In this document: piece by piece, positions 1 to 64,000 of the stretch
Position numbering within the stretch: position 1 is the first letter of the stretch
Layout: every line of letters begins with the position of its first letter
Source: Pristiophorus japonicus
Taxonomy: Eukaryota
NCBI RefSeq assembly: GCF_044704955.1
Contig: NC_091998.1
Span: forward strand, 58,900,001-58,964,000
Direction of reading: 5' to 3'
Length of the DNA stretch: 64,000 nucleotides
Notes under the pieces: model-generated
What the model saw: the letters and a program-made list of their open reading frames with translations, nothing else
The model's database searches: none
Told to the model about the DNA's origin: nothing
Position numbers and translations under genes: made by a program

Positions 1-75
1 CACACGGACTGCAGCGGTTCAAAAAGGCGGCTCACGAGCCCCTTCTCAAGGGTAATTAGGAATGGGCAATAAATA
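1..75 (+). mobile_element. 3' end of a LINE-type repeat
   Basis: GGACTGCAGCGGTTCAAAAAGGCGGCTCAC...GGGCAATAAAT resembles a CR1-group 3' terminus; recognised from memory only. Confidence 0.4.
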
Positions 76-799
76 GATTCTTTATTCAAACATGCAGTTT
101 CTAAGAGGGAGAGTGATCGGAAACAGGAATCTTGGTTGATGTTATTCTCCCCTAATCGAGGGCCTCAGTGGAAAATGGTAGTTCCTGTATTACAACCCTG
201 GCTAAGATCAACTAGCTCTGCAAAAACAAGGCATCAAATCTGAACTGTAACTCTTTGTTGTGTCTTTTCCTCATTTTCAGGTTTTTAGTTTTGGTATTGC
301 AGGTTGATGGTATTTTTCTTCTAGTTGTGTTTTTATTGTGGGACACTCAGTATAAAATACACATTGCTACATCAAGCAAATGTGCTTTTCATCCAAGACT
401 GTGTTGTAACAACATGGATGGTTCACCAGAATGTATCTGGTCGACAATCTGAACTTAGACTTTAAGACGCCTTGTTTCTATTTACAGTCTATCAAAAAAT
501 TTTATAAAACTCACAAGTGGCTTTAAAAAAAAGTCTCCTGACTTAAAACCTAGTTAGGGGAAGAAATATTGAGGATGTGTGAAACAACCCTCGCTTCCTT
601 TGGCGCTTAGCAATGGACAATACACGCAATTCACTGCCTTTTGATCTGCTTTTCCAACTCGGCTTTTTTTCGGATTTAAAGTTAACTATTCAACACCCAC
701 AAGCAAGACACAATTCATCCGTTAACCCACTCCTTCTAGTTTATAGGTGAAGGAGAGCTTTGGAACAAAGTCTGTTTGAAGACCTGTCTCCTATTTTCT

Positions 800-1790
800 A
801 GACCCTCTCATGTCTCAGTCCCTGACCACTCAACTCCACCTCCTTAGTACAGTTCTCACTGACAATGTCAAGAACTGTTTCACCTCTCTGAAAACTGCTG
901 TAATTACTCTGCTTCTTATAAAGCCGACCCTCAAACCCCTCCATCCTCGCCGACTGCCTCATCGACATCTCATTTCCTCTCCTAAGTTCCAGACTGTGTT
1001 GTGACGACCCAACCAGGCCTACCTGGGTCATCACCCCCTGTTCAAATCCATTCAATCTGATTTCTATCCTGCCCACAATGACATTCTCTGTGACTGCATT
1101 GTCCCTCCACATTTTACTCAATCTCTCAGCAATTGACTACACCATCCTCCTGCATCGCCTCTCCCATGTGATCCACTTCCGTGGCACTGTCTTCATGGTC
1201 CCAGCCTGGCCTGTCCCAGTGCAGCCGTCATATCTCTTGCAGTAGTTTCTTTTCCTGTGCCTGTTCTGTGTCTGCATGGTCATCTCAAGTGAGCCCCAAA
1301 GTTCCATTCCTTGCTTGTCCTTATTCTTCATAACTTTCAATTAGCTCTCATATGTATGCTGACAATACTTGGCTTTATCTCTCCACTATCACCCTTGAAT
1401 TGCACAACCATTGAGGTGCTGTCAGATCACCTGGATGAGCCAGAATTTTCTGCATCTCAATACTTACGAGACTGAAATCATGTCTTTGCTCCCTGCCAGA
1501 TACACAGCATTTCTCCTCCTTGCATGCTTTCTGAAGTCCAACCAACAGTAAGCTCCAACCCCACATCCAGTCCATCACTAAGAACACCTACTAACAACTC
1601 TGGATTATTGCTCATGTCTACCGCTATCTCACCCCCATGACTGCTGAAACTCTCATCCACATCTTTGTTATCACCGGATACAATATTTCCAATGCTCACT
1701 GGCCTCCTGAGCCCCAGCTTACACAAGATCCCCCTCATCCGGAACGCTGCTCCAATCCTTAGCAGACACATTTTGTTTGGCATTCAAGCA
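800..1790 (+). mobile_element. Old, degraded L2-clade LINE fragment
   Basis: Eroded RT-like segments in order (TAVITLLLIKPTL, DYTILLHRL, TATGCTGACAATACT = YADN-like) and similarity to the L2 copy at 33.4-34.7 kb. Confidence 0.6.
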
Positions 1791-2769
1791 GGGTTGGTCT
1801 TTACGTTCACCTGGGGCTTTCATCTAAGGTGACTTCCCAGTTTTGTTTGATCAAGAATTGTCTCATCACTTTCTTCACCACCACTCAAGTTGGAACAGGA
1901 GCACTATTTCCCCTGTGTAGTTGCCTTCAGTTATTATCTCCCCTGTGAAGAGCAATTTAAGCATTTTTAACAGTTACTCATTTCTTATGGGACGAGAATC
2001 CAAGGCAAACCAAGTAGCCAAGTAAATGTCCCAGTGCACTGCTACCATCTGACCGGGTTGAAGGGACATTCCACTGTTACACGGCACCTAGCATCTCCCA
2101 ATCAGATGCCATTCCATAGCAAAGCTGCCACAAGAATCAATTCTCATGCATTTACTAAAAATTTTAGTTTAAATGTAACTGCAGCATGCCTTTGGCCGAT
2201 TGACCCTGATGATGTGTTTTAGGATCCCATGCTATTTTGGTATGATGCCATGGTGTGGGATGAAAAAAAAAAGATTATCTTTCTTTTAGGGACATCGTCA
2301 TTCTTCAAATGATATGCAACCACAACATCCATCAATCCCACCCATCGGTGCAACAGACCCTGCAAGGATATCCTTTGGGAGAGGGGTTAGTTGTAAATGA
2401 TTAATTTTCAGCTTAATTCCAAGTCAAAACAAATCGATGCTGATTGAGAGTGTCAGACTATTAGCAAGGTCATGATAACAATTTGGGCTTTTCTTTACCA
2501 CCTTTCTTGACTCGACTACAGCTTCCCGAGACAAAACAAGTCTCTTGTTAATTCAGACCTGCATCTCTATTCTATGTAGTATGCAGGTTAGTTTAGCTCA
2601 GGTGTACAGAATAGTCTACACTACTAATCGGGTACTGCCCTTGTCAATATTGAGAAATCATGATAAAGGGCAGCACAAATCCCGAGAACAAAGAAATAAA
2701 AAGGGCATAACCAGGGCTGGAAAGAGTGGGAGATGGGACCAATAGTGATCAGAGGAGATGAGGAGTTCC

Positions 2770-2988
2770 ATAGTTTTGAAGTCCCTGGGAAGACAATCAG
2801 TGAGAGTAGAAGATGAGTATTTGCACCATTGTGCAATAAACACCCGCCCACCCTTTTCTTCAACCACTGTCTGTCCCACCTGTGACAGAGACTGTAATTT
2901 TTGTATTGGACTGTACAGTTACCTGAGAACTCACTTTTAGAGTGGAAGCAAGTCTTCCTCGATTTTGAGAGACTGCCTATGATAATGA
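2770..2988 (+). mobile_element. RTE-clade LINE 3' fragment
   Basis: C-terminal CPTCDRDC...GLYSYLRTHF motif. The 3' end GAGTGGAAGCAAGTC...ACTGCCTATGATAATGA matches the terminus of the RTE at 28835. Confidence 0.8.
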
Positions 2989-5900
2989 ATAAAATCGTAA
3001 ACACATCCCTTATAAATCAGTTTACAGTTTCACTACACAGAGCAAATTCTCCTCCTTGATTTCAATGAGCGGGAGAGAAAAAGCATTTATGATTTGGCAA
3101 CTCAGGATGGATGAGAGGGGAGACTTCAGAGGAGCACGGACCACAGCAGTATTGATAAAATAGAGGAACAAGAAACCAGAGGAAATTTACGAGCAAACGA
3201 GGAAGAGGTTTGTGTGGAGTAACGAAGGGTTATGTGCATGTTGGTTTGAGCGTCAGTTATGCTTTGTATTGGAACAGTGTGTCCAAAAATTCCCACAAAT
3301 CACAACCACTTCCCCATTACAAATTTAGTTCTAGTTTCAGTTCTCAAAATGTATTATAGAATCATAGGCGTTTACAGCATGGAAGGAGGCCATTTCGGCC
3401 CATCGTGTCCATGCCACCCAACAAGATGCCATCCAGCCTCATCCCACTTTCCAGCTGTAGGTCCGTGGTCCTGCAGGTTACGGCACTTCAAATGCACATC
3501 CAAGTACTTTTTAAATGTGGTGAGGGTTCCTGCCTCTACCACCCTTTCAGGCAGTGAGTTCCAGACCCCCACAACACTCTGTGTGAAGAAATTTCCCCTC
3601 AAATTCCCTCTAAGCCTTCTACCAATTACTTTAAATGTATGCCCACTGGTTGTTGACCCCTCTGCTAAGGGAAATCGGCACTTTCTATCCACTATATCAA
3701 GGCCCCTCATAATTTTATACACCCCAATGAAGTCTCTGCTCAGTCTCCTCTGTTCCAATAAAAACAAATCCAGCCTATCTAATCTGTCCTCTTAGCTTAG
3801 ATTCCCCACACCCGGCAACATCTTTGTCAATCTCCTCTGTACCCTCTCCAGTGCAATCACGTCCTTCCTGTAATGCAGTGACCAGAACTGTACGCAGTTC
3901 TCTAGCTGTGGCATAACCAGTGCTTTATACAGTTCAAGCATAACCCCCCCCCCCACCCCCGCTTTTGTATTGTATGCCTCGGCTCTCGGCTAATAAAGGC
4001 AACCGTTCCGTATGCCTTCTTAATTACATCTACCTGCTACTTTCAGTGATCTGTCGACATGCACTCCAAGGTCCCTTTGTTCCTCTACACTTCTCAGTAT
4101 CCTACCTTTTAATGTGTATTCCCTTTCCTTGTTAGCCCTCCCCAAATGCATTACCTCACACTTGTCTGGATTAAATTACATTTGCCACTGTTCTGCCCAC
4201 CTGACCAGTTGATTGATATCTTTCTGCATTCCGCAGCTTTCTTCTTCATAATGAACCACACAGCCGATTTTAGTATCATCTGCAAACTTCTTAATCATGC
4301 CCCCTATATTCAAGTCTAGATCATTGATGTATATCACAAAAAGCAAGGGACCTAGTCCTGAGCCCTGCGGAACCCCACGGGAAACATCCTTCCAGTCGCA
4401 AAAACACCCATCAACCATTACCCTTTGCTTTCTGCCTCTGAGCCAATTTTGGATCTAACTTGCCACTTTGCCCCAGATCCCATGGGCTTTTACTTTTGTG
4501 ACCAGTCTACCATGTGGGACGTTATCAAAAGCTTTGCTAAAATCCATATACACTACATCATACGCTTTGCCTTCATCGACCCTCCTGGTTACCTCCTCAA
4601 AAAATTCAATCAAGTTAGTCAGACATGACCTTCCCTTAACAAATCCGTGCTGAATGTCCTTGATTAATCCATGTCTTTCGAAGTGAAGACATGGATAACT
4701 CCTGTCCTTCAGGAGTTTTTCCAATAATACTGAGGTTAGACTGACTGGCCTGTAATTACTTGCTCGATCCCATTCTCCCTTCTTAAACAAAGGTACCACA
4801 TTAGCTGTCCTCTGGCACCACACCTGAAGCCAGAAAGGATTGGAAAATGATGGTCAAAGCCTCTGCTATTTCCTTTTTTGCTTCGCTTAACAGCCTGGGA
4901 TACCTTTCATCTGGGCCTTGGGACTTATCCACTTTCAAAGCTGTTAAATCCCTTAATACCTCCTCTCTCACTATGTTTATTTCATCTAATATTTCACACG
5001 CCTCCTCCCCGATAGTAGTGTCTGCTTTGCCCCTCTCTTTTGTGAAAACAGACGCAAAGTATTCATGGAGAACCATACCCACATCTTCCGTGTCCACACA
5101 GATTACCCTCATGGTCTCTAATAGGCCCTACCCTTTCTTTAGTTATCCTCTTGCTCTCAATATATTTATAAAACATCTTTCAGTTTTCCTTGATTTTACT
5201 TGCCAAGAATTTTTCATGCTCTTTTTTGCTTTCATAATATCCTTTTTAATTTCACCCCTGGATTTTCTATACTCCTCTAGACATTCTGCAGTATTTAGCC
5301 CTCAATATCTGTCATAAGCCTCCCTTTTTTTCTTTATCCTACCCTGTATGTCCCTCGACATCCAGGGGGTTCTAGATTTGTTAGTCCCACCCTTTTTCTT
5401 TAAGGGCACATATTTGTCCTGAACCTTACTGAACTCCTCATTGAATATAGTAATCAAGGATGTTTTCCTGTGCTAGATGGTATATACTTCAATGCGAATA
5501 AGGCAGATGAGCTGAGAGAACAGGTAGACACTTGGGAGTATGACATTATAGCCATTACAAAGACATGGCTGAAAGAGGGGCAGGTTTGGCAGCTCAATAT
5601 TTCTGGGTACAGGTTTTTTTGGACAGGACAGAGGGGGGGGAGGTAAAAAGTGGGGGGGGGGGTCACAGTATTGATTAAAGAAACTATTACAGTTGTGAGG
5701 AGGGATGATCTGTTAGAAGTATCATCAAATGAGGTCATATGGGTCAAACTGAAAAATAAAAAAGGGGCGATCACACTGCTGGGCGTGTATTATAGACCCC
5801 CAAACAGTGGGAGGGAGATAGAAGAGCAAATAAGTAGGCAAGTTTCTGTGAAGTCCAAAACCATAGGGTAGTAATAGTAGGGGATTTTAACTATCCTAAT

Positions 5901-7061
5901 ATTGATTGGGACAAATATAGTGGGAAAGGTATAGAGGGTGCGGAATTCCTAAAATGTATTGAAGAGAATGTTTTTAGTCAGTATGTAACAAGCCCAACAT
6001 GGGAGGGGGCAGTTTTAGATTTAGTTTTGGGATTGAAGCTGGGCAGGTGGAAGGGGTATAGCGGGAGAGCACTTGGGTGCCAGTGACCATAATTCAATCG
6101 GATTCAAGGTAGTTATGGATAAGGACAAGGATAGACCAGGAATAAAAATCCCACATTGGGGAAAAGTTAACTTTGCTAAGTTGAGAGGTAATTTGGCCAC
6201 AGTGGACTGGAAACAGCTACTTGTGGGTAAATCAGTGTCGGAACATTGGGAGGCATTCAAGGAGGAGATCCGGAGGACTCAGGCCAAACATGTGCCCTTA
6301 AAGAAAATGGGTGGGAGTAACAATTCTAGAGCCCTCTGGATGTCTAGGGACCCACAGGGGAGGATAAAGAAAAAAAGGGAAGCTTGTGTCATATACCGAC
6401 GGCTAAATACTGTAGAATCTCTGGAGGAATATAAGAAGTTTAGAGGTGAAATTAAAAAGGATATTAGGAATGCTAAGCGGGAGCATGGAAAATTCTTGGC
6501 AACTAAAATCATGGAAAACCCAAAGATGTTCTATAAATATATTAAGGGCAAGAGGATAACTAAAGAAAGGGTAGGTCCTATTAGAGACCATGGGGGTAAT
6601 CTGTGTGTGGAGGCGGAAGATGTGGGTATGCATCTTAATGATTACTTTGCGTCTGTTTTCATGAAGGAAAGGGGCAATGTATATGTTGTTATCGAGGAGG
6701 AGTGTGAAACTCTGGATGAAATAAACAGAGTGAAAGAGGAGCTTTTAAGAGGTTTAGCAAGTTTGAAAGTGGCTAAGTCCCCAGGCCCGGATCAAATGCA
6801 TCCCAGGCTGTTGAGCGAAGCAAAAGAGGAAATTCAAGTGGATTCAAGCATGGTGCTGGAGGACTGCTAATGTGGTACCCTTGTTTAGGAAGGGAGAAAG
6901 GGATAGGCCGAGTAATCACAGGCCTGTCAGCCTAACCTCAGTGATGGGAAAATTATTGAAAAAAATCCTGAAGGACAGGATAAATCTACATTTAGAAAAT
7001 CAAGGATTAATCAGGGACAGTCAGCACGGATTTGTTAAGGGAAGATCGTGTTTATCTAACC

Positions 7062-8283
7062 TGGGACCCCAGCTCTTTACAATATACATCAATGATTTGG
7101 ATGAAGGAATTGAGTGTAATATCTCCAAGTTTGCAGATGACACTAAACTGGGTGGTGATGTGAGCTGTGAGGGGGACGCTAGGAGGCTGCAGGGTGACTT
7201 GGACAGGTTAAGTGAGTGGGCAAATGCATGGCAGATGCAGTATAATGTGGATAAATGTGAGGTTATCCACTTTGGGGTCAAAAACGCGAAGACAGAATAT
7301 TATCTGAATGGCGGCAGATTAGGAAAAGGGGAGGTGCAACGAGACCTGGGTGCCATGGTTCATCAGTCATTGAAAGTTGGCATGCAGGTACAGCAGGCGG
7401 TGAAGAAGGCAAATGATATGTTGGCCTTCATAGCTAGGGGATTTGAGTATAGGAGCAGGGAGGTCTTACTGCAGTTGTACAGGGCCTTGGTGAGACCTCA
7501 CCTGGAATATTGTGTACAGTTTTGGTCTCCTAATCTGAGGAAGGATGTTCTTGCTATTGAGGGAGTGCAGCGAAGGTTCACCAGACTGATTCCCGGGATG
7601 GCAGGACTGACATATGAGGAGAGACTGGATCAATTGGGCCTTTATACATTGGAGTTTAGAAGAATGAGAGGGGATCTCATAGAAACATATAAGATTCTGT
7701 CGGGACGGGACAGGTTAGATGCGGGTAGAATGTTCCCGATGTTGGGGAAGTCCAGAACCAGGGGACACAGTCTTAGGATAAGGGGTAGGCCATTTAGGAC
7801 TGAGATGAGGAGAAACTTCTCTACCACAGAAAGTTGTTGAGGCCAATTCACTAAATATATTCAAAAAGGAGTTAGATGAGGTCCTTACTGCTAGGGGGAT
7901 CAAGGGGTATGGCGAGAAAGCAGGAATGGGGTACTGAAGTTGAATGTTCAGCCATGAACTCATTGAATGGCGGTGCAGGCTAGAAGGGCCGAATGGCCTA
8001 CTCCTGCACCTATTTTCTATGTTTCTATGTTTCTATGTTTCTAAACTTCTTCACTCAGAGAGTTGTTAACCTGTGGAATCCCCTGCCGCAGAGAGTTGTT
8101 GATGCCAGTTCATTGGATATATTCAAGAGGGAGTTAGATATGGCCCTTACGGCTAAGGGGATCAAAGGTTATGGAGAGAAAGCAGGAAAGGGATACTGAG
8201 AGAATGATCAGCCATTATTTTATTGAATGGTGGTGCAGGCTCGAAGGGCTGAATGGCCTACTCCTGCACTTATTTTCTATGTT
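7062..8283 (+). mobile_element. 5'-truncated CR1 of a second subfamily nested in the previous element
   Basis: RT C-terminal half (FADDTKLGG, RPHLEYCVQFWSP), TTTCTATG tail, and TSD TCTAACC at 7055-7061 and 8284-8290. Confidence 0.88.
7821..8042 (+). mobile_element. 222-bp CR1 3'-end copy nested in the previous element
   Basis: Has its own (TTTCTATG)3 tail and TSD AAACTTCT at 7813-7820 and 8043-8050. Confidence 0.85.
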
Positions 8284-9420
8284 TCTAACCAGATTGAATT
8301 TTTCGAGGAGGTAACCAGGAGGCTCGATGAGGGTAGTGCGTATGATGTAGTATATATGGACATTAGCAAAGCTTTTGATAAGGTTTCACATGGCAGACTG
8401 GTCATGAAGGAAAAGCCCATGGGATCCAGGGCAAAGTGGCAACTTGGATCCAAAATTGGCTTGGAGGTAGGAAGCAAAGTGTAATGGTAGATGGAAGTTT
8501 TTGTGACTGGAAGGATGTTTCCAGTGGGGTTCCACAGGGCTCAGTACTGGATCCCTTGCTTTTTGTGGTATACTTCAATGATCTAGATTTGAATATAGGG
8601 AGTATGATTAAGAAATTTACAGATGACACTGAAATTGACTGTGTGGTTAATAATGAAGAGGAAATTCATGGAATGCAGGAGGATATCAATCTACTGTTCA
8701 GGTGGGCACAACAATGGCAAATGGAATTTAATTCGGAGAAGTTTGAGGTAATGCACTTGGGGATGGCTAATAAGGAAAGGCTATACACATTAAATGGTAG
8801 GCCACTTAGAAGTGTAGATGAGCAAAGGAACCTTGGAGTGGTTGTCCACAGATCCCTGAAAGTAGCAGGCCAGGTGGATAAGGTGATTAAGAAGGCATTC
8901 GGAATGCTTGCCTTTATTGGCTGAGGCATAGAATACAAGAGCAGGGAGGATATGCTTAAATTGTATAATATACTGGCTAGGCCACAGCTGGAATACTGCA
9001 TGATTTTTTTGGTCGCCGTATTATAGGAAGGACGTGATTGTAGAGGAGTTTTACGAGGATGTTGCTTGGAATGGAGAATCTTAGCCATGAGGACAGATTT
9101 TATAGGTTGGGTTTGTTCTCCTTGGAACAGAGGAGGCTGAGGGGAGACCTCATTCAGGTGTATAAAATGTTGAGGGGCCTGGATATAGTGGATAACAAGG
9201 CTTATTTCCCTTTGGTAGACAGGTCAGTTACGAGGGGGCATAGGTTTGGGGTGCTTGGTGGAAGGTTTGGAGGGGATTTGAGGGGAAGCTTCTTCACGCA
9301 GAAGGTTGTGGGGGTCTGGAACTCGCTCCCTGGAAGGATGGTGGAGGCGGAAACCCTCACCACATTTAAAAGGTGCTTGGATGTGCACTTGAAGTGCCGC
9401 AACCTGGGATTAGACTGGAT

Positions 9421-9474
9421 CTTCTTCTTTGGCAGTCCCTCGAATCGAGGATGACTTGCTTCCATGCCACGAGG
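9421..9474 (-). mobile_element. 54-bp RTE 3'-terminal insertion
   Basis: GGCAGTCCCTCGAATCGAGGATGACTTGCTTCCA matches the RTE terminus. It has a (GAA)n tail on the minus strand and TSD TTAGACTGGAT at 9410-9420 and 9475-9485. Confidence 0.85.
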
Positions 9475-10869
9475 TTAGACTGGATAACCTCTTGTTGGCT
9501 GGTGCAGACATGATGGTAAGTACTTCAGGGAATCTAATACGGCCAGCATAATCTCCTGGACTAGTTTTGATCGCCTGGATGGTTCGGAGAGGAATTTATC
9601 AGATTTTTGCCCCAATTGGTCTGTGTTTCTACCTGTTTTTTTGCCTCTCCCATGGCTGCGGGTGGGGTGGAGTGTAAAATGTTGTGATGCAGGAGGTATG
9701 GCCATTGTGTGGGGCGGACTGGTTGGTCAGGATGCTCTTTACCTCTCCGCCATTGTTCATTGTTCATAGGTTTATAGGTAACCTTCAGGGCTGCTGACCG
9801 AGGGCCATGTGGCTCTTTGTCGGCTGTCACGGACACGATGGTCCGAAATGGCCTCCTTCTGCGCTGTAAATTTCTATGTTTCTATGAATGCCTCCCACTG
9901 CTCTGCCACTGATATACCTTCAAGTCGCTGTTTCCAGTGCACTATGGCCAAATCACCTCTCAGATTAGCAAAGTTAGATTGTCCCCAATTTAGAACTTTT
10001 ATTCCTGGTCTATCCTTGTCCTTTTCCATAACTACCTTAAATCTAACTGAATTATGGTCACTAGTACCTAAATGCTCTCCCAAAGATAAGCAATAACACT
10101 TCCAGTCACAGCCTCGTCCATCAAGACTACACTTGATTAAACCCTGCTGAATATTGGGCCAATCACAGCAACAACAACTTGTATTTATATAGCGCCTTCA
10201 ACGTAGTGCGTGTGCCATTCAAAATTCTGTGCCTGCACGGTTTTTCTATTATACAGCCGGCTCATTGCTTGCTCGGGACATAAAGGGTATGTTGCCCACG
10301 ACCTCCTGGGCTGAGGCAAGAGTGCTGCTACCGAGCCAAGGCTGACACTCAGCAGTATTGAGGGATTGCTGCATTCTTGGTCAGGTGCAGTTTCACAGGT
10401 GCTGACCATATTTCTCTACCTCAACTAAGTGACTATTTTTTATGTATGTATCCCATCAGTGTGGGGGTTATTTTAGCCAAAGGATAAAACAAGGCTCTAA
10501 ATGGGTGCTACGCTAATAAGGCCTGTTTGAAACTCTGGGTTCAGCACACCATTTTGGTCCTAATTGCTGATTACCATAATTGGAACTTGCCTGGAGGCGC
10601 TAAACCAGAAACCAGCAGGTTTAGCATAAGTACTGATTAGACGCAATTTTAGTGAAGCAGTACCTGTGGGCTCCTTGCACCCAATTCCACGGAAGGTGTG
10701 GCGTGCGCAGGCTGGCACACAGCGACATGTTGCAGGATGGCTCAGACTGAGGGAGAGGGCGCACAGGTTTGTAAGAAATTTTTAAACCCAAAAAAATTGC
10801 AAGTTATAAAAGGGATAATAATTCTGCAAAGAGTAGGTCTGCCAACTCAGCAGATGAGGGCTGGCACAC

Positions 10870-13800
10870 ATCAGCCAACAATAACTATATGGCATCTTTA
10901 ATGTAGTGAAACCTCCCAAGGCACTTCACAGGAGAATTACGAGATTTTTAAAAATTTGACACTGAGCTGCATAAGTAGAAATTAGCTCAGGTAACCAAAA
11001 GCTTGGACAAAGAGGTAGGTTTAAGGAGTATCTTGAAGGAGGATAGAGAGGCGGAGAGGTTTAGGCAGGGAGTTCCAGAGCTTAAGGTCTAGGCAACAGA
11101 AGGCATGATCACCAATAGTTGAGCAATTTATAATCAGGGATGCTCAGGAGGGCAGAATCAGAGGAGCACAGATATCTCGGGGGTTGTGGGACTGGAGGAG
11201 ATTACAGAGTTGGGGAGGGGCGAGGCCATGGAGGAATTTGCAAATAAGGATGAAAATTTTGAAATCCAGGCGTTGCTTAACCAGAAGCCAATGTAGGTCA
11301 GCGAATACCGGGTTGATGGGTAAGTGGGACTCGGTACGAGTTAGGACATGGGCAGCCGAGTTTTGGATCAACTCTATTTTACGTAGGGTAGAATGTGGGA
11401 AGCCAGCCAGGAGTGCATTGGAATAGTCAAGTCTAGAAGTAACAAAGGCATGGATGAGGGTTTCAGCAGCGGTTGAGCTGAGGCGGAGCGGAGAGGGGCG
11501 ATGTTATGGAGGTGGAAATAGGCGGTATTAGTTATACTGCAGATATGTGGTCAAAAGCTCATTTCAGGGGCAAATATGACACCAAGGTTGCGAACAGTCT
11601 AGTTCAGCCTCAGACAGAAGTTGGGGAGAGGGATGGAGTCACTGGCTAAGGAACGGAGTTTGTGACAGGGACCGAAAACAATGGCTTCAGTCTTCCCACT
11701 ATTCAATTGAAAAAAGTTCTGCTCATCCGGAACTGGATGTCGGACAAATAGGCCAGCAGTCGGAGGGAGCTGCAGGAGTTCGTTGAGGAGGCGGAGCGGG
11801 ACGTCGGTGAGGCCTACAAGAGGCCAGCAGTTGGAGGGAGCAGCTGCAGTTCGTTGAGGAGGCCAGCCGGTGCAGCTGCAGCGAGGAGGCAAAAAATAAG
11901 TAGAAAGAAATCAAAAGGTGACGTCACAGCCAAGGGGGTAAGTGATTTGCTGGTGATTGGTAAGTAGCTTTTCTTTTTCTTTTCTATATCAGTAAGTAAC
12001 CTTTAGCATTGTTGTTGCCAATTTAAGTTTATCTAAGGGTTAAGTCATGGCAGAACAGCTCGGACACGTGTTATGCTCCTGTACTATGTGGGAAGTCAGG
12101 GACGCTTCTGGTGTCCCTGACGACTACGTGTGCGGGAAGTGCATCTGCCTGCAACTCCTGACAGACCACATTACGCACTGGAGCTGTGGATGGATGAACT
12201 CTGGAGCATGCACGATGCTGAGAATGACATGAATAGCACGTTTAGTGAGTTGGTCTTACCGCAGGTAAAGGGTACACAGCCAGATAGGGAATGGATGACC
12301 AACAGGAAGAGCAGTGCAAGGAAGGTAGTGCAGGGGTCCCCTGCAGTCATCCCCCTGTAAAACAGATACACCGCTTTGGGTACTGTTGAGGGGGATGACT
12401 CATCAGGGGAGGGCAGCAGCAGCCAAGTTCATGACACTGTGGGTGGCTCTGCTGCACAGGAGGGCAGGAAAAAGAGCAGGAAAGCTATAGTGATAGGGGA
12501 TTCAATTGTAAGGGGAATAGATAGATGTTTCTGCGGCCACAACCGAGACTCCAGGATGGTATGTTGCCTCTCTGGTGCAAGGGTCAAGGATGTCTCGGAG
12601 CGGGTGCAGGGCATTCTGAAAAGGGAGAGTGAACAGCCAGTTGCTGTGGTGCATATAGGTACCAACGATATAGGTAAAAAAAAATGGGATGAGGTCCTAC
12701 AAGATGCATTTAGGGAGCTAGAAGCTAAATTAAAAAGTAGGACCTCAAAAATAGTAATCTCAGAATTGCTACCAGTGCCACGTGCTCGTCAGAGTAGGAA
12801 TCGCAGGATAGCTCAGATGAATACGTGGCTTGAGGAGTGGTGCACATGGGAGGGATTCAAATTCCTAGGACATTGGAACCGGTTCTGGGGGAGGTGGGAC
12901 CAGTACAAACCAGACAGTCTGCACCTGGGCAGGACCGGAACCAAATGTCCTAGGGGGAGTGTTTGCTAGTGCTGTTGGGGAGGAGTTAAACTAATAAGGC
13001 AGGGGGATAGGAACCTATGCAGGGAGACAGAGGGAAGTGGAATGGGGGCAGAAGCAAAAGATAGAAAGAAGAAAAGTAAAAGTGGAGGACAGAGAAACCT
13101 AAAGCGAAAAGGGCCACATTACACCAAAATTCTAAAAGGGCAAAGTGTGTGAGAAAGACAAGCCTGAAGGCTCTGTGCCTCAATGCGAGGAGTATTCGGA
13201 ACGAGGTGGACAGACAGCAGTTAACGGGTATGGTGTAATTGGCATCACGGAGACATGGCTCCAGGGTAACCAAGGCTGGGAACTCAACATCCAGGGGTAT
13301 TCATCATTTAGGAAGGTTAGACAGAAAGGAAAAGGAGGCGGGGTGGCACTGCTAGTTAAAGAGGAAATTGATGCAATAGTAAGAAAGGACATTAGCTTGG
13401 ATGATGTGGGATCGATATGGGTGGAGCTACGGAATACCAAGGGGCAGAAACCGCTAGTGGGAGTTGTGTACAGACCACCAAACAGTAGTGTAAGGTTGGG
13501 GACAGCATCAAACAAGAAATTAGGGATGCATGCAATAAAGGTACAGCAGTTATCATGGGTGACTTTAATTTATATATTGATTGGGTTAACCAAACTGGTA
13601 GCAATGTGGTGGAGGAGGATTTCGTGGAGTGTATTAGGGGTGGTTTTCTAGACCAATATGTCGAGGAACCAACTAGGGAGCTGGCCATCCAAGACTGGGT
13701 GATGTGAAATGAGAAAGGACTAATTAGCAATCTTGATGTGCGAGGCCTCTTGGGGAAGAGTGACCATAACATGGTAGAATTCTTTATTAAGATGGAGAGT

Positions 13801-16415
13801 GACACATTTAATTCAGAGACTAGGGTCCTGAACTTAAGAAAAGGTAACTTCGATGGTTTGAGGCGTGAATGGGCTAGAATAGACTGGCAAATGATACTTA
13901 AAGGGTTGACGGTGGATAGGCAATGGCAAACATTTAAAGCTCACATGGATGAACTTTAGCAATTGTACATCCCTGTCTGGCGTAAAAATAAAACGGGGAA
14001 GGTGGCTCAACCGTGGCTAACGAGTGAAATTAAGGATAGTGTTAAATCCAAGGAAGAGGCATATAAATTGGCCAGAAAAAGCAACAAACCTGAGCACTGG
14101 GAGAAATTTAGAATTCAGCAGAGGAGGACAAAGGATTTAATTAAGAGGGGGAAAATAGAGTATGAGAAAAAGCTTGCTGGGAACATAAAAACTGACTGCA
14201 AAAGCTTCTATAGATATGTGAAGAGAAAAAGATTAGTGCAGACAAACCCTTGCAGTCGGATTCAGGTGAATTTATAATGGGGAACAAAGAAATGGCAGAC
14301 CAATTCAACAAATACTTTGATTCTGTCTTCACGAAGGAAGACACAAATAACCTTATGGAAGCACTAGGGGACCGAATGTCTAGTGAAAAGGAGGAACTGA
14401 AGGATATCCTTATTAGGCAGGAAATTATGTTAGGGAAATTGATGAGATTGAAGGCCGATAAATCTCCGGGGCCTGATAGTCTGCATCCCAGAGTACTTAA
14501 GGAAGTGGCCCTAGAAATAGTGGATGCATTGGTGATCATTTTCCAACAGTCTATCGACTCTGGATTAGCTCCTATGGACTGGAGGGTAGCTAATGTAACA
14601 CCACTTTTTAAAAAGGGAGGGAGAGAGAAAGCGGGTAATTATAGACCGGTTAGCCTGACATCAATAGTGGGAGAAATGTTGGAATCAATTATTAAGGATG
14701 AAATAGCAGTGCATTTGGAAAGCAGTGACAGGATCAGTCGAAGTCAGCATGGATTTATGAAGGGGAAATCATGCTTGACAAATTTTCGGGAATTTTTTGT
14801 GGATGTAACGAGTAGAGTGGACAAGGGACAACCAGTGGATGTGGTGTATTTGGACTTTCAAAAGGCTTTTGACAAGGTCCCACATAAGAGATTGGTGTGC
14901 AAAATCAAAGCACATGGTATTGGGGGTAATATACTGACGTGGATAGAGAACTCGATGGCAGACAGGAAGCAGAGAGTCGGGATAAACGGGTGCTTTTCAA
15001 AATGGCAGGCAGTGACTAGTGGAGTGCCGCAGGGCTCAGTGCTGGGTCCCCAGCTCTTTACAATATACATCAATGATTTGGATGAAGGAATTGAGTGTAA
15101 TATTTCCAAGTTTGCAGATGTCACTAAACTGGGTGGTGGTGTGAGCTGTGAGGGGGACGCTAGGAGGCTGCAGGGTGACTTGGACAGGTTAGGTGAGTGG
15201 GCAAATGCATGGCAGATGCATTATAATGTGGATAAATGTGAGGTTATCCACTTTGGGGGCAAAAACGCAAAGACAGAATATTATCTGAATGGCGGCAGAT
15301 TAGGAAAAGGGGAGGTGCAATGAGACCTGGGTGTCATGGTTCATCAGTCATTGAAAGTTGGCATGCAGGTACAGCAGGCGGTGAAGAAGGCAAATGGCAT
15401 GTTGGCCTTCATAGCAAGGGGATTTGAATATAGGAGCAGGGAGGTCTTACTGCAGTTGTACAGGGCCTTGGTGAGGCCTCACCTGGAATATTGTGTTCAG
15501 TTTTGGTCTCCTAATCTGAGGAAGGATGTTCTTGCTATTGAGGGAGTGCAGTGAAGGTTCACCAGACTGGTTCCAGGGGTGGCAGGACTGACGTATGAGG
15601 AGAGACTGGAACAACTGGGCCTTTATACATTGGAGTTTAGAAGGATGAGAGGGGATCTCATAGAAACATATAAGATTCTGATGGGACAGGTTAGATGTGG
15701 GTAGAATGTTCCCGATGTTGGGGAAGTCCAGAACCAGGGGACACAGTCTTAGGATAAGGGGTAGGCCATTTAGGACTGAGATGAGGAGAAACTCTTCACA
15801 GAGAGTTGTTAACCTGTGGAATTCTCTGCCGCAGAGAACTGTTGAGGCCAGTTCATTGGATATATTCAAGAGGGAGTTAGATATGGTCCTTACGGCTAAG
15901 CGGATCAAGGGGTATGAAGAGAAAGCAGGAAAGGGGTACTGAGGGAATAATCAGCCATGATCTTATTGAATGGTGGTGCAGGCTCTAAGGGCCAAATGTC
16001 CTACTCCTGCACCTATTTTCTATGTTTCTATGTTTCTATTTTGGAGACTGTGGAGGGGTCGAGAGAAGTGTTGGTGAGGTAGAGCTGGGTGTCATCAGTG
16101 TACTTGTGGAAACTGACGCTGTGTTTTCGGATGATGTCGCAAAGGGTCAACATGCAGATGAGAAATAGAAGGGGCCAAGGATAGATCCTTGGGGGACACC
16201 AGAGGTAACGATGGGGGGGGGGGGGGCGGGTGGTAAGAGAAGGCATTGCAGGTGATTCTCTGGCTACGATTAGATAGATTAGAATTGAACCAGGCGAGTA
16301 CAGTCCCACCCAGCTGGACGGTGGTGGAGAGGCGTTGGAGAACAATGGAGTGATCAACCGTGACGGCTGCAGACAGGTCAATAAGGACGAAGAGGGATAG
16401 TTTGCCTTTGTCAGT
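10870..16415 (-). mobile_element. L2-clade LINE fragment split by the full-length CR1 (10870-11745 and 16037-16415)
   Basis: Minus-strand peptides YTDDTQLY, QLNSGKTEAIVFG and IQNSAAHVLT..HWL. The element is contiguous in the homologous region 33421-34665. Confidence 0.8.
11748..16038 (+). mobile_element. Near full-length CR1 LINE (5'UTR, ORF1, ORF2, tail), inactivated
   Basis: ORF1 (12047-12969) has an N-terminal Cys cluster and SGNH/GDSL esterase motifs (GDSIVR, HIGTND, DSLHL). ORF2 has APE (ITETWL, VYRPP, SDHN) and RT (QGSVLGP, FADV) motifs. There is a (TTTCTATG)n tail and multiple stops and frameshifts. Confidence 0.93.
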
Positions 16416-16892
16416 CTCCCTAGTATTATTGAGTTATCTTAGCCCAGTCTTTTTAATGACTGATAGTTGCTGGGAAATAAAATGTTTGATTTTATTCATA
16501 TCTATTGAAAACGCCCAAGTTCCTGCTCACTCCTCCCTGCCACCCCTGACCTCATTCCTGCCACTTCAGGCGGGAGACAGATTTGAAAATTAAATTAAGC
16601 CTCCCTCCTCACTATCAGAATATTTTCCAATTACAGTTTTTAGAGTGTTATTCTCCTTTTTGGAGGGAATTAACACCAAACTGTTTGCCAGTGAAATCTT
16701 GTGGTTGATCGTAACTCGGGCAGGATCAGTGCGTAAGGGGAGCCCGGAGCAGGCGGTGCACCTGTACATCATGAAGGAAGTGAGGCCTGGCTGATTTTAA
16801 CCCCTCCCGCACACCATTCCTGCGCAGCGGGGTGGGGTTAACATCGACTCCCCCCGCCACCCCCCACGTGTTTTGTGCCATTCATTTCAACT

Positions 16893-17250
16893 TTGGCTTT
16901 GCCCAATGGCTCAGTTGGAAAAGGCAACATGTAGCTGAGCTGTACAGACCAGAGCGATCTGAGGATTGAGCCCCAGTTTGTGCTGGGTTCGTTGGTCCCA
17001 CTAGGGGTAGCAACAGGGATGTTATGATTGGCCTCACGGCCTCTGGGTTAGGAAGGGTTCCCATTCCCATTCAATGTCCAGCAACCCTTGTGGGAAGGGT
17101 GGGTGTGTTGATGTTTGAGGAGGACAGGATCCGACTCACCTGCTTACTGTCTGGGATCACACATGAGACCACTGGGGCAAGATATCTGAGGGCAGGTACT
17201 GTACCTCAGCAAGAGTCGATGCTGTCAAGAGGGAAGGAAAGGGGAGAATT
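16893..17250 (+). mobile_element. Probable tRNA-derived SINE (copies also at ~35135-35490 and ~53310-53665)
   Basis: A-box-like TGGCTCAGTTGG head. Related diverged segments lie on the minus strand at ~105-245 and in il1b intron 5 (~26610-26830). Confidence 0.45.
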
Positions 17251-18064
17251 GATTTAAAAATGTAAAACCCACAAAGTTGTTGGGGATAATTTTCTGGCAA
17301 TGTGTTCCGAGCTCGCGACTCACCAACAGGGGATCAAATATTGGACGTTTGTGCGCGAACTGCATGATTTACCGACTATTTACATTAATGATTTGTTAAT
17401 CAAGCACAGTGCATCCCATGATTTTTGATGTAACCATTTTACTTATTTTCATAATTTGCAGACTTTTCATCATTTCATGTTGTGGTAAACCTCTCGTGTT
17501 ACACTTTGCGGAGACTAGTGGCAAAGGAATTAAAACTTTCCATTAAGAAAGCAGCATGAGTCATTGTTTTATGGGAGATAGGGCTCAGGTAGGTGAAACA
17601 ACGGCAGCAGTTAGGCCATGAACTCTTTCACCGCTGTTGGTCCCAATTTTAACTCGGGCAGGAATTGGGTGCTTGAGGCAAATGGCAAACCCATTTGAAC
17701 TCAGCCTTACCTACGAGCAGGGTTAAAATCGCCCTGACGTGTATCCGGGGTGGGGCAAGCCTAGATATTATCTGTGTGTGTAATAAAAACAGAAAATGCT
17801 GCAAATATCCAGCAGCTCTTCCGGAACCTGTTCTGAGAAAGGCTAGGTTCATGCGTCCATTGTTCAGCAGAACATGGTCGCCTCGCGTAGCATTAACTTG
17901 GCTTTTCTCATCATCGATTGCGATCGACCTGCTGTGTATTTCAGGCATTATTGTTTCCAGTATTCCTTCTGTTTCTCATTTTAGAGATGGGTGCCACACA
18001 ATTCCTCAGGAATTTACTCAGTGGGCGACTGTTGGAACCCTCATAGAATAGCGCTAGACCTGGT

Positions 18065-18510
18065 TACATAGGATTAGCGGGAGGCCATTCAGCCCCTCGA
18101 GTCTGCTCCGCCATTCACTTAGATCATGGCTGATCTGCACCTCACCTCCATTTCCCTTTCCTCCATATCCCTTGATTCCCATACCTAACAACAATCTCCC
18201 GATCTCAGCCTTGAAAGCTTCAATTAATATCCACAGCCTTTTGGGGGAAGAGAGGTCCAGATTTCTACTATTCTTTGAAAAAGTGCTTCCCGATTTCCCT
18301 CTAATTTAGTTATAATGTTGAGGTTGTGCCTCCTTGTTCAGGACTCGCCTGCCAGAGGAAATAGTTATCTACCCTATCAACCCCTTTAATAATAAACACC
18401 TCGATCAGATCACTTCCTCTGTACTCAAGGGAATACAAGCCAGAGGTATGAAACTTGTCCTCAGAATGGAACCCTCTCAGCCTCGGGATCATTCTGGTGA
18501 ATCTGCGTGG
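18065..18510 (-). mobile_element. Degraded CR1 3' fragment (repeated at ~36310-36755 and ~54480-54925)
   Basis: Minus-strand RRFTRMIPRLRG..GLYSLE..DLIEVF and a CR1 3'UTR hairpin region. Confidence 0.75.
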
Positions 18511-18689
18511 GGTCTTTGCCATTCTGGCCATTTGAATTCCCGTCACATGGGCGGTCGGCTGCTAAAGATACGACCAAAATGGCAACCTGACCAACAAACT
18601 CCAGGGGTGTCACCAATGGCAAGCCCAACAGGAGCAGGTCCGGCTCTAACACATTCGCAGCTAGTGCGAGAAAATGAAACACCTTTAAC

Positions 18690-18957
18690 ATCAGGCACTC
18701 CCACGATAGGTACGGAACAGGTTAGATACAGAGTAATGCTCCCTCTACACTGTCCCATCAAATGCTCCCAGGACAGGTACAGCACGGGGTTAGATACAGA
18801 GTAATGCTCCCTCTACACTGTCCCATCTAACACTCTCAGGGCAGGTACAGCACGGGGTTAGGTACAGAGCAAAGCTCCCTCTACACTGTCCCATTAAACA
18901 CTCCCAGGGCAGGTGCAGCACGAGATTAGATACAGAGTAAAGCTCCCTCTACACTGA
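18690..18957. repeat. 68-bp minisatellite, ~3.7 units (also 36936-37203 and 55107-55374)
   Basis: TTAGATACAGAGTAA(T/A)GCTCCCTCTACACTG recurs at 18722, 18790, 18858 and 18926. Confidence 0.9.
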
Positions 18958-19529
18958 TCTGTCAATGTACGTCCGACCAAACTCTGAGAACATCGCTCAC
19001 TGCCCAATAGAACATTGTTCCATTCCCCATACCTCTCGTCCTGTCGCCCATCTGAGTGAGACTCAGTAAGAAGTTAGGCAATAGCAGCCCATTAGAAACT
19101 GGGTTGAGGCCTCATGTAACAAATAGTTTCACTCCATCAGTTTTAGGTGCATTTGAAGGGGAATTTGTTTTTATTCCTATCATCCAGTCTGTACAGAGTA
19201 AATGATCTGGTGCTCAGCACAATTCAGGAGCAGGCAGCAGACATTTCCCCACAGCAAGATTTTCTATCCATTCATTTTAATGAACAGAAAATCATTTGAT
19301 GTACATGTGCAATTTCACAATTATGTGCTCTCGTCCTGTGACTAGAACTTAGAAGCGGAATTCTTACCCTGATAACTGACTTCCTTCAGTGTGACTCCAA
19401 ATGGTGGAAGGTCAGTCTCTATCCCACTGCACCACCAATGGGCCATCCTCCAATCAGATCAGCTGGCAGACTATGTACTCCTTAAATTAAATGCCTCAAG
19501 GTATACACGGTGAAACACAGAAACTTCGG

Positions 19530-19872
19530 CGTGCACTCCAGTGCTGAGGGAGCGCTGCATTGTTGGAGGTGACGTCTTTCGGATGAGATGTCAAAAAGTC
19601 TACTCTCTCAGGTTGACGTAACAGGCCCTATGGCACTATTTCTAAAAAGAGCAGGGGATTTAACCCCAGTGTCCTGGCCAATATTTATCCCTCAATCAAC
19701 ATCACTAAAACAAATTATCTGGTCATTATCACATTGCTGTTTGTGGAAGTTTGCTGTGTGCAAAAATTGGCCGCATTTCCAACATTACAACAGTGACTAC
19801 ACTTCACAAAGTAAAGCGCATTGGTACCTTCGTGGTCGTGAAAGGCGCTATAGAAATGCAAGTCTTTCTTTA
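19530..19872 (+). mobile_element. 5'-truncated DeuSINE-like SINE (repeated in each unit)
   Basis: Deu-like core GGAGGTG.CGTCTTTCGGATGAGA...ATGGCACTATT and an L2-type tail GGCGCTATAGAAATGCAAGTCTTTCTTT. Confidence 0.7.
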
Positions 19873-20582
19873 TAAAAGGGTAGGAGTGTCTGGGAGTACT
19901 TTCACACCATGGGTCTGTGTACATTTACACAGATTGAGGATGAAATTGCACATGGGCGGTGTCTCACCGGTCTCCCGTTAAACCCTGGGCCCGATGGTCA
20001 GTTCCACTGACTTCATCAGAATGAAATAAAAACAGTGAATGCTGGAAATCTCAGCGGGTCAGTAGAATTGAATATCAGATGCAACGGTCGGCAAATGCGA
20101 TTCTGTCTGTTTTACGTCCCCCCACCACACACCCCATGTGCATCCCCCATCCCATAATAACCTCATGTGGTCCAACTGATCACACGTACTGTGGACGAGC
20201 AGGACGAGCGGGACGAGCTGGGGAAGTTTATTGTGAGTGCTGTCACTGAGCTCAGTGAACGGACATGCTTCCTGGAAACTTTCTCTCAGGGCAAGTGTGA
20301 TCTGTATTGTTCACTCGTCTGTAGCCTCTGCAGAAAGGTGCTGGCCGCTGCAATCCGGGGCGGGGAGGCGATACCGAGCTGTGTACTATTGGGTTACCCC
20401 GAAACATTGAATGGGTGAGGACACATTGCACTTTTAAATGTGGCATTCCAGCTGTTTGAAAGACCGGATACATTTCCGGCTTTTGCAACCCTGAAACTGC
20501 CTCAGAGAATGTCACCTGACACAATAAACTTGGCTCAATAGACCAGCCACTCCTTCTCTTAGCTTGGATATTTGTTTTTTTA

Positions 20583-20950
20583 TGTCAGCTCAGTGGGCAG
20601 CACAGTCGCCTCTGAGTTGTGGGTTCAAGCCCCACTCCAGAAACTTGAGCACATAAATCTAGGCTGACATTGCAGTGCAGTGCTGAGGAAGCTCTGCACT
20701 GTCGGAGGTGCCACCTTTTGGATGAGACATTAAACCGAGAGCCCTCTGCTCTCTCAGGTGGATGTAACAGATCCCATGGCATTATTTGGAAGAACAGTAG
20801 AGGAGTTATTCCCAGTGTTCTGGCCAATATTTATCACTCTGTTTGCTGTTTGTGGGAGCTTGCTGTGCGCAAATTGGCTGCTGCCTTTCCCACATTACAA
20901 CAGTCACTACACTCCAAATGTACTTTGTTGGCTGTAAAACACTTTGAGAC
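20583..20950 (+). mobile_element. tRNA-headed DeuSINE-like SINE (repeated in each unit)
   Basis: Box A-like GCTCAGTGG, box B GGTTCAAGCCC and a Deu-like core; the 3' end abuts the CR1 tail. Confidence 0.72.
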
Positions 20951-22800
20951 ATAGAAACATAGAAAATAGGTGCAGGAGTAGGCTATTCGGCTCTCGAGCC
21001 TGCACCGCCATTCAATAAGATCATGGTTGAACATTCCTTCAGTACCCCTTTCCTGCTTTCTCTCCATACCCCTTGATCCCCTTAACCGTAAGGACCATAT
21101 CTAACTCCCTCTTGAATATATCCAATGAACTGACATCAACAACTCTCTGCGGCAGGGAATTCCACAGGTCAACGCTCTATCAGTGAAGAAGCTTCTCCTC
21201 ATCTCAGTCCTAAATGGCCTATCCCTTATCCTAAGACTATGTCCCCTGGTTCTGGACTTCCCCAACATCAAGAACGTTCTTCCTGCATCTATCCTGTCCA
21301 GTCCCATCAGAATCTTATATGTTTCTATGAGATCCTCTCTCATCCTTCTAAACACCAGTGAATAAAGGCCCAGTTGATCCAGTCTCTCCTCATATGACAG
21401 CCCAGCCATCCCTGGAATCAGTCTGGTGAACCTTCGCTGCACTCCCTCAATAGCAAGAACATCCTTCCTCAGACTAGGAGACCAAAACTGAACACAATAT
21501 TCCAGGTGAGGCCTCACTAAGGCCCTGTACAACTGCAGTAAGACCTCCCTGCTCCTATATTCAAATCCCCTAGCTATGAAGGCTAACATACCATTTGCCT
21601 TCTTTACCGCCTGCTGTAACTGCGTGCCCACTTTCAGTGACTGATGAACCGTGACACCCAGGTCTCATTGCACCTCCCCTTTTTCTAGTCTGCCGCCATT
21701 CAAATAATATTCTGCCTTTGTGTTTTTGCCCCCAAAATGGATAACCCCACATTTATCCACATTATACTGCATCTGCCATGTATTTGCCCACTCACCTAAT
21801 CTGTCCAAGTCACCCGGCATACTCTTAGTGTCCTCCTCACAGCTCACACTGCCACCAAGTTTAGTGTCATCTGCAAACTTGGAGATATTGCACTCTATTC
21901 CTTCATCCAAATCGTGAATGTATATTGTAAAGAGCTGGGATCCCAGCACTGAGCCGTGCGGCACCCAATTAGTAACTGCCTGCCATTCTGAAAAGGACCC
22001 GTTTATCCCGACTCTCTGCTTCCTGTCTGCCAACCAGTTCTCTATCCACGTCAGTACATTACCCCCAATACCACGCGCTTTGATTTTGTACACCAATCTC
22101 TTATGCAGGACCTTGTCAAAAGCCTTTTGAAAGTCCAAATACACCACATCCACTGGTTATCCCTTGTCCACTCTACTAGTTACATCCTCAAAAAATTCCA
22201 GAAGATTCGTCAAGCATGATTTCCCTTTCATAAATTCATGCTGACTTGGTCCGATCCTGTCACTGCTTTCCAAATGGGCTACTATTTGATCCTTAATGAT
22301 TGATTCCAACATTTTCCCCACTACTGATGTCAGGCTACCCAGTCTATAATTACCCGCTTTCTCTCTCCCTCCTTTCTTAAAAAGTGGCGTCACATTAGCT
22401 ACCCTCCCATCCATAGGAACTAATCCAGAGTCGATAGATTGTTGGAAAATGATCACCATTGCATCCACTATTTCTAGGGCCACTTCCTTAAGTACTCTGG
22501 GATGCAGACTATCAGGACCCGAGATTTATCGGCCTTTAATCCCATCAATTTCCCTAACACAATTTCCCGCCTAATAAGGATATCTTTCAGTTCCTCATTC
22601 TCACTAGACCCACTGTCCGCTAGTACATTCGGAAGGTTATTTGTATCTTCCTTTATGAAGACAGAACCGATGTATTGGTTCAATTGGTCTGGCATTTCTT
22701 TGTTCCCCATTATAAATTCACCTGAATCCGACTGCAAGGGACCTACATTTGTCTTTACTAATCTTTTTCTCCTCACATATTTATAGAAGCTTTTGAAGTC
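20948..22800 (-). mobile_element. 5'-truncated CR1 upstream of il1b copy 1
   Basis: RT ORF fragments (LDFQKAFDKV, FADDTKLGG) and a CATAGAAA tail at 20949-20965. Confidence 0.92.
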
Positions 22801-23269
22801 AGATCCTCCCCCCTCCACCGCCCCCCCCCCCACACCCCGCCTCCCTCCACCTTATGGCCCACCAATCCTACCTTGGGCAATACACTGGCATCCCCAGCAC
22901 AGACTGATTCTTTGATTTGCAGCCTCTGGTACTGAGACTGTCTGAATTGAGAAGCACAGCGAAATACTGCAGCTTGCTGGAAATCTGAAAACGCAAAGTG
23001 CGCCTGCTCGCCAGGTCAAGCAGCATGAGGGGGGAAACCCTGCCCAGGCTGCAGCAGGGGTATTGGAGGGACGGAAAATTACAGCTACAGTGTGTGATGT
23101 GGCTGAGGTTCTGGGCCTCAGTATCATTACACTCAGAGGGTAAAATGCTGCCTGGATACCCTCAACACAGAACAAGTGTGGCCTTTACTTGTTAAACCTT
23201 ATGGGGCTTAGCAGGCAGTGAAATGCTTTTGCTTTTCAAACTTTGAATGGGTACCAGTGACGAGAGGGT

Positions 23270-23430
23270 TAATTTCGGGAATATCCACACGCTGAGGAAC
23301 TTCTAAAGACATTTCTGAAATAATGCACTACGCAATCAAAAAAATTCCATCCAGGGGAGACCCGCCCTGAGGGAGGAGCATGTGGAGGGCGCTGTGTATA
23401 AGACACGAGCTGAAGGCTGTTTATCAGCAC
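23270..23430 (+). promoter_or_regulatory. Proximal promoter of il1b copy 1
   Basis: TATAAGA at 23397-23403, ~120 nt before the ATG. Upstream motif matches: kB-like GGGAATATCC (23277-23286) and GGGGAGACCC (23354-23363), ETS/PU.1 core GAGGAA (23294-23299), C/EBP-like TTCTGAAAT and CTACGCAAT (23328-23336), and a GC box CCCGCCC. Motif matches only. Confidence 0.65.
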
Positions 23431-23521
23431 AGCTACACAGTAATCCTGACAATCTTGAGCACACCGCCAGATATAACCTCAAACAACTGAGAGCGTCAAA
23501 TCTACCGCGAAGACACGAGGC

Positions 23522-26500
23522 ATGAAGACTGAGATTGGACCCGTGACCATTCCAATGGTTGATAGTGAATCTCGAAGGTAAGATTTTGTTTAGTGTTTAA
23601 TCCCAAACTGAGCGATGCCAGTCGCTCTCTATCTCTGAATCCTGCCCATGTTTGCAGCAACTAAATGATGCTCGCTCTATCCGCAGAACCTTCAGTCACC
23701 GCCGCCGCAGGAATTCTCGCCTGACTTCTCCGGTCTCCTGCCCCCAGCTCAAGGTAAGAATCTTTCACTGGCATTGTATCAACCTGATATTGGTGTGTGG
23801 GGGGGGGGGGGGGACATGCATTTTGTTACAGTTACAGTAAGCTTGAGTTGGTAAATATTACAATGCTCTGAGCGAGCAGAATTCACAATGCAAATTGAAC
23901 CCTCTTTGGAAATATTTTCTAAGTGCAGAGATTAAATTCCCAGGCCCCACCCCACACTCCAGCCCACCAATCCGGGCTGCGAGAGTTTCCTCTGTCTCAG
24001 CCCTCACAGAACCAGAGACATTTACAGCACGGAGCGAGACCATTTGGCCCATCGAATCCGCGCCGGCCGACCAAGAGCAACCCAGCTTAATCCCACTTTC
24101 CAGCTCTCGGTCCGTAGCCCTGCAGGTTACGGCACTTCACGTGCACATCCAAGTATTTTTTAAATGTGGTGAGGGTTTCTGCCTCTACCACCCTTTCAGG
24201 CAGTGAATTTCAGACCCCCACTACCCTCTGGGTGAAGACATTTCCCCTCAAATCCCCTTTAAACCTGCTACCAGTCACTGTAAAGCTATGCACCCTGGTT
24301 ATTATCCCCTCTGCTAAGGAAACAGGTTCTTCCTATCCACTCTATCTAGGCCCCTCATAATTTTACACACCTCAATTAGGTCTCCCCTCAGCCTCCTCTG
24401 CTCCAAAGAAAACAGACCCAAACTATCCAATCTTCCCTCACAGCTAAAATTCTCCGTCATGTGCTCCAACTTGCCAGCCACAGGGTATCAGTGTGTGGTG
24501 CCTGCAGCGGTTGGGAGGTTCTGTTTCTGCACCAATTGCAGTAATTCCAGGCAATCCCCTGAGTGTATCCTGGGCGCAGCTTCTTGTCCATGGTGTTACA
24601 GAGACATCGCATTCCTTCATCTCAACTCCCACTAAACATGCCTGGGACCCTTGGCATTTCTGGGGGGGCTGGAGGCTGGGGAAAAAAAAGCACATCACCC
24701 GCCAACGAGACTGGACTCACCGAATCTAACTGTTTGCTCATTTTGCAGAGCCTATTTCAAGAGACCTTACCAAAAGTGATGGAGACGAGCACGGCCAATC
24801 ACCGAGCAGACGGAGAGAGCTACCAGCTAGAAATCACCGGGACATCCTCGTCCATAACCACGGCCGGCAATGCAGTACTCTCGCTGGAAAAGGCTGTCAT
24901 GTTGGTCCTGGCTGTTGAAAAATTCAAGAAGGGGTTGGGGCGGCCGTCGAGCAATGGCTGGGGACACAAGGGCACTTCCTTCAAGGGCAGCGAGCTGCTC
25001 GGGAGCTTCAATGCGCTGGTGGAAGGTAAGAAGCGTTTCCTTCCAGTGTTGTCATTGGTGCCATGGCCAACTGTGTGAGCAGTGTGGCACCCGGCATCAT
25101 GGCTGCTGGCTGCTGTGTCAGTGCTTCTGTTGCTGCTCCCTCATTGTTGCTGGCTCAATATAGTGGCATTGCCCACAGCAGCTGTGGCATTCCCATTGGC
25201 GTAAGGATTTGACAAGACAGCCTGGCACCCGGGTAACCCGGGCTGGCCAAGAACTGCAGCCTTGCCAGCGCTGCCCAGAGACATATTACACTTCCAGATT
25301 GATTTTTTTTCTGATCAATCTCCGTTAATTTGCTGCGGTGAATAACTGCTTTCGATTTGTGCCAACAGAAGCCATTACCTGCATCAGCTATGACGACACT
25401 GAACAGGCGAACAGCTCCTACAGGTTCATGCGGAGTGAGCGCACGCAGGTGAAGGACGAGCAAGACAAGTCTCTGATGCTGTCGGACAACCTCCAGCTCG
25501 TCGCCCTGTTCTTGCAGGAGCCGAAGGACGAAGGTGGGTCACCTCAGCCCTTGCTCTTTTCTGGAACACTTCAAACAAGGAAAAGTTGGCCAAAGTATTT
25601 CAATCTTCCTGTTCGGAAGAAGAATTCTCTCCCGGTCACTGTCGCTCTTCCTTGCCCCGCCTCTATTCTCTCCCCGCCTCTCCTGACTCCCTGCACAGAG
25701 GCTGACTCTTGGCTGGGATATATTTCTACAGGAGTCACTCTCCCCCCACCCAGTACCTCACCAACTTGGCCATTCTTACTGTGAGGCCAAAGTGTTGTCA
25801 GGCTATTCAGCCATGGGGGAGGCGCATCATAGCCCAGCCCGACTGATGTATATCCCCAGGATCACTAGATCAGGACCAGGAGCAGGGACCCTGGCCATTT
25901 CATCTGCTCCCTGGCGGAGTGTTGCTGAGGCCAATTGTAATGCACCAGTGCCTGCCTTGGTTAACTTGAACCTGACGACCATCCAGCCTGAATGGCTCAA
26001 TTCCATTCCAGATGGTGCATTTATCCAGTAATAACTGGGGAGCTGCACTTTTAGTAATCTTGGTCTCAATATATTCTGACGACAGTACTAACATGTTCCC
26101 TCTTTAACTTACAGTAACACTGGATGTGAGGTACTACAAGACCGCTGTGAGCACAGAGAATGATTTGCCTGTTGTTCTGGGAATCAACAGGCGGAATCTG
26201 TTCCTCTCTTGCACGGGATCACATGACAGACCCAGGATGCAGGTGGAGGTAAGGGATTGCACAGTTACCTGACAAATATCACGTCATTGCTACCTGGAGG
26301 CTCGGCCTCTTCTGCCAGCCTGCCTGTGTTCATTCTCTACAACTTACATGTGTCAGAGGATTCAGTCCATGTTTTGCAACCTTCCCTTCACTCTGGCTGT
26401 GATGCCCCATGTCCACAATCTGACCAATTTCAACACTGGTTCTGCAGCTTCAGGGAAACCCCCTGCCCATATCTTACAGTCCATCTCCCCTCCTCCTGAA

Positions 26501-27306
26501 GGTGCTGCCTCTCTCTGCGACACTGGTTCCATGGGTGCTGGCCACCCTCCACTCACTCGCCCATGGAGCCAATCCTCAGATAGTGTATCAGAAAGCTATT
26601 TAACCTGAGGGTGCAGCCCCATAGCCCAATCCTAGCCTGGCCTGACCTGATACCCAAACATGTACAATCTCCAGCAGGGATCGCTGCACAGTGATCAGGA
26701 GCTGGAACCCTGGCATTTTTCCCCCGCCCTATCCCAGGAATGCTCTGTCCTCTCTCCCCTTCCTGGCCAAAGTCAGCTGGCTTAGAATAGTCCCGGGATC
26801 AAGGGCAATCACCCTGTGCATTTGCAGACAGTCAGCTGACGCGGAGTCTGGGCGGAGCCCTAATATCAGGGTAGCAGCCCCGCCAGGCACAGGAGCTGAA
26901 TTCCCCAAGAAGGGAATGGGACGGGAAAGGGATGGGCGGCATTAGGTCTGCCGGCTCAGAACCTCCCACCAACATCAAGAAACCAGCCCCGTGCACACCA
27001 ACATATCCTGAAATAAAGACCCTTGCAGCTTTTTCAGCTGAAATATAAATGTATTTCAATGTGTTCCAACCGATGATGTTTCTATTTGCACAGAAATGGG
27101 ACAAGACTCTGCAGAATATCAGCAGTGCTACCGACCTGCTCCGCTTCGTGTTCTATAAGAAGGATTCGAGTTCTGGCGAGGACTTTGAGTTTGAATCGGC
27201 GATGTACCGGGGCTGGTACATCAGCACGTCCAGAAAGAGCAAACAGCCTGTGGACATGGACCGGAAGGAGCACCGCAAGAGAATCACAATCTTCACAGCG
27301 GAGTGA
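23522..27306 (+). CDS. il1b: Interleukin-1 beta-like precursor, copy 1; 6 coding exons join(23522..23577,23687..23753,24749..25025,25369..25533,26115..26248,27094..27306), 303 aa
   Basis: All introns are GT-AG with compatible phases (2,0,1,1,0); the total is 912 nt ending in TGA. The pro-domain has the motif LEKAVMLVLAVEKFKK. Beta-trefoil segments include RSERTQVKDEQDKSLMLSDNLQLVALFLQ, PVVLGINRRNLFLSC and LLRFVFYKKD. The IL-1 family signature region reads FESAMYRGWYISTS...PVDM. The exon 2 acceptor could alternatively be 23711, also in frame. Confidence 0.93.
24005..24455 (-). mobile_element. CR1 3' fragment in il1b intron 2 (also ~42243-42693 and ~60405-60855)
   Basis: Closely matches 3370-3800 (GTGGTGAGGGTT.CTGCCTCTACCACCCTTTCAGGCAGTGA...). 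Confidence 0.85.
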
Positions 27307-27680
27307 GACCGTCCCGAACTCTCCGCAGTTCACAACACAAACCAGGAGTAGTTGGTTTCGGGAGAGCGTGTGTATGTACTAAGTACAGAATTCGCAATCC
27401 ATTGAATTACAATCATTTTGGTCATATTGGACTGAAAAGATTGATGTTGGAATATGTTGGTGAAACACAGGTAGCAATATTTGTTACTGCTTGACTTGTA
27501 TATTATTTGCATTTAAACTTTAGTGAAACGAAGGTGTCGTATTTTTGGATCGTGAGGACTAATGATTGTATAAGTTATTCAATATTATTATTTATTATTT
27601 AAATTATTGATCCATTTATTGCTATACTGGAAGAGAAAGCTTCTTCCTTGGTTGATTAAATTTTGAGTTTTCTTTCAAAC
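27307..27680 (+). terminator. il1b copy 1 3'UTR with AU-rich elements and polyadenylation signal
   Basis: ATTTA at 27511, 27590, 27597 and 27614, including the nonamer TTATTTATT (27588-27596). ATTAAA at 27655-27660 is followed by a T-rich tract. Confidence 0.7.
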
Positions 27681-27886
27681 ACATTAGTTTCCTTTTTCAT
27701 TTTCACACATTTCCTTAAAAATGTTGTTTGGGGTAAAAAAAAATGAAGCACGCACCATTGCTGCAGTAGGAAAAGCTCTTCCATTCCCAACTGATTCTTT
27801 GCAATCTCCACAGTCTCGCGTTTGCTCACTTTTCTCACCCTCTGTTGGGCAGCTCCAGAATATTTGTTTTTACATTCTCTCCTGAA

Positions 27887-28296
27887 GAAAGAAAGACTTC
27901 CATTTCTATCGTCGCTTCCACCAGCTCAGGACGTCCCAAAGCCCTTCGCAGTCAATGAACCATTGTAATGTGGGAAACACAGCAGCCAAATTCCGCACAG
28001 CAAGCTCCAAAAACAGCAGTGCAGATAATGAGCAGATAATCTGATAGTTAGTGATGTTGATTGAGGGATAAATAATGGCCAGGACACCAGGAAAGCTCCC
28101 CCTGCTTTTCTTCAAATGGCACCGTGGGACCTTTTCTATGCACCTGAGAGGTGGGCCCTCACTTTAACCTCTCATTCAAAAGACGGCCCCTCCGGCAGTG
28201 CAGCACTGGGTGTCAGCCTGGATTGTATGCTGAAGTCTCCGGACTGGAGCTCCGGGACTGAGACGAGAGTGCTGCCACTGAGCCAAGGCTGACACT
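27887..28296 (-). mobile_element. DeuSINE-like SINE at the unit junction (also 46128-46537)
   Basis: Reverse complement of the SINE family at 20583. The head GTGTCAGCCTTGGCTCAGTGGCAGCACTC is on the minus strand and the tail is AAAGAAAGAC. Confidence 0.72.
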
Positions 28297-28834
28297 CGGC
28301 AGTATTGGGGGAGGTGCTGCATTCTTGGTCAGGTGCAGTTTCACAGGCGCTGACCATATTTCTCTATCTCAACTAAGTGACCATTCTTTGTGTATGTATA
28401 CCAACAGTGTGGGGGTTGTTTCAGCTAAAGGATAAAACCAGGCTCTAAATGGGTGAAACGCTAATAATAAATGGGTGACAATTTTGGTCCTAATTGCTGA
28501 TGGCCATAATTGGAACTTATGCCTGATTACCATAATTGGAGGCGCTAAACCAGAAACCGTCAGGTTTAGCACAAGTGCTGATTAGACTCAATTTTAGTGA
28601 AGCAGTATATGTGGGCTCCTCGCACCCAATTCCACGGAAGATGAGGCGTGCGCTGACTGGCACACAGTGACACGTTGCAGGATGGCTTGGACTGAGGGAG
28701 GGGGCACGCAGGTTTGTAAGAAATCTTTAAACCCAAAAAAATTGCAAGTTATAAAAGGGATAATAATTCTGCAAAGAGTAGTCTGCCAACTCAACAGATG
28801 AGGGCTCAACAACAACAACAAATTCTATTTATAT

Positions 28835-31800
28835 CATCATCATAGGCAGTCCCTCGGAATCGAGGCAGACTTGCTTCCACTCCTAAAGTGAGTCCTTTGG
28901 TGGCTGAACCATCGTACACGAGAGCCCCAGACCCTGTCACAGGGTGGGACAGACATTTGTCGGGGGAAGTGGGGGTGGGACTGATTTACCACACGCTCCT
29001 TCCGCTGCCTGCGCCTGACCACTTTTACACTCGTGGCGTTGAGATTCGAAGAGCTCAATGCCCTCCCGGATGCACTTTCTCCATCTCAGGCGGTCTTGGG
29101 CCAGGGACTCCCAGGTGTCAGTGGTGATATCGCACTTTACCAGGAAGGCTTTGAGGGTGTCCTTGTAACGTTTCCGCTGCCCAGCTTTGGCTCATTTGCC
29201 GTGAAGTAGCTCCGCATAGAGAAATTGCTTAGGGAGTCTCGTGTCTGGCATGCGAAATATGTGGCCTGCCCAGCGAAGCTGATCGAGTGTGGTCAGTGCT
29301 TCAATGCTGAGAATATTAGCCTGGGCAAGGACACTGATGTTGGTGCACCTGTCTTCCCAGGGGATTTGCAGGATCTTGCGGAGACATCGTTGGTGATATA
29401 TCTCCAGCAACTTAAGGTGTCTTCTGTACATCGTCCATGCCTCTGATCCATTCAGGAGGGTGGCTATTATGACAGCCCTGTAGACCATGAGCTTGGTGAT
29501 AGATTTGAGGGCCTGGTCTTCGAACACTCTTTTCCTCGGGCAGCCAAAGGCTGCACTGGCGCACTGGAGGCGATGTTGAATCTCCACTTCAATGTCTGCC
29601 TTTGTTGATAAAAGGCTCTCGAGGTATGGGAAGTGATCCACATTGTCGAGGGCCGCGCCATTAATCTTGATGACTGGGGGGGCAGTGCTGTGCGGCGAGG
29701 ACAGGCTGGTGGAGGACCTTTATCTTACGGATGTTAAGTGTAAGGCCCATGCTTTCATATGCCTCGGTGAATACATCGACTATATCCTGGAGTTCAGCCT
29801 CAGAACGTGCGCAGGCGCAGGCGTCGTCTGCGTACTGCAGCTCAACAACAGAGGTTGGGATTATCTTGGACCTGGCCTGGAGGCGGCGTAGGTTAAACAG
29901 CTTCGCACTGGTTCTGTAGATCCACTCCAGCGGGGAGCTTGTTGACTGTGAGGTTGAGCATGGCAATGAGGAAGATTGAGAAGAGGGTTGGAGCGATGAC
30001 ACAGCCCTGTTTGACTCTGGTCCGGACGTGGATTGAGTTTGTAATGGAACCAATGGTAAGGATCACGGCCTGCCTGTCGTCGTGGAGCAGGCGAAGGATG
30101 TTGACCAACTTTTGGGGGCATCTAAAATGGAGGAGAATGCTCCACATGCCCTCATGATTGACAATGTCAAAGCCTTTGTAAGGTTGAAAAAGGCCATGTA
30201 TAACGGCTGGCACTGCTCCCTGCATTTTTTCTGCAGCTGTCGCGCTGCAAAGATCATGTCTGTTGTGCCCCATAGAGGTCGAAATCCGCACTCTAATTCT
30301 GGGAGGAGCTCCTCGGCCACAGGGAGAAGTCGATTGAGGAGAACTCTAGCGACAACCTTCCCAGTGGCTGATAACAGGGAGATTCCCCTGTAGTTGCCGC
30401 AGTCGGACTTGACCTTTTTAAAGATGGTCACGATCGCTGCATCTCTGAGATCTCCCGGCACGCTCTCCTCCCTCCAAATGAGAGAGATGAAGTCATGTAT
30501 CCGCACCAACAGCGCCTCTCCACCATACCTTAAAGCTTCAGCAGCAATTCCATCTGCACCCGTAGACATGTTATTTTTGTTCTGTTTTATGGCTTTGCCT
30601 ACCTCATGCAGCACTGGCATTTCACTGAGGTGGTGTCGGGTCGCATTCTGCGGGATGGAGTTGAGGACAATCGAGTCAAAGGCAGAGTCTCGATTGAGGA
30701 GATCTTCAAAGTGCTCCTTCCAGCGGTCCCTGACAGCCCCGGTGTCCTTGATGAGTGTTTCCCCGTTCTTGGCCAGGAGTGGGGTGTGGCCTTGGGAGTT
30801 TGGACCGTAGGCGGCTTTGGACCATAGGCGGCGTTGACTGCAATGAAGAATCCTCGCATATCGTGGCTGTCGGCCAGTTGTTGTATCTCCTGTGCTTTCT
30901 CCATCCACCACCTGTTCTTTAGGTCCCGGGTTTTTTGTTGGACCTCAGCCTTGAGCCGTCTGTAATGTTGTTTTGCAACTCCCGAGTTGGAGTGTTACTT
31001 GAGGCTCAGAAATGCTCTCTGCTTATGATCTATTAGTTCTTGGATCTCCTGATCATTTTTATCAAACCAGTCCTGGTGCTTTCTGGTTGAGTAACCAAGT
31101 GTCTCTTCACAGGCACTGGTTATGGAGACCTGGAGGGAAGACCAAGCACTGTGCGCATTCAGCATCTCAGGGTATTCAAGGCACGCCAGATTAGCTGTGA
31201 GGCACTGGCTGTATACGGCTCTCTTAGCTGGGTTTTTAAGTGTCCTGGTATTAACTTTTTTGGCACTGCTTCTGCTGTCCCCTCTGCTTTGGGGTTATGT
31301 TTATATCGATGATGGATCGGATTAGGCGATGGCCGTCGAGCAGTCGTCAACTTCTGTCATGGCGCGGGTTATGCGCATAACCTTGCGATCCCTGGCTCGG
31401 ATGATGACATCGTCAAGCAGGTGCCAGTGTTTGAAGCAAGGGTGTTGCCACGATGCTCTGTATTGTCCCTCAGGTGGAGCAGGCTGTTGGTGATGAGGAG
31501 TTTATGTTCTAGACATTTTGTCAGGAGTAGGGTACCGCTGGAGTTGGCTTTCGCTACCCCCTCTCGGCCAATCACACCTCCCCAGAGGGCTGAATCTTTG
31601 TCGACCCTGGCATTAAAGTCATCTAGAAGGATCAATTTCTCGCCCATTGGGACGTGGGACAGGGATGTCTCGAGGTTGGAATTAAAAACTCTCTTTAGCC
31701 TCATCCGTTGCATCGAGTGTTGGGGCGTACACACTGATGACAGTGGCGCATTGGTTCTGGGATCGGGTATGGCGAAGAGTCATGAAGTGTTCATTAACCC

Positions 31801-33420
31801 CGCAGGGGAAATCTTTGAGGCGGTTGACCAGTTGATTTTTGACGGCAAAGCCAACCCCATGAAGGCGGTGTTCTTCCTCTGGTTTTCCTTTCCAGAAAAT
31901 GGTGTAACCTCCACCATGTTCCTTGATCTGGCCTTTCCCTGCCCGCCTGGTCTCACTTGGGGCGGCGATGTCAATGTCAAATCCTCTAAGTTCCCGGGCA
32001 TCTATGGCCGTGCGGCGTTCCAGCCTGTTGCTGTTGTAATTGTCCATGAGGTTGCTGACGTTCCAGGTCTCAAACTTCATAGTTACGAAGTGGAAAATGC
32101 CTGTGCGTGAGTTCTTTTAACGTGGTGTGGCCGCTGCACACCGGCAACCACTCGGGCTTAGCTGAGCAGGGTCTTGGTTCGGCGGAAAGGGGGTTTAAGA
32201 CGACTGGAGACTAGGCACTGCTGTATAAGCCTAATTGCCTACGGCGAGGTGTTGGTCGCAAGCTCAGCGCCGAGTAGTGCCATTGATGGTAGATGGCCCG
32301 AGGCTTGGTTGGGGGATAGGTGTTAGGAAGGTCAGCAGTCCACTGGGGTTCCGAGGGATGTTTTGGAAAGTTTCTTCCAAGGTTAAAAATTTCCCCAAAG
32401 GTTTCCAAGTTGTTTTAAATGTTTGAATTTAGAAGTATTTCCAGATTATTTTTTTTTAAAGTTACACAGGTTGATTGAAGGTTTAATAAATAGATTAATA
32501 GTTCGTTAAAAGTTGATAAAAAAAACTCTAAACTGTAAATCAAGTTGTTTAAAAGTTAATGTTCACTGCTAGCGACCGAGGGCAGATACAGCCCGTCGGT
32601 GTGCCGGGCTGGCTGATTTAGGTGACCCCGAGTGCGAGGCTGGGTCAGGCCGGCTGGCCGAAGGGACCCAGAGTGCGTCGTTGGGCTTGGCTGGCTGGCC
32701 GAAGGGACCCGGAGTGTGTGGTTGGGCGGGGCCGGCTGGCCGAAGGGACGCGGAGTGTGTCGTTGGGCCGGGCCGGCTGGCCGAAGGGACCGGGAGTGTG
32801 TCGTTGGGCCGGGCCGGCTGGCCGAAGGGACCCGGAGTGTGTCGTTGGGCGGGGCCGGCTGGCCGAAGGGACTTGGAATGCTGAATGTACTCCCATGATG
32901 TACAAAGACCTGGATGGACCACACCTGGAGCACTGCGGGGAAGTAGAGGCCCAGTCATCTCCAGAGGGGGCCCGAACGCCTGGACACCGCTGGGGAGAGG
33001 TCTCAACACTGCTGGGAGGCCAAACACCTTGGCCCGCTGCAATCCCGGGCCGAATGGCCTCCCCGCTCCCCGATTAGTACACATCCACAGGGGTCTCAGC
33101 ACTGAACCAAGCGGCTCCAAGCTCAGATCCCAGGAACTGCAAGAGGGGTATAAATGAAAAAGCTGACAAGGCCCTAGCACAGACGGTGGAGTGAAGGGCT
33201 CCCGAGAGTGGATCTATGGTCTAACACTCTTCCGCCAGTGGACCCATGCTGACCCGAGTCTAACTCTTGACGGCAACCCCTCCGGCCTAGCGACCCCTCC
33301 ACTCACTGCACCCTCCATCCTCTCTGCAGCCTGGTACCGCAGGCCTATACATTCGACAGCCATTCCTGAGATATCCGCAGCCTCTCCTGAGCTATCCGCA
33401 CCCACCAGCCAATCTCCTAG
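28835..33420 (-). mobile_element. Full-length RTE-clade LINE (~4.6 kb), frameshifted
   Basis: APE motifs (WNV, SETR, GVGFAV, VYAPT, DFNARV) and RT motifs (GADGI, NYRGISLL, KQGCVIAP, YADD). It has a (ATG)n tail and TSD CTATTTATAT at 28825-28834 and 33421-33430. Confidence 0.93.
32647..32872. repeat. 41-bp GC-rich VNTR in the RTE 5' region, 6 cores
   Basis: GGCTGGCCGAAGGGAC recurs every 41 bp, six times. Confidence 0.92.
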
Positions 33421-34665
33421 CTATTTATATAGCGCCTTTAACATAGTGAAACGTCCCAAGGTGCTTCACAGGAGAATTATGAGATTTTTAACAATTTGAC
33501 ACTGGGCCACATATGTATAAATTAGCTCAGGTAACCAAAAGCTTGGACAAAGAGGTAGGTTTTAAGGAGCATCTTGAAGGAGGAAAGAGAGGCGGAGAAG
33601 TTTAGCCAGGGAGTTTCAGAGCTTAAGGTCTAAGCAATAGAAGACTCGGCCACCAATAGTTGAGCGATTATGATCAGGGATGCTCAAGAGGTCAGAATTA
33701 GAGGAGCACAGACATCTCAGGGGTTGTGGGGCTGGAGGAGATTACAGAGATAAGAGAGTAGATAGGCTATAAAAGGATTTGAAAATAAAGTTGAACATTT
33801 TCAAATCCAGGCATTGCTTAACTGGAAGCCAATGTAGATCAGCAAGTACAGGGTTGATGGGCGAGTGGGACTTGGTGCGAGTTAGAATGAGTTTTGGATC
33901 ACTCTATTTTACCGTAGGGGAGAATGTGGGAGGCCAGCCAGTAGTGGGTTGCAATAGTCAAGTCTAGAGGTAACAAAGGCATGGATGAGGGCTTCAGCAG
34001 TGGAGGAGCTGAGGTAGAGGAAGAGATGAGTGATGTTACGGAAGTGGAAATAGGCGGTCTTCGTTATGCTGCAGATACGTGGTCGAGAGCTCATTTCAGG
34101 GTCAAAGATGACACCAAGGTTGTGAACAGTCTGGTTCAGCCTCAGACAGAAGTTGGGGAGAGGCATGGAGTCAATGGCTGAGGAACGGAGTTTGTGCCTG
34201 GGACTGAAAACAATGGCTTCAGTCTTCCCAATATTCAATTGAAGAAAGTTCTGCTCATCCAGAACTGGATCTTGGACAAGCAGTCTAACATTTTGGAGAC
34301 TGTGGAGGGGTCGAGAGAAGTGTTGGTGAGGTAGAGCTGGGTGTCATCAGCGTACTTGTGGAAACTGACGCTGTGTTTTCGGATGATGTCGCCAAGAGGC
34401 AGCATGTCGATGAGAAATAGGAGGGGGCCAAGGATAGATCCTTGGGGGACACCAGAGGTAACGATGTGGGGGAGGGAAGAGAAGCCATGGCAGGTGATTC
34501 TCTGGCTACGATTAGATAGATTAGAACGGAACCAAACGAGTGCAGTTCCACCCAGCTGGACGGTGGTGGAGAGGCATTGGAGAAGATGGAATGGTCAACC
34601 GTGTCAAAGGCTGCAGACAGGTCAAGAAGGATGAGGAGGGATAGTTTGCCTTTGTCACAGTCACA
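33421..34665 (-). mobile_element. L2-clade LINE 3' fragment (duplicate at 51592-52835)
   Basis: Minus-strand GVPQGSILGP, YADDTQLY and IHAFVTSRLDYCN. Its (GTT)n tail is stranded at 28807-28824 on the other side of the RTE insertion. Confidence 0.85.
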
Positions 34666-37600
34666 GTCTTGCTGGTATTATTGAGTTATCTTAGCCCAGC
34701 CTTTTTAATGACTGATAGTTTCTGGGAAATAAAATGTTTGATTTTATTTTTATCTATTGAAAACGCCCAAGTTCCCGCTCACTCCTCCCTTCCAGCCCTG
34801 ACCTCATTCCTGCTACTTCAGGCGAGAGACAAATTTGAAAATTTAAATGAAGCCTCCCTCCTCACCATCAGAATATTTTCCAATTACGGTTGTTGGAGTG
34901 TTAGTCTCTTTTTCGGGAGACTTAACAGCAAACTGCTTGCCAGTGAAATCTCGGGGTTGATTTTAACTCGGGCGGGATGAGGGGAGCCCGGAGCGGGCGG
35001 TGCACCTATACATCATGAAGGAAGTGAGGCCTGACTGATTTTAACCCCTCCCACACACTGTTCCTGCGCAGCGGGGTGGGGTTAACATCGACCCCCCCCC
35101 CCCCCCCCACATGTTTTGTGCCATTCATTTCAACTTTAGCTTTGCCCGATGGCTCAGTTGATAAAGGCAACATGAAGCTGAGCTTTACAGACCAGAGTGG
35201 TCTGAGGATTGAGCCCCAGTTTGTGCTGGGTTAGTTGATCCCACTAGGGGTAGCAGCAGGGATGTTATGATTGGCCTAACGGCCTCTGGATTAGGGAGGG
35301 TTCCCATTCCCATTCACTGTCCAGCAATCCTTGCTGGGAAGGGTGGGTGTGTTGATGTTTGAGGAGGACAGGATCCGACTCGCCTGCTTACTGTCTGGGA
35401 TCACACATGAGACCACTGGGGCAAGATATCTGAGGGCAGATACTGTACCTCAGCAAGAGTCGATGCCGTCAAGAGGGAAGGAAAGGGGAGAATTGATTTA
35501 AAAATGTAAACCCCACAAAGTTGTTGGGGATAATTTTCTGGCAATGTGTTCCTAGCTCGAGACTCACCAACAGGGGATCAAATATTGGACGTTTGTGCGC
35601 GAACTTCATGATTTACCGACTATTTACATTAATGATTTGTTAATCAAGCACAGTGCGTCCCATGATTTTTGATGTAACCATTTTACTTATTTTCATAATT
35701 TGCAGACTTTTCATCATTTCATGTTGTGGTAAACCTCTCGTGTTACACTTTGCGGAGACTAGTGGCAAAGGAATTGAAACTTTCCATTAAGAAAGCAGCA
35801 TGAGTCATTGTTTTATGGGAGATAGGGCTCAGGTAGGTGAAACAACGGCAGCAGTTAGGCCATGAACTCTTTCACCGCCATTGGTCCCAATTTTAACTCG
35901 GGCAGGAATTGGGTGCTTGAGGCAAATGGCAAACCCATTTGAACTCATAGCCTTACCTACGAGCAGGGTTAAAATCGCCCTGACGTGTATCCGGGGTGGG
36001 GCAAGCCTAGATATTATCTGTGTGTGTAATAAAAACAGAAAATGCTGCAAATATCCAGCAGCTCTTCCGGAACCTGTTCTGAGAAAGGCTAGGTTCATGC
36101 GTCCATTGTTCAGCAGAACATGGTCGCCTCGCGTAGCATTAACTTGGCTTTTCTCATCATCGATTGCGATCGACCTGCTGTGTATTTCAGGCATTATTGT
36201 TTCCAGTATTCCTTCTGTTTCTCATTTTAGAGATGGGTGCCACACAATTCCTCAGGAATTTACTCAGTAGGCGACTGTTGGAACCCTCATAGAATAGGGC
36301 TAGACCTGGTTACATAGGATTAGCGGGAGGCCATTCAGCCCCTCGAATCTGCTCCGCCATTCACTTCAATCATGGCTGATCTGCACCTCACCTCCATTTC
36401 CCTTTCCTCCATATCCCTTGATTCCCATACCTAACAACAATCTCCCGATCTCAGCCTTGAAAGCTTCAATTAACATCCACAGCCTTTTGGGGGAAGAGAG
36501 GTCCAGATTTCTACTATTCTTTGAAAAAGTGCTTCCCGATTTCCCTCTAATTTAGTTATAATGTTGAGGTTGTGCCTCCTTGTTCAGGACTCGCCTGCCA
36601 GAGGAAATAGTTATCTACCCTATCAACCCCTTTAATAATAAACACCTCGATCAGATCACTTCCTCTATACTCAAGGGAATACAAGCCAGAGGTATGAAAC
36701 TTGTCCTCAGAATGGAACCCTCTCAGCCTCGGGATCATTCTGGTGAATCTGCGTGGGGTCTTTGCCATTCTGGCCATTTGAATTCCCGTCACATGGGCGG
36801 TCGGCTGCCAAAGATACGACCAAAATGGCAACCTGACCAACAAACTCCAGGGGTGTCACCAATGGCAAGCCCAACAGGAGCAGGTCCGGCTCTAACACAT
36901 TCGCACCTAGTGCGAGAAAATGAAACACCTTTAACATCAGGCACTCCCACGATAGGTACGGAACAGGTTAGATACAGAGTAATGCTCCCTCTACACTGTC
37001 CCATCAAATGCTCCCAGGACAGGTACAGCACGGGGTTAGATACAGAGTAATGCTCCCTCTACACTGTCCCATCTAACACTTTCAGGGCAGGTACAGCACG
37101 GGGTTAGGTACAGAGTAAAGCTCCCTCTACACTGTCCCATTAAACACTCCCAGGGCAGGTGCAGCACGAGATTAGATACAGAGTAAAGCTCCCTCTACAC
37201 TGATCTGTCAATGTACGTCCGACCAAACTCTGAGAACATCGCTCACTGCCCAATAGAACATTGTTCCATTCCCCATACCTCTCGTCCTGTCGCCCATCTG
37301 AGTGAGACTCAGTAAGAAGTTAGGCAATAGCAGCCCATTAGAAACTGGGTTGAGGCCTCATGTAACAAATAGTTTCACTCCATCAGTTTTAGGTGCATTT
37401 GAAGGGGAATTTGTTTTTATTCCTATCATCCAGTCTGTACAGAGTAAATGATCTGGTGCTCAGCACAATTCAGGAGCAGGCAGCAGACATTTCCCCACAG
37501 CAAGATTTTCTATCCATTCATTTTAATGAACAGAAAATCATTTGATGTACATGTGCAATTTCACAATTATGTGCTCTCGTCCTGTGACTAGAACTTAGAA

Positions 37601-39192
37601 GCGGAATTCTTACCCTGATAACTGACTTCCTTCAGTGTGACTCCAAATGGTGGAAGGTCAGTCTCTATCCCACTGCACCACCAATGGGCCATCCTCCAAT
37701 CAGATCAGCTGGCAGACTATGTACTCCTTAAATTAAATGCCTCAAGGTATACACGGTGAAACACAGAAACTTCGGCGTGCACTCCAGTGCTGAGGGAGCG
37801 CTGCATTGTTGGAGGTGACGTCTTTCGGATGAGATGTCAAAAAGTCTACTCTCTCAGGTTGACGTAACAGGCGCTATGGCACTATTTCTAAAAAGAGCAG
37901 GGGATTTAACCCCAGTGTCCTGGCCAATATTTATCCCTCAATCAACATCACTAAAACAAATTATCTGGTCATTATCACATTGCTGTTTGTGGAAGTTTGC
38001 TGTGTGCAAAAATTGGCCGCATTTCCAACATTACAACAGTGACTACACTTCAAAAAGTAAAGCGCATTGGTACCTCCGTGGTCGTGAAAGGCGCTATAGA
38101 AATGCAAGTCTTTCTTTATAAAAGGGTAGGAGTGTCTGGGAGTACTTTCACACCATGGGTCTGTGTACATTTACACAGATTGAGGATGAAATTGCACATG
38201 GGCGGTGTCTCACCGGTCTCCCGTTAAACCCTGGGCCCGATGGTCAGTTCCACTGACTTCATCAGAATTGAAATAAAAACAGTGAATGCTGGAAATCTCA
38301 GCGGGTCAGTAGAATTGAATATCAGATGCAACGGTCGGCAAATGCGATTCTGTCTGTTTTACGTCCCCCCACCACACACCCCATGTGCATCCCCCATCCC
38401 ATAATAACCTCATGTGGTCCAACTGATCACACGTACTGTGGACGAGCGGGACGAGCGGGACGAGCTGGGGAAGTTTATTGTGAGTGCTGTCACTGAGCTC
38501 AGTGAACGGACATGCTTCCTGGAAACTTTCTCTCAGGGCAAGTGTGATCTGTATTGTTCACTCGTCTGTAACCTCTGCAGAAAGGTGCTGGCCGCTGCAA
38601 TCCGGGGCGGGGAGGCGATACCGAGCTGTGTACTATTGGGTTACCCCGAAACATTGAATGGGTGAGGACACATTGCACTTTTAAATGTGGCATTCCAGCT
38701 GTTTGAAAGACCGGATACATTTCCGGCTTTTGCAACCCTGAAACTGCCTCAGAGAATGTCGCCTGACACAATAAACTTGGCTCAATAGACCAGCCACTCC
38801 TTCTCTTAGCTTGGATATTTGTTTTTTTATGTCAGCTCAGTGGGCAGCACAGTCGCCTCTGAGTTGTGGGTTCAAGCCCCACTCCAGAAACTTGAGCACA
38901 TAAATCTAGGCTGACATTGCAGTGCAGTGCTGAGGGAGCTCTGCACTGTCGGAGGTGCCACCTTTTGGATGAGACATTAAACCGAGAGCCCTCTGCTCTC
39001 AGGTGGATGTAACAGATCCCATGGCATTATTTGGAAGAACAGTAGAGGAGTTATTCCCAGTGTTCTGGCCAATATTTATCACTCTGTTTGCTGTTTGTGG
39101 GAGCTTGCTGTGCGCAAATTGGCTGCTGCCTTTCCCACATTACAACAGTCACTACACTCCAAATGTACTTTGTTGGCTGTAAAACACTTTGA

Positions 39193-41030
39193 GACATAGA
39201 AACATAGAAAATAGGTGCAGGAGTAGGCTATTCGGCTCTCGAGCCTGCACCGCCATTCAATAAGATCATGGTTGAACATTCCTTCAGTACCCCTTTCCTG
39301 CTTTCTCTCCATACCCCTTGATCCCCTTAACCGTAAGGACCATATCTAACTCCCTCTTGAATATATCCAATGAACTGACATCAACAACTCTCTGCGGCAG
39401 GGAATTCCACAGGTCAACGCTCTATCAGTGAAGAAGCTTCTCCTCATCTCAGTCCTAAATGGCCTATCCCTTATCCTAAGACTATGTCCCCTGGTTCTGG
39501 ACTTCCCCAACATCAAGAACGTTCTTCCTGCATCTATCAGAATCTTATATGTTTCTATGAGATCCTCTCTCATCCTTCTAAACACCAGTGAATAAAGGCC
39601 CAGTTGATCCAGTCTCTCCTCATATGACAGCCCAGCCATCCCTGGAATCAGTCTGGTGAACCTTCGCTGCACTCCCTCAATAGCAAGAACATCCTTCCTC
39701 AGACTAGGAGACCAAAACTGAACACAATATTCCAGGTGAGGCCTCACTAAGGCCCTGTACAACTGCAGTAAGACCTCCCTGCTCCTATATTCAAATCCCC
39801 TAGCTATGAAGGCTAACATACCATTTGCCTTCTTTACCGCCTGCTGTAACTGCGTGCCCACTTTCAGTGACTGATGAACCGTGACACCCAGGTCTCGTTG
39901 CACCTCCCCTTTTTCTAGTCTGCCGCCATTCAAATAATATTCTGCCTTTGTGTTTTTGCCCCCAAAATGGATAACCCCACATTTATCCACATTATACTGC
40001 ATCTGCCATGTATTTGCCCACTCACCTAATCTGTCCAAGTCACCCTGCATACTCTTAGTGTCCTCCTCACAGCTCACACTGCCACCAAGTTTAGTGTCAT
40101 CTGCAAACTTGGAGATATTACACTCTATTCCTTCATCCAAATCGTGAATGTATATTGTAAAGAGCTGGGATCCCAGCACTGAGCCGTGCGGCACCCAACT
40201 AGTAACTGCCTGCCATTCTGAAAAGGACCCGTTTATCCCGACTCTCTGCTTCCTGTCTGCCAACCAGTTCTCTATCCACGTCAGTACATTACCCCCAATA
40301 CCACGCGCTTTGATTTTGTACACCAATCTCTTATGCAGGACCTTGTCAAAAGCCTTTTGAAAGTCCAAATACACCACATCCACTGGTTATCCCTTGTCCA
40401 CTCTACTAGTTACATCCTCAAAAAATTCCAGAAGATTCGTCAAGCATGATTTCCCTTTCATAAATTCATGCTGACTTGGTCCGATCCTGTCACTGCTTTC
40501 CAAATGGGCTACTATTTGATCCTTAATGATTGATTCCAACATTTTCCCCACTACTGATGTCAGGCTACCCAGTCTATAATTACCCGCTTTCTCTCTCCCT
40601 CCTTTCTTAAAAAGTGGCGTCACATTAGCTACCCTCCCATCCATAGGAACTAATCCAGAGTCGATAGATTGTTGGAAAATGATCACCATTGCATCCACTA
40701 TTTCTAGGGCCACTTCCTTAAGTACTCTGGGATGCAGACTATCAGGACCCGAGATTTATCGGCCTTTAATCCCATCAATTTCCCTAACACAATTTCCCGC
40801 CTAATAAGGATATCTTTCAGTTCCTCATTCTCACTAGACCCACTGTCCGCTAGTACATTCGGAAGGTTATTTGTATCTTCCTTTATGAAGACAGAACCGA
40901 TGTATTGGTTCAATTGGTCTGGCATTTCTTTGTTCCCCATTATAAATTCACCTGAATCCGACTGCAAGGGACCTACATTTGTCTTTACTAATCTTTTTCT
41001 CCTCACATATTTATAGAAGCTTTTGCAGTC
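39193..41030 (-). mobile_element. 5'-truncated CR1 upstream of il1b copy 2
   Basis: Duplicate of 20948-22800 with an 18-bp deletion; contains a 345-aa open RT stretch. Confidence 0.92.
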
Positions 41031-41504
41031 AGATCCTCCCCCCTCCCCCCCACCCCCCCCCCCACCCCACCCCGCCTCCCTCCACCTTATGGCCCACCAA
41101 TCCTACCTTGGGCAATACACTGGCATCCCCAGCACAGACTGATTCTTTGATTTGCAGCCTCTGGTACTGAGACTGTCTGAATTGAGAAGCACAGCGAAAT
41201 ACTGCAGCTTGCTGGAAATCTGAAAACGCAAAGTGCGCCTGCTCGCCAGGTCAAGCAGCATGAGGGGGGAAACCCTGCCCAGGCTGCAGCAGGGGTATTG
41301 GAGGGACGGAAAATTACAGCTACAGTGTGTGATGTGGCTGAGGTTCTGGGCCTCAGTATCATTACACTCAGAGGGTAAAATGCTGCCTGGATACCCTCAA
41401 CACAGAACAAGTGTGGCCTTTACTTGTTAAACCTTATGGGGCTTAGCAGGCAGTGAAATGCTTTTGCTTTTCAAACTTTGAATGGGTACCAGTGGCGAGA
41501 GGGT

Positions 41505-41665
41505 TAATTTCGGGAATATCCACACGCTGAGGAACTTCTAAAGACATTTCTGAAATAATGCACTACGCAATCAAAAAAATTCCATCCAGGGGAGACCCGC
41601 CCTGAGGGAGGAGCATGTGGAGGGCGCTGTGTATAAGACACGGGCTGAAGGCTGTTTATCAGCAC
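41505..41665 (+). promoter_or_regulatory. Proximal promoter of il1b copy 2
   Basis: TATAAGA at 41632-41638 with the same upstream motifs as copy 1. Confidence 0.65.
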
Positions 41666-41756
41666 AGCTACACAGTAATCCTGACAATCTTGAGCACACC
41701 GCCAGATATAACCTCAAACAACTGAGAGCGTCAAATCTACCGCGAAGACACGAGGC

Positions 41757-44700
41757 ATGAAGACTGAGGTTGGACCCGTGACCATTCCAATGGTTGATAG
41801 TGAATCTCGAAGGTAAGATTTTGTTTAGTGTTTAATCCCAAACTGAGCGTTGCCAGTCGCTCTCTACCTCTGAATCCTGCCCATGTTTGCAGCAACTAAA
41901 TGATGCTCGCTCTATCCGCAGAACCTTCAGTCACCGCCGCCGCAGGAATTCTCGCCTGACTTCTCCGGTCTCCTGCCCCCAGCTCAAGGTAAGAATCTTT
42001 CACTGGCATTGTATCAACCTGATATTGGTGTGTGGGGGCATGGGAGGGGGGACATGCATTTTGTTACAGTTACAGTAAGCTTGAGTTGGTAAATATTACA
42101 ATGCTCTGAGCGAGCAGAATTCACAATGCAAATTGAACCCTCTTTGGAAATATTTTCTAAGTGCAGAGATTAAATTCCCAGGCCCCACCCCACACTCCAG
42201 CCCACCAATCCGGGCTGCGAGAGTTTCCTCTGTCTCAGCCCTCACAGAACCAGAGACATTTACAGCACGGAGCGAGACCATTTGGCCCATCGAATCCGCG
42301 CCGGCCGACCAAGAGCAACCCAGCTTAATCCCACTTTCCAGCTCTCGGTCCGTAGCCCTGCAGGTTACGGCACTTCACGTGCACATCCAAGTATTTTTTA
42401 AATGTGGTGAGGGTTTCTGCCTCTACCACCCTTTCAGGCAATGAATTTCAGACCCCCACTACCCTCTGGGTGAAGACATTTCCCCTCAAATCCCCTTTAA
42501 ACCTGCTACCAGTCACTGTAAAGCTATGCACCCTGGTTATTATCCCCTCTGCTAAGGAAACAGGTTCTTCCTATCCACTCTATTTAGGCCCCTCATAATT
42601 TTACACACCTCAATTAGGTCTCCCCTCAGCCTCCTCTGCTCCAAAGAAAACATACCCAACCTATCCAATCTTCCCTCACAGCTAAAATTCTCCGTCATGT
42701 GCTCCAACTTGCCAGCCACAGGGTATCAGTGTGTGGTGCCTGCAGCGGTTGGGAGGTTCTGTTTCTGCACCAATTGCAGTAATTCCAGGCAATCCCCTGA
42801 GTGTATCCTGGGCGCAGCTTCTTGTCCATGGTGTTACAGAGACATCGCATTCCTTCATCTCAACTCCCACTAAACATGCCTGGGACCCTTGGCATTTCTG
42901 GGGGGGCTGGAGGCTGGGGCAAAAAAAGCACATCACCCGCCAACGAGACTGGACTCACTGAATCTAACTGTTTGCTCATTTTGCAGAGCCTATTTCAAGA
43001 GACCTTACCAAAAGTGATGGAGACGAGCACGGCCAATCACCGAGCAGACGGAGAGAGCTATCAGCTAGAAATCACCGGGACATCCTCGTCCATAACCACG
43101 GCCGGCAATGCAGTACTCTCGCTGGAAAAGGCTGTCATGTTGGTCCTGGCTGTTGAAAAATTCAAGAAGGGGTTGGGGCGGCCGTCGAGCAATGGCTGGG
43201 GACACAAGGGCACTTCCTTCAAGGGCAGCGAGCTGCTCGGGAGCTTCAATGCGCTGGTGGAAGGTAAGAAGCGTTTCCTTCCAGTGTTGTCATTGGTGCC
43301 ATGGCCAACTGTGTGAGCAGTGTGGCACCCGGCATCATGGCTGCTGGCTGCTGTGTCAGTGCTTCTGTTGCTGCTCCCTCATTGTTGCTGGCTCAATATA
43401 GTGGCATTGCCCACAGCAGCTGTGGCATTCCCATTGGCGTAAGGATTTGACAAGACAGCCTGGCACCCGGGTAACCCGGGCTGGCCAAGAACTGCAGCCT
43501 TGCCAGCGCTGCCCAGAGACATATTACACTTCCAGATTGATTTTTTTTCTGATCAATCTCCGTTAATTTGCTGCGGTGAATAACTGCTTTCGATTTGTGC
43601 CAACAGAAGCCATTACCTGCATCAGCTATGACGACACTGAACAGGCGAACAGCTCCTACAGGTTCATGCGGAGTGAGCGCACGCAGGTGAAGGACGAGCA
43701 AGACAAGTCTCTGATGCTGTCGGACAACCTCCAGCTCGTCGCCCTGTTCTTGCAGGAGCCGAAGGACGAAGGTGGGTCACCTCAGCCCTTGCTCTTTTCT
43801 GGAACACTTCAAACAAGGAAAAGTTGGCCAAAGTATTTCAATCTTCCTGTTCGGAAGAAGAATTCTCTCCCGGTCACTGTCGCTCTTCCTTGCCCCGCCT
43901 CTATTCTCTCCCCGCCTCTCCTGACTCCCTGCACAGAGGCTGACTCTTGGCTGGGATATATTTCTACAGGAGTCACTCTCCCCCCCCCCCCCAGTACCTC
44001 ACCAACTTGGCCATTCTTACTGTGAGGCCAAAGTGTTGTCAGGCTATTCAGCCATGGGGGAGGCGCATCATAGCCCAGCCCGACTGATGTATATCCCCAG
44101 GATCACTAGATCAGGACCAGGAGCAGGGACCCTGGCCATTTCATCTGCTCCCTGGCGGAGTGTTGCTGAGGCCAATTGTAATGCACCAGTGCCTGCCTTG
44201 GTTAACTTGAACCTGACGACCATCCAGCCTGAATGGCTCAATTCCATTCCAGATGGTGCATTTATCCAGTAATAACTGGGGAGCTGCACTTTTAGTAATC
44301 TTGGTCTTAATATATTCTGACGACAGTACTAACATGTTCCCTCTTTAACTTACAGTAACACTGGATGTGAGGTACTACAAGACCGCTGTGAGCACAGAGA
44401 ATGATTTGCCTGTTGTTCTGGGAATCAACAGGCGGAATCTGTTCCTCTCTTGCACGGGATCACATGACAGACCCAGGATGCAGGTGGAGGTAAGGGATTG
44501 CACAGTTACCTGACAAATATCACGTCATTGCTACCTGGAGGCTCGGCCTCTTCTGCCAGCCTGCCTGTGTTCATTCTCTACAACTTACATGTGTCAGAGG
44601 ATTCAGTCCATGTTTTGCAACCTTCCCTTCACTCTGGCTGTGATGCCCCATGTCCACAATCTGACCAATTTCAACACTGGTTCTGCAGCTTCAGGGAAAC

Positions 44701-45547
44701 CCCCTGCCCATATCTTACAGTCCATCTCCCCTCCTCCTGAAGGTGCTGCCTCTCTCTGCGACACTGGTTCCATGGGTGCTGGCCACCCTCCACTCACTCG
44801 CCCATGGAGCCAATCCTCAGATAGTGTATCAGAAAGCTATTTAACCTGAGGGTGCAGCCCCATAGCCCAATCCTAGCCTGGCCTGACCTGATACCCAAAC
44901 ATGTACAATCTCCAGCAGGGATCGCTGCACAGTGATCAGGAGCTGGAACCCTGGCATTTTTCCCCCACCCTATCCCAGGAATGCTCTGTCCTCTCTCCCC
45001 TTCCTGGCCAAGGTCAGCTGGCTTAGAATAGTCCCGGGATCAAGGGCAATCACCCTGTGCATTTGCAGACAGTCAGCTGACGCGGAGTCTGGGCGGAGCC
45101 CTAATATCAGGGTAGCAGCCCCGCCAGGCACAGGAGCTGAATTCCCCAAGAAGGGAATGGGACGGGAAAGGGATGGGCGGCATTAGGTCTGCCGACTCAG
45201 AACCTCCCACCAACATCAAGAAACCAGCCCCGTGCACGCCAACATATCCTGAAATAAAGACCCCTGCAGCTTTTTCAGCTGAAATATAAATGTATTTCAA
45301 TGTGTTCCAACCGATGATGTTTCTATTTGCACAGAAATGGGACAAGACTCTGCAGAATATCAGCAGTGCTACCGACCTGCTCCGCTTCGTGTTCTATAAG
45401 AAGGATTCGAGTTCTGGCGAGGACTTTGAGTTTGAATCGGCGATGTACCGGGGCTGGTACATCAGCACGTCCAGAAAGAGCAAACAGCCTGTGGACATGG
45501 ACCGGAAGGAGCACCGCAAGAGAATCACAATCTTCACAGCGGAGTGA
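41757..45547 (+). CDS. il1b: Interleukin-1 beta-like precursor, copy 2; join(41757..41812,41922..41988,42987..43263,43607..43771,44356..44489,45335..45547), 303 aa
   Basis: Same exon sizes and splice sites as copy 1. It differs by ATT>GTT (I5V) and a synonymous TAC>TAT in exon 3. No stops or frameshifts seen. Confidence 0.93.
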
Positions 45548-45921
45548 GACCATCCCGAGCTCTCCGCAGTTCACAACACAAACCAGGAGTAGTTGGTTTC
45601 GGGAGAGCGTGTGTATGTACTAAGTACAGAATTCGCAATCCATTGAATTACAATCATTTTGGTCATATTGGACTGAAAAGATTGATGTTGGAATATGTTG
45701 GTGAAACACAGGTAGCAATATTTGTTACTGCTTGACTTGTATATTATTTGCATTTAAACTTTAGTGAAACGAAGGTGTCGTATTTTTGGATCGTGAGGAC
45801 TAATGATTGTATAAGTTATTCAATATTATTATTTATTATTTAAATTATTGATCCATTTATTGCTATACTGGAAGAGAAAGCTTCTTCCTTGGTTGATTAA
45901 ATTTTGAGTTTTCTTTCAAAC
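45548..45921 (+). terminator. il1b copy 2 3'UTR with AU-rich elements and polyadenylation signal
   Basis: Same ATTTA cluster as copy 1; ATTAAA at 45896-45901. Confidence 0.7.
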
Positions 45922-47075
45922 ACATTAGTTTCCTTTTTCATTTTCACACATTTCCTTAAAAATGTTGTTTGGGGTAAAAAAAAATGAAGCACGCACCATT
46001 GCTGCAGTAGGAAAAGCTCTTCCATTCCCAACTGATTCTTTGCAATCTCCACAGTCTCGCGTTTGCTCACTTTTCTCACCCTCTGTTGGGCAGCTCCAGA
46101 ATGTTTGTTATTACATTCTCTCCTGAAGAAAGAAAGACTTCCATTTCTATCGTCGCTTCCACCAGCTCAGGACGTCCCAAAGCCCTTCGCAGTCAATGAA
46201 CCATTGTAATGTGGGAAACACAGCAGCCAAATTCCGCACAGCAAGCTCCAAAAACAGCAGTGCAGATAATGAGCAGATAATCTGATAGTTAGTGATGTTG
46301 ATTGAGGGATAAATAATGGCCAGGACACCAGGAAAGCTCCCCCTGCTTTTCTTCAAATGGCACCGTGGGACCTTTTCTATGCACCTGAGAGGTGGGCCTT
46401 CACTTTAACCTCTCATTCAAAAGACGGCCCCTCCGGCAGTGCAGCACTGGGTGTCAGCCTGGATTGTATGCTGAAGTCTCCGGACTGGAGCTCCGGGACT
46501 GAGACGAGAGTGCTGCCACTGAGCCAAGGCTGACACTCGGCAGTATTGGGGGAGGTGCTGCATTCTTGGTCAGGTGCAGTTTCACAGGCGCTGACCATAT
46601 TTCTCTATCTCAACTAAGTGACCATTCTTTGTGTATGTATACCAACAGTGTGGGGGTTGTTTCAGCTAAACGATAAAACCAGGCTCTAAATGGGTGAAAC
46701 GCTAATAATAAATGGGTGACAATTTTGGTCCTAATTGCTGATGGCCATAATTGGAACTTATGCCTGATTACCATAATTGGAGGCGCTAAACCAGAAACCG
46801 TCAGGTTTAGCACAAGTGCTGATTAGACTCAATTTTAGTGAAGCAGTATATGTGGGCTCCTCGCACCCAATTCCACGGAAGATGAGGCGTGCGCTGACTG
46901 GCACACAGTGACACGTTGCAGGATGGCTTGGACTGAGGGAGGGGGCACGCAGGTTTGTAAGAAATCTTTAAACCCAAAAAAATTGCAAGTTATAAAAGGG
47001 ATAATAATTCTGCAAAGAGTAGTCTGCCAACTCAACAGATGAGGGCTCAACAACAACAACAAATTCTATTTATAT

Positions 47076-50000
47076 CATCATCATAGGCAGTCCCTCGGAA
47101 TCGAGGCAGACTTGCTTCCACTCCTAAAGTGAGTCCTTTGGTGGCTGAACCATCGTACACGAGAGCCCCAGACCCTGTCACAGGGTGGGACAGACATTTG
47201 TCGGGGGAAGTGGGGGTGGGACTGATTTACCACACGCTCCTTCCGCTGCCTGCGCCTGACCACTTTTACACTCGTGGCGTTGAGATTCGAAGAGCTCAAT
47301 GCCCTCCCGGATGCACTTTCTCCATCTCAGGCGGTCTTGGGCCAGGGACTCCCAGGTGTCAGTGGTGATATCGCACTTTACCAGGAAGGCTTTGAGGGTG
47401 TCCTTGTAACGTTTCCGCTGCCCAGCTTTGGCTCATTTGCCGTGAAGTAGCTCCGCATAGAGAAATTGCTTAGGGAGTCTCGTGTCTGGCATGCGAAATA
47501 TGTGGCCTGCCCAGCGAAGCTGATCGAGTGTGGTCAGTGCTTCAATGCTGAGAATATTAGCCTGGGCAAGGACACTGATGTTGGTGCGCCTGTCTTCCCA
47601 GGGGATTTGCAGGATCTTGCGGAGACATCGTTGGTGATATATCTCCAGCAACTTAAGGTGTCTTCTGTACATCGTCCATGCCTCTGATCCATTCAGGAGA
47701 GTGGCTATTATGACAGCCCTGTAGACCATGAGCTTGGTGATAGATTTGAGGGCGTGGTCTTCAAACACTCTTTTCCTCGGGCAGCCAAAGGCTGCACTGG
47801 CGCACTGGAGGCGATGTTGAATCTCCACTTCAATGTCTGCCTTTGTTGATAAAAGGCTCTCGAGGTATGGGAAGTGATCCACATTGTCGAGGGCCGCGCC
47901 ATTAATCTTGATGACTGGGGGGGCAGTGCGGTGCGGCGAGGACAGGCTGGTGGAGGACCTTTGTCTTACGGATGTTAAGTGTAAGGCCCATGCTTTCATA
48001 TGCCTCGGTGAATACATCGACTATATCCTGGAGTTCAGCCTCAGAACGTGCGCAGGCGCAGGCGTCGTCTGCGTACTGCAGCTCAACAACAGAGGTTGGG
48101 ATTATCTTGGACCTGGCCTGGAGGCGGCGTAGGTTAAACAGCTTCGCACTGGTTCTGTAGATCCACTCCAGCGGGGAGCTTGTTGACTGTGAGGTTGAGC
48201 ATGGCAATGAGGAAGATTGAGAAGAGGGTTGGAGCGATGACACAGCCCTGTTTGACTCCGGTCCGGACGTGGATTGAGTCTGTAATGGAACCAATGGTAA
48301 GGATCACGGCCTGCCTGTCGTCGTGGAGCAGGCGAAGGATGTTGACAAACTTTTGGGGGCATCTAAAATGGAGGAGAATGCTCCACATGCCCTCGTGATT
48401 GACAATGTCAAAGCCTTTGTAAGGTTGAAAAAGGCCATGTATAACGGCTGGCACTGCTCCCTGCATTTTTTCTGCAGCTGTCGCGCTGCAAAGATCATGT
48501 CTGTTGTGCCCCATAGAGGTCGAAATCCGCACTCTAATTCTGGGAGGAGCTCCTCGGCCACAGGGAGAAGTCGATTGAGGAGAACTCTAGCGACAACCTT
48601 CCCAGTGGCTGATAACAGGGAGATTGCCCTGTAGTTGCCGCAGTCGGACTTGACCTTTTTAAAGATGGTCACGATCGCTGCATCTCTGAGATCTCCCGGC
48701 ATGCTCTCCTCCCTCCAAATGAGAGAGATGAAGTCATGTATCCGCACCAACAGCGCCTCTCCACCATACCTTAAAGCTTCAGCAGCAATTCCATCTGCAC
48801 CCGTAGACATGTTATTTTTGTTCTGTTTTATGGCTTTGCCTACCTCATGCAGCATTGGCGTTTCACTGAGGTGGTGTCGGGTCGCATTCTGCGGGATGGA
48901 GTTGAGGACAATCGAGTCAAAGGCAGAGTCTCGATTGAGGAGATCTTCAAAGTGCTCCTTCCAGCGGTCCCTGACAGCCCCGGTGTCCTTGATGAGTGTT
49001 TCCCCGTTCTTGGCCAGGAGTGGGGTGTGGCCTTGGGAGTTTGGACCGTAGGCGGCTTTGGACCATAGGCGGCGTTGACTGCAATGAAGAATCCTCGCAT
49101 ATCGTGGCTGTCGGCCAGTTGTTGTATCTCCTGTGCTTTCTCCATCCACCACCTGTTCTTTAGGTCCCGGGTTTTTTGTTGGACCTCAGCCTTGAGCCGT
49201 CTGTAATGTTGTTTTGCAACTCCCGAGTTGGGGTGTTACTTGAGGCTCAGAAATGCTCTCTGCTTATGATCTATTAGTTCTTGGATCTCCTGATCATTTT
49301 TATCAAACCAGTCCTGGTGCTTTCTGGTTGAGTAACCAAGTGTCTCTTCACAGGCACTGGTTATGGAGACCTGGAGGGAAGACCAAGCACTGTGCGCATT
49401 CAGCAACTCAGGGTATTCAAGGCACGCCAGATTAGCTGTGAGGCACTGGCTGTATACGGCTCTCTTAGCTGGGTTTTTAAGTGTCCTGGTATTAACTTTT
49501 TTGGCACTGCTTCTGCTGTCCCCTCTGCTTTGGGGTTATGTTTATATCGATGATGGATCGGATAAGGCGATGGCCGTCGAGCAGTCGTCAACTTCTGTCA
49601 TGGCGCGGGTTATGCGCATAACCTTGCGATCCCTGGCTCGGATGATGACATCGTCAAGCAGGTGCCAGTGTTTGGAGCAAGGGTGTTGCCACGATGCTCT
49701 GTATTGTCCCTCAGGTGGAGCAGGCTGTTGGTGATGAGGAGTTTATGTTCTAGACATTTTGTCAGGAGTAGGGTACCGCTGGAGTTGGCTTTCGCTACCC
49801 CCTCTCGGCCAATCACACCTCCCCAGAGGGCTGAATCTTTGTCGACCCTGGCATTAAAGTCATCTAGAAGGATCAATTTCTCGCTCATTGGGACGTGGGA
49901 CAGGGATGTCTCGAGGTTGGAATTAAAAACTCTCTTTAGCCTCATCCGTTGCATCGAGTGTTGGGGCGTACACACTGATGACAGTGGCGCATTGGTTCTG

Positions 50001-51591
50001 GGATCGGGTATGGCGAAGAGTCATGAAGTGTTCATTAACCCCGCAGGGGAAATCTTTGAGGCGGTTGACCAGTTGATTTTTGACGGCAAAGCCAACCCCA
50101 TGAAGGCGGTGTTCTTCCTCTGGTTTTCCTTTCCAGAAAATGGTGTAACCTCCACCATGTTCCTTGATCTGGCCTTTCCCTGCCCGCCTGGTCTCACTTG
50201 GGGCGGCGATGTCAATGTCAAATCCTCTAAGTTCCCGGGCATCTATGGCCGTGCGGCGTTCCAGCCTGTTGCTGTTGTAATTGTCCATGAGGTTGCTGAC
50301 GTTCCAGGTCTCGAACTTCATAGTTACGAAGTGGAAAATGCCTGTGTGTGAGTTCTTTTAACGTGGTGTGGCCGCTGCACACCGGCAACCACTCGGGCTT
50401 AGCTGAGCAGGGTCTTGGTTCGGCGGAAAGGGGGTTTAAGACGACTGGAGACTAGGCACTGCTGTATAAGCCTAATTGCCTACGGCGAGGTGTTGGTCGC
50501 AAGCTCAGCGCCGAGTAGTGCCATTGATGGTAGATGGCCCGAGGCTTGGTTGGGGGATAGGTGTTAGGAAGGTCAGCAGTCCACTGGGGTTCCGAGGGAT
50601 GTTTTGGAAAGTTTCTTCCAAGGTTAAAAATTTCCCCAAAGGTTTCCAAGTTGTTTTAAATGTTTGAATTTAGAAGTATTTCCAGATTATTTTTTTTAAA
50701 GTTACACAGGTTGATTGAAGGTTTAATAAATAGATTAATAGTTCGTTAAAAGTTGATTAAAAAAACTCTAAACTGTAAATCAAGTTGTTTAAAAGTTAAT
50801 GTTCACTGCTAGCGACCTAGGGCAGATACAGCCCGTCGGTGTGCCGGGCTGGCTGATTTAGGTGACCCCGAGTGCGAGGCTGGGTCAGGCCGGCTGGCCG
50901 AAGGGACCCAGAGTGCGTCGTTGGGCTGGGCTGGCTGGCCGAAGGGACCCGGAGTGTGTGGTTGGGCGGGGCCGGCTGGCCGAAGGGACCCGGAGTGTGT
51001 CGTTGGGCGGGGCCGGCTGGCCGAAGGGACCCGGAATGCTGAATGTACTCCCATGATGTACAAAGACCTGGATGGACCACACCTGGAGCACTGCGGGGAA
51101 GTAGAGGCCCAGTCATCTCCAGAGGGGGCCCGAACGCCTGGACACCGCTGGGGAGAGGTCTCAACACTGCTGGGAGGCCAGCACCTTGGCCCGCTGCAAT
51201 CCCGGGCCGAATGGCCTCCCCGCTCCCGGCCCGCGTAAAGCCGATTAGTAAACATCCACAGGGGTCTCAGCACTGAACCAAGCGGCTCCAAGCTCAGATC
51301 CCAGGAACTGCAAGAGGGGTATAAATGAAAAAGCTGACAAGGCCCTAGCACAGACGGTGGAGTGAAGGGCTCCCGAGAGTGGATCTATGGCCTAACACTC
51401 TTCCACCAGTGGACCCATGCTGACCCGAGTCTAACTCTTGACGGCAACCCCTCCGGCCTAGCGACCCCTCCACTCACTGCACCCTCCCTCCTCTCTGCAG
51501 CCTGGTACCGCAGGCCTATACATTCGACAGCCACTCCTAAGATATCCGCAGCCTCTCCTGAGCTATCCGCACCCACCGGCCAATCTCCTAG
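47076..51591 (-). mobile_element. Full-length RTE-clade LINE, duplicate copy
   Basis: Same element and the same TSD at 47066-47075 and 51592-51601. Confidence 0.93.
50887..51035. repeat. 41-bp GC-rich VNTR in the RTE 5' region, 4 cores
   Basis: Same unit occurring four times, 82 bp shorter than the first copy. Confidence 0.92.
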
Positions 51592-54500
51592 CTATTTATA
51601 TAGCGCCTTTAACATAGTGAAACGTCCCAAGGTGCTTCACAGGAGAATTATGAGATTTTTAACAATTTGACACTGGGCCACATATGTATAAATTAGCTCA
51701 GGTAACCAAAAGCTTGGACAAAGAGGTAGGTTTTAAGGAGCATCTTGAAGGAGGAAAGAGAGGCGGAGAGGTTTAGCCAGGGAGTTTCAGAGCTTGAGGT
51801 CTAAGCAATAGAAGACTCGGCCACAAATAGTTGAGTGATTATGATCAGGGATGCTCAAGAGGTCAGAATTAGAGGAGCACAGACATCTCAGGGGTTGTGG
51901 GGCTGGAGGAGATTACAGAGATCGAGAGTAGATAGGCTATAAAAGGATTTGAAAATAAGGATGAACATTTTCAAATCCAGGCATTGCTTAACTGGAAGCC
52001 AATGTAGATCAGCAAGTACAGGGTTGATGGGCGAGTGGGACTTGGTGCGAGTTAGAATGAGTTTTGGATCACTCTATTTTACCATAGGGGAGAATGTGGG
52101 AGGCCAGCCAGTAGTGGGTTGCAATAGTCAAGTCTAGAGGTAACAAAGGCATGGATGAGGGCTTCAGCAGTGGAGGAGCTGAGGTAGAGGCAGAGATGAG
52201 TGATGTTACAGAAGTGGAAATAGGCGGTCTTCGTTATGCTGCAGATACGTGGTCGAGAGCTCATTTCAGGGTCAAAGATGACACCAAGGTTGTGAACAGT
52301 CTGGTTCAGCCTCAGACAGAAGTTGGGGAGAGGCATGGAGTCAGTGGCTAAGCAACGGAGTTTGTGCCGGGGACTGAAAACAATGGCTTCAGTCTTCCCA
52401 ATATTCAATTGAAGAAAGTTCTGCTCATCCGGAACTGGATCTTGGACAAGCAGTCTAACATTTTGGAGACTGTGGAGGGGTCGAGAGAAGTGTTGGTGAG
52501 GTAGAGCTGGGTGTCATCAGCCTACTTGTGGAAACTGACGCTGTGTTTTCGGATGATGTCGCCAAGAGGCAGCATGTCGATGAGAAATAGGAGGGGGCCA
52601 AGGATAGATCCTTGGGGGACACCAGAGGTAACGATGTGGGGGAGGGAAGAGAAGCCATGGCAGGTGATTCTCTGGCTACGATTAGATGGATTAGAACGGA
52701 ACCAAACGAGTGCAGTCCCACCCAGCTGGACGGTGGTGGAGAGGCTTTGGAGAAGATGGAATGGTCAACCGTGTTAAAGGCTGCAAACAGGTCAAGAAGG
52801 ATGAGGAGGGATAGTTTGCCTTTGTCACAGTCACAGTCTTGCTGGTATTATTGAGTTATCTTAGCCCAGCCTTTTTAATGACTGATAGTTTCTGGGAAAT
52901 AAAATGTTTGATTTTATTTTTATCTATTGAAAACGCCCAAGTTCCCGCTCACTCCTCCCTTCCAGCCCTGACCTCATTCCTGCTACTTCAGGCGAGAGAC
53001 AAATTTGAAAATTTAAATGAAGCCTCCCTCCTCACCATCAGAATATTTTCCAATTACGGTTGTTGGAGTGTTAGTCTCTTTTTCGGGAGACTTAACAGCA
53101 AACTGCTTGCCAGTGAAATCTCGGGGTTGATTTTAACTCGGGCGGGATGAGGGGAGCCCGGAGCGGGCGGTGCACCTATACATCATGAAGGAAGTGAGGC
53201 CTGACTGATTTTAACCCCTCCCACACACTGTTCCTGCGCAGCGGGGTGGGGTTAACATCGACCCCCCCCCCCCCCCCCCACATGTTTTGTGCCATTCATT
53301 TCAACTTTAGCTTTGCCCGATGGCTCAGTTGATAAAGGCAACATGAAGCTGAGCTGTACAGACCAGAGTGGTCTGAGGATTGAGCCCCAGTTTGTGCTGG
53401 GTTAGTTGATCCCACTAGGGGTAGCAGCAGGGATGTTATGATTGGCCTAACGGCCTCTGGATTAGGGAGGGTTCCCATTCCCATTCACTGTCCAGCAATC
53501 CTTGCTGGGAAGGGTGGGTGTGTTGATGTTTGAGGAGGACAGGATCCGACTCGCCTGCTTACTGTCTGGGATCACACATGAGACCACTGGGGCAAGATAT
53601 CTGAGGGCAGATACTGTACCTCAGCAAGAGTCGATGCCGTCAAGAGGGAAGGAAAGGGGAGAATTGATTTAAAAATGTAAACCCCACAAAGTTGTTGGGG
53701 ATAATTTTCTGGCAATGTGTTCCTAGCTCGAGACTCACCAACAGGGGATCAAATATTGGACGTTTGTGCGCGAACTTCATGATTTACCGACTATTTACAT
53801 TAATGATTTGTTAATCAAGCACAGTGCGTCCCATGATTTTTGATGTAACCATTTTACTTATTTTCATAATTTGCAGACTTTTCATCATTTCATGTTGTGG
53901 TAAACCTCTCGTGTTACACTTTGCGGAAACTAGTGGCAAAGGAATTAAAACTTTCCATTAAGAAAGCAGCATGAGTCATTGTTTTATGGGAGATAGGGCT
54001 CAGGTAGGTGAAACAACGGCAGCAGTTAGGCCATGAACTCTTTCACCGCCATTGGTCCCAATTTTAACTCGGGCAGGAATTGGGTGCTTGAGGCAAATGG
54101 CAAACCCATTTGAACTCATAGCCTTACCTACGAGCAGGGTTAAAATCGCCCTGACGTGTATCCGGGGTGGGGCAAGCCTAGATATTATCTGTGTGTGTAA
54201 TAAAAACAGAAAATGCTGCAAATATCCAGCAGCTCTTCCGGTACCTGTTCTGAGAAAGGCTAGGTTCATGCGTCCATTGTTCAGCAGAACATGGTCGCCT
54301 CGCGTAGCATTAACTTGGCTTTTCTCATCATCGATTGCGATCGACCTGCTGTATATTTCAGGCATTATTGTTTCCAGTATTCCTTCTGTTTCTCATTTTA
54401 GAGATGGGTGCCACACAATTCCTCAGGAATTTACTCAGTAGGCGACTGTTGGAACCCTCATAGAATAGGGCTAGACCTGGTTACATAGGATTAGCGGGAG

Positions 54501-57365
54501 GCCATTCAGCCCCTCGAGTCTGCTCCGCCATTCACTTCAATCATGGCTGATCTGCACCTCACCTCCATTTCCCTTTCCTCCATATCCCTTGATTCCCATA
54601 CCTAACAACAATCTCCCGATCTCAGCCTTGAAAGCTTCAATTAACATCCACAGCCTTTTGGGGGAAGAGAGGTCCAGATTTCTACTATTCTTTGAAAAAG
54701 TGCTTCCCGATTTCCCTCTAATTTAGTTATAATGTTGAGGTTGTGCCTCCTTGTTCAGGACTCGCCTGCCAGAGGAAATAGTTATCTACCCTATCAACCC
54801 CTTTAATAATAAACACCTCGATCAGATCACTTCCTCTATACTCAAGGGAATACAAGCCAGAGGTATGAAACTTGTCCTCAGAATGGAACCCTCTCAGCCT
54901 CGGGATCATTCTGGTGAATCTGCGTGGGGTCTTTGCCATTCTGGCCATTTGAATTCCCGTCACATGGGCGGTCGGCTGCCAAAGATACGACCAAAATGGC
55001 AACCTGACCAACAAACTCCAGGGGTGTCACCAATGGCAAGCCCAACAGGAGCAGGTCCGGCTCTAACACATTCGCACCTAGTGCGAGAAAATGAAACACC
55101 TTTAACATCAGGCACTCCCACGATAGGTACGGAACAGGTTAGATACAGAGTAATGCTCCCTCTACACTGTCCCATCAAATGCTCCCAGGACAGGTACAGC
55201 ACGGGGTTAGATACAGAGTAATGCTCCCTCTACACTGTCCCATCTAACACTCTCAGGGCAGGTACAGCACGGGGTTAGGTACAGAGTAAAGCTCCCTCTA
55301 CACTGTCCCATTAAACACTCCCAGGGCAGGTGCAGCACGAGATTAGATACAGAGTAAAGCTCCCTCTACACTGATCTGTCAATGTACGTCCGACCAAACT
55401 CTGAGAACATCGCTCACTGCCCAATAGAACATTGTTCCATTCCCCATACCTCTCGTCCTGTCGCCCATCTGAGTGAGACTCAGTAAGAAGTTAGGCAATA
55501 GCAGCCCATTAGAAACTGGGTTGAGGCCTCATGTAACAAATAGTTTCACTCCATCAGTTTTAGGTGCATTTGAAGGGGAATTTGTTTTTATTCCTATCAT
55601 CCAGTCTGTACAGAGTAAATGATCTGGTGCTCAGCACAATTCAGGAGCAGGCAGCAGACATTTCCCCACAGCAAGATTTTCTATCCATTCATTTTAATGA
55701 ACAGAAAATCATTTGATGTACATGTGCAATTTCACAATTATGTGCTCTCGTCCTGTGACTAGAACTTAGAAGCGGAATTCTTACCCTGACAACTGACTTC
55801 CTTCAGTGTGACTCCAAATGGTGGAAGGTCAGTCTCTATCCCACTGCACCACCAATGGGCCATCCTCCAATCAGATCAGCTGGCAGACTATGTACTCCTT
55901 AAATTAAATGCCTCAAGGTATACACGGTGAAACACAGAAACTTCGGCGTGCACTCCAGTGCTGAGGGAGCGCTGCATTGTTGGAGGTGACGTCTTTCGGA
56001 TGAGATGTCAAAAAGTCTACTCTCTCAGGTTGACGTAACAGGCCCTATGGCACTATTTCTAAAAAGAGCAGGGGATTTAACCCCAGTGTCCTGGCCAATA
56101 TTTATCCCTCAATCAACATCACTAAAACAAATTATCTGGTCATTATCACATTGCTGTTTGTGGAAGTTTGCTGTGTGCAAAAATTGGCCGCATTTCCAAC
56201 ATTACAACAGTGACTACACTTCAAAAAGTAAAGCGCATTGGTACCTTCGTGGTCGTGAAAGGCGCTATAGAAATGCAAGTCTTTCTTTATAAAAGGGTAG
56301 GAGTGTCTGGGAGTACTTTCACACCATGGGTCTGTGTACATTTACACAGATTGAGGATGAAATTGCACATGGGCGGTGTCTCACCGGTCTCCCGTTAAAC
56401 CCTGGGCCCGATGGTCAGTTCCACTGACTTCATCAGAATTGAAATAAAAACAGTGAATGCTGGAAATCTCAGCGGGTCAGTAGAATTGAATATCAGATGC
56501 AACGGTCGGCAAATGCGATTCTGTCTGTTTTACGTCCCCCCACCACACACCCCATGTGCATCCCCCATCCCATAATAACCTCATGTGGTCCAACTGATCA
56601 CACGTACTGTGGACGAGCGGGACGAGCGGGACGAGCTGGGGAAGTTTATTGTGAGTGCTGTCACTGAGCTCAGTGAACGGACATGCTTCCTGGAAACTTT
56701 CTCTCAGGGCAAGTGTGATCTGTATTGTTCACTCGTCTGTAACCTCTGCAGAAAGGTGCTGGCCGCTGCAATCCGGGGCGGGGAGGCGATACCGAGCTGT
56801 GTACTATTGGGTTACCCCGAAACATTGAATGGGTGAGGACACATTGCACTTTTAAATGTGGCATTCCAGCTGTTTGAAAGACCGGATACATTTCCGGCTT
56901 TTGCAACCCTGAAACTGCCTCAGAGAATGTCGCCTGACACAATAAACTTGGCTCAATAGACCAGCCACTCCTTCTCTTAGCTTGGATATTTGTTTTTTTA
57001 TGTCAGCTCAGTGGGCAGCACAGTCGCCTCTGAGTTGTGGGTTCAAGCCCCACTCCAGAAACTTGAGCACATAAATCTAGGCTGACATTGCAGTGCAGTG
57101 CTGAGGGAGCTCTGCACTGTCGGAGGTGCCACCTTTTGGATGAGACATTAAACCGAGAGCCCTCTGCTCTCTCAGGTGGATGTAACAGATCCCATGGCAT
57201 TATTTGGAAGAACAGTAGAGGAGTTATTCCCAGTGTTCTGGCCAATATTTATCACTCTGTTTGCTGTTTGTGGGAGCTTGCTGTGCACAAATTGGCTGCT
57301 GCCTTTCCCACATTACAACAGTCACTACACTCCAAATGTACTTTGTTGGCTGTAAAACACTTTGA

Positions 57366-59205
57366 GACATAGAAACATAGAAAATAGGTGCAGGAGTAGG
57401 CTATTCGGCTCTCGAGCCTGCACCGCCATTCAATAAGATCATGGTTGAACATTCCTTCAGTACCCCTTTCCTGCTTTCTCTCCATACCCCTTGATCCCCT
57501 TAACCGTAAGGACCATATCTAACTCCCTCTTGAATATATCCAATGAACTGACATCAACAACTCTCTGCGGCAGGGAATTCCACAGGTCAACGCTCTATCA
57601 GTGAAGAAGCTTCTCCTCATCTCAGTCCTAAATGGCCTATCCCTTATCCTAAGACTATGTCCCCTGGTTCTGGACTTCCCCAACATCAAGAACGTTCTTC
57701 CTGCATCTATCAGAATCTTATATGTTTCTATGAGATCCTCTCTCATCCTTCTAAACACCAGTGAATAAAGGCCCAGTTGATCCAGTCTCTCCTCATATGA
57801 CAGCCCAGCCATCCCTGGAATCAGTCTGGTGAACCTTCGCTGCACTCCCTCAATAGCAAGAACATCCTTCCTCAGACTAGGAGACCAAAACTGAACACAA
57901 TATTCCAGGTGAGGCCTCACTAAGGCCCTGTACAACTGCAGTAAGACCTCCCTGCTCCTATATTCAAATCCCCTAGCTATGAAGGCTAACATACCATTTG
58001 CCTTCTTTACCGCCTGCTGTAACTGCGTGCCCACTTTCAGTGACTGATGAACCGTGACACCCAGGTCTCGTTGCACCTCCCCTTTTTCTAGTCTGCCGCC
58101 ATTCAAATAATATTCTGCCTTTGTGTTTTTGCCCCCAAAATGGATAACCCCACATTTATCCACATTATACTGCATCTGCCATGTATTTGCCCACTCACCT
58201 AATCTGTCCAAGTCACCCTGCATACTCTTAGTGTCCTCCTTACAGCTCACACTGCCACCAAGTTTAGTGTCATCTGCAAACTTGGAGATATTACACTCTA
58301 TTCCTTCATCCAAATCGTGAATGTATATTGTAAAGAGCTGGGATCCCAGCACTGAGCCGTGCGGCACCCAACTAGTAACTGCCTGCCATTCTGAAAAGGA
58401 CCCGTTTATCCCGACTCTCTGCTTCCTGTCTGCCAACCAGTTCTCTATCCACGTCAGTACATTACCCCCAATACCACGCGCTTTGATTTTGTACACCAAT
58501 CTCTTATGCAGGACCTTGTCAAAAGCCTTTTGAAAGTCCAAATACACCACATCCACTGGTTATCCCTTGTCCACTCTACTAGTTACATCCTCAAAAAATT
58601 CCAGAAGATTCGTCAAGCATGATTTCCCTTTCATAAATTCATGCTGACTTGGTCCGATCCTGTCACTGCTTTCCAAATGGGCTACTATTTGATCCTTAAT
58701 GATTGATTCCAACATTTTCCCCACTACTGATGTCAGGCTACCCAGTCTATAATTACCCGCTTTCTCTCTCCCTCCTTTCTTAAAAAGTGGCGTCACATTA
58801 GCTACCCTCCCATCCATAGGAACTAATCCAGAGTCGATAGATTGTTGGAAAATGATCACCATTGCATCCACTATTTCTAGGGCCACTTCCTTAAGTACTC
58901 TGGGATGCAGACTATCAGGACCCGAGATTTATCGGCCTTTAATCCCATCAATTTCCCTAACACAATTTCCCGCCTAATAAGGATATCTTTCAGTTCCTCA
59001 TTCTCACTAGACCCACTGTCCGCTAGTACATTCGGAAGGTTATTTGTATCTTCCTTTATGAAGACAGAACCGATGTATTGGTTCAATTGGTCTGGCATTT
59101 CTTTGTTCCCCATTATAAATTCACCTGAATCCGACTGCAAGGGACCTACATTTGTCTTTACTAATCTTTTTCTCCTCACATATTTATAGAAGCTTTTGAA
59201 GTCAG
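57366..59205 (-). mobile_element. 5'-truncated CR1 upstream of il1b copy 3
   Basis: Duplicate carrying the same 18-bp deletion as copy 2. Confidence 0.92.
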
Positions 59206-59666
59206 ATCCTCCCCCCTCCACCCCCCCCACACCCCGCCTCCCTCCACCTTATGGCCCACCAATCCTACCTTGGGCAATACACTGGCATCCCCAGCACAGA
59301 CTGATTCTTTGATTTGCAGCCTCTGGTACTGAGACTGTCTGAATTGAGAAGCACAGCGAAATACTGCAGCTTGCTGGAAATCTGAAAACGCAAAGTGCGC
59401 CTGCTCGCCAGGTCAAGCAGCATGAGGGGGGAAACCCTGCCCAGGCTGCAGCAGGGGTATTGGAGGGACGGAAAATTACAGCTACAGTGTGTGATGTGGC
59501 TGAGGTTCTGGGCCTCAGTATCATTACACTCAGAGGGTAAAATGCTGCCTGGATACCCTCAACACAGAACAAGTGTGGCCTTTACTTGTTAAACCTTATG
59601 GGGCTTAGCAGGCAGTGAAATGCTTTTGCTTTTCAAACTTTGAATGGGTACCAGTGGCGAGAGGGT

Positions 59667-59827
59667 TAATTTCGGGAATATCCACACGCTGAGGAACTTC
59701 TAAAGACATTTCTGAAATAATGCACTCCGCAATCCAAAAAATTCCATCCAGGGGAGACCCGCCCTGAGGGAGGAGCATGTGGAGGGCGCTGTGTATAAGA
59801 CACGAGCTGAAGGCTGTTTATCAGCAC
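59667..59827 (+). promoter_or_regulatory. Proximal promoter of il1b copy 3
   Basis: TATAAGA at 59794-59800 with the same motifs, except two substitutions in or next to the C/EBP-like site (59727, 59735). Confidence 0.65.
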
Positions 59828-59918
59828 AGCTACACAGTAATCCTGACAATCTTGAGCACACCGCCAGATATAACCTCAAACAACTGAGAGCGTCAAATCT
59901 ACCGCGAAGACACGAGGC

Positions 59919-62900
59919 ATGAAGACTGAGATTGGACCCGTGACCATTCCAATGGTTGATAGTGAATCTCGAAGGTAAGATTTTGTTTAGTGTTTAATCC
60001 CAAACTGAGCGATGCCAGTCGCTCTCTATCTCTGAATCCTGCCCATGTTTGCAGCAACTAAATGATGCTCGCTCTATCCGCAGAACCTTCAGTCACCGCC
60101 GCCGCAGGAATTCTCGCCTGACTTCTCCGGTCTCCTGCCCCCAGCTCAAGGTAAGAATCTTTCACTGGCATTGTATCAACCTGATATTGGTGTGTGGGGG
60201 GGGGGGGGGGGGGACATGCATTTTGTTACAGTTACAGTAAGCTTGAGTTGGTAAATATTACAATGCTCTGAGCGAGCAGAATTCACAATGCAAATTGAAC
60301 CCTCTTTGGAAATATTTTCTCAGTGCAGAGATTAAATTCCCAGGCCCCACCCCACACTCCAGCCCACCAATCCGGGCTGCGAGAGTTTCCTCTGTCTCAG
60401 CCCTCACAGAACCAGAGACATTTACAGCACGGAGCGAGACCATTTGGCCCATCGAATCCGCGCCGGCCGACCAAGAGCAACCCAGCTTAATCCCACTTTC
60501 CAGCTCTCGGTCCGTAGCCCTGCAGGTTACGGCACTTCACGTGCACATCCAAGTATTTTTTAAATGTGGTGAGGGTTTCTGCCTCTACCACCCTTTCAGG
60601 CAGTGAATTTCAGACCCCCACTACCCTCTGGGTGAAGACATTTCCCCTCAAATCCCCTTTAAACCTGCTACCAGTCACTGTAAAGCTATGCACCCTGGTT
60701 ATTATCCCCTCTGCTAAGGAAACAGGTTCTTCCTATCCACTCTATCTAGGCCCCTCATAATTTTACACACCTCAATTAGGTCTCCCCTCAGCCTCCTCTG
60801 CTCCAAAGAAAACAGACCCAACCTATCCAATCTTCCCTCACAGCTAAAATTCTCCGTCATGTGCTCCAACTTGCCAGCCACAGGGTATCAGTGTGTGGTG
60901 CCTGCAGCGGTTGGGAGGTCCTGTTTCTGCACCAATTGCAGTAATTCCAGGCAATCCCCTGAGTGTATCCTGGGCGCAGCTTCTTGTCCATGGTGTTACA
61001 GAGACATCGCATTCCTTCATCTCAACTCCCACTAAACATGCCTGGGACCCTTGGCATTTCTGGGGGGGCTGGAGGCTGGGGCAAAAAAAGCACATCACCC
61101 GCCAACGAGACTGGACTCACTGAATCTAACTGTTTGCTCATTTTGCAGAGCCTATTTCAAGAGACCTTACCAAAAGTGATGGAGACGAGCACGGCCAATC
61201 ACCGAGCAGACGGAGAGAGCTATCAGCTAGAAATCACCGGGACATCCTCGTCCATAACCACGGCCGGCAATGCAGTACTCTCGCTGGAAAAGGCTGTCAT
61301 GTTGGTCCTGGCTGTTGAAAAATTCAAGAAGGGGTTGGGGCGGCCGTCGAGCAATGGCTGGGGACACAAGGGCACTTCCTTCAAGGGCAGCGAGCTGCTC
61401 GGGAGCTTCAATGCGCTGGTGGAAGGTAAGAAGCGTTTCCTTCCAGTGTTGTCATTGGTGCCATGGCCAACTGTGTGAGCAGTGTGGCACCCGGCATCAT
61501 GGCTGCTGGCTGCTGTGTCAGTGCTTCTGTTGCTGCTCCCTCATTGTTGCTGGCTCAATATAGTGGCATTGCCCACAGCAGCTGTGGCATTCCCATTGGC
61601 GTAAGGATTTGACAAGACAGCCTGGCACCCGGGTAACCCGGGCTGGCCAAGAACTGCAGCCTTGCCAGCGCTGCCCAGAGACATATTACACTTCCAGATT
61701 GATTTTTTTTCTGATCAATCTCCGTTAATTTGCTGCGGTGAATAACTGCTTTCGATTTGTGCCAACAGAAGCCATTACCTGCATCAGCTATGACGACACT
61801 GAACAGGCGAACAGCTCCTACAGGTTCATGCGGAGTGAGCGCACGCAGGTGAAGGACGAGCAAGACAAGTCTCTGATGCTGTCGGACAACCTCCAGCTCG
61901 TCGCCCTGTTCTTGCAGGAGCCGAAGGACGAAGGTGGGTCACCTCAGCCCTTGCTCTTTTCTGGAACACTTCAAACAAGGAAAAGTTGGCCAAAGTATTT
62001 CAATCTTCCTGTTCGGAAGAAGAATTCTCTCCCGGTCACTGTCGCTCTTCCTTGCCCCGCCTCTATTCTCTCCCCGCCTCTCCTGACTCCCTGCACAGAG
62101 GCTGACTCTTGGCTGGGATATATTTCTACAGGAGTCACTCTCCCCCCCCCCCCCTCCCCAGTACCTCACCAACTTGGCCATTCTTACTGTGAGGCCAAAG
62201 TGTTGTCAGGCTATTCAGCCATGGGGGAGGCGCATCATAGCCCAGCCCGACTGATGTATATCCCCAGGATCACTAGATCAGGACCAGGAGCAGGGACCCT
62301 GGCCATTTCATCTGCTCCCTGGCGGAGTGTTGCTGAGGCCAATTGTAATGCACCAGTGCCTGCCTTGGTTAACTTGAACCTGACGACCATCCAGCCTGAA
62401 TGGCTCAATTCCATTCCAGATGGTGCATTTATCCAGTAATAACTGGGGAGCTGCACTTTTAGTAATCTTGGTCTCAATATATTCTGACGACAGTACTAAC
62501 ATGTTCCCTCTTTAACTTACAGTAACACTGGATGTGAGGTACTACAAGACCGCTGTGAGCACAGAGAATGATTTGCCTGTTGTTCTGGGAATCAACAGGC
62601 GGAATCTGTTCCTCTCTTGCACGGGATCACATGACAGACCCAGGATGCAGGTGGAGGTAAGGGATTGCACAGTTACCTGACAAATATCACGTCATTGCTA
62701 CCTGGAGGCTCGGCCTCTTCTGCCAGCCTGCCTGTGTTCATTCTCTACAACTTACATGTGTCAGAGGATTCAGTCCATGTTTTGCAACCTTCCCTTCACT
62801 CTGGCTGTGATGCCCCATGTCCACAATCTGACCAATTTCAACACTGGTTCTGCAGCTTCAGGGAAACCCCCTGCCCATATCTTACAGTCCATCTCCCCTC

Positions 62901-63714
62901 CTCCTGAAGGTGCTGCCTCTCTCTGCGACACTGGTTCCATGGGTGCTGGCCACCCTCCACTCACTCGCCCATGGAGCCAATCCTCAGATAGTGTATCAGA
63001 AAGCTATTTAACCTGAGGGTGCAGCCCCATAGCCCAATCCTAGCCTGGCCTGACCTGATACCCAAACATGTACAATCTCCAGCAGGGATCGCTGCACAGT
63101 GATCAGGAGCTGGAACCCTGGCATTTTTCCCCCGCCCTATCCCAGGAATGCTCTGTCCTCTCTCCCCTTCCTGGCCAAGGTCAGCTGGCTTAGAATAGTC
63201 CCGGGATCAAGGGCAATCACCCTGTGCATTTGCAGACAGTCAGCTGACGCGGAGTCTGGGCGGAGCCCTAATATCAGGGTAGCAGCCCCGCCAGGCACAG
63301 GAGCTGAATTCCCCAAGAAGGGAATGGGACGGGAAAGGGATGGGCGGCATTAGGTCTGCCGACTCAGAACCTCCCACCAACATCAAGAAACCAGCCCCGT
63401 GCACGCCAACATATCCTGAAATAAAGACCCCTGCAGCTTTTTCAGCTGAAATATAAATGTATTTCAATGTGTTCCAACCGATGATGTTTCTATTTGCACA
63501 GAAATGGGACAAGACTCTGCAGAATATCAGCAGTGCTACCGACCTGCTCCGCTTCGTGTTCTATAAGAAGGATTCGAGTTCTGGCGAGGACTTTGAGTTT
63601 GAATCGGCGATGTACCGGGGCTGGTACATCAGCACGTCCAGAAAGAGCAAACAGCCTGTGGACATGGACCGGAAGGAGCACCGCAAGAGAATCACAATCT
63701 TCACAGCGGAGTGA
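59919..63714 (+). CDS. il1b: Interleukin-1 beta-like precursor, copy 3; join(59919..59974,60084..60150,61149..61425,61769..61933,62523..62656,63502..63714), 303 aa
   Basis: Same exon sizes and splice sites. The protein reads identical to copy 1 (I5) and carries the synonymous TAT shared with copy 2. Confidence 0.93.
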
Positions 63715-64000
63715 GACCATCCCGAGCTCTCCGCAGTTCACAACACAAACCAGGAGTAGTTGGTTTCGGGAGAGCGTGTGTATGTACTAAGTACAGAATT
63801 CGCAATCCATTGAATTACAATCATTTTGGTCATATTGGACTGAAAAGATTGATGTTGGAATATGTTGGTGAAACACAGGTAGCAATATTTGTTACTGCTT
63901 GACTTGTATATTATTTGCATTTAAACTTTAGTGAAACGAAGGTGTCGTATTTTTGGATCGTGAGGACTAATGATTGTATAAGTTATTCAATATTATTATT
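63715..64000 (+). other. il1b copy 3 3'UTR (truncated by window end)
   Basis: Matches the other UTRs up to the start of the TTATTTATT cluster, where the window ends. Confidence 0.7.

Follow-up and report, generated by a model that had tools for sequence, protein, structure and literature searches.

Near-identical il1b gene copies joined to an old, diverged duplicated flank in the Japanese sawshark

Introduction

The human alpha-globin genes (HBA1/HBA2, with their X, Y and Z boxes) are the closest known case to the locus described here. These genes derive from an old tandem duplication, and the 'gradient of sequence divergence' in their flanks has been attributed to repeated conversions in the accessible text of one source (PMC3161012); crossing-over between misaligned boxes is described, in the available part of another, as altering the copy number (PMC2887799). 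In an Arabidopsis tRNA triplet array, the ends are reported, in the portion of the paper at hand, to be hard to remove by unequal crossing-over and to carry the most divergent sequence (PMC2886086). Among cartilaginous fishes, the alpha- and beta-globins of sharks form species-specific clades whereas rays keep older shared duplicates, and the authors leave open the choice between turnover and conversion in the text available (PMC13023373). For interleukin 1, most anamniotes are stated to have one IL1 gene in the section consulted (PMC9382457).

The sawshark locus differs from this last statement in having at least three il1b genes. Like human alpha-globin, as far as the available text describes it, it has near-identical genes and a flank of declining identity; it differs in its unit length (18.2 kb versus 4 kb), in having at least three copies and in that its ages are relative and unpolarised. 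Compared with the Arabidopsis array, the divergence lies inside the flank of the edge unit, and the edge gene is intact and near-identical. The IL-1β protein tree shows the same contrast between sharks and rays as is given for the globins in the accessible text; il1b belongs to another gene family, and here the flanking DNA records the age of the old duplication. The process is a known one. A description of il1b arrays in sharks was not found in the literature searched, which included the accessible text of PMC13736523 with its term-searched supplements and of PMC6795676, most subscription journals (and with them much of fish immunology) lying outside the scope of the search.

Results

Three intact il1b genes were found about 18.2 kb apart in the window, i.e. 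the whole 64-kb stretch of DNA that was analysed (Table 1). Their start codons are spaced by 18235 and 18162 bases, each gene has six coding exons and the coding sequences differ at 1-2 of 912 bases among the three copies. The product has an IL1 domain match (Pfam PF00340), the spliced reading frame is intact, the nearest relatives are IL-1β proteins and exon 3 is 100% identical to the IL-1β record of Pristiophorus japonicus (Japanese sawshark). The gene model is supported, as joints skipping three of the predicted GT..AG introns are present in runs X5 and X6 (of unrecorded kind) and absent from two DNA-like runs. An Rfam scan of window positions 1-35000 gave no matches.

Table 1. Features of the il1b locus, in window coordinates.
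Feature	Position	Strand	Remarks
SINE head (presumably tRNA-type), left limit of homology of unit 1 with units 2 and 3	10298..10350	-	alignment to 28245-28296 starts here
A1, old paralogous low-copy flank	10351..10862	.	58/546 sites differ from unit 2 over 10298-10862
Shared LINE fragment (which we take to be L2-like), 3' part	10863..11747	-	116/861 sites differ from unit 2
Near full-length LINE (presumably CR1-like), unit 1 only, inside shared LINE fragment	11748..16037	+	GDSL esterase, endonuclease and RVT_1 matches
Shared LINE fragment, 5' part	16038..16410	-	26/361 sites differ; truncation point same as in units 2 and 3
B1, old paralogous flank	16411..17085	.	7-9% different; ends at main identity step
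Shoulder of intermediate divergence	17086..18228	.	17/1143 sites differ from unit 2
Homogenised block with il1b copy 1	18229..28246	.	45/10001 sites differ from unit 2
il1b copy 1	23522..27306	+	303 aa; translation equals database protein P0005; Pfam IL1
il1b copy 1, coding exons	23522-23577, 23687-23753, 24749-25025, 25369-25533, 26115-26248, 27094-27306	+	
Full SINE across join of gene 1 3' flank and A2	27888..28296	-	
A2, counterpart of A1	28245..28812	.	1/566 sites differs from A3
LINE (assumed to be RTE-like), units 2 and 3 only, interrupting shared LINE fragment	28825..33430	-	RVT_1 match; 10-base target duplication at 28825 and 33421
Older patch, unit 2 versus unit 3	32518..34616	.	34/2015 sites differ versus 55/15476 elsewhere
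Unit 2 counterpart of shared LINE fragment and B1	33421..35328	.	
il1b copy 2	41757..45547	+	intact; translation equals database protein P0003
A3, start of unit 3	46486..47053	.	
il1b copy 3	59919..63714	+	intact; protein identical to copy 1 (P0005)

The three units were aligned with one another after the CR1-like and RTE-like insertions had been taken out, and the differing sites were counted. The divergence between units 1 and 2 is 12.4% over 10298-11747 (174 of 1407 sites; K2P 13.7%), 8.1% over 16038-17085 (83/1026), 1.5% in the shoulder and 0.45% in the homogenised block, and the values for unit 3 are nearly equal along the same intervals. The pattern persists when CpG sites are left out. 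Overall, the first 2.4 kb of unit 1 is 10.6% different from units 2 and 3, so that the duplicated flank is about 24-25 times more diverged than the gene region (10.56% versus 0.45%). The unique part of the first block reached an alignment score of 694, whereas the highest score among 200 shuffles was 28. In a self-BLAST with gaps counted, 10300-10862 matched 28247-28806 and 46488-47047 at 85.5% and 85.3% identity, and 10886-11747 matched 33426-34279 and 51597-52449 at 85.9% and 86.0%.

These values bear out much of the original prediction, made from the letters of the DNA: a match of about 85-90% at 10310-11745, an identity of about 99% from 18.5 kb through the gene, and a profile that is non-uniform once both insertions are removed. 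For 16037-16900 the same 85-90% had been expected, whereas 16038-17085 is about 92% identical. A rise of identity through about 17-18.5 kb had also been proposed; the shoulder agrees with it, but the change is mainly a single step, placed at 17085/17086 by a change-point fit. BIC favours two segments (257/2433, then 62/11144) and AIC favours more. The shoulder is small but real, its signal being reached by 5 of 2000 permutations, and in the older patch between units 2 and 3 (1.7%) the scan score was reached by none of 300. Several layers of divergence are therefore present, near 13%, 8%, 1.5-2% and 0.3-0.5%, and exchange took place in more than one round; a single step, the model preferred by BIC alone, is what one recent event would produce.

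Near-identity is not confined to the gene-bearing 10 kb or so, as had been supposed, but spans the whole 18.2-kb period with its introns, retroelements and spacer, the intergenic spacer also being about 99% identical between adjacent copies. After the step, 25 changes are private to unit 1, and 13 and 7 to the other two units. The private changes of unit 1 lie on both sides of the step and thin out gradually. A test for conversion-type tracts, in which the three copies were compared and 4 homopolymer sites were dropped from 49, gave at most an indication at 23408-24415, where 7 of the 8 variable sites set unit 2 apart from the other two, with p 0.036, or 0.11 when corrected for the three pairs; a p of 0.008 was obtained only with a window size picked after looking at the data.

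The CR1-like insertion of unit 1 has its empty site in unit 2 at about 34280-34290. With 23 of 965 sites carrying private changes in comparison with two sibling copies, it looks younger than the split of B1 and B2. Divergence to its left and right differs (p about 0.0006), the older boundary was fitted at 11555, and the stretch 11556-11747 is already like the right side (15/192). The insertions were considered as barriers to exchange, and this was rejected as the main step, at 17085, lies 1 kb from the CR1-like element. The unit 2 copy of the shared LINE fragment has an RVT_1 match. Differences by codon position in three partly overlapping frames of this fragment (12/7/3, 15/13/12 and 25/12/25) show no third-position excess; the test is of little power, since a control pair of independent CR1 copies gave 24/22/33.

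The old block is colinear in all units, with a SINE head, unique segment A, the LINE fragment and unique segment B, and about half of it is LINE or SINE sequence. The join of SINE to A and the 5' truncation point of the LINE fragment are common to all units, and so is the 3' end of the fragment, apart from 13 extra bases in unit 1. Beyond short SINE-like matches, the A segment has matches within the window only in the three units. Genome-wide abundance was gauged by the depth of contigs aligned at 83% likeness, a rough guide by which relatives older than this are missed. Bins over known repeats have depths of 10^4 to 10^6, whereas two places in A2 have summed depths of 38 and 139 in run X1 and of 41 and 81 in run X3. 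The bin containing A2 averages 1993 and 1613, this high mean probably being due to the LINE tail at the end of the bin. A contig of unit-1 type (16467-16846, no differences) is present in both X1 and X3, as is a contig of unit-2 type (26 and 22 differences). Among the contigs listed, the depth of the unit-1 type is 12.1 and 6.8, that of the unit-2 type 39.3 and 30.2, and that of gene-region contigs common to the units 43-53 and 27-38; depth is not copy number, and X1 and X3 come from one sample, which may be the source of the window. The depths hint at a copy number of four or five. Colinearity, a LINE fragment with both of its ends in common and a low contig depth show the old part to be paralogous sequence and not a dispersed repeat; at this level of likeness, 10310-10870 does not behave as the genome-wide repeat that would have refuted the prediction.

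Four sawshark IL-1β proteins, each of 303 aa, are present in the protein database; two of them (P0006 and P0007) are absent from the window, and the four differ pairwise at 1-5 of 303 residues. Should all four belong to one genome, the number of genes would be five or more. Of the four residues that separate P0007 from copy 2, two (A79 and F254) match other species (A in three and F in all four of the four aligned), so P0007 is a further intermediate layer. The sawshark proteins are 62-69% identical to most other shark and ray IL-1β and 48-51% to those of carpet sharks, the nearest protein of another species being 69% identical. A quick tree was made from 43 of the 46 proteins fetched, two partial Chiloscyllium records and one catshark isoform being left out. 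Several distinct IL-1β records are present in 5 of 14 sharks, and each group is a species clade: sawshark with four records (support 100), Cetorhinus with five (96), Carcharodon with three (95), Mustelus with three (97) and Chiloscyllium punctatum with two (97). Cetorhinus and Carcharodon copies differ at 0-6 residues within species and at 24-29 of 304 between them. On the other hand, four of nine rays (Hypanus, Hemitrygon and two Mobula) have two copies 29-37 residues apart which group across species (88 and 96), and in Pristis there are four 'isoforms', the most distant of them 21 residues apart. The remaining 13 species have one record, or isoform- or allele-like records only; identical copies would collapse into one. 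The sawshark copies resemble one another more than they resemble those of any other species, a picture that recent independent duplication gives as well. As judged from these protein records, the species clades fit concerted evolution and repeated recent duplication alike.

Discussion

We consider it probable that an old tandem duplication was followed by repeated unequal crossing-over, perhaps with conversion, and that the older layers were left at the edge of the array. The old head-to-tail duplication would have covered a unit that starts with the SINE head at 10298 and takes in il1b together with its 3' flank; later, the CR1-like element would have inserted in the edge copy and the RTE-like element in the inner copy. 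Repeated recombination between misaligned units, by unequal crossing-over and perhaps also by some conversion, may then have built up an array of 18.2-kb period, probably with at least five genes. Within the edge unit, a given position would be refreshed only by an exchange starting to its left, and the outermost sequence would therefore keep the oldest divergence. The 3' flank of gene 1 leads straight into A2, as predicted by a tandem duplication of the whole unit. The claim that the duplication is much older than the gene identity suggests holds for the flank, with its shared junctions; the gene's inclusion in it, crossing-over as the main process and the order of events are what we infer. 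Unequal crossing-over explains both the identity over the whole period and the gain of copies in 18.2-kb steps, whereas a lone 10-kb conversion, as originally proposed, explains neither the 18.2-kb near-identical period nor the copy number.

A toy model of unequal crossing-over alone, with arbitrary parameters, was run at four exchange rates with 106-150 usable runs. A staircase like that of the window appeared in 0, 1, 4 and 24% of the runs at these rates, one example being 14, 9, 3.8, 1.2 and 0.5. Of the runs matching the left edge, 83-100% kept a last gene more than 6% diverged, whereas the protein database has no sawshark IL-1β of such divergence, counter to the prediction of the model. 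Hence conversion, loss or non-annotation must be added to the crossing-over account, or else only the flank is old. Absolute dating of the old layer was attempted and rejected: a pedigree mutation rate of 7x10^-10 per generation, as given in the accessible text of PMC10587355, leads to an implausible age of about 10^8 generations, and only relative ages are therefore given.

An old flank repeat with young genes is a rather unlikely explanation, though it accommodates several of the observations. Here the 2.4-kb stretch of A, LINE fragment and B would long have been present twice around one il1b, and recent unequal crossing-over would have amplified the gene, a second gene having never existed or having been deleted early; this would be rapid turnover and not long-term concerted evolution. 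It agrees with the one dominant step, with the lack of a diverged il1b in the window and in the protein database, and with the single protein listed for Heptranchias, the nearest squalomorph in the data. However, an earlier round of exchange, or more than one, is shown by the shoulder, by P0007 and by the patch in which units 2 and 3 differ, and a duplication of the flank only, just behind the gene, would be a more complicated event than the tandem duplication of an entire unit. The concerted evolution of a cytokine gene that had been proposed is consistent with the old flank, the likeness of copies within species and the several rounds, with a flank repeat and young genes as the less likely alternative.

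That unit 1 is the only hybrid, formed either by a single long gene conversion or by a single deletion crossover which removed an older il1b behind A1-B1, appears improbable. It would suit the excess of private changes in unit 1 after the step, and T79 and Y254 of gene 1 are also found in units 2 and 3 but are absent from P0007, i.e. gene 1 groups with the inner copies. Against this, one event does not give several layers, and a deletion crossover would need the inner unit to be amplified first, as A2-B2 would otherwise be lost. The older paralogue that was thought to have been removed has left no trace: a tblastn search in the window (query without exon 6) found no il1b remnant to the left of gene 1, no diverged sawshark IL-1β cluster is present in the protein database, and none of 34 candidates for short sawshark IL-1β pieces in that database qualified at E 1e-8. 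Erasure would account for this absence, and so would an old flank repeat whose gene was amplified only recently. Moreover, the array can equally be read as A1-B1 and then repeats of the order C, gene, D, A2, RTE, L2 and B2, which makes gene 1 the native one and units 2 and 3 the hybrids; the window fits either polarity equally. The joining of an old flank to a homogenised block in unit 1 stands, and its description as the mosaic member is one of two readings, units 2 and 3 being equally possible hybrids.

It is very improbable that the matches are independent copies of a dispersed repeat, or that the step is an assembly join: the LINE and SINE share of the block, the A2 place whose depth of 139 and 81 exceeds that of its neighbours (a few further relatives may exist) and the fact that none of the contigs listed bridges the step with unit-1 letters speak for it, whereas the three shared junctions with colinear unique flanks, the low contig depth of A and B at 83% likeness, the finding of both flank types in contigs and the gradual thinning of unit 1 private changes on either side of the step speak against it.

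The feature is real, well measured and of a known kind, and the mechanism is a textbook one. Our study indicates that shark gene copies which are 99.5% identical need not be young, and that coding sequence can mislead when duplications are dated or counted from it. IL-1β, usually called single-copy in fishes, is multi-copy in five of the 14 sharks and four of the nine rays in the protein data. The edges of arrays in existing assemblies offer a cheap test of turnover versus concerted evolution, and the age of the sawshark flank speaks, for one locus, to the choice left open for the shark globins. As a tentative suggestion, il1b may have existed as a tandem array of several copies for much of the history of sharks and rays, with sharks erasing the differences between copies by recombination and stingrays and mantas letting two copies diverge. 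If this is true, the sawshark flank would be direct DNA evidence for old arrays that have been homogenised and not for repeated fresh duplication.

Array structure and exchange between units

The stretch 23408-24415 in unit 1 carries letters that are common to units 1 and 3 of the tandem il1b array, including residue I5 of the protein, whereas unit 2 and the remaining database IL-1β proteins carry V5. On these shared letters, a recent exchange between unit 1 and unit 3 may possibly have taken place here. At positions 18020 and 18041, contigs from X1 and X3 (DNA-like sequencing runs of one sample) showed letters which are absent from all three window copies, and hence an additional copy or allele exists.

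At the left limit of unit 1 homology, the 10165-10297 segment, lying immediately left of the SINE head shared with units 2 and 3, is made up of some 90 bases of unrelated sequence plus a LINE-type tail, and the matching place in unit 2 is occupied by the full SINE body. This segment marks either the breakpoint at which the duplication first arose or a rearrangement that took place afterwards. Any older leftward extension of the array homology is masked by the pile of CR1-like fragments (table below). The 68-base repeat upstream of il1b is a member of a very high-copy family, and the depth of this family was also high in both RNA-like runs (X5 and X6).

Repeat features at the left edge of the array and inside its units
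Feature	Position	Copies or arrangement	Location
CR1-like fragments	3358-10100	dense pile, both orientations	directly left of array
Minisatellite, 41-base unit	32641-32872	5.7 copies	unit 2, near 5' end of RTE-like element (LINE)
Minisatellite, 41-base unit	50888-51039	3.7 copies	unit 3, near 5' end of RTE-like element (LINE)
68-base unit	18689-18956; 36935-37202; 55106-55373	x4	~4.6 kb upstream of il1b

IL-1β copies in rays and sharks

The four 'isoforms' of Pristis pectinata IL-1β (records P0009 and P0042-P0044), each of 301 aa, fall into two classes and lie 3-21 residues apart; judged from the proteins, these look like two tandem genes fused in one annotation. In the protein tree, stingrays and mantas possess two IL-1β lineages which group across genera (P0014, P0018, P0030-P0034 and P0048), whereas the shark copies are grouped by species.

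Follow-up and report, generated by a model that had tools for sequence, protein, structure and literature searches.

At least three near-identical IL-1beta genes in tandem in the Japanese sawshark, probably an old duplication homogenised by recombination

IL-1beta is a potent, tightly controlled cytokine, and the Japanese sawshark, Pristiophorus japonicus, carries at least three near-identical genes for it, arranged head-to-tail in the 64-kb window analysed here (the whole stretch of DNA under study, 64,000 nucleotides). Does such an array record a recent duplication, or an old one whose copies have been kept alike? Protein identity alone cannot tell these apart, but a preserved edge of the array can. 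Comparison of the window with itself (BLAST) gives blocks of 11.6–16.8 kb at 98.3–99.1% identity, which is not chance, and all repeat units point the same way, as in a tandem array. Three units are a lower bound: the window is a single assembled sequence and closes inside unit 3. Positions 1–10,300 are mostly LINE fragments; no neighbouring gene for synteny was recognised within the 64 kb, across which Rfam gave 0 matches.

The three genes lie on the forward strand: copy 1 at 23397..27660 (coding exons 23522-23577, 23687-23753, 24749-25025, 25369-25533, 26115-26248, and 27094-27306), copy 2 at 41632..45901 (41757-41812, 41922-41988, 42987-43263, 43607-43771, 44356-44489, and 45335-45547), and copy 3 at 59794..64000 (59919-59974, 60084-60150, 61149-61425, 61769-61933, 62523-62656, and 63502-63714), the last with an incomplete 3′ UTR. 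The start codons, at 23,522, 41,757, and 59,919, are 18,235 bp (copies 1–2) and 18,162 bp (copies 2–3) apart. Each copy has a 912-nt open reading frame (303 residues and a stop) in six coding exons of 56, 67, 277, 165, 134, and 213 nt, with GT-AG ends at 15/15 introns and every frame intact. The coding sequences differ at codon 5 (Val in copy 2, Ile in copies 1 and 3) and by a silent change at Tyr66, which sets copy 1 apart from copies 2 and 3, and nowhere else; the proteins of copies 1 and 3 are therefore the same. A TATA-like box (23397 in copy 1) precedes every ATG by ~125 nt. In copies 1 and 2, the 3′ UTR holds four ATTTA motifs, two overlapping AU-rich nonamers, and an ATTAAA 349 nt past the stop (in copy 1, AU-rich elements at ~27588-27618 and ATTAAA at 27655), and the window includes 286 nt of the copy 3 UTR. 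Transcript ends and promoters are predicted from these motifs. An earlier note on this DNA had described three complete six-exon genes ~18.2 kb apart, 303-residue proteins with I5V in copy 2 as the sole difference, a TATA motif per gene, and AU-rich UTRs that are complete in copies 1 and 2 and cut by the window end in copy 3, and the comparison bears out each of these points. With 18/18 chondrichthyan homologues as tblastn queries, 0/256 matches fell outside the three genes, and hence a fourth or decayed IL-1 exon was not found in the window.

The earlier note had also named the product IL-1beta and supposed a shark genome. Both claims are supported. The protein of copy 2 is identical to a named Pristiophorus japonicus database protein, P0001, and the C-terminal region matches the IL-1 beta-trefoil domain (PF00340, E 4e-21, 75 bits against a cut-off of 25; 2/5 single exons searched also matched it). 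Among the best 40 matches to PDB sequences, the top 24 are IL-1beta (best 6.9e-20), and the protein is nearer to these than to IL-1RA (5.5e-9), IL-36 (IL-36a, 2e-8), IL-37, or IL-38. About 150 residues, a long N-terminal pro-domain, lie ahead of the region resembling mature IL-1beta; the sawshark protein gave no match to the propeptide model in Pfam. Coding introns are in phases 2,0,1,1,0 and the last three exons measure 165/134/213 nt, which agrees with mammalian IL1B (same phases, 165/131/213). Type I IL-1beta genes are described as having seven exons, the first non-coding (PMC4929537). Here, the genomic sequence has six coding exons and no convincing intron in the 125 nt between TATA-like box and ATG. 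In a tree of 18 chondrichthyan rows, the sawshark protein falls among 17 named IL-1beta proteins on an unresolved basal fork, with Heptranchias as the nearest other species; batoid and galeomorph clades are recovered. A partial Rhincodon protein was left out, as were window copies 2 and 3, these being the same as P0001 and copy 1, respectively. When outgroups were sought by profile among bony-vertebrate and non-beta IL-1 proteins, only the same 17 chondrichthyan proteins were returned. A shark IL-1 is reported not to be cleaved by human caspase-1, and the authors of that review argue against the name beta for anamniote IL-1 (PMC9382457).

The repeat itself is larger than the genes. Unit 1, the outermost on the left, spans 10300..28246, unit 2 spans 28247..46487, and unit 3 spans 46488..64000 (all forward), where the window end cuts it within the IL-1beta 3′ UTR. 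The junctions placed earlier at ~28.26 and ~46.50 kb were thus found at 28,247 and 46,488, but the feature does not start at 23,270, as had been proposed: the repeat begins at ~10,300, the old edge of unit 1 having been overlooked. Without LINE insertions, units 1 and 2 have nearly the same length, ~13.65 kb (13,657 bp minus the private CR1 insertion in unit 1, about 13,647 bp minus the RTE-like insertion in unit 2). The CR1-type LINE (11748..16037, forward) is near full-length but disabled, encodes a GDSL-esterase ORF1, endonuclease, and reverse transcriptase, is confined to unit 1, and differs privately from two related copies at 23/962 columns (2.4%). Units 2 and 3 instead share one insertion of a disabled LINE, presumably of the RTE-like clade (28835..33420 and 47076..51591, reverse strand), which has a Pfam reverse transcriptase match and a 10-bp target-site duplication and is absent from unit 1; the two copies are 0.76% apart, that of unit 3 having two fewer 41-bp repeat units. 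What we take to be a SINE-like repeat lies across the unit 1/2 junction (27888..28297, strand not assigned; 71% identity to a copy at 19520-19871) and likewise across the unit 2/3 junction (~46129-46538). At the left edge of unit 1, just the last ~50 bp of this repeat are held in common.

The left edge of unit 1 is collinear with units 2 and 3 and yet 8–14% divergent from them. Its first part (10300..10862, forward) differs by 10.5% (K2P) from 28247-28806 and 46488-47047 and has no other match within the window. There follows a LINE fragment (10886..11747, reverse strand), presumably of the L2-like clade from its motifs, at 13.7% from 33426-34279; it is split by the CR1 in unit 1 and unbroken in units 2 and 3. 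The remainder of the edge (16038..17224, forward) differs by about 8% from units 2 and 3 and ends at ~17.2 kb, where divergence drops abruptly to about 1.2% and then to 0.3% unit-1-specific changes. Divergence falls in steps, from 154/1,352 to 86/1,138 sites (p = 0.001), from 57/774 to 12/1,006 sites (p = 1e-11), and then down to 25/9,360 sites (p = 1e-4). The L2 fragment holds the same position in the units, and unit lengths are equal once the two LINEs are removed. Within the window, we rejected the idea that dispersed repeats inserted independently produced the edge likeness, because the outermost and innermost parts of the edge match their counterparts only, with order and spacing kept. 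The core to the right (17225..28246, forward), which includes a CR1 fragment common to the units (20946-22802, reverse strand), differs by 0.3–0.6% between copies, an alikeness far beyond what the age of the duplication permits. At 7e-10 per generation, the rate of the epaulette shark, absolute dating gave 57–98 million generations for the edge and 2–4 million for the core. Because the edge age multiplied by shark generation time is implausibly old, these dates were set aside, and we rely only on how far edge exceeds core, about 14- to 45-fold.

The core is a mosaic. From promoter to intron 2 (22796..24415, forward), copy 1 is the odd one out at 1/16 variable sites, compared with 36/50 in the rest of the core (scan-corrected permutation, p = 0.0003 with all 66 sites, 0.005 with 59, and 0.008 with 44 filtered sites). 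A runs test over the whole core is modest (p = 0.024), and a longest-run test on the core is negative (p = 0.62). Core differences comprise 43 transitions, 9/43 at CpG (p = 2.6e-4), and 23 transversions; a 15-bp indel and an 82-bp repeat-number difference also separate the copies. Collectively, the inter-copy differences look biological.

These results suggest an old tandem duplication whose copies unequal exchange and gene conversion later made alike and increased in number, and we consider this the probable history. A ~13.65-kb segment with one IL-1beta gene would have been duplicated head-to-tail long ago, possibly through recombination between SINEs at either end. The next step is directly visible: the two copies diverged by 8–14% at their left ends and gained the different LINE insertions described above. 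Repeated unequal crossover and gene conversion would have overwritten the inner 11 kb, the gene included, and spared the outermost edge, while the junction-bearing 18.2-kb unit multiplied, adding a third copy or more; the junction and the RTE target-site duplication common to units 2 and 3 support this model. With three copies, continual homogenisation fits about equally well as a single old unequal crossover that was followed by expansion and one conversion. The last step, and the weakest, concerns function: a predicted promoter and an AU-rich UTR accompany every gene, and the copies might therefore be induced together and jointly give a higher dose of an ordinary shark pro-IL-1beta, a dose that selection might maintain. 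With its old edge and its copies kept alike by recombination, the array is probably a maintained multi-copy locus rather than a newly born gene family. The earlier note had read it as very recent or actively homogenised. Homogenisation is supported, but a very recent founding duplication is not, because the unit 1 edge is 8–14% divergent with different LINE insertions; by comparison, the gain of a third copy may be recent. Its suggestion that the array captures an IL-1 cluster at birth finds no support, because divergence of these copies is being held back.

Recent triplication of a gene that had been single-copy, with a cluster being born, would account for core identities of 99.4–99.7% and for proteins one residue apart, but it could not yield the collinear, divergent edge with its unit-specific, decayed LINEs, and we regard it as very improbable. 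A stronger challenge comes from a real array that is selectively neutral, in which copy number drifts through recombination, dosage plays no role, and some copies are weak or silent. It has the first three steps in common with the favoured history and departs only at the last. Homogenisation alone would keep frames intact, changes are fewer in coding sequence (2/912 sites) than in introns (18/2,873) but not significantly so (p = 0.19), which gives no significant signal of purifying selection, two promoter changes occur in copy 3 alone, and related sharks carry near-identical tandem immune genes such as three TLR2 copies at 99–100% (bioRxiv 10.64898/2026.03.23.713620). At least two units have nevertheless persisted through 8–14% divergence, though unequal crossover also yields single-copy products, and disabling changes occur in 0/3 copies; neutrality is a real possibility that we rate below the dosage reading.

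The remaining alternatives concern what the array contains. Two IL-1beta loci are near certain, and a third copy is likely. False duplication from two haplotypes of one locus is contradicted by three distinct sequences and the old, LINE-marked edge. Two real loci might still have appeared as three if the assembler jumped from one haplotype to the other within the near-identical cores. The junction and the RTE are common to units 2 and 3, which differ there at 57/7,137 sites (0.8%), and the differences between these two units, 0.1–1.8%, are within possible reach of allelic variation (epaulette shark diversity, for comparison, is given as 0.2%; PMC10587355). A single jump, however, predicts that unit 2 turns unit-1-like rightward, and copy 1 is odd at 11/14 of the last variable sites (24,422-27,318), so that a jump would be confined to the last ~0.9 kb. 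The longest identical core run, 0.9–1.2 kb, can be spanned by long reads, and the database protein cluster of P0001 holds 4 distinct sequences as against 2 in the window. Such a jump is unlikely. Somewhat less so, but still doubtful, are units that are hybrids of an old A–B paralogue pair, with a diverged IL-1beta B at the right end of the array, beyond the window. The geometry of unequal exchange leaves an old edge at both ends, and 2/4 members of the P0001 cluster are unaccounted for; these could, however, be isoforms, alleles, or further near-identical copies, and a second, diverged Pristiophorus cluster below 90% identity was not found among the 15–17 database matches.

A more far-reaching reading, which we consider improbable, is that IL-1beta arrays of several homogenised copies recur among elasmobranchs and have been overlooked, being kept for cytokine dose, variable in copy number, and collapsed to one gene in older assemblies. 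Clusters labelled IL-1 beta-like hold several sequences at ≥90% identity (Cetorhinus 8, Hypanus 6, Chiloscyllium 5, Mustelus 4, Pristiophorus 4, Mobula 2), and 6/9 plain IL-1 beta clusters hold one. Cluster members may be isoforms or come from related species, those of Pristis (4) and S. canicula (3) being labelled isoforms; two IL-1 beta-like clusters hold a single sequence, against a recurrent array. Shark il1b qPCR or RNA-seq may sum several genes, and the sawshark array could serve as a natural experiment in cytokine gene dosage. A published report of the array was not found in the main text of the literature searched.

Elasmobranch IL-1beta (Heptranchias, Pristis, Scyliorhinus, Heterodontus, and others) forms one alignable family, mostly at 62–70% identity to the sawshark protein, with orectolobiform sharks and Callorhinchus at 48–51%. 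Each of these species gave one 90% cluster, in contrast to at least three near-identical tandem genes in the sawshark. The IL-1beta copies of channel catfish are reportedly tandem and highly similar and would, if so, be the closest precedent. Teleosts such as trout, carp, and channel catfish also have several IL-1beta genes, but their type I and II genes are described as differing in exon number and synteny, unlike the sawshark copies (PMC4929537), and most anamniotes have one IL1 gene according to the review cited above (PMC9382457). Pig IL1B and IL1B2 are likewise a tandem duplication on one chromosome, yet these are reported to have diverged in sequence, receptor interaction, and expression, which is conceptus-specific (PMC5777074). 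The mammalian IL-1 cluster, also born by IL-1beta duplication, comprises nine diverged ligands (PMC5861070), the opposite fate. Known IL-1beta duplicates have diverged; the sawshark locus would represent the alternative, in which recombination has kept old duplicates identical. Among sharks, squaliforms have near-identical tandem TLR2 (three copies, 99–100%) and TLR9 (four, >94%), the TLR9 copies being read as recent duplications (bioRxiv 10.64898/2026.03.23.713620), and globin clusters hold species-specific, near-identical tandem copies for which turnover or gene conversion is named (PMC13023373). Unlike the sawshark edge, these arrays, as presented in the available text of both sources, come without flank evidence that splits recent from homogenised, and the edge test could be transferred to them.

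Comparison of the whole window with itself reveals three head-to-tail blocks that share 98.3-99.1% identity. Each block carries one gene with six coding exons, GT-AG introns, and a 912-nt frame encoding 303 residues (ATGs at 23,522, 41,757, and 59,919 in copies 1, 2, and 3, respectively). The coding sequences differ at only two positions, Ile5Val in copy 2 and a silent change at Tyr66 that separates copy 1 from copies 2 and 3. A TATA-like box lies upstream of the ATG in all three copies, and the UTRs of copies 1 and 2 combine AU-rich elements with an ATTAAA signal; for copy 3, 286 nt of the UTR fall inside the window before it ends. The self-comparison, exon models, and UTR/TATA motifs thus bear out the earlier description of three near-identical, intact genes. 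The copy 3 promoter has two private changes, at 59,727 and 59,735 (23,330 and 23,338 in copy 1). One of these sits in a C/EBP-like motif, and NF-kB-like and PU.1-like motifs nearby are identical in all three copies. The pro-domain contains four successive arginines (residues 24-27, exon 2; 23687-23753), where most other sharks are less basic; this run may be similar to the nuclear-localisation stretch of mammalian pro-IL-1alpha.

Exon 6 matches a named 303-aa Pristiophorus japonicus protein, "interleukin-1 beta-like" (P0001), at 100%, and all 303 residues of that protein are identical to the copy 2 translation. The exon model is therefore independently supported, and at least one gene of the array is already present in automated annotation; the match is also the basis on which the species was assigned. 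The protein has an IL1 domain (Pfam, E 4e-21), and the best 24 of 40 solved-structure matches are all IL-1beta, with IL-1RA behind by ten orders of magnitude. The intron phases, 2,0,1,1,0, agree with those of mammalian IL1B. In a tree of 18 rows, built from chondrichthyan proteins only, the sawshark protein falls among chondrichthyan IL-1beta at an unresolved fork, with Heptranchias nearest by path. PMC9382457 argues that "beta" is the wrong name for anamniote IL-1 and reports that human caspase-1 did not cut a shark IL-1 (section 2.5). Hence, IL-1beta here means "the elasmobranch IL-1 gene", with no processing route implied.

The near-identical block of unit 1, the leftmost repeat unit, starts at 16,038, and unit homology extends further left, to about 10,300, which the earlier note overlooked. 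Within this old edge (the outer left end of unit 1), 10,300-10,862 has its only matches in the window at 28,247-28,806 and 46,488-47,047, and 10,886-11,747 matches 33,426-34,279. Homology picks up at 16,038, 11 bp past the unit 2 point that matches 11,747. Between them (11,748-16,037) lies a disabled CR1-type LINE with esterase ORF1, endonuclease, and RT (Pfam), which is found in unit 1 only and interrupts an L2-like fragment that is unbroken in units 2 and 3. A disabled 4.6-kb RTE-like LINE, flanked by a 10-bp target-site duplication, is present in units 2 and 3 and absent from unit 1 (the clade names L2 and RTE are tentative, based on motifs). Without the two insertions, the unit lengths are 13,657 and 13,647 bp. 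At 2.4% (23 of 962 columns), the private changes in the unit 1 CR1 fall below half of the divergence seen at the edge, as would be the case if the element had inserted after the duplication.

Left of the CR1, unit 1 and units 2/3 have diverged by 10.5-10.8% and 13.7% (K2P). The figure is about 8% at 16,038-17,200, 0.57% in the upstream part of the core (the core is the near-identical inner part, 17,225-28,246 and counterparts), and 0.3-0.5% within the gene. Between units 2 and 3, divergence stays at 0.1-1.8% along their whole length. The divergence of unit 1 thus drops stepwise toward the gene, each time significantly (p 0.001, 1e-11, and 1e-4). By established theory, unequal crossover and conversion that overwrite an old duplication from the inside should leave the original divergence in place at the outermost edge, and the stepped divergence of the sawshark array would fit such inside-out overwriting. 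A single recent triplication cannot yield a stepwise fall from edge to gene and was rejected. The array had been proposed to be very recent or actively homogenised; with an edge at 8-14%, a core at 0.3-0.6%, and steps between them, homogenisation is supported, and a very recent founding duplication is not. Absolute ages are not trustworthy with the rate from PMC10587355, and the ratio was used instead: the age of the edge is some 14 to 45 times that of the last homogenisation of the core.

In the L2-like fragment (33426-34668 versus 51597-52838), divergence between units 2 and 3 is 1.6-1.8%, with the changes evenly shared out between both units; in the adjoining unique edge it is 0.1-0.2%. Two CR1 copies (14192-16036 and 20946-22802) are 90% identical, inverted, and about 4.9 kb apart, on either side of the 17.2-kb divergence step. 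Intron 2 of every copy holds a CR1-type 3′ fragment (24004-24455 in copy 1), about 80-82% identical to 3358-3807 and 9073-9406, and all units share a four-copy 68-bp tandem repeat (18689-18956, 36935-37202, 55106-55373). The RTE-like element has, close to its 5′ end, a 41-bp GC-rich repeat present in 5.7 copies (32641-32872) versus 3.7 (50888-51039), a usable marker separating unit 2 from unit 3.

The core has 66 variable sites in 10.4 kb; the deviating copy is copy 1 at 37 of them, copy 2 at 18, and copy 3 at 11. In 22,796-24,415, copy 1 deviates at one of 16 sites, compared with 25 of 36 to the left and 11 of 14 to the right; this mosaic tract takes in the promoter, the first two exons, and some of intron 2. 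In a permutation test with scan correction, p is 0.0003 for all 66 sites; once homopolymer-adjacent sites are removed, along with doublets and the left shoulder, it is 0.005 and 0.008 (59 and 44 sites kept). A plain runs test on the core sites gives p 0.024, and a longest-run test on these sites gives no signal (p 0.62).

The inter-copy differences look like mutations. The core shows 43 transitions and 23 transversions, and nine of the 43 transitions fall at CpG, which accounts for 5% of bases (p 2.6e-4); there are also a 15-bp indel and a difference of two units in the 41-bp repeat. Because of the old edge, it is nearly certain on sequence grounds that two loci are real. The third copy could instead stem from an assembler jump between haplotypes, which we consider improbable; such a jump predicts that the right end of unit 2 is unit 1-like, which 11 of the final 14 variable sites contradict. 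The IL-1beta tandem array is real, and is most likely both old and homogenised.

The array's anatomy, two private insertions, divergence steps, mosaic tract, and intact frames are direct observations. A SINE-like repeat spans the junction (the unit boundaries at 28,247 and 46,488), and the edge of unit 1 retains only about 50 bp of it. The founding duplication may have occurred at this repeat, followed by repeated exchange between units, after which the junction-bearing unit would have expanded. The weakest step is that all copies would be induced together and selected for dose. Changes affect 2 of 912 coding sites versus 18 of 2,873 intronic sites, in the direction that constraint expects but not significantly (p 0.19). 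Homogenisation by itself also preserves intact genes.

At 90% identity, the cluster headed by P0001 comprises four sequences, and the window encodes two; several other elasmobranch "IL-1 beta-like" clusters comprise 4-8 each. The multi-member clusters of Cetorhinus, Hypanus, Chiloscyllium, and Mustelus (P0016, P0003, P0011, and P0017) may mark similar arrays, with extra genes, isoforms, and related species indistinguishable from cluster sizes alone.

According to PMC9382457, most anamniotes have one IL1 gene, and trout and carp have two. The accessible parts of PMC12108812, PMC9020223, PMC6795676, and PMC3511578 give no shark IL-1 copy numbers, and an IL-1beta array in a shark is described nowhere in the literature searched, whose coverage leaves out most subscription journals, home of much fish immunology. 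Such a mechanism is known from elsewhere; at IL-1beta, and with a datable fossil edge, it seems not to have been reported before. Teleost type I and II IL-1beta genes differ in structure (PMC4929537), pig IL1B/IL1B2 are in tandem but diverged (PMC5777074), and the mammalian IL-1 cluster is a product of IL-1beta duplications (PMC5861070). Shark globins form species-specific clades (PMC13023373), and squaliform sharks carry near-identical tandem immune genes, with three TLR2 copies at 99-100% (bioRxiv 10.64898/2026.03.23.713620).
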